From Antedon mediterranea (taxonomy: Eukaryota > Animalia > Echinodermata): DNA of 64,000 nt. The position numbers were made by a program, and so were the translations under genes. Below, one piece after another: positions 1-64,000 of this stretch. Numbering within the stretch: position 1 is the stretch's first letter; each line of letters begins with the position of its first letter. The notes below the pieces were generated by a model that was not told the DNA's origin, did no database searches, and saw only the letters and a list, made by a program, of their open reading frames with translations. The DNA lies in contig NC_092674.1 of NCBI RefSeq assembly GCF_964355755.1, positions 5,394,001 through 5,458,000 on the forward strand, in the 5' to 3' direction.

Positions 1-952
1 TATGAAAGAAATGTATATTCTCTGCTATTTTATTTTGGACAATGTTATTCTACTGCAGTAACTGCAGTTTGTAAACTCTTTAACCTGTTTAAATGCTATT
101 ATTTAATAATCATTTTGTTGGTATAATCATGGTATAATAGTCATGTTTATTGCAGGGACGGCCTCATACTTACATTAAACATAAAACTAATATGATACGC
201 TAATAAATTAGTTATTTCAGTAGAATAATTTTGGTATGATCTCTTACTAAATTTTTGTGCTCATATTTTAATTCTTATTTAGTATTTTAAATAAAAAATT
301 TGTCCTACATTAACACTTTAACCTACAGTATGATGTAGTCTATTTCGTGCCTAGCTTATCTGGATAAACCAAAAATAGCCTTTTTTCTTGAAAAGAATAA
401 CTTGGAAAGTAGAATCCCCCTCTCCACAAATGGTAAAGTCCTTGAACTATGCCATTAAGTGGTTACAACGAAAATGATGTAATGTGTACACTAATTTATT
501 TCCTGTACATAAATTTAAATGACCTTAAGCGTTATAATATATTTAAAGAAAACATCATGAAAATGAGTGATTGATACCAGTTTCTATTCCATGTCCCAAA
601 TTGTTGGTTGATCTCCCATTTTTTTCCAAAAAGGAAATGATAGAGTTATGAATGTATTCCCACTGTACATTATCTCTGGAAGGGAGGGAAAGGGATATCC
701 TAATACTCTGCCTTATCCATATGTTATATGCCCATTGGATTTATTCATTTTCTTCTAGGAATTTTTAATTTATTTTTTCCAGGGTACAGTATCTTCATTT
801 TTCCTAGGCATCTGCATACTGTATTCCACAATTGATCAAATCTGTCTTATGAAGTTAATTCATATTTTATGAAAGAAATGCCTATAATTGAAATCTGGAC
901 TGATAGGAAAACTTACAACAGTAATAATTTAGTACTTTCTTCCTTTTTGCAG

Positions 953-3900
953 ACTAGGGAAAATTTCCAAAGTACACACAATGAGGCAGAGACCCTTATG
1001 CATAAGATGATGGAAGTAAGATTTTCTTGTCTATATTGTTGTAATAACCTACTGTATCTTTAATACCTCTCAACCAGTGGCGTAACACAAGGGGAAAATA
1101 CCCCTGGTTTAGCACTCCTAAGGAACCCTTCAACGCTGAGTAATTGCATTGGATGCCTAATGCTCTGAGACTCCTCATGCTCTGTGGCCCCTTAAGCCCT
1201 TGGGCCTCTTAAGCTCTGGTACCCTTAACCATAAACTGTATGAAAGGGCCACTAGTATGACACGATTCTTTTACAGCACCAGAATAAATCTTTGAAGAAT
1301 TTCATTTAGCTTCAAAGTTTACAGATAAGATTAGTACTTACTCGAACATTGATAACAATCTGATCTAAATAAATGTTTTCAACAAAAACCCATTCTGAAA
1401 ATATGTATAATTATATTCAGACTCTTTTAAATGTTTAAATAATTTGTGTTTCTTCCATGAATACTTAGAGGCCAATGGAAAGAAAGAGTACAACGTGTAT
1501 GGAAGGCTATCTATATGCTATGGAGAAACGTGAGTTATGGTGGACTTGAACATTTTACTATAGTACAGTTTCAAAATTGAGTTGGATAGCCGAGTGGTTA
1601 CGACACTTGACTGTCATACAGATAGACTCGGGTTCAATTCCCAACAACTCCCAGTCCACTCAGCTGTAAATGAGTACCTGGTTGAAAATACTAGGGAGAA
1701 AAAAGGCGGCTCCACCCCACCACATAATGCCGAGGCTCATAACAGCTCATTCCCCTACGTTCAGAGAACACGGGACTCACCTTTACCTTTTACAGTTTAA
1801 AATATGTTAATAAACCCACTTGCTCAAATCAGAGATATTATATAGTGAATAAGGCTATACTATAATATCTCTAGAGACTCACTCCCGAGAACGATCAAAG
1901 CGTATTGATCAAATAAACATCCCAATTGAAATACACAATGGGCTTGCCTCACTTCTGAGTTTGTTTATATTATCAAATATCAAGCTAGGGGACCATATAG
2001 TACTATAATAACAGCAGTACAAAAGGTTTGTTCAAATTGTATAGGCTTTTGTATTCTGTTGTCATATTGTGCGATACATTGACAATTGATCTTCAATGCG
2101 ATCTATTTTGTTTGAATTTCAGGAGCAATTGGTTCGGTGTGGGTTAAATACTATTGTCAATACGTTAGAGGCTCCAAGGCTTTTATTATGAGAGGCTACA
2201 CTCAAGCACTTTCTAAAATTGTAAGTAAATTAAATATTCCAGCCATAAATAAAACATTTTTTTTTTAAAGTTAGACGCATGTTTTATAAAATCTATGATT
2301 CATCTATATCAATTTTTTTTTTCATTATAAGGATAAACAGCCGCCTCATAGGTGGTTTCAAATGTAGTTTAAAATCTTCCCAGTACAATTTCAGCCATTT
2401 TGATACCCATAAGTATAAATGCATATACTAGGCTAGCACAAAGTGTAACAGTCAAACGTACAAACTCTCTCTTTATTATAATATAATCATTTTATTAATT
2501 GATTTTGTCCTGCTAAATTGTATAAGTAATTGAAATTCACATGCATACTTTATTATGAACATGAGTCATACCGTGATGGACATTGTAACATACTATATCA
2601 ACATAGAACATTAAATGCAATTTTCACATAGGAGTTTCACGATTCACTTACATAAAAATGAGATTTAAACTATTGCATTTAATGTTTATCATTTTTAAAT
2701 GTGTAAAAAAATATATAAAGCTCTGTCTACACTATCTAGTTTGACAAAAGAGTTTGATGTGCCCAAATATGGTAGTGATATACCCAAATATGGTAGTGAT
2801 ATACCCAAATATGGTAGTGATATGAAATCATGTTCATATATAGGCACATCACATTTTTTTGTCACTGAAAGTTTGATAATGTAGACAGAGGTTAAGAGTC
2901 GGATGAATTTTGTAAAAGATTATTAAATTTTTTTTTAGACCACCACTGACACACTAACCGTTACTTCATGTACAAGGTAAGATCCTATTTAATATTCATT
3001 AAATCTTAAACCAATCATTATTATAACGAGAAAACAATTAATCTGTTTATTGTAAGTAATAAACATGTTTATATTCTCAGAGATAAGAAGTGAAGATTGT
3101 AAATAAAGTCATTCTTTAAATTATTGATTTAATTAAGAACTGTAAATTCTCTATGTGCTAAATATCCTATTAATATTTTGCTTTTATCTTATTTTCTTTT
3201 TTTAGACGAATGACTGAGTCAATTGAGAAGAGATTCTGTTTTGATATTACAGTAAGAGAAAGGTAGGTTCTCATTCTGTACCATAATATTGTGTTATAAC
3301 ACGTATCCTTGTGGTTTGATTGGTGGATTTCTTATCATGTGACATGCATTATTTCTCCCATTCCAATAGCTTGGTGTACTATTGCATGGGCAAATTTTTG
3401 GAGAATTTTGTGACAGGCTAGATTTATGAATGATGCACAATAGAAACCAGGTGCCCAACTTCGTTTTCCTGTACCAAAATTATGTGTTCCACATTTTTTT
3501 ATTAGGCCTAGACAAAACCTACCATACCCTTGTTTCAACTTTGAATATCGATTGTTAAACACTACTTATTGTATTTTGATACTAATTATATTTTGACTTT
3601 TTTAGACCAAATGTGATCACATTACAAGCCATCTCAGAAAATGAACGAAATCTATGGATGGAAGCCATGGGCGGAAAAGAACCAGTATGTACCTAGATTT
3701 GCATTCCCTCTAGGAAAAAACCCTAGATTAGCGTTTCCTCTAGGAAAAAAAATCCACATATGACTACAGAAATTATGTAAATTATAAAATGTTATTACTG
3801 TATTACATACACAAATATGGTAACTTTTTTCTTTTTTATGGATACAACAATCATTGACAGAGATTAAAGACCCCTTCCCTGCAATTTTGGACGTTTTTTG

Positions 3901-6900
3901 GAAAATAATACATATATATCACTTTAAAAACATTAAATCATGTCATTCCTTGTCTTAAATGTACGTTTTATGGTAAATTATGATAAAAAGTGAGAAACAA
4001 TGCACTACCTAAGTAGCTCGCGGCGATCGACCTCTCGTGGACGGTCTTAGGCCTAGCCTAGCTAGGCTTAGTTTTGTAGGCCTAGCTGGTAAACATCGGT
4101 AACGTACGAACATCGTACGCTACCTATATACCTAGCCTGACGTTGTATAGTTGCTGCATTAATTGTCTTTCTATTTTTGCCAGACTCCGTTGATACAAAT
4201 TGGGGAAAACCCGGTATTTTCGCTGAAAAGTTAGGAGTCTTCCATTTGTTTTGGCCTCACGATCGATCGAAAAGTGGGCGAATTACAAAAATATCAATCC
4301 GCGCGCAATGCATTTTGGGATTTATAGCGGGCCGCTATAATTATTAGAATCGACTTATTTTTCACATTTTTAACCGTTTAAAGACGAAAAAAGTTATCGC
4401 AATAGGACCATATAGTATTATTTTTACATTAAATATAGTTTGTGATCTTAAATTAGATCTAAAAAACGTAGGGAATGGGGCTTTAACCACCAGATATAAA
4501 AAAAAAACTAAAAATATCTTTTATTCAGTCTGATTAAATTATATTATTCAACAGACGTGTCCGGCCCAACATTACATGTCGTTTTATAAATGTCTATTAG
4601 AAGTATTTAAAATTTGCGAGTTCTTTTGTATAATATTTTGATTTATAAATATATGTAACACATACGTGTATCACTTTTTTTTTCAGGTTTATTTAAATCC
4701 ACAGATTTCTAAATCTGACGATAGTAAGTAATTTGTATTTTAAAATATTTTTGTGAGATTAATTTTGAAATTGATTGTTAAGAAATATATATTTTACATT
4801 CAATACCTACCTACTTGTGCTGAAATAATAAGAAACCCAATTTTATTCGCAATCACTGTATTGAATTTTATGTTTAATATGGTTCATTGTTCCAATCAAA
4901 TGTTTGCTTTATTGTAAAAAATGTTTTAAAAAATAAAAAAACTAGAGCTAAAACTAAATGATAAAGGAAGCAATTCATATCCTGTAATAGAATAAAATGT
5001 TAATTGACATTTTATAAATTGTTGAAATTTCCTGTTATTAATAAATCTAATTATTCTGTAATTGTGTATAATAGATTGATAAAAAGAAACAGAAAGTTTG
5101 TACTTAATTTAATATTACTTATTCTATTACTCTAATAAAGTTTAAACTTTGTTTTTAATTTAATAATTACTTTATTAATGTACTTGTGAACTTTGTTGTG
5201 TATAATAATTGTATATCTTATTTGTAGGCTTACTGAACGATGTTGGGTTTAATTTCATTCGTAAATGCATAGAAGCTATTGAAAGTAGAGGTACGTAGAA
5301 ATAAAATTATGCTTTTTTGAAACCTTAAAGATGACTAGAAACACTGTCTTAGCTTAGGTCTTAAGCCGGTTTTTTTTTAACATACCAGAGTTCTGGTAGG
5401 GTTAGGGTGGCATAGGGCAAAGGCCCCTGGTTTAGCACTCCTAAGGAGCCCTCCAATGGTGTGTAGTTGCATTGAACTGCTCATGCTCGGGGGCCCTTTG
5501 AGCCCTTGGGGCCCCTGGATTTAGCAAGTGAGAGGTCATAGCTGGTTGCACGTTTTCATCAAGTCAAAAACAGCTTTTATATTTAAATATTGATTTGTAC
5601 ATTATTCAATGCTTTCAATTCATGCAAATAGATTTTCATAGTGGAAAACATTCAGTGTGCTGAAATGTACCAGAACATTACCCTCTCTGAAAGATGCACT
5701 TGGTTTGCTAAGTGTACACTAGCCAGATGTATTGTATTAATTACATTATATACAAGAGTAGGCCTACCTGTACCCACAGTTTGGGGTGTACCACCACCTT
5801 TGAACTTGACAACCTGACGAACAACCTTTCTTATACCGAGCTCCACCCACTAAGTTTGAAGACCGTGCGACCCCTAGTCTCTGAATAAAGCTGGACAGAC
5901 ACGCATATATTTGGTGAATTATAATAAAGATCTGTGTACACTATCAAACTAGTTTGAGGTGCCCAAATATGGTAGTGTGTGTGTGGTAGTGTAGACAGAG
6001 CTTAAAATTGTTATTGTTATCTACAGGTATTGAGGACCAGGGTCTATATCGTGTGGTTGGTGTGGGATCTAAAGTCCTGAAGCTTACTAACCTTTGTTTA
6101 GGTAAGACTTTTTTCTTTCATTCTTTTCTCTTAAGAATTTTTATTTCTCTCAAATATTTAAATATATAGTTACATTCTTCTTACAACTAAACAAAGTATA
6201 ATATGGCAATCGAAATAGAAAAATTAAAAGTTGTTCTACATTTTTTCCAAGCAAGGCTCAAACCAAAAACGTAAGTAAAAGTAAGAGAACGGCCAAATAT
6301 AAAGTGGTATTCTATTCTCTGGCGTAACTAGCCTAAAATATTGTGCAAAAAAAAAGTTTTTTCCATGCATGATAGAGTATATAATGGGGGTAGCATGGGA
6401 GTGTAACTTATTTACATTCTTTTATGTATTTACAAAGAAAATTCTTCTTTTAATGTACCGTCCTGGTACATTTTCCACTATATTTTTGTTAAAATCTTCA
6501 GCTTTGTTGTTTGGGTTTTTACCGCTTTTCTTGTATTGAATCATATATACGCTAGAATGAATTTTAATTCAATCTACATGTTACTATGCTGTGCCTGAAT
6601 ATTCTGAAAAATGTATCTAATATTCTGTAATATATAAATACTATATAATATATAATTTATCCTTCCTCATAGTTAGTATTGCTACCTATCCTGACAACCA
6701 TACTGTAGGTTAAATGTTGTTGAACATTTCTTTTTTAATTTAAAAAGTATACAAAATCATAATTAAAATTAATCGTTATAATAGATTTAAACATAAAATG
6801 TATTTGTGTAATGTATTTGGACATTAATTAGAATTTGATTAATAGTGATTTCAGAAATAAACCACGCCTGCTAATATATCCTTCCTCATAGTTTAGTGTT

Positions 6901-9900
6901 TTCTACCCACGCCGGCAGCCATAGGTTGAATGTGGTTATTTTAAGTGTTTTGCCTGTCAAACACTGATGACTTTTTCCTACAGTAGTGAAAGTTGGTTTG
7001 ATTAAAATCTTAAACTAATTATCGTTTCCCAATTAGAACCAATTAGTACAATGCAGATTGTGGTATTCTTTGCTTCGTGTATATAATTATTACTGCATTC
7101 TGGTACAGTAGTTATTTAAATATTATAACGCATTTATGCAAAATTTTGTTTACACATTTGGTAATCTATGCAGAATTTTGTAATCTATATTTTTATATAA
7201 AGCACTCTGGGTAAAATATGTAAATGATATAATCTCATATTTATAAAACACTGGTGAATTTATGTTAATAATATTCGCTTAAGGTACTGGTAAATCTATG
7301 CAAAATTATTTATTAATCTATGAAACACTGGTAAATTTATGGAAATTATATAATAATTGAATTTATAATTAATGCGTGAGAATTTAGTAATGATGTAATA
7401 CGAAAATCCGACAACTGCATCACACATTACATAATAATTAATATATTACAATATAATAATTAATAATAGTAATTGTTTATTTTCTATAATTTTTGATATA
7501 GCAATGAATTTGATTTTGTTTCATTGCTGTCTATTATGTTTAAAGCCTGGTTTCCATAAAATCGCTACACGACAGAGCGTAGCGTTTCTATGGAAACGCT
7601 AGAATTTATCGGGGATCTAGTACGCGAGCGCTAAATATTCTTTGGTACGCGTATACGATTCATCGCCGACACAATCAGTACAGAACATGGTTGAACTTTG
7701 CCGATTTGACTGCGATGAATCGGGGAGCCTTCCCGATTGCGTCGGCAACATCTGCGCGTGTAGTGATTTTAATGGAAACGCTGTAGCGATTTTAATGGAA
7801 ACCAGGTTTTAACCACAGTTTCTTCACCATAATTGTTGTCTTATAGATAGGAGGAAAGGATCGAATGTAAATTTGTCTAATTCTGGAGAATTTGAAATCA
7901 AGACAATTACCAGCGCACTTAAGAACTACTTTAGGTATGTTGCTTAAACCAAATAAAAAATATAGAGTAATATAATAAATAATAAACAGTCAAGTTGTAA
8001 TAACATCTTTATTTTTTAAAGATATTGCTATGACGAAGGAATAGCGTTTTCCGGAAGCTTGACATTTTTTTCTGGCTGTTTTACTTTACCAACTTATTTT
8101 ATTTTGCAGTTGAGATCAAGTCACTGATACCCACAGCATTGTCATTTCTGCAGTGCTTATTTTATTTGTATCTCCATTGACATCCATCCACTTATACCCT
8201 CAGCATTGTCATTTTTTCAGTGCTTATTTTATTTGTATCTCCATTGAGATCTAGCGACTGATACACACAGCATTGGCATTTCTGCATTCCTTTTTTATTT
8301 GTATCTCCATTGAGATCCATCCACTTTACCCTTAGCATTGTCATTTTTTCAGTGTTTATTTTATTTGTATCTCCATTGAGATCTAGCGACTGATACCCAC
8401 AGAATTGTCATTTATAGCCACTGATACCCACAGCATTGTCATGTTTTTAGTAATTTGTCTTTAAATTTATAAACACATATTAATATGGGTTGTGTTTTTT
8501 GTTGTTGTTGCTTGTAGGAATTTACCAGAACCATTGATGACGTTTAAGTATCATTACAAGTTCATAGCAGCAGCAAGTAAGTAATTTATCTATTTTTTTA
8601 AAGCTCTTTTTACACTATCAAATTAGTTTGACAAAAAAAGTGTGATGTACCCAAATATGGTAGTTATATGCTTAAATACGGTAGTGAGATGACATCATCA
8701 TGTCCATATATGGGCACATCACATTTGTTGTCATATAAAGTTTGATAGTGTAGACAGAACGTTAAGGAATGCTTTTTGTTTTCTGTACTGTAACAATTCT
8801 TTAACTTTAGCCTGGAATTTGATTGTTGAGTAAAGGTTTCACCGATTTTGTATTTTGTAGAAAAGGAATCCAAAACGTTGAGGCTGAATGATGTACACAA
8901 ACTGGTACATCAGTTGCCAGAATCCAACTTTGAAATGCTTGCAGTCCTAATGAAGCATCTACACAAGTAGGTTTGAAAGTGTGGTCTTGTGGTTACAGTG
9001 CCCACCTTATAATTGAAAGGTTTTAGGTTCAAATCCAGCTAAAATCTTAAACTTTTACTTTGTTTTAATCTTTGATTGATTAAACACTACTACTACACAT
9101 AAAGTTCAAATGCCCAATCTGTGGGTGACAATGAATCAAATTGTTCTTTTTAGGGTTTCTGAAAATGACGATAAAAATAAAATGACCGTTTCCAATCTTG
9201 GAGTGTGTTTCGGTCCAACACTAATGAGAGCTGAAGAAGAGACTATGGCTGCAATTATGGATATTAAGTTCTCGAATATCGTAGTTGAAATACTCATCGA
9301 AAATTATGAAAAGGTATATACAATCAGTATGGTGTAATGAGATGGAGAGAAAATGTTGAATGACCTATTGGGAGTCTCAGACTACTATACGCACAGGTGT
9401 TGATGAGCTCAGACAACAGCCTTCTTCCCTAATGGTCCCTTGTGTAATAACTAGTAACCAGCAGTCTTTCATTTGTTACAGTGGTGGGTGATGAGGGGAT
9501 AAGGAGGCCTAACAATTGTAACATGAACTGCTGAACCCATCCAATCTTTTGTATTGCAATGAGAGTAGTTTTTCTATTGGATTGAATGTTGGAAAATAGG
9601 TGTTTTTACTACAGAAAAAAATCTCTAGCCCTAATGGTGTTAATATTCTTTATTTAAAGATTTTTACAAGCACTCCAGATGAGAAAGATGTGACATTCTT
9701 AAATAAAGCAGCCATCAATCAAAGTAACGCTAGCATCGGCTCGCCCCGCCCACATACAGGCAGCCTTCCATCGCAGCCTTCCTCAACATTCCAAGAGTCT
9801 CCGGCCGAGTTCCGAAAAACAGCCAAGTCGCTACCGACGTCCGAGTCTCCACGTCATAAAGAAGGTGGAACGCTGCAATCCGAACTGCTGAACGAGATTG

Positions 9901-12900
9901 ATTCGCACTTGCAGGAAAGAGGCTTGTACGTGAAGGGACCACCAATAGTGGGCCAAACTAAGGGACGGCCTAAGCCTGTGTACTCTGAAGGTAAGGGTGT
10001 GTACAAGTGAACACTGAGTGTCTGGCTTAGAAATGATAGTACATTGTAGAGAGAGATGATGAATGGTATTATATAGTGAAACATAACTTCAAATTTTACT
10101 GCAGTAGAACCCCTTTTAGGACATAACAATTCAGAGGACACCTCTAATAAGGGGACACCTCTTCAATAGGGTTCTACTGTACAGTTTAACATATTTATAT
10201 TATTATTATATTATTATTATATATATATATATACCGTATATTTCGGTGTATAAGTCGCACCTGTGTATAAGACGCACCCCCTAACTGAGAGTAAAATATC
10301 GGTATTTTTTATATCGTCGATGTATAAGACGCACTTTATATTTCATCAAAACAATGTTTTTTTAAATTGTTATCAATATTATTGTAACAATATATTTTGT
10401 TATATCTACAACGGAGTCTTTATTTAGGTTTTTTCTTACCTAGGCTCGGTCGCGCCCAGCCTCAACAAGTTCTTTCTAACTTGTTATTCATGAGTTTCGT
10501 ACCCGCAACATCGAGTGCATGACCGTGTGTGTAACATGCACGTGTGTGGGCTTGCCTCGCTCGATCATTTCGAGAGGGCGCACGTTTTCACGGACAATCG
10601 TATTCGATTAGTATCTATGTATCCGAGAAGTGTATACGCTAGGTCCATGCTATAATCAACTGGAGAATATACTAGTCGAATACCGTACACCATGTGGCCG
10701 CCGCCAAGAAGGGCTTGCGCTAGGCTAGGGGTACGGCGGTCGGCGATCGTGCGTATAACTATAAATAAATATAAATCGTAAGCGTTTACAAATGAAATTT
10801 AATCGGAGCGCCAAAAACAGCTCTATAATGAACAAATCTTTTCATCATATTTAGTATAACATCACGCTAAAAATCCTGCCTTGAAAACTAGGCAGAAGCA
10901 GGTTGCCGTTACGTTAGTACACTGTAGCTACAGTAGGCCTAGCCTACTCAGTCAGGCCATGGAGGTATCTTTTTTATACCTCCATGGTCAGGCCTAGGCT
11001 AGGCCTAGCCGCGCCAACAAGGTGACGATTATGTACAATCTGTGTGGTGAGGCATTTATGTTCGGTGTATAAGACGCACCCTTAATTTAGAGGTCAAATT
11101 TGCGTGTCAAAAGTGCGACTTATACACCGAAATATACGGTATATATAGAGGTTGCTTAATTTCTAAATACTATAGTTTTCTAGGTCATATCTCACTGCTT
11201 TTAAATTCGCTTAGAGTATCAAATAGTGTTTTGCCTTGTTTAGAATTATAACAAAAATTGCATTCAGCTTTTGAACTTTTGCATTGCAATGACGAGGTAA
11301 AAATTCTGGCCTTTTCACAGAGCTTTTGCAGTTAAATCGAAAGAAAAGTACTGTCATTCCTACAGGGCTATTTTATTACACAGTACCACATCAATATGCA
11401 GTACAAACTTACTTCACTATTAAAATTGACATAAGATAGACAACAATGTATTGATAGGTCTGCATGGGTTGCTGTTTTTCTTCATACATATAATTAAGCA
11501 TTTGAACCTCTATAGACTTTTCCCACCACCTTGGCTGTTCATGCAAAACACATCCCTGCTATCTATTTCATTTCATGATTGAAACCAGTTATCTCAAATA
11601 ACTGTCTTACTGTACATGAGAAAGACAGAAACAATAAATAAATTGTAAATATTCATGATATAACAACCATGGTTGGTAGTTTGTTGGTGCCACCAATTTT
11701 ATGTTGACAAACATTATTTTTTATGTATTTAAATATAAAGTGGTTTTTATGTTGTTGCATTTTTTCCATGCTATATATGTATATTTTAGGAAATGCTTCA
11801 AAGTGGCTCACAGTTACCATCAAAATGACTTGCACTTAATTAACATTAAATGACTCCCACAGTTAACATTACAATGCACATAGAAGCACATAATATAGCC
11901 TATAAAGGATAAACAATCAACCCATCACTCAATGTCATGAAGAAGAAGCCCATGGGCTTCTTTTTGAGGTTTTACAATATATGAAATGTTGGTCACGTTT
12001 ACAGATCCGCTGTACAGTTCCAGCAGTAGCACCGAATCGATAAGTTCACGTTCCTCGTTGTCAACTCATTCCTCGAATTCTTCTCCGCCCTCCAATAAGA
12101 AGAGCTCCAATTCCTTGAGCACGGGTAAGAGTGACATGTTACGTCTTGTGCCCCTGTCTCGTTACCATCTTCGTAGCCCTTAATAATAGTGAATTCTTTT
12201 GCGCAATTTCTATCGGTGTTGGTGAATTAATACTTTTTTGCCATTTTCAAAAATAATGATTTAGTTTAACAAACAGTTAATAACTTTGAGATATTTGATA
12301 TTAATGCGATCTGTGGTAGAATTATTAACTCATTTTTAGAATTGGAAATCATTTAATGTTATATCTCTGTTTAATACAATCTCTACAATACAAGTCAAAA
12401 GAAACCCATATAATTGCGTTATTAATTAAACCCAAATAAATAAGCACTTTATGCACTATGCAGTTGATTAACATTTTAAAATCTCAATTTTTAAACCTTT
12501 TGGTATTATACAGTAGTTTTATTAATAACACTTTTAAATATAGATCGATATTAGTTATTATTTGTATCAGTCACTTATAGCTTAAGATTGGTACACAGAA
12601 GAGTTTTATTGGCACACATTGTATTAGAGTTGACAATGACAATTACCTACCAAAAATGTTAGGTAAGAATGAAGAAGTTAAGAATGGAATTTGTATCTGT
12701 CAGCAACATTTATTTGAGCTCTGTCTACAATTTCGAACAAAGAAATATGATGTGCCCATATATGGACATGATGATGTCATATCACTCTCATATTTAAGCA
12801 TACCACTACCATTTTTGGGCACATCACACTTTTTTGTCAAACTAGTTTGATAGTGTAGTCGGAGCTTTGGTGAACTCAACAAAAACTCTTCTGTGTACCA

Positions 12901-15900
12901 GTTTAATACATTTTCTATACTGTGAATTTTATCTAAAATATAAATACTTTGTAATCCTTTCTATTACTACGTCTTAACTACATCTATTCTGTTCTTTGAT
13001 TGGCTGCTTGTAAATCGGCAGTTTTCTGGAGGTCAATTCAGATGAGGAAATATCCAAAATATCATACGTATCATGGTAACATAATAGTATCTAGATATAC
13101 ACACGCTTCCACAGTTTATACCACCAGTATTCTTCACATATGTTTTGTCATGTTTTACCGTCAGTGCATGTTTAAAGCTTTGTCTGCACTATAAAACTTT
13201 ATGTTGAAATTTGTATCTATGTCTGCATTATTTTACAACTTTTACTTAAACTCTGGTTATACTATCAAACTTTATGTGACAAAAAAATGTGATGTGCCCA
13301 TATGCTCAAATATGATGTCATCACCACCATATTTGAGCATATCACTACCATACTTGGTCACATCACACTTTTGTCAAACTAGTTTGATAGTTTAGACAGC
13401 TTTAGTTATTAGGTATCCTATCAATCAAGCTTTCCTTAAAGCGTAACTCCGTGTTTGAATTTCTATTGTTTATTATAAAACCCACTTAGATTTTAAACCC
13501 GGAGTTATCCTTTAACTTTGAAATTAAAGATGTATAAAAATGTGATAGGAAAATAGATTTTGTGTTTAGTTTTTTGTGCATGATTTCCTCTTGTTGACTT
13601 GATCCAAAGAAGAGCCCTTTTTAGTGTTATGAAAATGTAGCAGTCTGCTTTTCTTGAAAAACAGTTTTCTGTCTTTTCTCTTTTTATCAAATTTCTGTTT
13701 TTTCCCTATTAATTACTTCAGAATCATATTTTTAGTCTTCTTTCATCACATTTTATTCTTCTGTTTTTTACTTTCTTTTTTGTTATTACTACCTTCCAAG
13801 TATTTTCTTTTATTCTTCTTGCCTTTTTTCATTTTAGTTCTTTATCTTCCTCTTCTTTTCTTTGTTTTTCATTTTACTCTACGGTATTAAGTTGCACAGT
13901 TGAAATATTCTTCATTTTGCGATGATTTAAATTAGTTGTATTAGTCTGTTTACAACAACCATACACATGAACCAAGAATTTGAGTAATAATGTTGGTACT
14001 CATCCAGTATACTATTCTATCCTTTCTACACTTTGGTTTGTATAAAGCATTTACACACATCATGCTGCTTTTCTCTTAAGTTATGTGTTGAAGTATTTTG
14101 TTGTGTAATATTTTCTGTGTATAAAATATATCCTTCAATCCCTGTATGTAGGCAAGCATAAAGACAAAACCAGATATAGGAATGCACAGCTGATCAGAAT
14201 GCTAAAAGGCGAAAATGAGATCAATGAAAAAGGTTAAAATTAAAATAAGTTATTTTTGTATTAACACCAAATGTTTGTTGTTGCCAATTACTCCTTAATT
14301 AATACTTGAAGCTATGCACATTTCGCCCCCCCCCCCTCTCCCTCCTCTCACCTTGTTAATTGTAATTTGTAAATATAGTATAGATTTAATAATGTTCATT
14401 GTACTTTAAAAGTTTGTGTCTGCTTATCTATATACATACTATGTTCTGATTATAAGTGTTTTTGTTCACTTCATCGTGCCATACTTCACCATGCCATAAT
14501 TCACTGTGTGCCATACTTTACTACTGTAGTCATTTGTCCATAATATTAATAATATAATACAATCCACTGTAAATGTAAACATGCTTCATAGCCTGAAGAA
14601 TACTGGTGGTTTGACCTCAATGCTTTTCTTTTTTCCCCTTCACACCTCTTAAATTATTTTCTTTTCTTTATTTTCCTTTTCATTTCTTTAATTTAATTGC
14701 ACATTTTTATTTTGCCCTTTGACCTTTGACATGCTTCTATGTTCCTCAGGCCCTTTCTATGCACAGAATCACGACTACTTGTATCCCGTACGCCCACAAA
14801 TAAGGTATCCACTACCCAAAGGTGAGGCCATCTCCATTTTTTAAATTTTCATTATTTTTATTTGTTAAGTTTTATTTGTTTACACTTTAATTTCATTTCT
14901 TTGTTTTATTTTGATTTGTTTATGTTTGTTTTTAATAGATAACATTTTACTCCCAGTCATAGCTATCCTGGTTCTGTTCACGTCCATCACAAACCATCTG
15001 TATGTGAGCGTCAGTGTGTTCAATTTCTATTACTGGATCGTTTATCAGATAATTCGGTTTGAAAAGCTTTTTCTTATGTCCTTAGGAGGATCACAAGATG
15101 AGCCACCTCGGTCACCTGGAGCGGAGAAACGTTCACCTCGCTCTAAGCGATCATCGTGCGAAATCGTTCGCTTAGATTCAGGTTGATTGAATGTTTAGTC
15201 TTTGCGTTTTTGTACAATTTTCAGTCTTTGCGTTTTTGTACAATTTTCAGTCTTTGCGTTTTTGTACAATTTTCAGTCTTTGCATTTTTGTACAATTTTC
15301 AGTCTTTGCAGTTATTTTATTTTTTATCGTTTTTCTGAACCGAAGCTACAGAATACTGTGTACACTATCAAACTTAATGTGACAAAAAAATGTGATGTGC
15401 CCATATATGGGACACGAGATGTCACTACCATATTTGGGCACATCATACTTTTTTGTCAAACTAGTTTGATAGTGTAGACAGAGCTTTATGATTTTATTTT
15501 TCAATTGTTGTTTTGCTGTAGTTTTGGAAATTCAGTTTTTAACTAAAGAAATCTAAACAAAAAAATTTTTAAAAATACAACCGAGAAATCATTATTTATT
15601 TTTATATTAATGTGAAATTAACAATGTTGGATAAATGCATAGTTTTTAAGCTGTTGCACAGCACTGGTATACAAAATAGGAAAACAAAGTATATAAAACT
15701 TGTATTTATTATTAATGAAACAAATATACTAACCGCAAACAAGTTATTATTTAAAGTATTTATAAGTGAAATTATTTTGTTTTAAATGATGTATCAGGTT
15801 TTTTTTCTCAGTACTTTGTTTTGTTTTTTTTCAATGCTGATAAAATAACTTTAAAAAATAAACAACATAAAACATATTCAAAAGTACAGTGCATGAACTT

Positions 15901-18900
15901 ATGTTTTTTCTGTTATTAATCAAATGTCAGTCCTTTTTTTTTTTCCAATAATGATAACGTTACTGATATAAGAAAAACAACATACACATTATTCAAAAAT
16001 ACATGAACATTTTATGTTATATATATTATGTCTATTTATACATTCAGACAACTTTACCATGTTTTATTGCTTGCTATGTTACATGCAACTTTACATAAAA
16101 GTACCAGATGATAACAGTTTATTGTGCTACTAGTATACACACAAACAAAGGCCGTTAAAATTTGTAGGAAAAGTATGCTTTCAAAGAGCTATTCAGCATT
16201 CAGTATTAAAATACTGTACTTTTGTATTGTCATTGTCATAGTGCCATTGCTTTTAAATTGTTATTAACAATTTGCAATTACTGCCTAAATTTAAAGGAAT
16301 TGTTGTTCAATTTATTTGAATTTAAATGATGTTGATAATAATTGTTGTTCTGTTTTTCTTCTTGCTTCCATAAGTTCCTTCAGAAAAAGTACTTGCCCAA
16401 CGGAAACGTTAGTACCGTGTTTCTTATTCTATCTTTAAGTATCACGTTGTATATTCATGTTGAATTATGTTATGATGAATTAGATAGACCTGTAAATATC
16501 ATTAAAGTTCAAAGGTCAAGTGGTTTGGTACATATAATGGCAACCATTTTTCTTTACTCATTTTCACCATCATGTTATTTTTATATCTGACTCGGGTGTG
16601 AGCCCCGTTTGAACATAAACATGGGATTTTGTGTGATGTGTGTATTAAGCTCTGTCTACAGTATCAAACTTTATCTAATGTGCCCATATATGGACATGAT
16701 GATGTTATATCATTACCATATTTAGGCAAATCATACGTTTTTTTTCTCAAACTAGTTTGACAATGTCTACAGAGTTTAAATTTAAACATTTGCATGAAAT
16801 TTCTCAAATTTAGGAGTGGATTTATATCGGAGTCTATATATTTATTGATCTTTACATATTTTTTTAGAGTTATCTTCTCTGGACGTGATAAATGTTTTAT
16901 ACTGTTTTTTTTAATCTTTTGTTCTTTATCCTGTCATGTGTGTGTCATTTTCATCATATGTTTGTTAATGAACTTTATGACATTTTGTTTGTATATTTTG
17001 TGGACAATTGTCTACATCTCTTCATTTGTATTCTGAATATTTTAGTACTGATTTTGTTTACAGTAATAGAATTTGATTCAATTATAAAATTAAGTCTTTG
17101 AGTTGGATTTTTATTTTCATAATGTTATTTTTTCACTTTTGGAATTAGAAAATAAATATCATATTGGAATTATTTTTTGAAATACAGGTTTATATATACC
17201 TAGCACCTAAAACTAAAACAGTGTAGAGTGCAATCAATTGTTGAAATCTTTTATAGTATATTTGTTAATTTATACAGGGGCTTCCTCACTTGTGAGAAGC
17301 CTCTGTTCCAGTAAATATTAATTTAGTTTGGTTTTGAATTTTAAAGATTTGTTAACGTTCTTGTTTTCTTGAATAGGACGTACGAGTAGCCAACCACCGC
17401 TAGCGACAACGGATGAAACGTAAGTAGATAACTGTATAGAAACAAATGCATGCATGCTTCAATTTTGAAATGAGTACTATAGGTTCCCAGTAGAGGAACA
17501 TAGACACGTTTGTAACAAGCGCAGCATGAAAATAATGAGCTCCACTTTGTAAATATCTTAATTTCTGTAGTTGTAAATTCACATGCGCTTTTTCTGATTG
17601 TTACTAGTTATTCCAAATATGGGCATGGAAGGCATATTGAGAATTAAATTTTTAGATTTTGTCTATTACAATTTAATTTAATAGATTACAAAAATGTCTG
17701 TACACATGGTCATTAAAACATGGTGTTTAAAATTTAAACTACACTATACATGCATCTTAAAACATATATGTTCAAAATGTTTTGCTTAAGTTTAGTGGGT
17801 TTTGCATTGTGTTTATGAGGGCATTTGTATGTTTTCATTTTTTTTTAAATTAAATTTTGGCATGTTTGTTCTTGGCATTAGACTAGTGTTTGCCGTTTGA
17901 TTGTCACTTAAATATATTCCGTTTTATACAGAAAGTGTTTTACCCATTTAAGTGTTGCTGTAAATTTTTAAAAGATCTTATACCAACAAGATAGGCTGAC
18001 ATTATATTGTTTAGACCTTAGATGGTCAGGGGATGCCAAGAATATTTTTTATACCAAAGGGAGTTTTCCCTTGTGTTTTCTAACATTGTGTATTATTAGG
18101 ATAGGTGACTTTGCCATCTTTTTGGTATAAGATCTTTGGTATCATTATTTTGATACACCTTGTATGCCAACAATTTATTTATTTATATTGGCTGTATATG
18201 TTTTCTGTTATGTTTATTTATGTTCTATAGCATTAGTATAGTAAGAATTGATTGGCTAAATAGAAAGTAACTATATAAGCAAAGAACTTATAACACAAGA
18301 ATCTCCTGTTCTTCAATTTGCATTCAAAACACAGTATCGGAAGTACAGGGTTAAAAGGTCAAACTGGGCGACGCCATTTCACAGCATGGAGCAGCGCCCC
18401 CTCCAAACTAGGAAGTCAAGTACTCTACCCCCCTAGAGTATTAGCAGATCCCCTCTATGATTTTGACTTTCTAATTTGATGCGGGCGCCCTACTCCTCAG
18501 TCAATTACTCTACCCCCCTAGAGTATTAGCAGATCCCCTCTATGATTTTGACTTTCTAATTTGATGCGGGCGCCCTACTCCATGGCTCACAATGGCGCCA
18601 CCCATAGCTCTATTCTATCCCACAATGCCTTTCGAAATTGTTACGCGCTTCGGACGAACAGGAGATTCTTGTGTTATAAGTTCTTTGCTATATATATATA
18701 TGGTATAGATCATGGAGAAATAATCTAAATAAAAAATAACCTATTTCGCCATGTATAGATTAATACATTTTGTGTAACATTATTATAGAACATTTAAGTT
18801 TGTATAACTGTAGTAAATTAATTATTTCAATTTCAAACTTTTATTTCAACATAAAACCTTCTTTTTTTTGCTTAATTTATTTAACTAATTATAACACCAC

Positions 18901-21900
18901 TAACATTACAGAACTAATATCACATTAATATAACATGCACACTGTTTCTTTAATTTATTTATTATTTTTTTTATTTTTTATTGTTATTTAAAAGAAATTA
19001 AGTTTGTAAGTTATCTTTTTAGTTTCTATACAATTCTTGTTTGTAGATAATTTATAGATTTTTTTAAAAGTTAATAATGTAAAATATATGCTGTAATTAT
19101 ACTGCTTTTTTAGAAGTAAAATGAGAATATTATATTATCTTAACCTTTTTAAATATGTAATGTAGAGTAGTAGTAGTTATAATATACATTATTGTTTTAA
19201 AAAACATTTTTTTAAATATTTTTTATATGTATATAATATATATATATGTATATATATATATATGTATATAATATATCATTATATTATAATGATTAATAAT
19301 ATCAAATCACTACTAAATACACTAATGCTAATTAAAAGCTATTGCCATCATAGCTAAACCTGCAATGCTAAATTACAAACTCTGTCCATCACAAAAAGGC
19401 ATTATGGATGCTTAGTAAGTTTAAGGACATATGTCCTTTTATGTTAAAAAAAAAAATAATAGCTTTATTTGCTCCTATGCACCTATTAAGGGGACACCTT
19501 CAGGATCTAGCAAATGTCCCTTTAATAGGGGTGTCCTCTGAATAGGAGGTTAAAACATATATCTTTCCCCTTGTTTGTTTCATGAGAAAGTATCCCCTTA
19601 AATTTTCTTTATTAAATACAAAGTTTTGACATTTTACCAGTTTACAAAAAGCAAAATTGTCAGTTACTTTTTTCTTCATTGTGTACACACAGTGAAGAAT
19701 GCTTTATGCCGTAATACAGGCAATGCTATGCTATAGGCACAAAAGGTTATTTCAGTGAACCTAACTAACAAAACATGTTCTATATTACGGTAAAGTTTTT
19801 AATTGAATTTCTAATTTTTTCAATTAACATTTTGATGTCATTTGCTTGCTAACATTATCTCTGCTCTCCTTTAGTGTGCTGCGTCAACCAGCAATAGATA
19901 GGCGACCTTTTGAATCAACACTGAGCTTCTGGAAGAAGAGGTCTGTTGAAATAATTTGTAATCATATTAAGATGATAATAAATAGCAACAGAGAACAGTA
20001 TATAGTTCTGTTAAAGTATATATATAAAAAACATCACCAAAAGGAAATATTAATGACATTATCAATTTTGTTAAAAAAATGTTGTAATGTTCTGTATCAA
20101 TTGCCAGATTGTTCTTAAAGAAATCTTTTTTTTCTAAACCATTTTTCTATTTCAATTTTATGCACTAATTCAATTTTTTACACATATTGCACATGCAAAA
20201 CTTCTGAGCAAAGATACAATCCAGTTGACCTAAGATTTTGTCAAGTCTTGCCAAAGTAGATCACTAAAAAGAATAACTCATTACCATCTCAGCACTGCTC
20301 TAAAAATTTTTATCTTAACTATTTTGGTGTTTGAATTGACTAATTCATAAGTCCATGTTTGAATAAATGTATATTACATGATATGATATTACCTGATGTT
20401 TAAGCTAATAAGTGGAGAAAACAGCTTAGCTGCTTTCTTAAATGTTGGATAAATGTACATGTTATGTTGGTCAACTTATACAAAACTGACGGGTCACCAG
20501 TAGAATGATAGTGTGCTGTTTTTCACTACGTATATTTAGTAATAAGAAATTATGCTTTTAAAGATGTGGGGGGTTGGTTAATTGAGTGTATGTGTTAATG
20601 GCTACTGTGGAAAAAAAATCTTCTTGCTGACTGTTCTGGCTGCTGTAAGGTTACAACATCTACTCCTGACTGTATTGGATGCTGAGTATTGCCTCATCTG
20701 CTCTTGAGTGTATTGCATGTTCTCTGAATGTTATATAGAAACTTTCGCTCCTGGAGGCTAAATAGCAACAGTTACTCCTCGCTGCAATGAATGCCAAAGA
20801 TTCTTTCAAATGCTGGAACTAGATTTGCATCTTTGACTGCTAAAGTTACCGTAGATCATTAGTATATCCTGCGCTTACTTCTCGTTAGAATGTGAACTCA
20901 ATTTTTCTACAAACGCCATTTTGTTACAAATTACAAGAAGTAGTCTTACAATTTGCATGATGAATATAATAATTTAATTCTTTATGAAAACAATATTTTT
21001 TACTACATTTTTTTATGCAATTTTGTAATAAAAAATGTGAATGAAGTATAGTACTTCTTTCATAATATGTAATAAGTATATAGTTACCGAAATATATTTT
21101 TTATATTTACATTAGGAATTAGGTATATATTTATTTTTTAGTTATAAATGTTGAATGTTGATTCGCTTCATGTGATTGTTTTTGAGATTTGAATGCAGTT
21201 CTGAGTTACAATTATTGTTGCACATTAGTGTAGAGAAATATTTGCACTATGTAAGTTCTCACGCATGCTATTTACAATTGATTGAATGAACCTTTTGCAG
21301 GAGTGGGGGGGGGGGGTTAGGGGTTAGGAAGAAGGCATGCTTTTCTGCATGTGGTCAAGCCCTTTTCCTTTTCTCCATTTATCCCGCTTTTTTAAAAAAA
21401 TGTTTAAATTAATTTCTCTTTCCTTGCAAAATATGTAACAACCCATTCCAACATACTGTTATTACTGCTATTGCAGAACTACATGGACAATATTATTACT
21501 ACAAAAATTGTAACTGTTTAACAAACATTTCTATCACCCACCAAGCAATATCTAAACACACAAAATAAATACAAAACTTGCTTATTTCTTTGATCCTACA
21601 CCCTGATGAAACAAGCCATCAAATATCTACCATAATTTGTCTCTTCCTTGCGCAAGCTTTTCTTTGATCCTACAACCTAATGAAACAAGCCATCAAATAT
21701 CTACCATAATTTGTCTCTTCCTTGCGCAAGCTTTTCTTTGATCCTACAACCTGATGAAACAAGCCATCAAATATCTACCATAATTTGTCTCTTCCTTGTG
21801 GAAGCTTTCAAAATTTTGATCATAATAACATACCTTAATTCTCGCAGTGAGACTCAAGACTTACAGCAGGTTAAACCTAAGCCTCCACCTGCAAACGTTG

Positions 21901-24900
21901 CTAGCCCAAGTACAAACAGCAGTAGTACATCAAGCAGTAGTACATCAAACAGTGGCTTAAACTCAATCGGAGGAGGGGGAGGCGGAGGTGGCGGCGGAGG
22001 AGGAGGAGGCCCAGGAGGAGGCGGAGGAAATGCTTCAACACCAACTAGTAACACTCCTTCGACTCTGTAAGTAAAATATTATTTTATTTGTTATGTGTAA
22101 ATTTGCATAAATTGTTTATATATATTATATGTAATGTCAAACATACTGTGGAAGATATACTCTGTAAATGCCTGACAAGTAGACATTTTTTGCTAAATAA
22201 ATATATCTGGGACACTATTTTATTATTTATGAAAAGAATTGATTTTAAAATGGAGTTGTAATGATGAATTTAAATACATAATTCATTTATTATAAAACTA
22301 CTGTACTGTTCTTTAATATTCAATGAACATACTCAATATTATAAATGTGTGCACGTTTGAAATGCTACCATTTTTTGTGCTGTGTCAACAATTTTCCATC
22401 AAATATATACTTTTATATAATTTTCTATCCTTTTACTGTGGTTAAATGTGTTACTTTGCACATTTTCGAATTTTTTATTTTTTATTTGTGAAATGTAAAT
22501 GTCCACTCTACGAATGTCCTTCCGCAGAAGTAACGCAGATAGTAGATATCCGCATCCACGAAGTAACACAAACCCAGTAGCACTCCGTGCTAACGCTACC
22601 AATAGAAACAGAAGGTTTGTTGCGGTTAACATGTGTTTGCTTTTTGCCGCTGTTCGTTCTTTTGCATGCATCATCATCTTTGCATTTGTAGCTCATTTTT
22701 CGCATTTGTAGCTTGCCACGTCTGTGTTCGTCGTTGTCTGGTGTTGACGTGTGTTTCATGTTTCATATTGTTAATTTTCAACTGCACAAAAACTACAAAT
22801 TAATGGAGTACATGATAAACAAAGAGGAATGCTTACGGATTCCTTTTAACCTACACCAATTTCTGAATTGGTTTTGGTTTGTGAGGTCATTGTTTAACTC
22901 CATTACTTTGTTGTCTTTGTTGCTGTGTATTAAACTTACAGTCCCTACTACCAGCCAGTGGTGTAACTCAGAGGCCTGAGGCCCCTGGTATATGAACCCT
23001 ACGTTTTTAGGCTTTTTCTACATATTTTGCCTAGTTTTTCCTCTGGAGACTGCTCAGGAGCTCCTGTAAACTCAGGCCCCTGGGCTTAGACAGTTCGCGT
23101 TAAAAGCTGTTATGCCACTGCTATCAGCATGCATGTTTTCATGTTTATGGTTCCTTCTGTAGACTGTGTATTGCATTTCTGTCCCATATCACTGAGTATA
23201 TTTTTAAACTTAATGGCATGTCATATAATTGGGTATCTGTAAGTGTAAGCAGGATTGGGATTTAGCCTTGTAGAAAATGGTTGTACTGTACTGGGTACAG
23301 TTTAGGAAAGTTAACCAGCATGACCCACTAAGGTCACTCATTTTAGCCTTTCTGTCATATTCATATCACATTCATGACATGAAAGCTCACGCACATACTG
23401 TGCTATCCTCTAAAGCTCCACCTACATTATAACAGTTTATGTTTTAAATGGACAGGATGACATGTCACCATATTTGGGTACATCACACTTTTTGTTAAAC
23501 TAGTTTAATAGTATAGACAGAGCTTTAGTTTTTTTGTCAGCCCTTAAAATAGTGTAATAATATAGCTATAAGGTCAATGTCGTACAACAAAATTAAATAT
23601 AGTACATATATAGTACATAATATTGTGTCATTCCAATAACTATAGTATTTTTCCTATGTAATTTGAATTTGACAATGTTTAATGTCTATTTTTGTGCTTG
23701 TTCAATGTTTGTTAACAATTATCTTGGCTGCATGTAATAATAATAATATTCTGAATTTATAATGTGCCTATGTTATGAAACATCTTAAACATTGTACATA
23801 CTGAGAGAAGGGGTAAACAAAGCTAAACTGAGATATGGGGATACTCCCTTTTTGCTAACCAGAGTTCGGTCTAAATTGCACCGGTTGTGTCTCGATTATC
23901 CTGGACTCGGCCGCCCGCCTCCCTACTCTACTAATAATAAAGAAACTCTGTATGCATGAGTGAACATCTCTGCATGCATGAGTGGACAGCTCTGTATGCA
24001 TGAGTGAACAGATAGTTTTAGGATATCTGCAACAAGCTTTGTAGAATTGCAGGTTGATTGTAAATAAGTGAGCATAACTAATAGGTGTTACTAATAATGA
24101 GCTAATAATAATTTTATATGTTGTTATTTTTCTTTTCTAAAATAATTTTAAATGAATTTTTAGTAACAATAATTATGGAAATTGGCTGTACAGTCAACCA
24201 TGGAGGTGATATACCTCCATGAGTCAACTCTATAAAAACATTTTGAAAACTGGAAACTCGCAAAATAAAATTCAAGCAAACAGCAATGTTGTTTGAGTTG
24301 ACTGTACTTAATGATTGTATATTAATTTATAACCTAATTTGTCATTTTACTTGTAATTGTTTGTTTAACTTTTTATCTTGTTTGTTTAACTTTTTATCTT
24401 GTTTTAATAATTACACTAACCATAGAGATACTATAATATCTCTATGCACTAACCAATGATGCTTACTTTCTTTACTAACTAAATTTTTTACCCAATTTTT
24501 ATTGCAATACAAATACAAATTTCATACAGAATTTGTTATATATCTTGCAGTACACAATTTTAGGTACAACACATAGAACATCTCCTGTGTGTGTGTTAAA
24601 AAAAAACCATTTTTCTTTTTTAAATACATTTTGTTTTGATTACAAAAAAAAAAAATAAATAAAAAGAAAATTGTTGAAATTTTATTTTGAAGTGACATCT
24701 ACCGTATGCTTTTTACAATACTGCATAATAAATGTATATGTTATTTTTTTTTAAAGATAACCAAAATTTCAGATTTTTTAGCATTATCTGGTTCTGAACT
24801 GATGTAAATATTATGTAGATGAATGATTTTTATATACTATTAAAAACATGCCTTATATAGGCTGAAAATTTGATGCTTTTTAATACACTAAGATGATTAC

Positions 24901-27900
24901 TCGGTTTTCATCTTCCTTATTTGGTTATTTTATATTTACAGCGACCCGTGTGATTGTATGAGGAGACAGACACATTGGTAACAAAGATATCCCATAATAA
25001 TAACACTGCATCCAACTAAGGGCACATCTCAAGATTTCACCTTTCATCTCCAATTAATTTTAATTATGCGTTTCTGAAGTCTTACACTGAATAAATTATG
25101 ATGATTAATAATTAGTAGAAATAGATGTATAAGTTGAAACTAGATAAAAAAATAAAACTGCTGTGAAACCGTTCATGGCTGAACCGGTACTTTACGGTAC
25201 ATGCAAAGTGTCTGTCGGACAAATCTATTCTAATGTATGTTCCATACATCTATGGTTGTTCAAAAACAGTAACACAAAAAACGTTTTCAATCAAATACAG
25301 GAAACATAATTATTATATCTATTCCTAAAAATTATCAATTTATTTCAGAAGCTTCGGAAACTACTTAAAAGGCTAAACTCTATCATATCAAATCAGACCA
25401 ATTGTCATCTAAATTGTATTAAAACAATGTTTACACTTGTCACTAGTCAACCAATCCTTGTTGTTGTAATACAGTATAGTAACCATTCATATTATTCATC
25501 CATAAAGCTCTGTCTACGCTCTTTATGTGACAACAAAATGTGATGTGCCCATATATGGATATGATAATGTCATATCACTACCATATTTGTGTGGTAGTAT
25601 GCAATATCGATCTAGCGCCACCTAGCGGGGATCGAGAGAGGGTTTTTTAACATGGACGCGAGTCACGATAGTTGATATGTTGAATAAATGTTATTTGGAT
25701 TGTGTTTAACGGTAGTCCTATGTACGTCTGTTTGAGTACAGTGTAGCGACAACAAACAAAACATAATATGGTGTCAGAAGTGTGTCTGAATCGACTCATC
25801 CAACGCTCAGAAAGGTCAGTAACGATCGATTTCCGAGATACCTACCCCAGCGGTAGCCTAGCCTAGCGAGAATAGCGAGAGCGGTTGAACGCTCACACAA
25901 CGACGCACGACAGCGGACGATTGTAAACAAGTTGCATAGCAACCACAACGCAGTAAACCGCACAGCCTAGCCTAGGAATTAAGAGATTTGAACTCCGTAA
26001 GTTATTCAGTAATTATAAGAATAATTATGGCAACGTTCATAAAGCCACCTGAAACATTAATTGTAGATGGCAGTAATCCATCACACGCATGGAACAAGTG
26101 GAAGAGGAAATTTGAGATTTACCTCAAAGCAACAGGGAACTCTAAGAAAGAAACCGAAATCAAAGTAGGTCTGTTGCTAAACTGTATAGGCGATAACAGC
26201 ATTGACATCTACACAAATTTTAAATTCAAGCCTGCAATGCAAAATCCAGAAAATGAAGAAGAAATCCCAGCTGAGGATCCGAACGACTACACAGTCATAA
26301 TGAACAAATTTGACGAACACTTTTCTCGGCGCGACCCACAACTAATGTTACGGCAACGGTTCTGGCATCACTTACAGCGAGAACCAGGCCAGTCATTTGA
26401 TTCATGGGTCACAACGGTGAAAGAAAGGGCGGCAGAGTGTAAATTCCCAAAGGAATTTCAAGAAGAAGCAGTTAGAGACAAATTAACATTTTCGTGTACT
26501 AACGACAGCTACAAGCTGAAATTATACGACGAGGGTGCAAAGTTATCCTTGACTAAAACTACTAGAATCCTTGCACTGAAAGAGGCAACTAGTCAAGAAC
26601 TCCAGAAGTCTAAAACCGCAACCATTGACCAAGTCCGACATAAAACAAAGCCGAGACCAGCAACGCAGGGGCAAACCAAGAAACAATACTCACACAACAA
26701 GGCAGCCCGCCCACAAACGAATGAGGGGAAATGTCAGAAATGTGGATATTGTGGAAAGTCTCACCCATATGGAAAACAGAACTGTCCAGCAAAATCAGCA
26801 ACTTGTAATGCATGCGGAAAAACTGGTCACTATAAGGTAGTGTGTAGATCAACTGCAAGCCGATCAAGCAGAGTCAACCAAGTCGATGACGAACACCCTT
26901 TCCTGATAAGTGGTGTTAGTGTCCAACAAGTTAACAGGTCACAGTTGAAAGACGCACACAAACAACCTGGATGGCACATCAAACTCAGAGCAGCCGATCA
27001 AGAACTGTCATGGTGTATTGATACCGGTGCACAAGTTTCAGTGATGCCAAATATAGTGTATCAAAACCGATTCGGAGAAATGTTCCCAACCGACAAGACG
27101 CTAGTGGGTACAGGCGATACACCACTGAAAACACGAGGATTTGTGGACATGAAGCTGAAACAACAACATGGAAACAACTCGGAGATAGAAGAAAGAGTAT
27201 ATATAGTCGAGAACGCAACAACACTACTGCTAGGAGTTCCAGCAATTCGCAACCTTGGACTGATCCATGAGATACCAGGAACCTATAGTGTGAAAGCAGT
27301 TGACGTCAATTCTCCAATTACAAAGGAGAAAATAAAGGAAGAATACCCAGGACTATTCAGAGGCCTTGGTAAATTAGACGGTGAATACACCATCAAACTG
27401 AAAGAAGATACCAAACCATTTTGCCTTACAACACCAAGAAGAATTGCCCTACCACTGCTTGAAAAGACAAAGGCAGAGTTAGAGAGGATGGTGCAACTTG
27501 AAGTTATCGAACCAATCGATGAACCAACCGACTGGTGCGCACCTATAGTTGTGGTGCCGAAGCAAAATGGAGATGTACGAATTTGTGTTGACTTAACGAA
27601 GCTGAATCAGTCAGTACGAAGAGAACTATATCATATGCCAAAGGTAGAAGAGACACTTGGTAAGGTGGCGAATGGAACAGTGTTCTCAAAACTCGATGCA
27701 AACTCAGGGTTTCACCAGGTGAAGCTGAGCCTAGAAAGCACAAAATTAACTACCTTCATTACACCTTTTGGGAGGTATGTGTTTAAACGTCTTCCTTATG
27801 GGATATCGTCAGCACCGGAGTACTTCCAAAAGCAGATGGACCGAGAGCTGAGAGGTCTAGAAGGTGTTGTATGTCATATGGACGACATTCTGATCACTGG

Positions 27901-30900
27901 CAGCAATCAGACAGAGCACGACAATAGGCTCAATGCAGTACTGAAGAGATTAGACAAAAGTGGTCTAACTCTAAATAGTGCGAAATGCAAATTCTCTCAG
28001 ACGAAACTGGATTACTTGGGCCAGATAATCGATGGTGAAGGATTGAGAAAAGACCCAAAGAAAATCGAAGCAATTATGAAAATGCAACCACCCACCAATG
28101 TCACAGAACTCAGACAGTTCCTAGGAATGGTAAACCAACAGATGAAATTCGTTCCTAACCTGGCAGAGACCACCAAACCATTACGGGATCTCATGAAGAA
28201 GGAAAATGAATGGGTTTGGGACCAAGCTCAACAAGAAACATTCGTCAAGATACAGAATGAACTAAGCTCAGACAGAGTACTGAAACTCTACAGCACCACA
28301 AAAGAAACCGTTATATCAGCCGATGCGAGCAGTTTTGGACTAGGTGCTGTGCTTCTACAGAAACAAGAAAATGGCGAGCTGAGACCAGTAGCCTATGCAA
28401 GTAGATCCATGACGGCAACGGAACGCAGATATGCACAGATCGAAAAAGAAGCACTTGCCACCACATGGTCACTTGAACATTGGGCCGATCTGTTAGTGGG
28501 ACTCAAGTTTAGAGTCCAAACCGACCACAAACCACTGGTTCCACTTTTCTCTACCAAGAACATTGACGAACTCCCTATACGAGTTCAGAGATTCCGAATG
28601 CGTCTGATGAGGTTTAACTTTGATATAAACCATGTGCCCGGGAAGCTATTATACACAGCCGATGCACTGTCAAGATCGCCGAGGCACAAAGAAAGACGTG
28701 CAAACGAAGAGATCGACCGTGAAGAAAAGTTAAGGAATGAGGTAGAATGTTTCGTAAACAGCGTGATGGTGACTCTACCAGCATCAGACAAGAGACTGGA
28801 GGAGATAAGGTCAGAACTGCGAAAAGATGACACTCTAAAAATGGTGATGTACCATGTTCAAGAAGGATGGAACGAGAAATCAGAGGCATCCGGCTATCTG
28901 CACAGCTACTGGAAAGAAAGAGGTAGCCTTTCTGTACATGAAGGCCTCCTCCTAAAGAGCAAACGTCTAGTAATCCCTCCAAAACTCAGAACAGATATTC
29001 TACGTTGTCTACATGACAGTCACCAAGGAATTACAAAGATGAGAGCAAATGCAATGTCTTCAGTATGGTGGCCAGGGATATCAAGAGACATAGAGAAAGT
29101 TGGGAGGAACTGCGAGATGTGCGCAAGATACAGGAGAAGTCAAGCAGAACCAATGCGAGGAACAGAGTTCCCAAACCGACCATGGTCTAGAGTTGGTACC
29201 GACTTTTTCCATTACAAGGGACGTAACTATCTACTTGCTGTAGATTATTACTCAAGAGACATTGAGGTCTGCATTGTCACAAAGAATGTAGATACGAAAG
29301 AAACTGTTGCCAAATTGAAGAAAATATTCAGTCGTCAAGGCATACCAGACGTCCTGTTCTCAGACAATGGACCACAATACAGCTCTGACGAATTCAAAGC
29401 ATTTGCACAGAGCTGGAGATTTGAACATGTAACATCATCCCCTCATTTCCCACAGTCAAACGGCGAGGCGGAGCGAGCAGTACAAACCATCAAATCCTTC
29501 ATGAACAAGTGTGACGATGAGTATTTGGCAATGCTACAGTACCGTAACACACCACTTCAAAATGGGTATTCACCAACACAGTTGAATATGAGTCGGAGAC
29601 TAAAGACAAGAGTGCCATGTCACCCAGAAGAGCTCCGACCAAAACTACCAGACCAGACTGACCTTAGACAGAAAGAGGAGAGATATAGACGTGAAATGAA
29701 GAGAAACTTTGACAACCGTCACAGAGCTGCAGATGCGGAACAACTAAGTCCGGGTGACAAAGTATATATACCGGACTTGAAACGTCACGGAACAATCACG
29801 GGATACCACAAGGCACCCAGGTCCGTGTACATCGATACGGATGGAAAAACAGTGAGAAGAAATCGTGCAATGACACGGAAGCTCACTAACAACGATGTGA
29901 TGATGCAAGAACAACCAAAGGAGAGAGATGGTGAGGTGAAGGAAAACCAAACTCCAACCAATCACGATCACTCCAGCGATACGGGAACGCCAACTGAAGC
30001 GGACGACCGCAACAACCCGAAGCCACCGGAAGCATCAACACCATCAAATACCAGACCACAACGGAACCGGCGAAGACCACGTTATTTGGATGAATATGTA
30101 ACATCCTAATTTCATATAATGAACACTGATCTATAATCACTCACCAAAAATAAAAACACTGAACACTGATTGATAATGAACAATATTGGACCTTTATTGA
30201 AACACAGATGGAAATTCAATGATTGACATGATCTTACTCTAAATGTTAATTTGTGTTTAAAGTTAAAGTTTAGTTGCTGCGCGACTTAAAATTATAAAGC
30301 TGATTAATCAATCTCTAAGAAAAAGGGAGATGTGGTAGTATGCAATATCGATCTAGCGCCACCTAGCGGGGATCGAGAGAGGGTTTTTTAACATGGACGC
30401 GAGTCACGATAGTTGATATGTTGAATAAATGTTATTTGGATTGTGTTTAACGGTAGTCCTATGTACGTCTGTTTGAGTACAGTGTAGCGACAACAAACAA
30501 AACATAATAATTTGGACACATCACACTTTGTCAAACTAGTTTGATAGTGTGGACAGAGCTTAACACATATATATCTGTTACTGAATAATGCCGCCACTCG
30601 CATCACTTTTTATAGTACTTTTTGCACTCCAAAACACTGTTAAAATTCTATATTTTCATTGGTCACAAAATGATAATCAAATAGTCATGTAAACATATAT
30701 ATTGATATAAATTCATCATGTATCTGAGAAAAATATTGAATGAAAAAGTATCTAAAAATGATTAGAAATAGAAAAAAGAATTTCTCATATAATAACATAA
30801 GCAAACTATGTATAATCAACCCGTTTGAAACATTCATTACATTTCTTTAAGTTCTACATTTTTTAATCAAACACTTTAATCTGCCTGCCATCCGACTGTA

Positions 30901-32573
30901 GAAGATCCGGGATTTTGAAATTTGAGTCGGAGCCTAAAAATTGGGGGGCTGAACTTAACTGGAATGTCCTACCTTTTACATTAAAATTTCGAAATTTAGA
31001 GGTGGGGGTGGAACTGGGTTAATTGGGCCCTCCCTGGTGATCCCAAATTTTTAAATAAGTGCTCGGGGTGGAAATGGTAAAATTAGTCATATGCTGTACA
31101 TACATTTTACAAGAAATGTTATTTGTCGGCATTAACCAACTGTTTGAAAGGACATATTCTATTCTATGGTTTGCACATATTCAATAAAATATTGTTGCTC
31201 CGTGATGCTCCCTTTGTTTGTTTCAAGATTTAAATTAACTGACTTTCTGAAAATCTAGACCAGTTTGAGAGTTTATGCAGCTCTACATTACACAACTCAT
31301 GTTCCACAACTCAAAAAATCTTGCTCATGCTCATAAGTGTCTTGCTCATGTTCCGATTTCTATCGTACCTGAAAATCTCCACATGTATTCAGACAAGAAT
31401 TCTTGAGATGTCCCCTTTTAGCAATTTTTTTACTAATACGAGCTTAGTTTATAAAGCTTGGTTCCCACTTGGCCGCAACACGAGGACTTAAGCGCAAGGC
31501 AACTTGACCAATCGTGACGCGTTATACCATCTATACTTGCATTGTGCCTACGTCGTTTCGTTGCGTCACAGTGAGAACCAAGCCTAAAGCATTGCAAACA
31601 AAATTAATAACAGAATGTGTCTGTGCTCATTCCATAAAAAGATATAGAAACAACTAAAAATTAAAATCCTAAAAATGTATTATTTACACATGTTCGATCA
31701 GTTTAATGGATTTTTCTGTTCTTCTTTCAGCAATTTTGTTTTTTCTAATACCTGTAATTTAAATTTTTCTAACCAATTTTTTTTGTTAGTAAAATTGATG
31801 ACATGAAATTATGTTGACTGCTTATTAATTTCTGCATGTTATGCTTGTAATAATTTTAATTCAATATAAAGCTTAACATTTGCGTTATCTTTCACCAACA
31901 GGGGGCGATGTGTTAGAACGCTGTACGCTTGTGAGGCTGAGAATGAGTCCGAGTTATCATTCAACCCGAACCAGGTCATTTTTAATGGTATGTAGGCTAC
32001 ATGGGTGTGGCATGTATGTTACGAATGAGATTCAGTAACTATTACCTGCTCAAAATTCTTCCATTAATTTATCACACATTAAATAATTATTGATGCTATT
32101 TTCCAATCAAAACATAATAAGCAGAGAGCCTTTTGCAGACATAGGTTGCAGCGTTTACTTATATTGGAATAATGCTTACATTTGGCTAATACTCACCATT
32201 TAATGTTATATTTAATGTTGTCATCTTTAAGTTTCAAAACATGTTGGCTAAGCGCTGTACTATTTTTATACTTTTTATTACGGAATGAGCTTGTATGCCC
32301 ATTGTATCTACACTTTAAAATATTTTCTGTCAGTCCAACATGTTTTAACTTTGTCATTTCTTGTCACAGATTTTAATTTGTATATATTTTTGTTCAATAG
32401 TCCATTCATCAAAGGAACCTGGTTGGCTTTTAGGAACAACTGAGGGTGGCAAAACAGGGCTTATACCAGAAAATTACGTCCAAGATTTTGTATCAACCGA
32501 AAGTGCATTCACATCTCCTGACAAAAACACCCACGAGAAGAGCCCTCACACTCCGAAAGGAACAAAGATTTAG
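953..32573 (+). CDS. ARHGAP26: GRAF-family Rho GTPase-activating protein (BAR-PH-RhoGAP-SH3), 5' part outside window
   Basis: Phase-consistent GT-AG exons: 953-1015 ([24 protein letters not shown] end); PH exons 1469-1529 ([10 protein letters not shown]), 2123-2220 (WVKYYC), 2939-2976, 3206-3262 (IEKRFCFDI), 3606-3684 ([11 protein letters not shown]), then 4687-4723; RhoGAP exons 5228-5290, 6027-6101 (QGLYRVVG, Arg finger), 7847-7934, 8518-8576 (LPEPLMT), 8861-8966, 9154-9313 ([16 protein letters not shown]); 9660-9990; linker exons; SH3 exons 31902-31987 ([16 protein letters not shown]) and 32401-32573 ([13 protein letters not shown], stop). The symbol denotes the family (ARHGAP26/10/42/OPHN1), not strict orthology. 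Confidence 0.93.
1581..1795 (+). mobile_element. tRNA-derived SINE
   Basis: A box TAGCCGAGTGG 1587-1597, B box GGTTCAATTCC 1631-1641, SINE-like body CCACTCAGCTGTAAATGAGTACC, CTTTA-type tail. Confidence 0.7.
2719..2892. mobile_element. MITE family A (PIF/Harbinger-like)
   Basis: TIR AGCTCTGTCTACACTATC, 3-bp TSD TAA, internal 21-bp repeat CCCAAATATGGTAGTGATATA. Further copies at ~5928-6002, 8602-8761, 12717-12866, 13176-13400, 15356-15485, 16648-16776, 23414-23524, 25506-30560 (split by Gypsy), 35821-35952, 49814-49950, 52361-52510, 55000-55139, 56395-56510. Confidence 0.85.
3868..4482. mobile_element. non-autonomous DNA transposon, Kolobok-like
   Basis: TTAA flanks, imperfect TIR AGACCCCTTCCCT / AGGGAATGGGGCT (RR..YY termini), CpG-rich interior. 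Confidence 0.65.
7544..7808. mobile_element. MITE (Harbinger-like)
   Basis: TIR GCCTGGTTTCCATAAAATCGCTACA / TAGCGATTTTAATGGAAACCAGG, TWA-type flanks. Confidence 0.7.
8110..8445. repeat. minisatellite, ~65-bp degenerate unit
   Basis: Repeated ..CAGCATTGTCATTT..TTTATTTGTATCTCCATTGAGATC.., about 5 copies with alternating variants. Confidence 0.8.
8602..8761. mobile_element. MITE family A copy
   Basis: Same TIR and internal motifs as 2719-2892. Confidence 0.8.
10102..10179. mobile_element. short Tc1/mariner-type MITE
   Basis: TIR CAGTAGAACCC / GGGTTCTACTG followed by TA; related fragment at ~19480-19550. Confidence 0.55.
10234..11139. mobile_element. non-autonomous Tc1/mariner (pogo-like) element
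   Basis: Perfect 27-bp TIR CCGTATATTTCGGTGTATAAGTCGCAC, TA flanks in a (TA)n tract, subterminal TGTATAAGACGCAC repeats. Confidence 0.88.
10951..10993. mobile_element. putative P-superfamily excision footprint
   Basis: GTCAGGC + CATGGAGGTAT-CTTTTTT-ATACCTCCATG (29 bp) + GTCAGGC. Confidence 0.65.
12005..12124 (+). CDS. GRAF linker exon, Ser-rich, phase 1-1
   Basis: tttacag|AT..ACG G|gtaaga; 120 nt; [18 protein letters not shown]... Confidence 0.8.
12717..12866. mobile_element. MITE family A copy
   Basis: Same TIR and internal motifs, opposite orientation. Confidence 0.8.
14750..14821 (+). CDS. candidate GRAF cassette exon, phase 1-1
   Basis: cctcag|GC..AAA G|gtgagg; 72 nt, open frame [24 protein letters not shown]; long pyrimidine tract upstream. 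Confidence 0.6.
15086..15181 (+). CDS. candidate GRAF cassette exon, phase 1-1
   Basis: ccttag|GA..TCA G|gttgat; 96 nt, GC-richer than flanks, [32 protein letters not shown]. Confidence 0.65.
15197..15310. repeat. 26-bp tandem repeat x4.4
   Basis: AGTCTTTGCGTTTTTGTACAATTTTC. Confidence 0.9.
16375..16407 (+). CDS. candidate GRAF micro-exon, phase 1-1
   Basis: pyrimidine tract + cataag|TT..AAA C|gttagt; 33 nt (in-frame alternative acceptor at 16384), [10 protein letters not shown]. Confidence 0.45.
17278..17310 (+). CDS. candidate GRAF micro-exon, phase 1-1
   Basis: tatacag|GG..TCC A|gtaaat; 33 nt, [10 protein letters not shown]. Confidence 0.35.
17377..17419 (+). CDS. GRAF linker exon, phase 1-2 (frame switch)
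   Basis: ttcttgaatag|GA..AC|gtaagt; 43 nt, [14 protein letters not shown]; supplies the phase change needed between 12124 (phase 1) and 31902 (phase 2). Confidence 0.7.
18278..18689. mobile_element. MITE with perfect 34-bp TIRs and internal ~85-bp tandem duplication
   Basis: TIR AGCAAAGAACTTATAACACAAGAATCTCCTGTTC; direct repeat ~18414-18496 / ~18499-18581; TSD ambiguous in TA-rich flanks. Confidence 0.8.
18704..18760. mobile_element. putative P-superfamily excision footprint
   Basis: TATAGAT + CATGGAGAAATA..TATTTCGCCATG (43 bp) + TATAGAT. Confidence 0.6.
19875..19940 (+). CDS. candidate GRAF cassette exon, phase 2-2
   Basis: ctcctttag|T..AAG AG|gtctgt; 66 nt, [21 protein letters not shown]; branch-like ctaac upstream. 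Confidence 0.6.
21585..21809. repeat. 74-bp tandem repeat x3
   Basis: TTTCTTTGATCCTACA..GAAACAAGCCATCAAATATCTACCATAATTTGTCTCTTCCTTG. Confidence 0.9.
21848..22066 (+). CDS. GRAF linker exon, Pro/Ser/poly-Gly, phase 2-2
   Basis: ctcgcag|T..CT|gtaagt; 219 nt, [20 protein letters not shown]...GGGGGGGG...NTPSTL. Confidence 0.8.
22528..22614 (+). CDS. candidate GRAF cassette exon, phase 2-2
   Basis: ccttccgcag|A..AG|gtttgt; 87 nt, [28 protein letters not shown]. Confidence 0.6.
22956..23120. mobile_element. hAT-like MITE
   Basis: TIR CAGTGGTGTAAC / GTTATGCCACTG, 8-bp TSD CTACCAGC / CTATCAGC; related fragments at ~1075-1230 and ~5400-5520. Confidence 0.7.
23946..24011. repeat. 22-bp tandem repeat x3 containing TGCATG
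   Basis: CTCTGTATGCATGAGTGAACAK. Confidence 0.85.
24192..24228. mobile_element. putative P-superfamily excision footprint
   Basis: AGTCAAC + CATGGAGGTGATATACCTCCATG (23 bp) + AGTCAAC. Confidence 0.65.
24414..24453. mobile_element. putative P-superfamily excision footprint (CATAG subfamily)
   Basis: CACTAAC + CATAGAGATACTATAATATCTCTATG (26 bp) + CACTAAC. Confidence 0.65.
24942..24977 (+). CDS. candidate GRAF micro-exon, phase 2-2
   Basis: tatttacag|C..TG|gtaaca; 36 nt, [11 protein letters not shown]. Confidence 0.45.
25590..25768 (+). repeat. 5' LTR
   Basis: 179 bp, identical by eye to 30331-30509; AATAAA at 25683. Confidence 0.95.
26027..30109 (+). CDS. Gag-Pol polyprotein (Gag with two Zn knuckles, protease, RT, RNase H, integrase)
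   Basis: Uninterrupted ORF from first ATG at 26027; CGYCGKSH..C and [14 protein letters not shown]; protease IDTGA; RT LPYG..HMDD; RNase H ADAS..TDHKPL; integrase H..H..CEMC, SDNG, GEAE; PR-RT-RH-IN order is Gypsy-type. Confidence 0.96.
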   Translation: MATFIKPPETLIVDGSNPSHAWNKWKRKFEIYLKATGNSKKETEIKVGLLLNCIGDNSIDIYTNFKFKPAMQNPENEEEIPAEDPNDYTVIMNKFDEHFSRRDPQLMLRQRFWHHLQREPGQSFDSWVTTVKERAAECKFPKEFQEEAVRDKLTFSCTNDSYKLKLYDEGAKLSLTKTTRILALKEATSQELQKSKTATIDQVRHKTKPRPATQGQTKKQYSHNKAARPQTNEGKCQKCGYCGKSHPYGKQNCPAKSATCNACGKTGHYKVVCRSTASRSSRVNQVDDEHPFLISGVSVQQVNRSQLKDAHKQPGWHIKLRAADQELSWCIDTGAQVSVMPNIVYQNRFGEMFPTDKTLVGTGDTPLKTRGFVDMKLKQQHGNNSEIEERVYIVENATTLLLGVPAIRNLGLIHEIPGTYSVKAVDVNSPITKEKIKEEYPGLFRGLGKLDGEYTIKLKEDTKPFCLTTPRRIALPLLEKTKAELERMVQLEVIEPIDEPTDWCAPIVVVPKQNGDVRICVDLTKLNQSVRRELYHMPKVEETLGKVANGTVFSKLDANSGFHQVKLSLESTKLTTFITPFGRYVFKRLPYGISSAPEYFQKQMDRELRGLEGVVCHMDDILITGSNQTEHDNRLNAVLKRLDKSGLTLNSAKCKFSQTKLDYLGQIIDGEGLRKDPKKIEAIMKMQPPTNVTELRQFLGMVNQQMKFVPNLAETTKPLRDLMKKENEWVWDQAQQETFVKIQNELSSDRVLKLYSTTKETVISADASSFGLGAVLLQKQENGELRPVAYASRSMTATERRYAQIEKEALATTWSLEHWADLLVGLKFRVQTDHKPLVPLFSTKNIDELPIRVQRFRMRLMRFNFDINHVPGKLLYTADALSRSPRHKERRANEEIDREEKLRNEVECFVNSVMVTLPASDKRLEEIRSELRKDDTLKMVMYHVQEGWNEKSEASGYLHSYWKERGSLSVHEGLLLKSKRLVIPPKLRTDILRCLHDSHQGITKMRANAMSSVWWPGISRDIEKVGRNCEMCARYRRSQAEPMRGTEFPNRPWSRVGTDFFHYKGRNYLLAVDYYSRDIEVCIVTKNVDTKETVAKLKKIFSRQGIPDVLFSDNGPQYSSDEFKAFAQSWRFEHVTSSPHFPQSNGEAERAVQTIKSFMNKCDDEYLAMLQYRNTPLQNGYSPTQLNMSRRLKTRVPCHPEELRPKLPDQTDLRQKEERYRREMKRNFDNRHRAADAEQLSPGDKVYIPDLKRHGTITGYHKAPRSVYIDTDGKTVRRNRAMTRKLTNNDVMMQEQPKERDGEVKENQTPTNHDHSSDTGTPTEADDRNNPKPPEASTPSNTRPQRNRRRPRYLDEYVTS
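30331..30509 (+). repeat. 3' LTR
   Basis: Directly follows the PPT; identical to the 5' LTR; AATAAA at 30424. Confidence 0.95.
31455..31584. mobile_element. MITE family B (Harbinger-like)
   Basis: TIR GCTTGGTTCCCACT, TAA flanks; relatives at 34270-34463, 36264-36438, ~57880-57977, ~58222-58340. Confidence 0.7.
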
Positions 32574-34269
32574 CATTGCGAGAACGTGAAGCCTAAACAT
32601 ATTTACACATGTTTGGCTGTGGTATTGGAAGTCTTAGTGAAAAAGTGCTGAAAATACTATTCAGTTTTGCAGGCATCTTTTGACCAGTTCAAGGCTGCCA
32701 TGCGCACTTCTTAAGAAGATATAAAAGCGGTTTTTTGTGACAGTGTGTGTTGAGAATATTTGTTTTTCAAACCTTGTAATAAGAACATGTATTTGACAAA
32801 AAAAATAAAATTTTGGAAAATTGTGGTACAATATAGTTAAAAAACAGCAATCAGCAATATTGTTAGAAAAAAGGTGTTCGTAAAAAAGTGCTTTAGAAAT
32901 TTTTTAATGGGGGAATGTTACAATTTTGAAACTGGAAAAAAAAGTGGCATGTGGTTTGTTCCATGTAAAATGTTCAATGTGATTGGTGCTGTAGAATGAA
33001 TAGCAGGCATGCTTGGTTGTGAATGTGTTAGGGTAACAAAAAAACATTTAAAAGATACCCTTTTAAACAATATTAATACATTTTTTAACTAACTAAATTG
33101 CTAATAAAAATAATAATATATATTTGCTTCAAACGTGAACTAGTGGTTGACTTGTCTCGGAATCAGTTTTTAAAATATTGATATATAAGAAATAAATTGT
33201 CTGTATATTGAAGATAAATTCATAAACGATAAATAAAACTATTATGACAAAATTAGCAGATAATGTAAATGCACCAGGATTTATATAGGTTCTCTAACGA
33301 TGAAAAATGTTATGCTAAATTATTATTTTTGCATATTCTGTATATACGTCATTATTTACATCATTAAGAATACGACATATGGTTCTATATTGTATATACG
33401 GTCATTGCTACATATTGTATTAAATCAGCATATCTCTGTTTATATTATATATAAATTCTTTACAATAAACCAGACATACAGCACATGTGTGACGTTACTC
33501 CATTCACCTACAAAACCGAAGAACATCGGCAAATCCCAAGCCAGGTCTGCTTATAGAGGGTGCTTCTCAACACCTTGCAATGATGCTCCTAGCAACCACG
33601 CTCCTAGCAACCACTAACAACCAGTCATAGCCATGTTGTAACTCCGATTCAGATTCGATTTATTAAGTCATTCATACATATAGTACAATGATAATTGTTT
33701 TCTTGGCAGAAAAAAAAAACAAAACAATGCACACATATTTACATTCATGATCAACATGGAACTTAACAACTGATCAAGCAATACAACACCTAATGACCTA
33801 TCTTTGGAACTCACTCACAGTTTTCAAAGATCGCTGTTTCTATTTTGTATATTATGCTTATTAGTGTCTAATACAACTATGTGTATATATGCTATGGTAT
33901 TTTGCATAGTGTGTTAACAGTATTCCACCTGATTCTTAATATTTTTGTGCCAGTAACAAGGAAATAATCTGTAATACAGAGTCACATGTATCACATGTAG
34001 TATCTGTATTATGTAAAGGTTAGGTTTATGGTCTAATGGTACGGCCATCTGACACATGTGTGACACTGTTTTACAGAATTGTCTATGATACAAGACAAAT
34101 TAAAAATAAAGGACTGAGAATTGTCTATCTAGACTTCAGGGCTTATTAACGTACATTCAGGTTTTGTATTGAAATGGTTTCATAAAAGGAGAATAACTTG
34201 TTATTGTACAGATGGGTTTCGTAAGTAATTATATTCAGATTAGAAATACAGTAGAAAGAGATTTACATT

Positions 34270-34463
34270 AGCTTGGTTCCCACTAGCGACGCAACCTACG
34301 CAACGTTAGAAAATGCCCTAATAATCGTGTTTGCCCCCGCCTGCGTGAAATCAAACCTGCGATTTCTGCAGCACTGTTGCGTCATCGGTTCCCACTTTTG
34401 AGTACGCAATATATCACTTTGCGTCAATACGTCGCTGCGTTGCGCTCTAGTGGGAACCACGCT
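34270..34463. mobile_element. MITE family B
   Basis: TIR AGCTTGGTTCCCACTAG / CTAGTGGGAACCACGCT. Confidence 0.75.
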
Positions 34464-35390
34464 TTATTCCTAATGAGCAGTGCCAAGATTTAATTTAAGA
34501 TATTCACTGTATGTCTTAATGACCTCGTAGAATTAGATATAGTTTATATCAAATAATATATATTTTCATTTTGCCATCCAATTTATTAATAGATTTATAT
34601 TGAGCACTTTAATTTTTTAACCAAACCATATGACTAATATATTATTTGTAACATTTTGTGTTATTTTTTTAGATAAAAACAGATTTTAATTTGATATAGG
34701 CCTAGAAAAGGACGCTAGTTTCAATTAATAGTTGTCTGTCCCTAAACTGGACACTCTCAGGTTGGCCAAAAATGCCTGGTCTTGGCCAGAATTTGGTGGT
34801 GTTGGTGTGGGAGAATCTTATTGCAGTTTTTAAACTAAGATGCTGAATGATGTTTTTGAAATTGCTAATTATTATAAAATTATGAAAAGAGTAGTGTACA
34901 AATTATTGCTAGTATTAGAGTTTTTAAAAAGCAAATATGTGTATTTGTAAATGTATGGTGGGTGATTGTAATATAAAAAGTGAATATAGTTTAAACTAGA
35001 GGTAGACTTCCATGATTTTAGTGAAGTTGACGGCATAGTTATGGAACACTTTAAATGTGGACAATCAATTGAGAAACTACAACTAGGACAGTCTTATTGA
35101 TAACCTAATACATTTTAGGCTGATTTTAGACTGTATAGGCTGATTGTTGATATGGTCCCTTGGACATAATGGTCTCACAGAAGCGGTCTCATTTGAGGTG
35201 ATCTTATTCAAATGGTCCCTTAATTGATGTGACCCTTCATTGGTGCCTTGGTTTTGATGGCCCCTTAATGTAATTTTCACTGTAATATTCATAATTATAT
35301 TGTACATTTGCTTGTACTGTAAATGCGTTGATAATACATATATTGTATAACATTTGTAAATATTTATGCTAACCTCTATGTAATTGCCTA

Positions 35391-35439
35391 CTTGTATCAT
35401 GGAGGTAAAAAATATTATTTTTTACCTCCATGCTTGTAT
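35391..35439. mobile_element. putative P-superfamily transposon excision footprint
   Basis: CTTGTAT + CATGGAGGTAAAAAATA-T-TATTTTTTACCTCCATG (17+1+17 perfect hairpin) + CTTGTAT. Confidence 0.7.
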
Positions 35440-36263
35440 TATGATATATAAACTACATGTATATGTATTAAATATTGAACATAGGAAATATTTGTTTTTT
35501 TCTAATGGAACTATATATAAAATTGGTATTAATAATTATAGATACTATGTGATTGGATCAGCTGAGAATCTTTGGGTTTTCAAATTTTCTTTTACTCACA
35601 ATAAAGTTAGTTGATGTTTTCCATTACAAATCAAGTTGATTTTGTTTGGAATTGCACGGATAAATAAACTTTTATTTACTTTTGTTCTGTATTAAAATAA
35701 AAGGGCCTAATGATATTCAAATGTCTTGTCTGTATTCATGGAATCAATTACTTTCTTTGATTTGCTTTAATAAGCTATTCTAAAATCTGAAATTTAAGTA
35801 TACAAAAAAAAAACATCCCGATAGTGCATTATGTGATTGTGCCCAAATATGGTAGTAATATGCCCAGATATGGTACTGATATGACATCATCATGTTCATA
35901 TGGGCACATCACATTATTTTGTCACATTAAGTTTGATAGTGTAGACTGAGCTTTATACTGTAGACCCATTCTAGTGAAAGACGAAAGATAAGTTTCTTCC
36001 ATGGCATTAATTCCCATAAATGCTGATGCCAGAAGTGTTTCAAATAGCGCCCTCTATGTTTGATTTTTATATAATTTATAACGCCCCCTTTGATTTGGCC
36101 ATGCTAATTTATAAAGTTTCCAAATACAGGATTAATTTTTTCCAGGAGATGTAGGCCTAAAATAAATATTTTATGTATGAGTCTCTCTAATCTCTTTTCA
36201 CACATGCGATCTGTATAACTCCCGATCAGGGCTGTATGTTATATCCGTCGTTAAGTGCGTTAA

Positions 36264-36438
36264 AGCGTGGTTCCCACTAGAGTCTAGAGAGCGACGTATT
36301 GACGCAAAGTTATCACAAGTGTGAGAACCGACGACGCAACAGTGCTGCAGAAATCGCAGGTTTGATTTCACGCAGGCGGGGGAAAACACGATTATTGTAG
36401 GTTGCGTTACGTTGCGTCGCTAGTGTGGGAACCAAGCT
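36264..36438. mobile_element. MITE family B, inverted relative to 34270-34463
   Basis: Interior is the reverse complement of the 34270 copy. Confidence 0.75.
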
Positions 36439-37499
36439 TCAGACCACACACCTGACACGTCCGTTTTAACAAAACATTCACAAAAAAATGTATCGTGTTT
36501 AACATAGCTTGAAGCATTAATAGCTGTGTGATGACAAAAAAGATGACGTAACATTACTTCATCGACCCAGTTTCAAGTGTTATTTAGTAGTATCATGTTT
36601 GGTTCAACTTATGTTCGTGAAGTTTTCTCTCCTGACACAAACTATATAAAACAGCCAGAAATAAAATTACAGAGCTTTTTCTCATGCAACACACGCTAAC
36701 CCTTCCTCAGTACAAGATAATATAGTCAACCATGATCTATCTTACCTACCCATAGACCTAGCCTACATGCAGAAGGTTTATAAAAATGATAAGTTTGAGT
36801 CTAGTAAAAATATTTGGTAAAGAGAAAGTTTCAAGGATTTGCTACCTCATACGTTACCATGGTATGTATATATGTTTCTGTAGGCCTAAATATCAATAAT
36901 TCAATTTTAGCCCATGTGGCATGTGAAGATATTATAAGCCTACGAAAAATCGAATCTTATTAAGGATTTTTGATTAATAGAACAGCCTACATGAATGATA
37001 ATTATTAAAGATGATTACCCAAAAACATTATGAAAAAATTAATTTTGAAAAGACTTTTTGATTCGTAGGCTATTTCGCAGTTTTAATAAAGTTAATCACT
37101 TCTGTAAAAAACCGATTTAACAAATTAGGCTATGTTTTCATTTATAAAAAGACAAAATAAATCGTTAAATTCAACCAAAAACTCTTGACTTCCAGTTACA
37201 TGTTTTGGTATTTTAAAAGACGGGTCATGTGCCAATTAGTTCAATTGGATAATAATTTAAAATGTTTGCTTTATTTATTTTTAGAAAACTTTCCATACAT
37301 ATGTAATTGTATGCTAGTAGACCATGGATCCCGCCATAGATAGGCCTAGGCTACATGCATTATATTTCACGTAGGCCAGGCCTAACATAAATCGAGAATC
37401 TTGGGCCTAGGCCTTCTCTGGGCCATTGTTCGTGAAGAAATTGATTTTATTTTTTTCATTAGACCTATCTTCTCAACTCAATCATATATCTAGGTCTAC

Positions 37500-37750
37500 T
37501 TTGTATTTCGACTAGGAATTGGTTCCGCGGCCACGCCCTTTCGTGAGTGGTTGATTTTTAATACATTTGCTTTGACCACCACCACGTGCAAGGAGTTTTA
37601 CGAATTGAATTACCCACAATGCAACCCAAGACTTTCTAATCGAGTATGTAATGGCGTCGTTTTAATTTGTGGTGTACGAGAGGGGTACATCAAATATTCA
37701 CAAATTTCACCATTTTAATCGGCAAAATATGCTTTTATTTTGTTTCACAG
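37500..37750 (+). promoter_or_regulatory. probable MGA promoter / non-coding first exon
   Basis: CCACGCCC (KLF/Sp-type), CACGTG 37583-37588, TACCCACAATGCA 37611-37623 (ZNF143/SBS-type), AATGGCG ~37650 (YY1-type), donor-like CAG|gttagt at 37750; local CpG enrichment. Confidence 0.55.
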
Positions 37751-38697
37751 GTTAGTTGAATAATGTTGTAATGTATATTTGGACCAAAATGTGCATGAGT
37801 ACATGTATTTTGGAAGTTTTCTTGAATTTTCTCTGAACACATGGTAGTTGTCTCGATAATTTTTTTTCGCGGTTCTCCGACACTGTTTTTGTAGATGGTG
37901 GCGATACACAGTGACTATATCATGACATATTCCTCGTTAAAACAACAATATGAGTATGTTTAATATGTCATATAAAATCAATGTAAATTTTTAAAATAAT
38001 GTATGGTTATTGTAATACAAAACTATAGTTAAATGCTTCGTTTCCAACAATAACAATCGCCGATCTATTGACGTAGTGCGACGTGTATGCCGCCGATGCC
38101 TAGGCCCCCAACAACAATGCTTTACGACACACACACGCAATGCATGCGTGTTTATGGAAATCGATCGATGTCTACGATTTCTTTTATTGTATAAAGTTTT
38201 AATACATATTTTATTTCATGTTATACTTTTAAAATAATTAACAAATAAGTGAATGTACCTAATAAATACAGTATGTTGTTATGTCATTGATTTATAAATA
38301 ATTCAACGTGCATATAGTTGGTCGCTAGCTAGGCTACCGAATTGTTTTCTTGGACACGTAATACAATCGGGTAAATGCTGCCCACTTACGGCGGTTCTAT
38401 TTTCAGGACGATTGGACCCGTTTATGGTTCATTTTTGTTTTCAACACTATTATTAGTAGTATTAGTACTTTATTTTATTTTCTGATTATTTTTTATTCTT
38501 TCATTAATTGTTTTAAGTAAGTTATGGATTGATTTTTTGTCATACTAACTATGGTTGAAAACACATAGGCCTATTTATTTTATTTTTGAATTTAGTATAT
38601 AAACTTTTTTATATAATATTATTAACTTATATAAAAAAAAAGTTATCTACCATATTTAAACTGGTGTGTATATCCCGGGTGGGTTGTATTACTTTTA

Positions 38698-38856
38698 AGC
38701 CGATTTTCCACTAGGCGAATTTGTTCGCGCGAATCGAAGGGGTCAGCTAAAACGCATGCGTAGAGAAGGATTTGGAAGATGTAAACATGAATACACATGC
38801 GTACAAGCTGGCACGTTCGATTCGCGCGAAAAAATTCGCCTAGTGGAAAATCGGCT
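38698..38856. mobile_element. MITE (Harbinger-like)
   Basis: ~41-bp near-perfect TIR AGCCGATTTTCCACTAGGCGAATTT.., TTA TSD. Confidence 0.85.
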
Positions 38857-39735
38857 TTATTCATTAATTTTTTCTCTTTTTATTTGTGGTTAATACAATA
38901 TCATGTTTTGATTTAATCGTACATGATAATGAAAATAATTGTCATTTTCTTTTCTTTTTTATTAATATTTTTTGTTTTCTCATATCAGTCGGAATTTTCT
39001 GTACAAAATTGTTTTATTAAAACTTTCCTAATACTAATGATTGTAATGTTATATACTACTATACAATATCATTTCAACCATTGTTTTTTAACATAGAGGA
39101 AATCTGCACTCAAGGGTTATTGATTATTAGTAAAAACATAGAAACAATTGTACAGTGTTAAGATTACAGTATATTCTAGTTTTGTATATGAACAATGTTT
39201 AATGCATATTGTCTGTTTATTATTGTTTTACCATTCACCTATACACCCCCTCCCCCTTCTGACAATCATTTTTGTTTTAATTCTTAAATTAACAGTATAT
39301 GTAGTATAATCCCATACATAATTTAGGCCAATATCAGCCCACAAGAGTGGTGAATTCCATTGTTACTGCAATTTGTGTGTAATTCATCCATATTAAAAAC
39401 ATGTAGCACCCTCTAAAATGTGCCCTCTATTGTTTGGCCACACTCCCGCAATTTAATTTTTTCAACTTTGTCTTTATTTGGCAACAAATTTTTATTAACA
39501 ATTTTTGTAAATGTAGAATCACTTCTTCCTAGGTTTTCCTTCCTAAACATAATTGTTCACAGTTGGATGCACACCCTGTTGTTTTAGTTTTACACACAAC
39601 AAACATTTAAATATTTAACAACCAACACATATATTTACTGTAATCAAATATAACATAAATTTATAAAATGTCAAATTTATAAACACACAAAAACTCAATG
39701 CTTGGTAATAAACTGGAAATTAATTAATTAATTAA

Positions 39736-40117
39736 GAGCGAGTCATATCGCCGAGCGGAGCGAGTCATATGGCCGAGCGGTTAAGGCAGAGGCGCCGTTT
39801 ATCGTACCTAAAGAGCCAACAACAACATCGGCAAGGGTTCGAGGCCGACTCGCTCCTAGTTCTGGTGGTGGAACAAGTCTTCTTGGATAAGGACTATAAA
39901 CCGTAGGTCCAGTGTACACAGTTATAACCTGTGTGTACTTTAAAGAACCCAGTTCATTATTCGAAAAAGAGTAGGGGGTTACCCCGGTGAACTGGTTCAC
40001 ACAATAGCCTCCGTATCAGGGGGATTACCACCTATCTGATAGGACAGTGATTAATTCACTATTGGTAATCCTTGGCCACAGTGCCTAAAGACATAAAATA
40101 AATAAATAAAATAAAAA
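39736..40117 (+). mobile_element. tRNA-derived SINE with Deu/Nin-like central domain
   Basis: A box TGGCCGAGCGG 39770-39780, B box GGTTCGAGGCC 39836-39846, central GGATAAGGACTATAAACCGTAGGTCC..TAAAGAACCC..GAGTAGGGG, (AAAT)n tail, 22-bp 5' duplication. Confidence 0.8.
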
Positions 40118-40286
40118 TTATGTATTACAAACAGGGAAGATGAGAAAACCGTTGAGAATTAGAAAAAAGTTGGCCCAATTGACAGGCCTGGTTTACACCT
40201 CTACTCCAGAAAATTGTATAGTAAGTACTGTATAAATTGTTATTCTTTTATTTACAGATGCTTAAATTGGAGAATGTTACAAGAAA

Positions 40287-43200
40287 ATGTCTTCTGTTGG
40301 TTTTCCATTGATAGTTGGACACTCTGTGTCAGGTTCTGCAAACCATTTTGAAGAAACGTTGATAGAGAAAGATTCTGATGAGGTAGCATTGAGTTCAGTT
40401 GATGAGGCACAAAAAGAAGCAATGGACAAAGATGCACCCATTGAGTTGATATCTACAGATGATGGTGTGACTAAAGTTTGTATTAAATCACTTTCTAGAT
40501 TACCACACTACTCTTCAGAAATGTCAGCGCACATGGAAGGAAGTCCTGATGAAGAAAGGATGTTGCAGGATAATGGTTACATAGATGAAGATGTTCACAA
40601 TTATTCGAATGATGACTCTTCTCAAATGAATGGATTTGAATGTGTAGACCATGATGACGATGTGTTGGCAGTGGTTGATTTTGATGGAGAGGTTGTCCTT
40701 CCAACTGATAATGTGGAGAGAAAACGAGAAATAGAACCTGGTGAACCTATGTTAGAAGATGTTTTTGAAAGCAACACAGATGAAAATATCTCGCCTTTTG
40801 ATCAAAGACAAAATATCTTCTCTACAGATCTATATGAACATTTGCCAGAGGTCGAGCACAGCATTGGTGAAATCAATTCTAATAACATAAATGGTCTTCC
40901 AGAAGATGCTGATGAAGAAATGTTAATACCAGAGTTTGCGGAGTCAATTTCAAATGATCCAAACCAATGTATTCTGGTGGTGAAACAGGAAGATGATGGT
41001 AATTCTGAAAGAAACATATTTGAATCGGTTAACGATAACACTACCTCCTCACACCTTTATTCTGAATGTATTCCTCCTTTGCCAAGTTTGCAAAGAATGC
41101 CATTTGTCAATTTGGAGCTGTTTACAGAAAATTCTGTGTCAGAAAATGCAAGTATGGAATATGAAGAAAGACATACAAATTCAAATGATTTCTTATCAAA
41201 ATCGCCTTTACCAAAAATAAAAATGGAACCAACTGAACCCCCCCAAATTGATTTTTTTGGGCAGTCTTCAATTAGAAATATCTTTGAAGTTTTCAATGCC
41301 GACCATGATGTAAAATCAGAAGAAGATAAGGTGGAAACCGAGCAAAGTCCAACTAAAAACGATATAAACATTAATGTTGGAAAAAAGAAAAGTGTGATTT
41401 ACTCTACGTTAAAAGAATTACAACACAAATATCCTAGTTTGTATAAAGAAAAAGCCAATGATAGAGAATCCAGTTTTGAAGAGGGCTGTTCAAATCAAGA
41501 GACTGTATCGGAACTTTCTCAGTTCATCAGCAATGTATCTGTTAAGTTAGAACCCTTAGATCTTCCAGATGGAATAACGATGAATGCTGAAAACAGTGTT
41601 GATGGCTCAAAACCTGAAAGCAGAAGAACAGACAGTAATTTCTTCAGCAGTTTGAAGCAATCAAACTTTTCCTTGGGAAAAACAAAAACCAATACAAACT
41701 ATGACTTTGATGATTTTTCCACAATTGAATCATGTAACTCAAGTGATTTTAATACTTATGGCACAGGAAGCCTGTTTACCAGAAATAATAATGAAGATTT
41801 TGTTCCTGATTTTGACGAAATTGATGATATAATGTTTATTTCATTTTCCACTCTAGATTCCCTAGAAGCACATGTTGAAATTGAAAAACAAACTCAACAA
41901 CCTAGAAATAAGCACAAAGATCTACTGGAAGACATTTCTAACTTTAAAACAAAATCTAAATCTAACAAACAAAAAAGAAAAAAGGCAAAACGAGGCGCTG
42001 GTGTCAATCATGGTTACAGAGGCATCAATAACAAGATCCTCTTGTATGAACGAATGCTATGTGAGGAACTTGGTAAAAGGAAACATCACCAAATGATACA
42101 TCCAGACCTTAAAAAAGCTGGATTAACTCGCCTTAGCCAGTCTCCTGATAAACGCTATAATCTAGACAAACTTGGAGTAAAGCTGGACATACCAAAAACT
42201 GCACCTTTGAGCATTAACAAAACATCTACTAGTAAACCTAAAGCTACTTCAAGAAAGAAGTCTTCAAAATCAATTAAATTAAAGAAACCTGCAACTTCTA
42301 CTCAAGTACCATGTACTTTGACAACACCGTTTGAGACTGTAAATGAGACAAGTGAACCATCAACATCGCATTCGTCACTAACTGCAGATCCTGGAAAAGT
42401 TAGACTGCCGGTATCTGAGAGCAAACCATTTAAACCATTTGAGCTTCCTCTGACATCCAAAACGTCAGCATTTGTAAGCAAAGAATTAGATGAATACCTT
42501 GATAAACTGCAAGACATAAGTTCTGTTTTAACCGATTCAAAACTTACTGCAACTCCTGTGTCATACTTCCACCCAGATAAGCCACAGAGTTATGTTCGAA
42601 CACTTGATATGGTATTAAATAGACGGAAGAAAAATAACAATCCAAGTAATACAGGATCAACTTGTGACTCACTTGTTTATCCGTCTACTTCAGAATGTGA
42701 TTCTTTTAGAAACAAACCTTCAGAGAAACTTGAATCTAAGAAAAAAGTTAAAAAGCCTAAAGTAAAGAAAACTCCTAAAAAAGTTGTTCATGAAGATAGT
42801 GATGATCCCATGGACAGAATGCAAAAAGAACTTCTTGAACAGGTGACATGTACATCACCTGTGCATTCAGATTCTGGCAGTGAAACCTTCTATGGTTTTA
42901 CTGATTTGCATCCAGATTTATCTGATAATAGTGACGAAGATTTCAATCAGGGATTTGAAAATGAAAAATCAGATTTGGACAGCCCAACTCTACCATTTTG
43001 TGGCAAAGCTTACTGCAAACTTGGTTGTCTTTGTGGAAGTATTGAAGGAAATCGGACTGTTTCTCCAGGTGTATCTCATTGTAGAAAAATAGACTGTATG
43101 TTTGGTTGCACATGCGACTCATCATTGGTGTCGTCTAATCAGAATCAACCCATCTTTGAATTCCAAGGAACAGTTGATACAGAGTCAATTAAAAAATCAA

Positions 43201-46200
43201 ATTCAGCTTCAAATCTAACACGGTATGAAACTTCTTCGAGAACAAGAACATATATAAGTAGACCAAGAAAGAAACATTGCTCTTGTATTAATAGAAGATA
43301 CCATATGCATGATCACTTGAAAGAGAATAAATTAAAAGAATCGGCAGTTCCACTAGTTGTTTATCAAATCCCTGCAAGTAATGGTTCAAACCAGCTAGTT
43401 GCTGTTCCTGCACCACAAGTCAGAAAAGAACCTGTAACTGCCTCGGAGAAGTTGGCTCACGCAAAGAAACTTGGAAATCCAAGCAATGTATCTTCGCCCC
43501 TCGTTCTTTCGAAAGATAAGATGGGTTTTATGCTTACTCCAGTTCTTGCAGTCCCTCCACAAAATCCAGTTGTAGAACCACCGAAACCTAAACCTAAATC
43601 AAAAAAGAGAAAAGGTGAACCACAGAGAGTATCTCGTAAAAGAGTAAATAAGACAAAGCAGTTTCATTTCACAAATTCACTTTTAGCACCAATGCAAAAG
43701 GGGGTAGGAATTTCAAATATTTCAGCCCAGCCTATCCAGTCTTCCTCGGGTGTTATTCCTACTACATTTATTTCACAAACTAGAGGTAATGTGTTACCTT
43801 TCAGTACAACATATACAAATGTCACAGCAACACTTGTATCATCATGTATAACACCAACCGTAAGTAGTGCCCCTCTTCAACCTTTAAACACTGTTTCACT
43901 TCTACGAAAAGTGCTACCAAAACAACAGCCGACTGTTTCAGGATTTGCAGAAAGACTTAAAGAAACCTCATCATCTACTGATTTAAACGTAATCAAGAAA
44001 GCTGTTTCACTTCCACAAAAATTGCTGCCAAAACAACAGAAGCCGACTGGTTCAGGATTTGCAGAAAGACCCAAAGAAACCTCATCATCAACTGGTTTAA
44101 ACACAATCAAGAAAACTGTTTCACTTCCACAAAAAGTGCTGCCAATGCAACAGAACCCGACTGTTTCAGGATTTACAGAAAGACCCATAGTAACCTCATC
44201 TGACTTGACTGATTTAAAAATAATCAGGAAAACTGTTCGCGAAAAATTAGCTGCTATCAGGAATCCACATTCAGCCGCTAAAATGAACTTCATTGAAGCA
44301 GTAGCTTCATCAGTAAAAAAGAAAAATGCAAGTAACACTCAACAAAAGATTTTGATTCCTATTGATTTGGTGCCAAGGCATTTAATACCAAAAGATCCAC
44401 TCTGTATACAATTAAGGAATCCTATTGCTGTTGAGGGTAACACAAGTGCAACAACTACAACAGAAAGTACATATACAATTGCACAGGTAAGCTATTTTTT
44501 TTTAAATGCTGCTGTTAAATATGCCTTTATATGGTAGTACTGTATCTCATTTCAAATGTGACATCTCACTACAAAGTAAGTCAAAATGTTCTTATAGTAC
44601 CAGCCATTTTGTGGTGAAAGCTCACATACAGTATTGCACATGTTGAGTCTGATTTTTATCTATTATATTAAAGCTTGATTTTTTATTTTGTCAGTCCTAT
44701 ACTCCGCAGTTATCAGTTGCAGAAAAATCAACTATTGTATTAAAAGAAACACCAAATCTTCTTCATTCTACTGGCGAGCAAGACAAAACATTGGTAGTTA
44801 ATTCAAGTAAAACTGAACAGAAGAATCTTGCTACACCACAACTTAATCCAACATTTATTGATTTGACTGATGATTCTGCTGATAGAAACGGTTCTAAAAA
44901 TTTAGATGAAAATTGTTTGGCAATTGGTGTAATGCCATCACAATTACCCATTGAAACAATTGATGTGAAAATCAAACAATCTTCTAGTGATGGAAGTTTG
45001 GGTGTTGACCCAGCATCAAATGTATCTCAAAAATCCAACAAGTCTCCAAGTAAAGCCCAGCGTTGTATAGATAAAGTTGTACGTTGTAGATCCAGGTTTC
45101 CTAAAAGACCCTGGCAAATGACATCTTTGATGGTGATGAATAAGACATTGAAAGACAAAGGTCATCCAGTTCTAATTGATATCAATTCAAATGAAAATTG
45201 GCAGAAGGACAAATCAGTTATTGTGAGTTCTATTTTGCAAAGTTCTTTACAAGAGACCATATCAACAAAAGTTGCTGGTTTTACTGTATTCCTTTTCTAT
45301 AGTGATAAGACAAGAACAGTTCACCTTAAAGGAGGTAATGCTATGAGTGGAAAACACAATGTTAAAGTTATTACTGTGTGGGTTTTTGTACCAAAAGTTC
45401 CTATCAAACTTTCTAAAAGATCTCCTAAAAGAACAAATCTTGATAAAATGGAAGCATGTAAAGATTCAGATTTTAGAAACGATGATGATGACTGCAAGGT
45501 TATAGGCATCATTAAGAATGATGCCACCAATACTAAAGATAGTCCTAATATTGTCAACTGTGCTATGGCTGAGATACAAGATCTTGTAAGTGATAGTGAA
45601 AACCAAGACAAAGTGGCTGAGAGGTCTGCATTCAGTGATATTTATAAAAATTCTGGAAATATACCAGATTCAGAAGTGGTTGAACAAGTAAATTATTCTA
45701 CAGTTAGTGATATTGAAGAGATCAACAGTGGTAACAATTCTGATAGAACTGAATTGAAAGAATGTTCTCCTCAAAGGAAAAGAAAGAAGATTGAATCTCC
45801 AAAGAAACCACATGAAAAACAGAGAAATATAGAAAATTCAAATCAAGATACGAGTTACCAGAACAATTCAAATATCTTTGAAAAAATGGAGTTAGAGATG
45901 TTAAAGCAACCGCAAATGAACCGAAAAGATAAGACAGAAAGTATACCTATTGATTCCAAAATTTGTAGCAGTGATTGTGTCCAGTCACTGATATCTAATA
46001 ATGGTGTCAGTGAAGAGTTAGAAGTTTCCAAGAATGATTTCTCTGGAATATTAAAAATGAATCTTCAAAGTTCTGTTTCTGAAGCAGGGATGCATGCTAT
46101 CAAAGATACCCAACCAATAGAAACAACACCAAGTGAGAGGTCGAAGGTTGAAGATGGTATTCAAGAGTTTGATATCAAAATTGCTGATGATGTTGATTTG

Positions 46201-49019
46201 CTAGATATTGGTAATTCTGAAGCTTCTGAGAATGTCATAATAAATAGCCATAGATTTAATAGCAGTAATCGTTCTAAACCTACTACTGAATTAAAAGATC
46301 AGGAAGTCCCCCAACTTACATTCGATCCAGAAATACCTTGTAAATCAGAAATGGATGGCGTCAATGATAATTGCATAGAAGATTCTTTAAAACCTGACAT
46401 AGCTTGTAAAAAGAACATAATTAATAAACTCAAAGAAACAACCAGTCATTTCAATGCAAATTATTGTGATACAGAGAGTAATTTTAAGAATAACATGGAA
46501 AATACTAATGATGAGCTAAAACAGGAGGATGTTCAGTACAATACTTCTGGTGAGTTGCATGTTGAAGAAACAAAGAAAACCAAAGGTACACCTCATGCAT
46601 CAGAAGATTTGCTAGCTCAGAGCATTAAAGAAACATATGAACAATGGCACAAAATTATAAATGGAGAACAAAATTTATCTACCTCTGTGGAGAATGAACC
46701 CAAAGATGTAGTACCTAAACAAGATCCTAAAGAAAAAGAATCCATCAAAGATGTTAAAGGAACAACCTTTACTGAATTAGAAAATAAAGAATGCTTAGTT
46801 GATGAACCAGTTCTTGATGATTTGTTGAAACATGATGACATTCAAATAGAGGAAGAATCAATATTCGAAAGTAGTAACAATACTGACATTGTCAAAGTTG
46901 ATTCTACTTTCATTGATTTGACTGGAATTTCAAACAATGGAAAATCAACGGATTTAGAGCATGAAGTTACTGATAACTATGCTGATCTAGATTGTAATCA
47001 GTTTATAGATGTAGAAGGAACTAATATTGATACTGAAGATTTGACTTGTGAAATTCCAGTTGTTGAAAGTGAACCAATTGAGAAGTTAAATACAGTTATT
47101 GATATTGATGGAACCTGTGTACCACTTGAATTTAACATGGAAGACAGTTTTGAAAATGATCAAAATCGAAGAAAGAGTGGAAGAGCACCAATTAAGTCTT
47201 GGAAGTTAGCAGAATCACAAACAGAATTAGAGCATACTCCAAAAAAGAAAACCAAGAAAAAGAAGAAAAGCAAGGATAAAGATGGTAACGTTATCCAGAA
47301 ATCCCCTGAAAAACTTGTCATAAAGATGGTGTATGGTGAAGTTCCATATATCCACAGTCCACCAGTAGCATCAACATCAAAACGCAAACGTAAGGATCTT
47401 GGTGTTGAAAGAGGAACACTTGACCAACAGTTGCAGAAATTGGTCGCAGAACGTTCAATAACTGAGGATGTGTCAAGCAGCTCAGTACGACCCAAACAAT
47501 CCAAAATTAAAGAGCAGAAATCAATTGTAGATGTTTGGCGATTAACTGATGAAGAGGTCGGAGTAGATGTGGCACCATTTAATGAAAGTGATGACAATCA
47601 TGACGATGAAATAATTGATGTTGAAGGGAATTATGAGATTAAAAAACCTGAATTTGAATCAGATTATAACATTGTAGAAGAACGTAAGAAACAAAAGGAA
47701 AGAGATTTAGCGTCGTGGAAGCCTCCATCAAAGAATATTATTTGTGACCTTGCTTCTGGAACCCTACACCCACCATCTGGGAAAAGCAAAAAAGGCAGGA
47801 AAAGCGAAGTCAAGGGTGCTTTCCATGACATGAGTCAGTTTCTTGGTGAACCACAGTTTATGGAGTCTGTCGTGGCATGTGTGGATGATGAAAATCTACA
47901 GCCAGGAAGGGTAAGTTAGTCTTCATTATATAACACCTAAATAAATGTCTTTGATTTGATGATTGTGAGTCACATGGCATGCGATAGTATGTATTACAGG
48001 TTCTAAATGATAGATTCTAGGTGAAAATAACCTGCTTCACTCCCTGTTTATCATCTTACAAAAGAGTATCATCTCCTCATCATAAGAACAATTTGTTGCT
48101 CTGAAAAATATTTTATTTTTAAATAATAACAGTTTTCAAACTGAACAGTGTCTAGTAGCCAATAATATTTTTATTTTTTTATAATTTCCACAGCTTGTTC
48201 ACAACATCAAAGAACGGCAAAGACGGCACTTTTTAGCAACGCAATTTAAGACACTGAAAGAAGTACTACCTGCGACAGCAAGTTCAAAACAAGCCGTCTT
48301 GGGTGAGGTATGTCATCATGCCACAATGTACTCTTTCTATCCTTGTTTCTTAATCTCTTCAGTTTGAGCATTTATTTGTTCTACAAATATTTGATATTTC
48401 GATCTTCCATACACATGGGGTATCAAAATGGCTGAAATTGGGTGGGCAATGTTCTTAATTAATTAAAAATGTGCTTGTGAAAGTCAGCATATAAGATAAT
48501 TAATGTTTTTTCTTTGAAGTTATATCTTGTTTTTGTATTACTTATACAAAATGTTTTCCTGAATTGAAATAAGTACTAATTGAGATGTTTCGTTTTTTAG
48601 GCATTGACTGAAATTATTCAACTAAGAAATGACGCTTCCATATTAATTCGGAAAAAGTCCAAACTGAATAAAAAGCACAGACGTCTTAAAAAGAAATTTA
48701 GCGTTCTTCTTGGTAAGTGACAGAAATTATTTTTTTTAAATGTTATTAAGTATTGTAACACACCTGAGGATATCTCTGCCATTTAAATTGTTAAATTCAC
48801 AACACAGACTGTTTGGTATTAGTGATGATATTCGGTACGGTGCATAATGCACGGTGCATAATATTCGGTGATAATAGTTCTAATGCACGGCTCCACCTTA
48901 AAATAGAGCAATCAATCTTTTAACTCATGAATCTTATTTTCCCAGGATTGCCTGCTGCAGAAGAAAAGGGTGCAACTGTTGAGCCATCAACTTTGGAAGA
49001 AGACGTTACAGACGTTTGA
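40287..49019 (+). CDS. MGA: MGA-like (MAX gene-associated) protein, ~2571 aa, Cys-rich MGA domain + bHLH-ZIP, no T-box
   Basis: Exons 40287-44486, 44695-47910, 48194-48307, 48601-48712, 48946-49019 splice in frame (7716 nt). PFCGKAYCKLGCLCGSI..HCRKIDCMFGCTC at 42993-43115 resembles the MGA conserved domain (DUF4801); LVHNIKERQRRHFLATQFKTLKEVL..SKQAVLGEALTEIIQL plus zipper is a MYC/MAX-network bHLH-ZIP. Confidence 0.85.
43890..44231 (+). repeat. coding tandem repeat, ~38 aa (114 bp) x3 in MGA
   Basis: Units start at 43890, 44001, 44115: TVSLPQKVLPKQQxPTVSGFAERPKETSSSTxLNxIKK. Confidence 0.9.
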
Positions 49020-50930
49020 TGCAAGAAAAAGTTTTCATACTAGAAAGATTCATCTCCAAGACTACAGAGAACATATTCAGTGATTTATTTTGAAGATATA
49101 ATACTGTAATTGTTTATCAACATGTTAATTATATACAGTACACTGAAAGGCTGTACTCTATATGTAGTAATATGAGACACCCTTGATTTTCTAAGAGTCT
49201 GGTTTGGGTTCCTTGACTGTATACTTACCATGGCCGTTTAAAACATCTATATGTTTAGTGATATGCAAATGTGAATATATTTGCTATAAATAGAAAACTG
49301 ATCGCTATATAGACAATTGTGTCATGCACTATATTTTTTGTTTGTTTTTTTTTTATTATTAAAATTCGACTCTGAAAATAAGAGTATAAAAATCAGTGTA
49401 TTGAAAATAATGTATTCATATTTGTAGATGATAAAATGCTATAAATTTCAATAAGGTTGTATTGGTTATATTTGTGAGTGAAAAATTATTTAAATACAGG
49501 GTACAGTTAGATTTGTTTTTGCAGTAAACCCTTCCAGAATCAGACAGTGTGGAAACCCTCCTCAAAGACCAGACTTGTCAATTTCAAATTCTTAAGGTCC
49601 ATTCACACCAGGCACTTATCCAAGTGATATTTTATGAAAAATCATTTACATCTTCTCTGCCATATCAAAATGGTTTTTATATCTCTCATGGCTGTTTTTT
49701 TTCATATAGACTTGGTTGGAAGGTTAAACAAAATATAGAAAGTGTGAATGTGTCTTTAATTAACTAAATTCTAAACTATCCTGTTACTGTGTTACCATCC
49801 AGATTTTCTTTTAAGCTCTGTCTACACTATCAAACTAGTTTGACAAAAAAAGTGTAATGTGCCCAAATATGGTAGTGATATGCCCAAATTTGGTAGTAAT
49901 ATGACATCATCATGTCCATATATGAGCACATCACAATTTTGTCACATAAATCTTATATTTTAGAAAGCATTTATTTCTCATCGCATGGTTAATGTGTGTT
50001 GGAAATAAAGTAGTTGATGCAACTCAGGGATTGAGTTCATTATTATTATGTCGACAGACATGTATAGAAATTAAATTTAACACAGAATTTTGATTTTTAG
50101 TTCTTGATTATTTTAGAATAATTAATTTTGTAATTTAACGCAGGTCTATGAAAATGTAATTTAAAGGTTTTTTAAAAGTATTTATTTACTACTTTGGTTA
50201 ATGTTTTCAGAAAATGTAATTCCATATTACACCTTATAAAAACACCAGGAAAATGATTATTTTAGTTACAGTATACATATATATATATACTTTAAATTTA
50301 ATTTTACTTGGGTCAAGAAGTCGATAACTTGATTTGATCATGATGTAAACCAATAGGCCTGCGGTGGTATTGTAATTATGTGAATATGTATTTTGTAAAT
50401 ATGTAGATGGGGAAATTAAATATTTTGGAAAAAATTGAGATACAAATAGAATTGTTTGTTTACTGTAGCCATAATATTTATGTGGTACACTAGGGAGCAA
50501 CTCAACCTATTTTTTGAACTGTTTTTTGTGATCGTCAACTCACTGCCATCTTAGTTGCATCCAAATGGGATTTAATCATGTATTCTATCAAATGATTCAC
50601 TAATTCATTAAAGATGGCATTTTTACTTGAAAAACATTTATTTATTTTATATACGTCCGCACGACGTGTGGTGGAAGAGCCCAATGACAATGAAAATGAT
50701 TCTTTATTTCTTTATCGACCCTTTTTCAGGGTATATGTAAAAGCGTGTATGACAGAAGGCAGTAACGGCGTTCCATATCCCCGCCCTCTAGAGGAAAAAA
50801 ATGTCGTCGCGTCTTCCTCCTTCGTCGTCGGGGGGGTCTTCGCGACATCATCATCAGCTGTCCCCTCGCAAAAAGATCAAGTAGGAGGTAGCCTAGCCTA
50901 AGTAAAGACAGGCTAGAAAATAAGAAAGAA

Positions 50931-53900
50931 ATGTCTTCTTTTGTCAAGACATTGCTTTCTCATGAAGAGGTAGATGGAGAAGCTTGTAGTTGGGCGAACT
51001 TGTGTTTAAAACAGTTTGATATTGACTGGTGAGTAGGTCTTTATTCTACATATTAATATAGCCTATCTTAGTTAGGCCTAATAAAATGCCTAGTTAGGCC
51101 TAGGCCTAGCTAGACTAGAGGCCTAGTCTAGAGACTCTATTATAATTATGCCTAACCTAGGGCCTAAAAATAAAACCTAGGCCTAGGGCCTAACTAGGTA
51201 AGGTAGGTGGACCAGCCTACTAGGCCTAGCTAGGACTATATGCTAGCTAATAAGTATCCCTCCCTAACTCTAGGAAGAGAACGCTAGGCAAAATGAAACC
51301 ATAATAATAATAAACATGTAGACCTAGCGGCTAACCTATCCTAGCCCAGTGATTTTTTCAAAATAATAATAATATAATATTTAAGTAGGCTAGGCTAGTA
51401 GGCCTACGCTCCTATCCTAGCTAGACTAGGCCTAGCTAGTAGACTAGCTTGGCCTACTAGAGTACAACAGTAATTTATACTGTGATTATTTACAATAATA
51501 AATAATAATAATATAATAATATGGAATAGGCCTAGATAGTGAATTAAGATTAAGAATGAAATTTACCATTGAATTTTATTTAATAATTAATATTTAAAAA
51601 TTAATTAAATACAGTGCAAACAAGTTGAATAACAAAAATACTGAATAAATAAACTAATAATATAATTTATTTCCCTCAGTGATGGTGCCTTAAACTTGAG
51701 TGAGTTTGAGTCCTTGTGTCACACACTGTTTGTGAAAGCCAGTGGAGAACCTTATGCCAACAACACTGATCTTACGGATGACATTCAGTTTATGTTTACA
51801 CACCTTGACAAAGATAAGGTATAGTGATTGATCCTTTCATGACTGTAATCGCTCAGATGTCTTACCCTTGAAAAACTTCCCAAAGCCCAAAAACCTGAAA
51901 AATGAAGATTAAATTAGACTTGGGTTATTTTGTAGTTTTAATAAAGTTAATCACTTCCATAGAAAAAAAACAACAAAAATGTTTTTACTTACAAAATGAC
52001 AAAAATAAATGGTTAAATTATACCAAAAACCATTTGGCTGGCAGCCAATTTGACTTTTTTAATTTAAATTACTGATTTTTCAGGTAAATATATTTTTTTT
52101 CGATCCAATTTTGGTCAAAGAGGATAACTATTAATAATATGTGACATTAAAATGACATATTCAACAACAACAAATTTTGAGGGGGAGGAAACATCTTTAA
52201 TCCTTAATATCCATATTTCTTTACCTCTCCCAGCACCTACCAATCTAAGCACATTTCCATGAAAATTACCAAAAGCAAATCTTTTTCACTACCCTGATAT
52301 ACAGCTGGTAACAATCAATTCACAAGATAAAACAGTTAACACACACATTCAAAAATCTTAAGCCCTGTCTACATTATCAAACTTTATGTGACAAAAAAAT
52401 GTGATGTGCTCATACTGTATATGGACACAATGACATCATATCACATCACTACCATATTTGGGCACATCACCATTTTTTTGTCAAACTAGTTTGATAGTGT
52501 AGACAGAGCTTTACAATCTTTGTGGATTTAGCATGTGAACAAAATTAATAATTTTAATATAGTAATACTAATAGTCTATATTTAATATCATTACAGGACG
52601 GCAAGTTAAATGAATTAGAAATGAGGACAGTTTTTAATAAATGGTTAACAGAGGTATGTAATGCCAGTATCAACTGAAGATAAGAGAATATCAACTTGTT
52701 GTGCATCCTAAATAGGAACAAGTGTTGTTCACCATTTCGGTCCAATCTCATTTGAGCGCTTGTAACCTCATGCAGGGATAGAGCATTTGCATATCAAGCA
52801 GAAGTTGATTTTTTTTCTGCAGTTGAAAAAATGACATATTTTAGCATTATCACTCTTTAGAATTTACAGTACTGTAGCAGTCATTGAACAAGTATCATTA
52901 TAAACGCCTTTAGAGCACAATTATTTTTAAACTGTGCATTATAATATGATATTATTACATTGCAGGTTGTAAAGCCAAAGAATGCACTTCTTGTGGTGGA
53001 TGTACAAAATGACTTTATAACAGGATCATTAAAAGTTGAAGATGCAGAAGATGTCATTCCAATTATCAACAGGTACTTTAGCAGTCTATATCTAGTTGTA
53101 TTATCAATAGATTCACTGCAGCTATGCAATATATTTGCCACTCCTAGATTTGTGCATGTTTATTAAAGTATTTCAATCCATTGAATGGTGTAGTTTCCAT
53201 ACATAATTTTAAGACATCCGTTTCTCACCATTATATGTAATAATAAAAAAGTTTATAATGCGCATAACTCCATCCACTCTATTGGCTGCTATGAGTCTGT
53301 AGAGGGCCTACTGGCTGCTATGAGTCTGTAGAGGGCCTACTGACTGCTATGAGTCTGTAGAGGGCCTACTGGCTGCTATGAGTCTGTAGAGGGCCTACTG
53401 GCTGCTATAAGTCTGTAGAGGGCCTACTGGCTGCTATAAGTCTGTAGAGGGCCTACTGGCTGCTATAAGTCTGTAGAGGGCCTACTGGCTGCTATATATC
53501 TGTAGAGGGCCTACTGACTGCTATGAGTCTGTAGAGGGCCTACTGGCTGCTATAAGTCTGTAGAGGGCCTACTGGCTGCTATAAGTCTGTAGAGGGCCTA
53601 CTGACTGCTATGAGTCTGTAGAGGGCCTACTGGCTGCTATAAGTCTGTAGAGGGCCTACTGGCTGCTATGAGTCTGTAGAGGGCCTACTGGCTGCTATGA
53701 GTCTGTAGAGGGCCTACTGGCTGCTATGAGTCTGTAGGGAGATTATAAATACATTTTACAATTACCTAGATTAATATTAGTTATTTTTTCCGGGTATTTA
53801 GTATTTTAGAAACGGAATCGTTTTCTACTGTTGGATACACAAGAGATTGGCATCCACCTAATCATATCTCATTTGTGGACAATGTAAAAAGATATCCAGT

Positions 53901-56394
53901 AGATCCCAGTAGTCCGGTAAGTACAAGACCACAAAAGCTGGCTAAAGGCGCGTTTCCACACGTTCAATCAAATGACGTCATGATTAGTAAGAGCAATAAT
54001 ATTGTTACAATTCAACGATTTTATTGTTTTTATTGATCATGACATCATTTGATTTGATTTAAAAAAATATTATTTTTATCAAATACAGCAACTTATCCTA
54101 GCATGATTATCCTATAGTTCTAGAACGAAAACTAATTTCTTTTGTTTTATCCAAGAAATATGTATGTTTATCTATTTACCGTTTATCGTTATCACCCTAG
54201 TGTAAATGGGCATTAACCTATTCCTTGTTAAATCAGTTGTTACCTCTGCTCTCTTCTGTTTTTATCCGAACGATCTATGACCCAAAATCCCGCTGGATTT
54301 TTCGATTTTGAAGAGAAAGAGTCAAAGGTCAAAGTAACAAACCACAAAAAATGTCTTTATAATTGTAGTGGTTCATCCTTGTGAAGCAACAATTTTTGTT
54401 ATGATGATTCCATATCCTTCAGTAATCGATTATCAATCATCCTTGTATTTCTTATCCAGTGTATCATGGCAAATTCTATAATAAAGTGTAACATGTGGTG
54501 CCTGTATTGGTAAGTGTTAAAATAGACTGAGGGTCTATGATACAAGCATCACATGTGATACAAGCATCACATGTGATACAAGCATCACATGTGATACAAG
54601 CATCACATGTGATACAAGCATCACATGTGATACAAGCATCACATGTGATACATATGAGACACTGTATTACATAATTTGGCTATGATACTGGATGTATTAT
54701 AGATAGACAGACAGCAAACAATAAAATTGTATATTTATATTTCTTCCCATTAGGTATCTGCAGAGGATGCAAAATTACTAGACAAAGTTATTTTCTCAGG
54801 ACCACCACTTATTGAGCAAATTTTATGGCCAAAGCATTGTTTGCAAGAATCTCATGGTGCAGCATTCCACAAGAATCTTAAGGTAGGCATCTGTTATATT
54901 GCATAGGCAAAATGTCTGTAGGCCTGGCATAGCGTTATCTTGCCTCTACAAAGAAAATGACCATAGAATTGCAAGTAATAACTAATTGATGATTCCTAAA
55001 GCTCTGTCTACAAAAATGTGCCCATGTATGGACATGATGATGTCATATCACTACTATATTTGGACACATCACTACCATATTTGGACACATCACACTTTTT
55101 TTTGTCAAACTCGTTTGATAGTGAACTTTAGACAGAGCTTAAGCCTTACAATATTTATTCCATACAATACTGTATGATGAATTTGCAATACATTTTGTAC
55201 ATCGACAGACTATATTATAGTGCCCTCTATATTTTGTTTTAACCCACAATTAAAAATAAATATCCAAGCGACCTTTTTTAAAACATTTTTTTTTTCAACA
55301 TTACAATTTTTTTATGAAGAATAACTTTAAAGATGTATTGTCCCCCAAAAACATGAAAAATAAAGATTAATATAATCAGACTTTAAATATGTAATTTTTT
55401 AGTTTTAATAAAGTTAATCATTTCTGTAGAAAAAAAACTGGAAAAAAATAATGTTTTCACTTATAAAATTACAAAATAAATGGTTAAATTCAACCAAAAA
55501 CACATTGGCTGGCAGTCAATTTGACTATTTTTTGCTTTAAATTACATTTTTTAGGTAAATACTTTTTTTTCCGATTCAATTTTTGGTCAAAGTGGATAAT
55601 TATTTAGCGACATTAAAATGGCATATTCAACAGAAAAATTGTTAAGTATTAATTGGGGACAATATATCTTTAAATATTCTAATCAATATTTTTATTTGTT
55701 TAGATCACAGATCTTAAAGATACATTCTACATAAAAAAGGGCAGTCAATGTCATATAGACTCTTACTCTGCATTTTGCGATAATGCTCATGTGACCAAAT
55801 CTGATCTCGCAGCCCAGCTCATAAAAAGAAATGTTACTACAGTATACGTGTGCGGACTGGCGTTTGACTTCTGTGTAGGATATACCGCGCTTGATGCCAT
55901 TGATATTGGATTAACGACTATCGTTATAGAGGATGCCACCAAGGCAGTGAATTCAACATCTGGAGAAATGATGAGAGAGAAACTTGTTAGGAATAGATGT
56001 ATTTTTATTACAAGAAAAGAGGTTAGAATTATTGTTGGCTTTAGATAAGTTTATTTTGTAGACTTGTGCAGTGGATTTTGGTGGTAACAATCTTGCTTAC
56101 AAATTCCAGAGATCTGGGTTCAAATCCAACAATTAAGTTCGAGAAGGATACTTAGTGAACTTGCAGTCATTTGTAAAGTGTTTTCTCAATCTACACGGTA
56201 GTACACTGCACATCTGATTAATTACCTATCTGATCCAAAGATACTCTCTAAACATTAACAAGTATAAATATATTTTTATTGGTTTTTTTTTTCTGCAGCT
56301 TTCAAGTCTGCTATCAAGAAGCTACATTCCATTGTATGAAGGTATGCATGCTGCCAAACGACTTTCACAAATTTCATCATGTACAAAGCATTAA
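50931..56394 (+). CDS. Naam: nicotinamidase with N-terminal EF-hand pair (~352 aa)
   Basis: Exons 50931-51028, 51680-51818, 52597-52653, 52966-53072, 53802-53916, 54754-54882, 55704-56021, 56299-56394 splice in frame (1059 nt). EF loops DIDCDGALNLSE and DKDKDGKLNELE; isochorismatase-family motifs ALLVVDVQNDF, DWHP..HISF, WPKHC, KKG..DSYSAF, CGLAFDFCV. Confidence 0.92.
51060..51540. repeat. CTAG/GGCCTA-rich low-complexity tract in Naam intron 1
   Basis: Dense TAGGCCTA, GCTAG and CCTAGG words without a fixed period. Confidence 0.7.
51855..52196. mobile_element. Kolobok-like MITE, related to 55331-55669
   Basis: Colinear interior similarity (GTTTTAATAAAGTTAATCA.., TTGGCTGGCAG.., TTTTGGTCAAAG..); ends ACATCT|TTAA. 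Confidence 0.65.
52361..52510. mobile_element. MITE family A copy
   Basis: Complete TIRs with TTA TSD on both sides. Confidence 0.85.
53283..53736. repeat. 29-bp minisatellite, ~15.7 copies
   Basis: TGGCTGCTATGAGTCTGTAGAGGGCCTAC, no spacers. Confidence 0.95.
54538..54652. repeat. 18-bp tandem repeat x6 with palindrome ATCACATGTGAT
   Basis: GATACAAGCATCACATGT. Confidence 0.95.
55331..55669. mobile_element. Kolobok-like MITE
   Basis: TTAA|AGATGTATTGTCCCC..GGGGACAATATATCT|TTAA; related copies at 51855-52196 and a fragment at ~37009-37200. Confidence 0.75.
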
Positions 56395-57085
56395 AAAAAC
56401 ATGTGCCCAAATATGGGTAGTGATATTCCCAAATATGGTAGTGATATGACATCATCATGTCCATATATGGGCACATCACATTTTTTTTGTCATAAAGTTT
56501 GATAATGTACTTAAATAACTTAAAATATACACCAATATAGAACACTATATTTTTTGTTATAAGATTCTATAAAAAATGTTTTGCTTCGCAAGAAACTTGG
56601 TATGCAACCAATTCTACGATAGTTTATAAACAAAATCATTTCAGTTCCACTTTCATATGCGGCGCATCTTGTAATAATTTACAAAAGACAGTGATTATAT
56701 TTCCCACTGATACTCTTTGGTAATTTGTGAAAAGGAATAATAGTTTTATTTTAGATAAAAATGTGTGTGTCTTTAAGGTAAGTTGATTGTAATATTTGGT
56801 CATATATTCTAGGCATGTGATTTTAAGAGATGAGATTTTTATACTTTAAATTCATAGGCCATACATCAGGACATTAATCGGTCCTCCTCCTCCTGGCCAA
56901 AAAAAACAACCCTGTTATTGTCATTACCGTTATATAGTAGTAATATTTTATAACTTAACATCTAGAAAGTAATTCAGATTTGATTCAAAGCAAGAACTAG
57001 AGATTCACTATTTAGCCTGAGGTGGTCTTAAGCATAAACCTAGGCTTTGTACCTGCTCAAAAATAATGCAAGTTGCAAAATCAAG

Positions 57086-57111
57086 GTCAAAACATGGAGC
57101 CATGGTCAAAA
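57086..57111. mobile_element. putative P-superfamily excision footprint (short)
   Basis: GTCAAAA + CATGGAGCCATG (12 bp) + GTCAAAA. Confidence 0.5.
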
Positions 57112-58106
57112 TTTAGGTGAAAACATTCCTAGGTATAATCTTAGATTCCAAGCCACCTCCTTGCAGGCTAGTAGTCATCTTAAACTATTTATAATCAATA
57201 ATAATTAGTTAATAAAACCACACATAAATATTGATATCGGTTTTAATAGCTATAGCATTTTCATCATTGATGCTGGCTTAAGGTTTAATACCATGCTCAG
57301 CACAGCATGAATCTATATGATTTTTTATTTAAATACTGCTCTGAAATACTAAATGGAAGTTTTGTGCTTATAAAGCAGAAAAGTTTCCGTAAGCTACAGT
57401 ATATTTATATTATTTTTTTTGTCAGAATAAATGTTGTAAAATCCAGTTTTCTGCCTAAAATTTAGTGTTAAATTTTAACTACAATATTTTATATACCAAT
57501 TGTTTATTTGTTTACCTCCATGGTTTTATAGTTTGAAGTGCAATGCTGTATTACATTTATTAGATATAATCTGTATATGGTTTAATAATTATTTGAATAA
57601 TAGATAATTTTCAATCGCTTGAAATAAATTAGCGAATGGTAATGGTTTTGTGTACTCGTTATTTTAATAAGCAAAGCTTATGCATTTCGTGTACTCGCTA
57701 GACTGCTAAACCAATAATTGCGAGTAGTAGTAGTCTATTGTCTGCCTTTAGATTAAATAAGCGTTTCGTGTACTGGCCGTAGCATCTGTGAAATGAGACT
57801 GCAGAAAGGAAAGACATGACAGATATCCAACCATCTACATTTGTAGCAGATGCTGCGCTGTGGCGTGTCAACATTAACCTTTCACTTGGACGCAACGCAA
57901 GGATGTACGCTCAACACAAGTGAATTGACCAATCACAAGGGACAGTTTGGATGGCCAGGGAAGAGTAAGTTGATTCCTCCCTGGTATAACCAAGCTTTGT
58001 CGGTATTTTGCTACGTCATTGAGCTAAGCAAAACGGTCAATACATTAAATGAAACTATGTGTGGGCTTTCTGTCTTATCACAATTGATTGTAATAAATTG
58101 CATGTA

Positions 58107-61100
58107 TTACATTTTGACGTCAATGGTCATTGCTCGAGCAGTACCAATATCTGCAAGATAACGATTTTAAATATTACTTGTTAGGTAATTTATATTTGTT
58201 GTTGTAGACATTAACCATTAAAGCCTGGTTCTGAACGTACGCTTGGACGTAAGGGCAACGCAAGTAATGTGACCAATCTCACGCGACGGAATATTCAAAC
58301 TATCACTAGTTGCGCTTACGTTTGCTTCCAAGCGTTGTAAACGTAACGTTAAACATTAACTGCGCTGTAAACGTAACATTAACCTTATCCAAATTAAATA
58401 ATTTTAAAGTGATGGAATGGCCATCACACTTTCCTTAGTTTAAGAATCATAGCATATATATATATATATAAACTTTATTTAGACAAGAGACTGGTGAACA
58501 GCACAACTCGTTCAATCAACATTGATTGTTTTTATATTACATATATAGATATTACAAAATAATCAAACATCATATACGAAAAAAAAAAGAAAGATGACTG
58601 CAGTATTTAATTTTTACAGAAACTTAATATATAAATTAAGTGTGTTTGAGACTACTACTCTTAGCTTAACTTACTTCCAGTATAAAATATCTCTGCTGAT
58701 TTTGTCCGACTGTACACAATTCTTGGATTGGTGTCATAACCATCCCATTCTTTACAAGCAGTGCTTTCCAGAACTATAAACCATCCTTTGTCACCTCCAC
58801 AACCATTGTAATAGTTACTCATAAAAAACCTCCTTAAATGTAGATTGTTTTTACTTTATTCCATATAGCTTTTTTTAAATAAAGTAATTGATCGATTGCC
58901 GATCAAAACATTTTACGCTTTACTAATTCGGTGTAAAACAAGGGCCAAATGTATTTTGGAAATTTAAGGACATTTTCACAGCCATATTTTCAAAGTACAC
59001 TTTGTACTGTGTCAAGTATTTACGTCGAGGCATGCGCAGTAACTAATTTTATATTTACGACGATTTTATTGAAGGACTAATCATAGAGAATGCGCATGTC
59101 TGAGATTAAACTGAGCCCCATTTTACTTGAATGGTGTTATGACAAATGTACACACACGATTTTATTGAAGGGCTAATCATAGAGAATGCGCATGTCTGAG
59201 ATTAAACTGATTTTACTTAAATGGTGACAAATGTACAAACCGACTAGCATGTCCAACTATTGAAAAATAATTAGTGGAAGCGGTTTGCATGTCCTCCCAA
59301 GGTGAACTTTGAACTTTGTCCTTTGAAAACCAAGAGTTAGTAGTAGAACCAACACCATCAAAAGTGATAGAAAACAACTCCTCGTGAAATGCAGAGAATG
59401 CTGTCAGTTTTACCTGTAACATAAAATCATTTAAACAGTATATTTGGTCAAATTATTTTGTAGACAAAATAAAATAAATTCGAAAGTTTAATCACAACAA
59501 AAATATATTTTAAGAACACATGTTTGCGTTATGTAAATTAAAAGTATATTAAATATACTAACAATAACAATTGTAAACAATATACCTGTTGAATATCTAA
59601 TGTTGACCAGTTATCAAATATTGCATTGTTTCTGTAAAATGTATCACTGATGAGAAATTGATGAGCATGGTGGCTTGATGTTCCTGTTCCAGTTTGCCAA
59701 GCGTTGTAAATGCTAACTCCAGTCATAGATACACCCTTAAACACTCGAACCCATTCATTTCCTGCGCAGAACAGTAAATGAATATCATAAAACCACATTT
59801 CCGTTAAACTTGAACATTCTGGTTTTTTTTTTTTACTTATTGTCTTTTGGACTTGTATATTTAATGGCTTTTTTAACTTTGGTACTGAACGGTATTTTGT
59901 TTTAAATGCTGTTTTTTTTATGCCATTTTTAAACCATTTTTAAACCATCATTTTAGACATTTGCATTGTTTTACATTGTTCTTAACATTTTATCTTTTTT
60001 TTTAATTGTGAATCTCAAGTTTTAACTTTCTGTATTGTAACATTGTAATCATGTATTGTATGTTGATTTTGACTGAATAAATGAATGAATGACGTAAATA
60101 TATGTCAATCAAATGTCAATTTTGAATTGAATTGAAAAGTGGCAAACTCGAGCAAACTACGAGTTGTCATAAACAGTTTTCAAACATTTGCTAGAGTAGA
60201 CCAGTTGGTAAACTGCAGACAACAAGGTTGCCGAAGTCAACACTAGCAAACTTTAGTTCGCAAACTCAAGTAAACCCCAAGTTTACAAACAAACATTTAG
60301 TAATTGTTTGTTAATTGTAGACTAGGCTTAATCCGGTTCTAAAACCTTCAAATTTATCGCATAAACCGTGTATACCGTACGTCATATACTGTACGTATAG
60401 TAACAACATTTTATCTCATGAAATAGGCCTACAATATTGATTGTCTCAATTGTCTCGATTGCCTACTACCAAATTAACAGTACTTACTAATTCTACAGCC
60501 TAAAACTTTATCTCGTAAAATATGATGATTTATTGTCTCTTTGTCTAATATCAATACGTAAGTAACAGCAACTTACCTATTCTACAGCCTAAAACTTCAG
60601 CTCGTAAACTGCGGTGACCATAGAAGCTTTTAGGGTAAATTCTGATAGCTACGCCTTGTATTACTGGATTAAAATAATGTGTTCGTACGCTAGTTTGGTC
60701 CCAATTACCATCAAAAATCTGTATACAAATGCAAATGAAATATACCAAAGATTTAGGTAAAGAACGATCTTGCGTAAGAATAAGCAATTCGTTGAATCTC
60801 GGGAAAGCATTGCCGCCATTACTTACATAAAACAATGCAAATGATAATTTAAGTTTGGCTTCAATGTAAACATGTGGAACACATGATAATTTAAGTTTGG
60901 CTTCAATGTAAACATGTGGAACACATGATAATTTAAGTTTGGCTGCAATGTAAACATGTGGAACACATGATAATTTAAGTTTTGCTGTAATGTAAACATG
61001 TGGAACACATGATAATTTAAGTTTTGCTGCAATGTAAACATGTAGAACACATGATAATTTATGTTTTGCTGCAATGTAAACACGTAGAACACATGATAAT

Positions 61101-63953
61101 TTAAGTTTAGCTGCAATGTGCGACTAACGAGGTTCTGAACAGTGAAGGAAGATCACAGTACAGCTGGTATGGGTGAATACCAACTTTCCAACATCAGCTT
61201 TAAGGTCAGTTCATAATTATTTTTTTTATCGGCGGTAGAAGTAATAGTGAAATAAATCAACAATTACTCGCTTTTATTACTTCTTAAAAGAATTATTATT
61301 TTGTTTATATCCGTGTTTATACCTTCGGATGTCCATGACCATTAGAGATGAAAGTTTCTCCAACTTGGTTCACTTTGATGTAACTTATCGTGTAGGTTGT
61401 CACCCATTGGACTACACTACCTCCTCTTCCCTGTGTTTGGATACCAGTTATGTTGTGCTCAACCATCAAATGTATTTGAATCCAACTGTTGATATCTAAA
61501 TGATCTGCAGCCCAACAAGGCACGCAGGAAGCTGAATCTACTGAATTCAATCTACCACAGTTTGGAGCGTGATAAGCAACATTCGAATCCATAGAACTGG
61601 CACTTAATTGACCATAAAAAATATCACCAGACTCCATTCCAAGTGGCTCAAGGCATTCTAAGGACCAAAAGCAAAGCAATACAGTTATGATCTGATAAGA
61701 TTGGATCAGACAACCACCATGCTACTCACATTGTTTTATATTTACTTTAAGAACCCACTCAACATTTTCACGAACGCAATGATCTTACCTGCTGACGGAC
61801 ACTGGTCAGCTAGATATCCAGTTGCAGAACATAAACAAAGATGGCGTCTCGCAGTACCAGGAACATCGATACAAATGTTTCCAGACCCACAGTCAACAAA
61901 TGCGCATGTGCTTTCCGCTTTCTACGAAAACATATTATTATTCATTAGTAAATTCAATCAGGAAAGCAGTACGGTAATATTCGCATTCAAACGGTGTTAA
62001 GTTAAGTTAAAGTTTTTAGCGTATATGACGTCAAATGGAAACTGCATATATAAAATAAACACGTGTTGGAACAGGATTTAGTCGTACAAATTCATATCAC
62101 TTCACTACCAAATTGGAATGTGAACGTGTCATCAATCCCGATTGAGAATTATTCGCATCTTATTTGGTTTCATGGATCGCCCGGATGTAGCCTATATCTT
62201 GCTCTCCCACCTTCACTTCTCGGCCCATTTTATGTTAATATTCGTATTTGTATTAACCATTTGTGTTCTATATTGTACTTCATGCTTAACTAAGTCATAT
62301 CACGTCACTACAAATTTTGAATGAGAACGTGTCATCAATCAGGTAGTAGGACCCTGATTTAAAATATTGGCCTGTAAACGTTAACGTCAAGAATTTTCTT
62401 TGGTCACTTACATAATCACTGACTTTAACTTACCGTGTTCACAGGACTCATTTCGATATATCTTTCTCCTGCGATCTCGGCAAAATTACTCTCGTCTTCC
62501 GTACGAGTAGCGTCATTTAATTTACATGTATTTTGGTTGTAGTTGACTGATTTACAGTGCTGGTTCTTGATACAGTTGGTGACACAGGAAGCCAAAGTAC
62601 AGTCAGTGATAGTGGCGATGTCATTGTTTTGCAGCTCATGGTTCTCTACGATCACTGTGGACTTGTATGCATTATCGAGATCTGGAATTAAAATAGCTAG
62701 ATTGGTACGAATTACATACAACTGAAAAAAGGGGCGATTGCAGATTCTGGCATCTTATGAAGGCCTAGTAATTTACCAATTAAAGTATATTGAAACGGGG
62801 AATAGTCTTTGAAATTTACATCCCGGTGGTCAAATTCATAGTAACTATTTACACTACACCTACACTTACCGTTAATTTCGAAAACCGCATCAAACGTAAA
62901 ACGTCTGGTTAGGTGATGTGTGAACGTAATCTGGGTCCCGATATCATAGACAGATGGCTGTGCCGTATATTTATAAATCGACCCTACATTGGAATAATCA
63001 TTTTGGTGGTAGAGGCGCGCAGTTGTTGTATACGTAAAGCCAATTTTATCTCCAGGTAAAACATCAATTCTATCAGAATGTACAAGTAGAAATTCGACGA
63101 GAACGTCAGGCTCTCCTTCCGGAAGTAAAGTTTTCCCGATGATTTCATACACGTTGTTGTCTGCGTCTACCGCTCTGTAAACTAAACCAATAATATCTGT
63201 TGTTACTTTTGCCATATACCTCCATCCTGTGATTGTACCGGGACACTTTATCTTGTTCCAATCGTCTATCCAAATGTTACTGACTGTTGTTGTTTCCGTA
63301 GTTATCTTCATGAATGGCCACTTGATAATGTTACATGGTAAATATGAATCTGAAAAAAAATCAAATCTTGTGAACCTGTCGTTATCGATTTTCGATACAG
63401 ATATTGTAGAAACATTTGTCAAAACTCATTTTGCTACACAAAAATATTCAAAATAATATATATATACAAAGAAATTCAGTACCCTTTAAAACAGCTTGAA
63501 TTGAATATGTTCTCATACTGGAACCGTCGTTGATCGTGTGAACAGTGTGGACTAACAAATCATTCTGACTGATCCCGTGGCGATATATAACCGTTTTACC
63601 TCCATCATCATACGGCAGAAGACTTGTTTCAAATTTAAATCCAATAACATCACCACTTTTTACTGAGATCCAATCTGGTTCTGGTAACGTAAACTCTCGT
63701 GCTGTATTCAATACTTGTTGTTTCGTTATTACGGTTCGTCCAACCACAACGTACTGACTGCTACCAGCTCTGTGTGGACGCATCACCAATGCTAAGAATT
63801 CTGCAGACGCAGTTGGATAGAATCTCCAAGCTGTTACATATCCATCACATGTTATTGGATTCCCAATATTCAACATCGTCCATCCAGGGGAGTCCGATAA
63901 AGATCTAGATGTTAGAGCTCCTCCATCTACCTTATGGCAACTACTGCCATAGG
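58107..63953 (-). CDS. multidomain, probably extracellular protein (2 unnamed ~155-aa repeats, PAN/apple, EGF-like, F5/8 type C, unnamed C-terminal domain); 5' end outside window
   Basis: Phase-consistent minus-strand exons 63953-63483, 63349-62870, 62681-62434 (CVTNC..CKSVNY..CKLN, PAN), 61921-61789 (six-Cys EGF-like), 61657-61323 + 60718-60577 (CLEPLGMESG..GIQTQGR..WVTTY..LRAEVLGC, discoidin), 59761-59586, 59413-59241, 58832-58675, 58150-58107 (stop). Confidence 0.85.
59058..59217. repeat. local duplication (~100-bp period)
   Basis: CGATTTTATTGAAGG.CTAATCATAGAGAATGCGCATGTCTGAGATTAAACTGA occurs twice. Confidence 0.8.
60841..61118. repeat. 42-bp minisatellite, ~6.6 copies
   Basis: ATGATAATTTAAGTTTKGCTKCAATGTAAACATGTGGAACAC. 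Confidence 0.95.
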
Positions 63954-64000
63954 CTAAAAATAAAGCAAGAACTCAGAAAATCAATCATGAAAGCATTACC

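What the first reader, a model, noticed from the sequence alone, without database searches (positions are those of the whole stretch)
10951..57111. Family of tiny hairpins with exact 7-bp target duplications: probable P-element-superfamily excision scars
Seen: six unrelated sites share the layout [7-bp repeat]-CATRGAG..YATG-[same 7-bp repeat]: 10951-10993 (GTCAGGC, 29 bp), 18704-18760 (TATAGAT, 43 bp), 24192-24228 (AGTCAAC, 23 bp), 24414-24453 (CACTAAC, 26 bp), 35391-35439 (CTTGTAT, 35 bp), 57086-57111 (GTCAAAA, 12 bp). Termini are shared, while middles and lengths differ. Established: P-superfamily elements have CANRG termini and 7-8-bp TSDs (7 bp for Galileo), and Drosophila P transposase cuts with 17-nt staggers so repaired donor sites keep short pieces of both TIRs between the TSDs. 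Inference: these are fixed excision footprints of at least two or three P-like families, about one per 10 kb here. That would be a genome-wide record of cut-and-paste events too short for repeat annotation.
Basis: partly seen in the sequence, partly recalled or inferred. Interest (0 to 1): 0.85.

Follow-up and report, generated by a model that had tools for sequence, protein, structure and literature searches.

The report
Feather-star scars of P-type transposons
Six 12-43-base hairpins, each between two identical 7-base repeats, are real insertions-like features of a feather-star genome that recur in other animal DNA, and they are likely the scars left where relatives of the fruit-fly P element cut themselves out, which would give a natural record of where such elements landed and how deep they cut, although the parent element was not found.

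Summary
All six sites are exactly as described: exact 7-bp direct repeats around CATRGAG...YATG inserts, 0 hits in 200 shuffles. The window is from a feather star (Antedon). One insert has tens of look-alikes elsewhere in the same individual's DNA, some with indels. The same CATGGAGGTA ends occur in other animal DNA: 27 hits in one assembly (23 exact 7-bp TSDs, lengths 25-39, none at 40-46, consensus GTnnnAC like Galileo's GTANTAC), one with an empty paralogous site, and six hits elsewhere with 8-bp TSDs. Junctions look like Drosophila P donor-site repair products (unequal arms, microhomology, filler copied from the end). Best reading: end-joined donor sites of 7-bp-TSD P-superfamily elements (about 0.72). 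The scan noted similar scars before in at least six other genomes.

The parts
10951..10993 (.). Site 1: TSD GTCAGGC + 29-bp insert (10958-10986); arms 11 + 1 extra letter + 17 of the CATGGAGGTATAAAAAA end
   Evidence: right arm matches locus L038's end for 17 letters
18704..18760 (.). Site 2: TSD TATAGAT + 43-bp insert (18711-18753); 12-bp arms with one mismatch (CATGG[A/C]GAAATA) and a 19-letter A-rich middle; longer than the 38-39 ceiling of the other family, so it needs filler or a longer kept end
24192..24228 (.). Site 3: TSD AGTCAAC + 23-bp insert (24199-24221); arms 9 + 2 + 12; one look-alike locus elsewhere in the genome
24414..24453 (.). Site 4: TSD CACTAAC + 26-bp insert (24421-24446), CATAGAGATA family; tens of look-alikes elsewhere with unrelated flanks, some with indels
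35391..35439 (.). Site 5: TSD CTTGTAT + 35-bp insert (35398-35432); 17-bp perfect arms plus one letter, or 17 + 18 letters of the end seen in JAAUXV01 contigs
57086..57111 (.). Site 6: TSD GTCAAAA + 12-bp insert (57093-57104); arms 7 + 5; weakest site
121..138 (.).
   Evidence: 0.04 per shuffled window, 0 of 300 with a target score of 3 or more, but the real window holds 47 cases of 7+4+7 repeats, so chance is not excluded
57503..57529 (-). Lone end CATGGAGGTAAACAAATAAA (57522 inward) followed by GTTTTAT; no partner end in the window; possible remnant of a longer element or of a one-sided deletion
   Evidence: 0.07 expected for the 10-mer

Best explanation
These hairpins are likely repaired donor sites of cut-and-paste transposons, probably of the 7-bp-TSD branch of the P superfamily (1360/Galileo type), and not functional elements. 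Inferred steps: (1) a longer element inserts at a GTnnnAC-like site and duplicates 7 bp; (2) its transposase later cuts each end with a long stagger, as the fly enzyme does at 17 nt, leaving the outer tip of each terminal repeat on the chromosome as a 3' overhang; (3) the two identical, non-complementary tips are trimmed and joined bluntly, on a short self-complementary word, or with filler copied from the tip; (4) the result is TSD + partial left end + partial right end + TSD. Shown: anatomy, target consensus, length spectrum, insertion status of one relative. Inferred: excision, the enzyme, the stagger. At least two end families (CATGGAGGTA, CATAGAGATA), probably three (CATGG[A/C]GAAATA), contribute here. 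For the CATGGAGGTAGAAAATAAA family of the second animal the kept end would be 19-21 nt.
For: TSD: exact 7 bp at 6 of 6 window sites; 23 exact and 3 one-mismatch of 27 JAAUXV01 hits; exact 8 bp at 6 and exact 7 bp at 2 of the other 54 metagenome hits; 0 of 15 and 0 of 9 viral hairpins have a TSD. 1360 and Galileo make 7-bp, P 8-bp TSDs (PMC3698922). Target: symmetrised JAAUXV01 TSDs give G 34/52, T 46/52, A 46/52, C 34/52 at positions 1, 2, 6, 7 (0 of 50,000 resamples); window TSDs score 13 of 24, p = 0.0016; Galileo consensus is GTANTAC (PMC4168063). Lengths 25-39, 22 distinct sequences of 27, none at 40-46 although the pattern allowed 46. The two perfect-palindrome classes (30, 38 bp) are lengths predicted by self-complementary words in the end. 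7 of 27 need added letters; L087 and L070 carry an internal copy of the end's start, and a site-4 variant has AGAGATC put in behind ...AGAGAT, like the templated insertions and repeated microhomology classes in PMC2895639 Table 1. L080's site is empty, with one copy of the 7-mer, in two paralogous repeat ends in L030.
Against: No longer element with these ends and no P transposase was found. 20 of 27 JAAUXV01 inserts can be made from the 38-mer by one internal deletion with at most one substitution. About nine tenths of the laid depth at site 4 shows no indel (laying favours same-length copies). Site 2 (43 bp) exceeds both 34 and 38. No empty or full allele was seen at any window site (one individual, collapsed contigs). 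Arms of 19 nt do not match the fly's 17. Repbase also lists hAT families with 7-bp TSDs.
Confidence: 0.72

Rival explanations
1. They are mobile micro-MITEs: a 26- or 38-bp paired-end palindrome is itself cut and pasted by a transposase, and the shorter forms arise afterwards by hairpin deletions.
For: Five identical 38-mers with unrelated flanks and 20 of 27 inserts derivable from it by one deletion; a dominant 26-bp class at site 4; paired-TIR minielements of up to 80 bp exist (MADE1, PMC9062482 passage); a PiggyBac-type machine excises 26-bp pieces in Paramecium (PMC6143343 passages).
Against: 22 of 27 differ from the 38-mer in the middle while 23 of 27 TSDs are exact, so central change far outruns ordinary decay; 7 of 27 have added letters; 12- and 23-bp forms lie below 26; fly P needs binding sites internal to its 31-bp repeats (PMC7776569 sections 6-7), which these lack, and long staggered cuts from both ends would meet inside so short an element (inference); repeated identical products are normal in fly junctions (14 isolates in one class).
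Confidence: 0.12
2. They are extreme internal-deletion derivatives of longer P-like elements made without the long stagger, by abortive gap repair from the sister chromatid or by collapse of long palindromic ends.
For: Fly donor sites are mostly repaired by incomplete synthesis followed by end joining (PMC2895639 passage); site 2 is longer than the ceiling; arms exceed 17 nt.
Against: Such events should give a long tail of lengths; 0 of 27 lie at 40-46 while 10 of 27 lie at 37-39. Lengths above 46 were not searched in that assembly.
Confidence: 0.09
3. They are excision scars, but of a non-P superfamily (for example 7-bp-TSD hAT or an unclassified group) with its own staggered cut.
For: No transposase links the ends to P; 7-bp-TSD hAT families exist.
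Against: CAT-starting ends as in fly P and zebrafish Pdre2, both 7- and 8-bp TSDs for one end type, and the Galileo-like target; hAT enzymes are recalled (not checked here) to leave hairpins on the flank and no transposon letters.
Confidence: 0.06
4. They are chance or slippage products, or protein-binding palindromes kept by selection.
For: AT-rich, repeat-rich DNA; the 12-bp site does not fold beyond shuffles.
Against: 0 of 200 shuffles; each site has a different exact repeat; empty paralogue; same ends in unrelated animals.
Confidence: 0.01

Closest known systems
Drosophila melanogaster P-element donor-site repair junctions (PMC2895639 Tables 1-3, passages read; mechanism PMC7776569 sections 6-7 read)
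   Same: TSD + truncated left end + truncated right end + TSD; ends start CATG; unequal arms; microhomology, blunt and templated-filler classes; recurrent identical products; minimal CATG-type joins.
   Different: 7-bp instead of 8-bp TSD; different end sequences; kept end at least 19 nt in the related family instead of 17; found as standing genomic sequence rather than recovered in crosses; parent not identified.
Galileo and 1360/Hoppel (P superfamily; PMC4168063 and PMC3698922, passages read)
   Same: 7-bp TSD, occasionally 8; palindromic GTnnnAC target (GTANTAC for Galileo).
   Different: Described from Drosophila as long elements; the word 'footprint' does not occur in either paper's main text; their cut stagger was not given in what I read; no sequence link to these ends was tested.
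Zebrafish Pdre2 / THAP9 (PMC10983969, parts 1-2 of 7 read)
   Same: Non-insect P-like element with CAT-starting ends.
   Different: 8-bp TSD, 13-bp TIR of another sequence, long internally deleted copies.
MADE1 paired-TIR minielements of Hsmar1 (PMC9062482, one passage)
   Same: Tiny non-coding palindrome made of two transposon ends.
   Different: Mariner-derived, up to 80 bp; the inserts here are 12-43 bp, of variable length, with 7-bp TSDs.

Membership tests
P superfamily (P, 1360, Galileo) | 7- or 8-bp TSD | tested here: met
   6 of 6 exact 7 bp; 7 and 8 bp in relatives; literature
P superfamily (P, 1360, Galileo) | Palindromic GTnnnAC-type target of the 7-bp members | tested here: met
   (window p = 0.0016; JAAUXV01 0 of 50,000)
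P superfamily (P, 1360, Galileo) | Termini aligning with a classified P element over positions 1-11 (Repbase rule) | tested here: inconclusive
   Only CAT(G) is shared with the two P ends seen in papers; no library of eukaryotic TE ends is on hand
P superfamily (P, 1360, Galileo) | THAP/P-type DDE transposase in an autonomous parent with the same ends | not testable with these tools
   No genome held; none in 100 window ORFs or 148 locus ORFs; collection scans negative
P-element excision footprint (Drosophila type) | Both TSD copies kept, with independently truncated ends, microhomology or templated filler | tested here: met
   against PMC2895639 Table 1
P-element excision footprint (Drosophila type) | Kept end of at most 17 nt | tested here: not met
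   19-nt arms in asymmetric junctions L020, L040, L065, L073, L075 and in five 38-mers; window sites 1 and 5 fit 17-18 and do not decide
P-element excision footprint (Drosophila type) | The same locus held a full element before (full, scar and empty alleles) | tested here: inconclusive
   One empty paralogue in the second animal; no full allele; window runs are one individual
MITE | [quoted passage not shown] | tested here: inconclusive
   22 distinct sequences of 27 and 13 lengths argue against; modal 38- and 26-bp classes argue for

The most novel reading that the evidence does not exclude
Marine invertebrate genomes carry thousands of unannotated scars of several P-superfamily families, and each family's scar spectrum reads out its own cut depth; the CATGGAGGTA family, shared by a crinoid and other animals with 7- or 8-bp TSDs, would cut 19-21 nt inside the end instead of the fly's 17, showing that the long stagger is general to the superfamily but tunable.
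Probability: 0.45. Interest if true: 0.7.

Novelty: new variant of a known kind. Interest (0 to 1): 0.5.

Why it matters
The long staggered cut is known biochemically from the fly enzyme; whether 7-bp-TSD relatives outside insects do the same did not complete in the papers I read. If these are scars, a regex over any assembly yields thousands of natural repair junctions, the target preference and the cut depth of transposases nobody has purified, and a count of past cut-and-paste events that repeat annotation misses. They are also clean 20-50-bp presence/absence markers. No effect on host genes is indicated: none of the six lies in a Pfam-supported coding stretch. Five literature searches listed no genome-scale description of such natural scars, but the library lacks most subscription papers and Repbase Reports, and I saw only listings for those searches.

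Tried and rejected
No whole genome held, so no genome-wide regex or histogram for Antedon. Parent search: the 18-19-letter end in viral (2 hits) and prokaryote genomes (69 hits) gave 0 of 71 with a partner end and TSD within 8 kb; metagenome loci could not be extended; two scans of viral contigs with a recalled transposase motif gave 0. Pfam on 100 of 138 window ORFs of 65 aa or more (those overlapping the gypsy and MGA frames left out; the three long ones scanned) and on all 148 ORFs of 39 animal-like loci: no THAP or P transposase family listed. Viral hairpins with the same words have no TSD (0 of 15, 0 of 9) and were rejected. The apparent 200-bp element 18385-18584 with CATGGAG at both ends has no TSD and lies inside a high-copy MITE: rejected. 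The 42-bp satellite at 60841-61119 mimics a 7-bp TSD only through its period: rejected. Empty-site search: 1 of 46 reconstructed sites found an empty paralogue, 0 of 7 window sites. The arm count used a 19-letter reference, so it cannot show a cap by itself; the cap rests on total length. Summed contig depth is not a copy number, so 'tens of loci' is rough.
Full report
Observation. The six sites are present at the stated coordinates with exact 7-bp direct repeats and inserts of 29, 43, 23, 26, 35 and 12 bp. A scan blind to the end sequence found five 7-bp repeats around perfect inverted repeats, four of them these sites. Five sites fold as hairpins beyond shuffles; the 12-bp one does not. I add a candidate minimal site at 121-138 and a lone end at 57503-57522 without partner.

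Setting. The window is animal DNA of 34% GC. Its two long frames at 40287-47913 match a 2571-aa MGA-domain protein labelled Antedon mediterranea at 99%. Sites 1-4 lie between a RhoGAP-coding stretch (9080-9334) and an SH3-coding stretch (32349-32570) on the plus strand, so likely in introns of one gene; site 5 lies between that gene and the MGA-like gene, site 6 about 1 kb beyond an isochorismatase-domain stretch. No THAP or P-transposase family was listed for 100 window ORFs.

Same genome. No assembly was held. Four public runs of one individual hold the region. Laid on 24020-24620, their contigs pile up exactly on the site-4 insert: summed depth 16,222 in the bin 24419-24439 against about 270 for single-copy contigs in X2, 3,025 against about 40 in X1, with loose unrelated flanks on both sides; 32-44 records were laid per run. 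Depth is not a copy number, but this means tens of other loci, and it is an undercount because a piece needs about 31 matching letters. Six indel rows appear, among them -5, +2, +4 and +7 letters; the +7 repeats the end's own AGAGAT. About nine tenths of the depth has no indel, partly by ascertainment. One other locus resembles site 3. No empty or full allele of a window site was seen; the data cannot show one reliably.

Other animals. A metagenome scan for CATGGAGGTA-N1-25-TACCTCCATG gave 81 loci. Twenty-seven come from one assembly, JAAUXV01, whose contigs carry short animal-type coding pieces (CUB, LDLa, ANF receptor). Of these, 23 have an exact 7-bp TSD, 3 one mismatch, 1 none. Of the other 54, six have an exact 8-bp TSD, two an exact 7-bp TSD, four a 7-bp repeat with one mismatch, and 42 none. 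Viral hairpins with the same words have no TSD (0 of 15; 0 of 9 for the CATAGAGATA pattern). The JAAUXV01 flanks also hold TSD-flanked hairpins with CATAGA(C/T)C and CAGAGA ends. For L080, the site exists empty, with one copy of the 7-mer, twice in L030: that insert and its duplication are an insertion product.

Target. Symmetrised JAAUXV01 TSDs give GTnnnAC (0 of 50,000 background resamples reach the score); the six window TSDs fit it at p = 0.0016. Galileo's published consensus is GTANTAC with 7-bp, rarely 8-bp, TSDs (PMC4168063, passages); 1360 and Galileo make 7-bp and P 8-bp TSDs (PMC3698922, passages). This is the strongest link to the P superfamily; it is indirect.

Lengths and junctions. 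JAAUXV01 inserts run from 25 to 39 bp, 10 of 27 at 37-39, none at 40-46 although allowed (1.4e-4 under a flat spectrum). All are pieces of one end, CATGGAGGTAGAAAATAAA, taken from each side to different depths. Five are an identical 38-bp palindrome with unrelated flanks; this equals 19+19 joined bluntly, or 20+20 or 21+21 joined on AT or AATT, and the other perfect palindrome (30 bp) is also a length predicted by a self-complementary word. Arms of 19 letters also occur in asymmetric junctions (L020, L040, L065, L073, L075), so if these are scars the kept end is at least 19. Seven of 27 need added letters. In the fly, P transposase cuts 17 bp inside each end (PMC7776569, sections 6-7) and donor sites are joined into TSD-left tip-right tip-TSD products with microhomology, blunt and templated-filler classes, some recovered many times (PMC2895639, Tables 1-3 in passages). 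The match in kind is close. Window site 5 is 17+18 letters of the JAAUXV01-type end with nothing left over, site 1 is 11+1+17. Site 4's 6-letter centre is one substitution from a self-complementary word, which would explain a dominant 26-bp product (inference). Site 2 is too long for either ceiling and has its own end sequence.

Against. Twenty of the 27 inserts can equally be written as one deletion from the 38-mer, so a tiny mobile palindrome that later decays is not excluded; paired-end minielements up to 80 bp are known (PMC9062482, one passage) and 26-bp pieces can be excised in Paramecium (PMC6143343, passages). I weigh it lower because TSDs are nearly intact while most middles differ, filler is added, forms of 12-23 bp exist, and internal binding sites are missing. 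No parent was found: collection scans and Pfam scans were negative, but none of those collections holds animal genomes.

Known or new. It works like a Drosophila P donor-site scar; membership of the P superfamily meets the TSD and target tests, is open for termini and transposase, and the 17-nt limit is not met in the related family. Searches for natural, genome-scale P scars (listings only) showed no such paper; Repbase Reports and most subscription papers are outside the library, and no supplements were read. Earlier notes of this scan report similar scars in at least six other genomes and a P-type element elsewhere in this genome; they are unchecked notes, gave me two paper leads that I then read, and are not counted as support. 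What this case adds is several families in one window, a 27-member spectrum with a 38-39 ceiling, a target consensus test and an empty site.

Verdict. Real feature; likely P-type excision scars (0.72); new variant of a known kind; interest 0.5.

Noticed in passing
window 25590-30509: Ty3/gypsy-type LTR retrotransposon with identical 179-bp LTRs and one unbroken 1377-aa RT/RNase H/integrase frame, inserted inside a copy of the window's commonest short repeat; likely recent.
   Followed up: partly
window 54519-54652: An 18-bp minisatellite whose unit is ATACAAG + CATCACATGTG starts directly after a decayed hairpin ending ...GGGTCTATG, an end type (CATAGACCC) that forms TSD-flanked hairpins in L030/L055; a scar may have seeded the satellite.
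   Followed up: partly
window 18272-18689: High-copy MITE-like element (depth roughly a thousand times single copy) with an internal 85-bp duplication; site 2 sits 15 bp beyond its right end.
   Followed up: no
window 2716-2900, 8593-8770, 12730-12870, 35838-35960, 49805-49960, 55016-55130 and others: A dispersed 150-250-bp repeat with internal 21-bp units, at least 15 copies in the window and thousands in the genome by depth; unclassified here.
   Followed up: no
window 38697-38857; 34320-34400 with 36316-36396: A 160-bp hairpin element with 66-bp arms, and two inverted copies of another short repeat that bracket site 5.
   Followed up: no
L030, L055, L080, L090, L093: Further 20-28-bp hairpins with exact 7-bp TSDs and other ends (CATAGA(C/T)C, CACAGACC, CAGAGA) in the second animal: more families of the same kind.
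   Followed up: no
L037, L045, L071, L074, L077, L096: The CATGGAGGTAT end with exact 8-bp TSDs and lengths 22-32 in three other metagenome assemblies.
   Followed up: partly
window 40287-47913: MGA-domain gene with two unusually long exons (about 4.2 and 3.2 kb).
   Followed up: no
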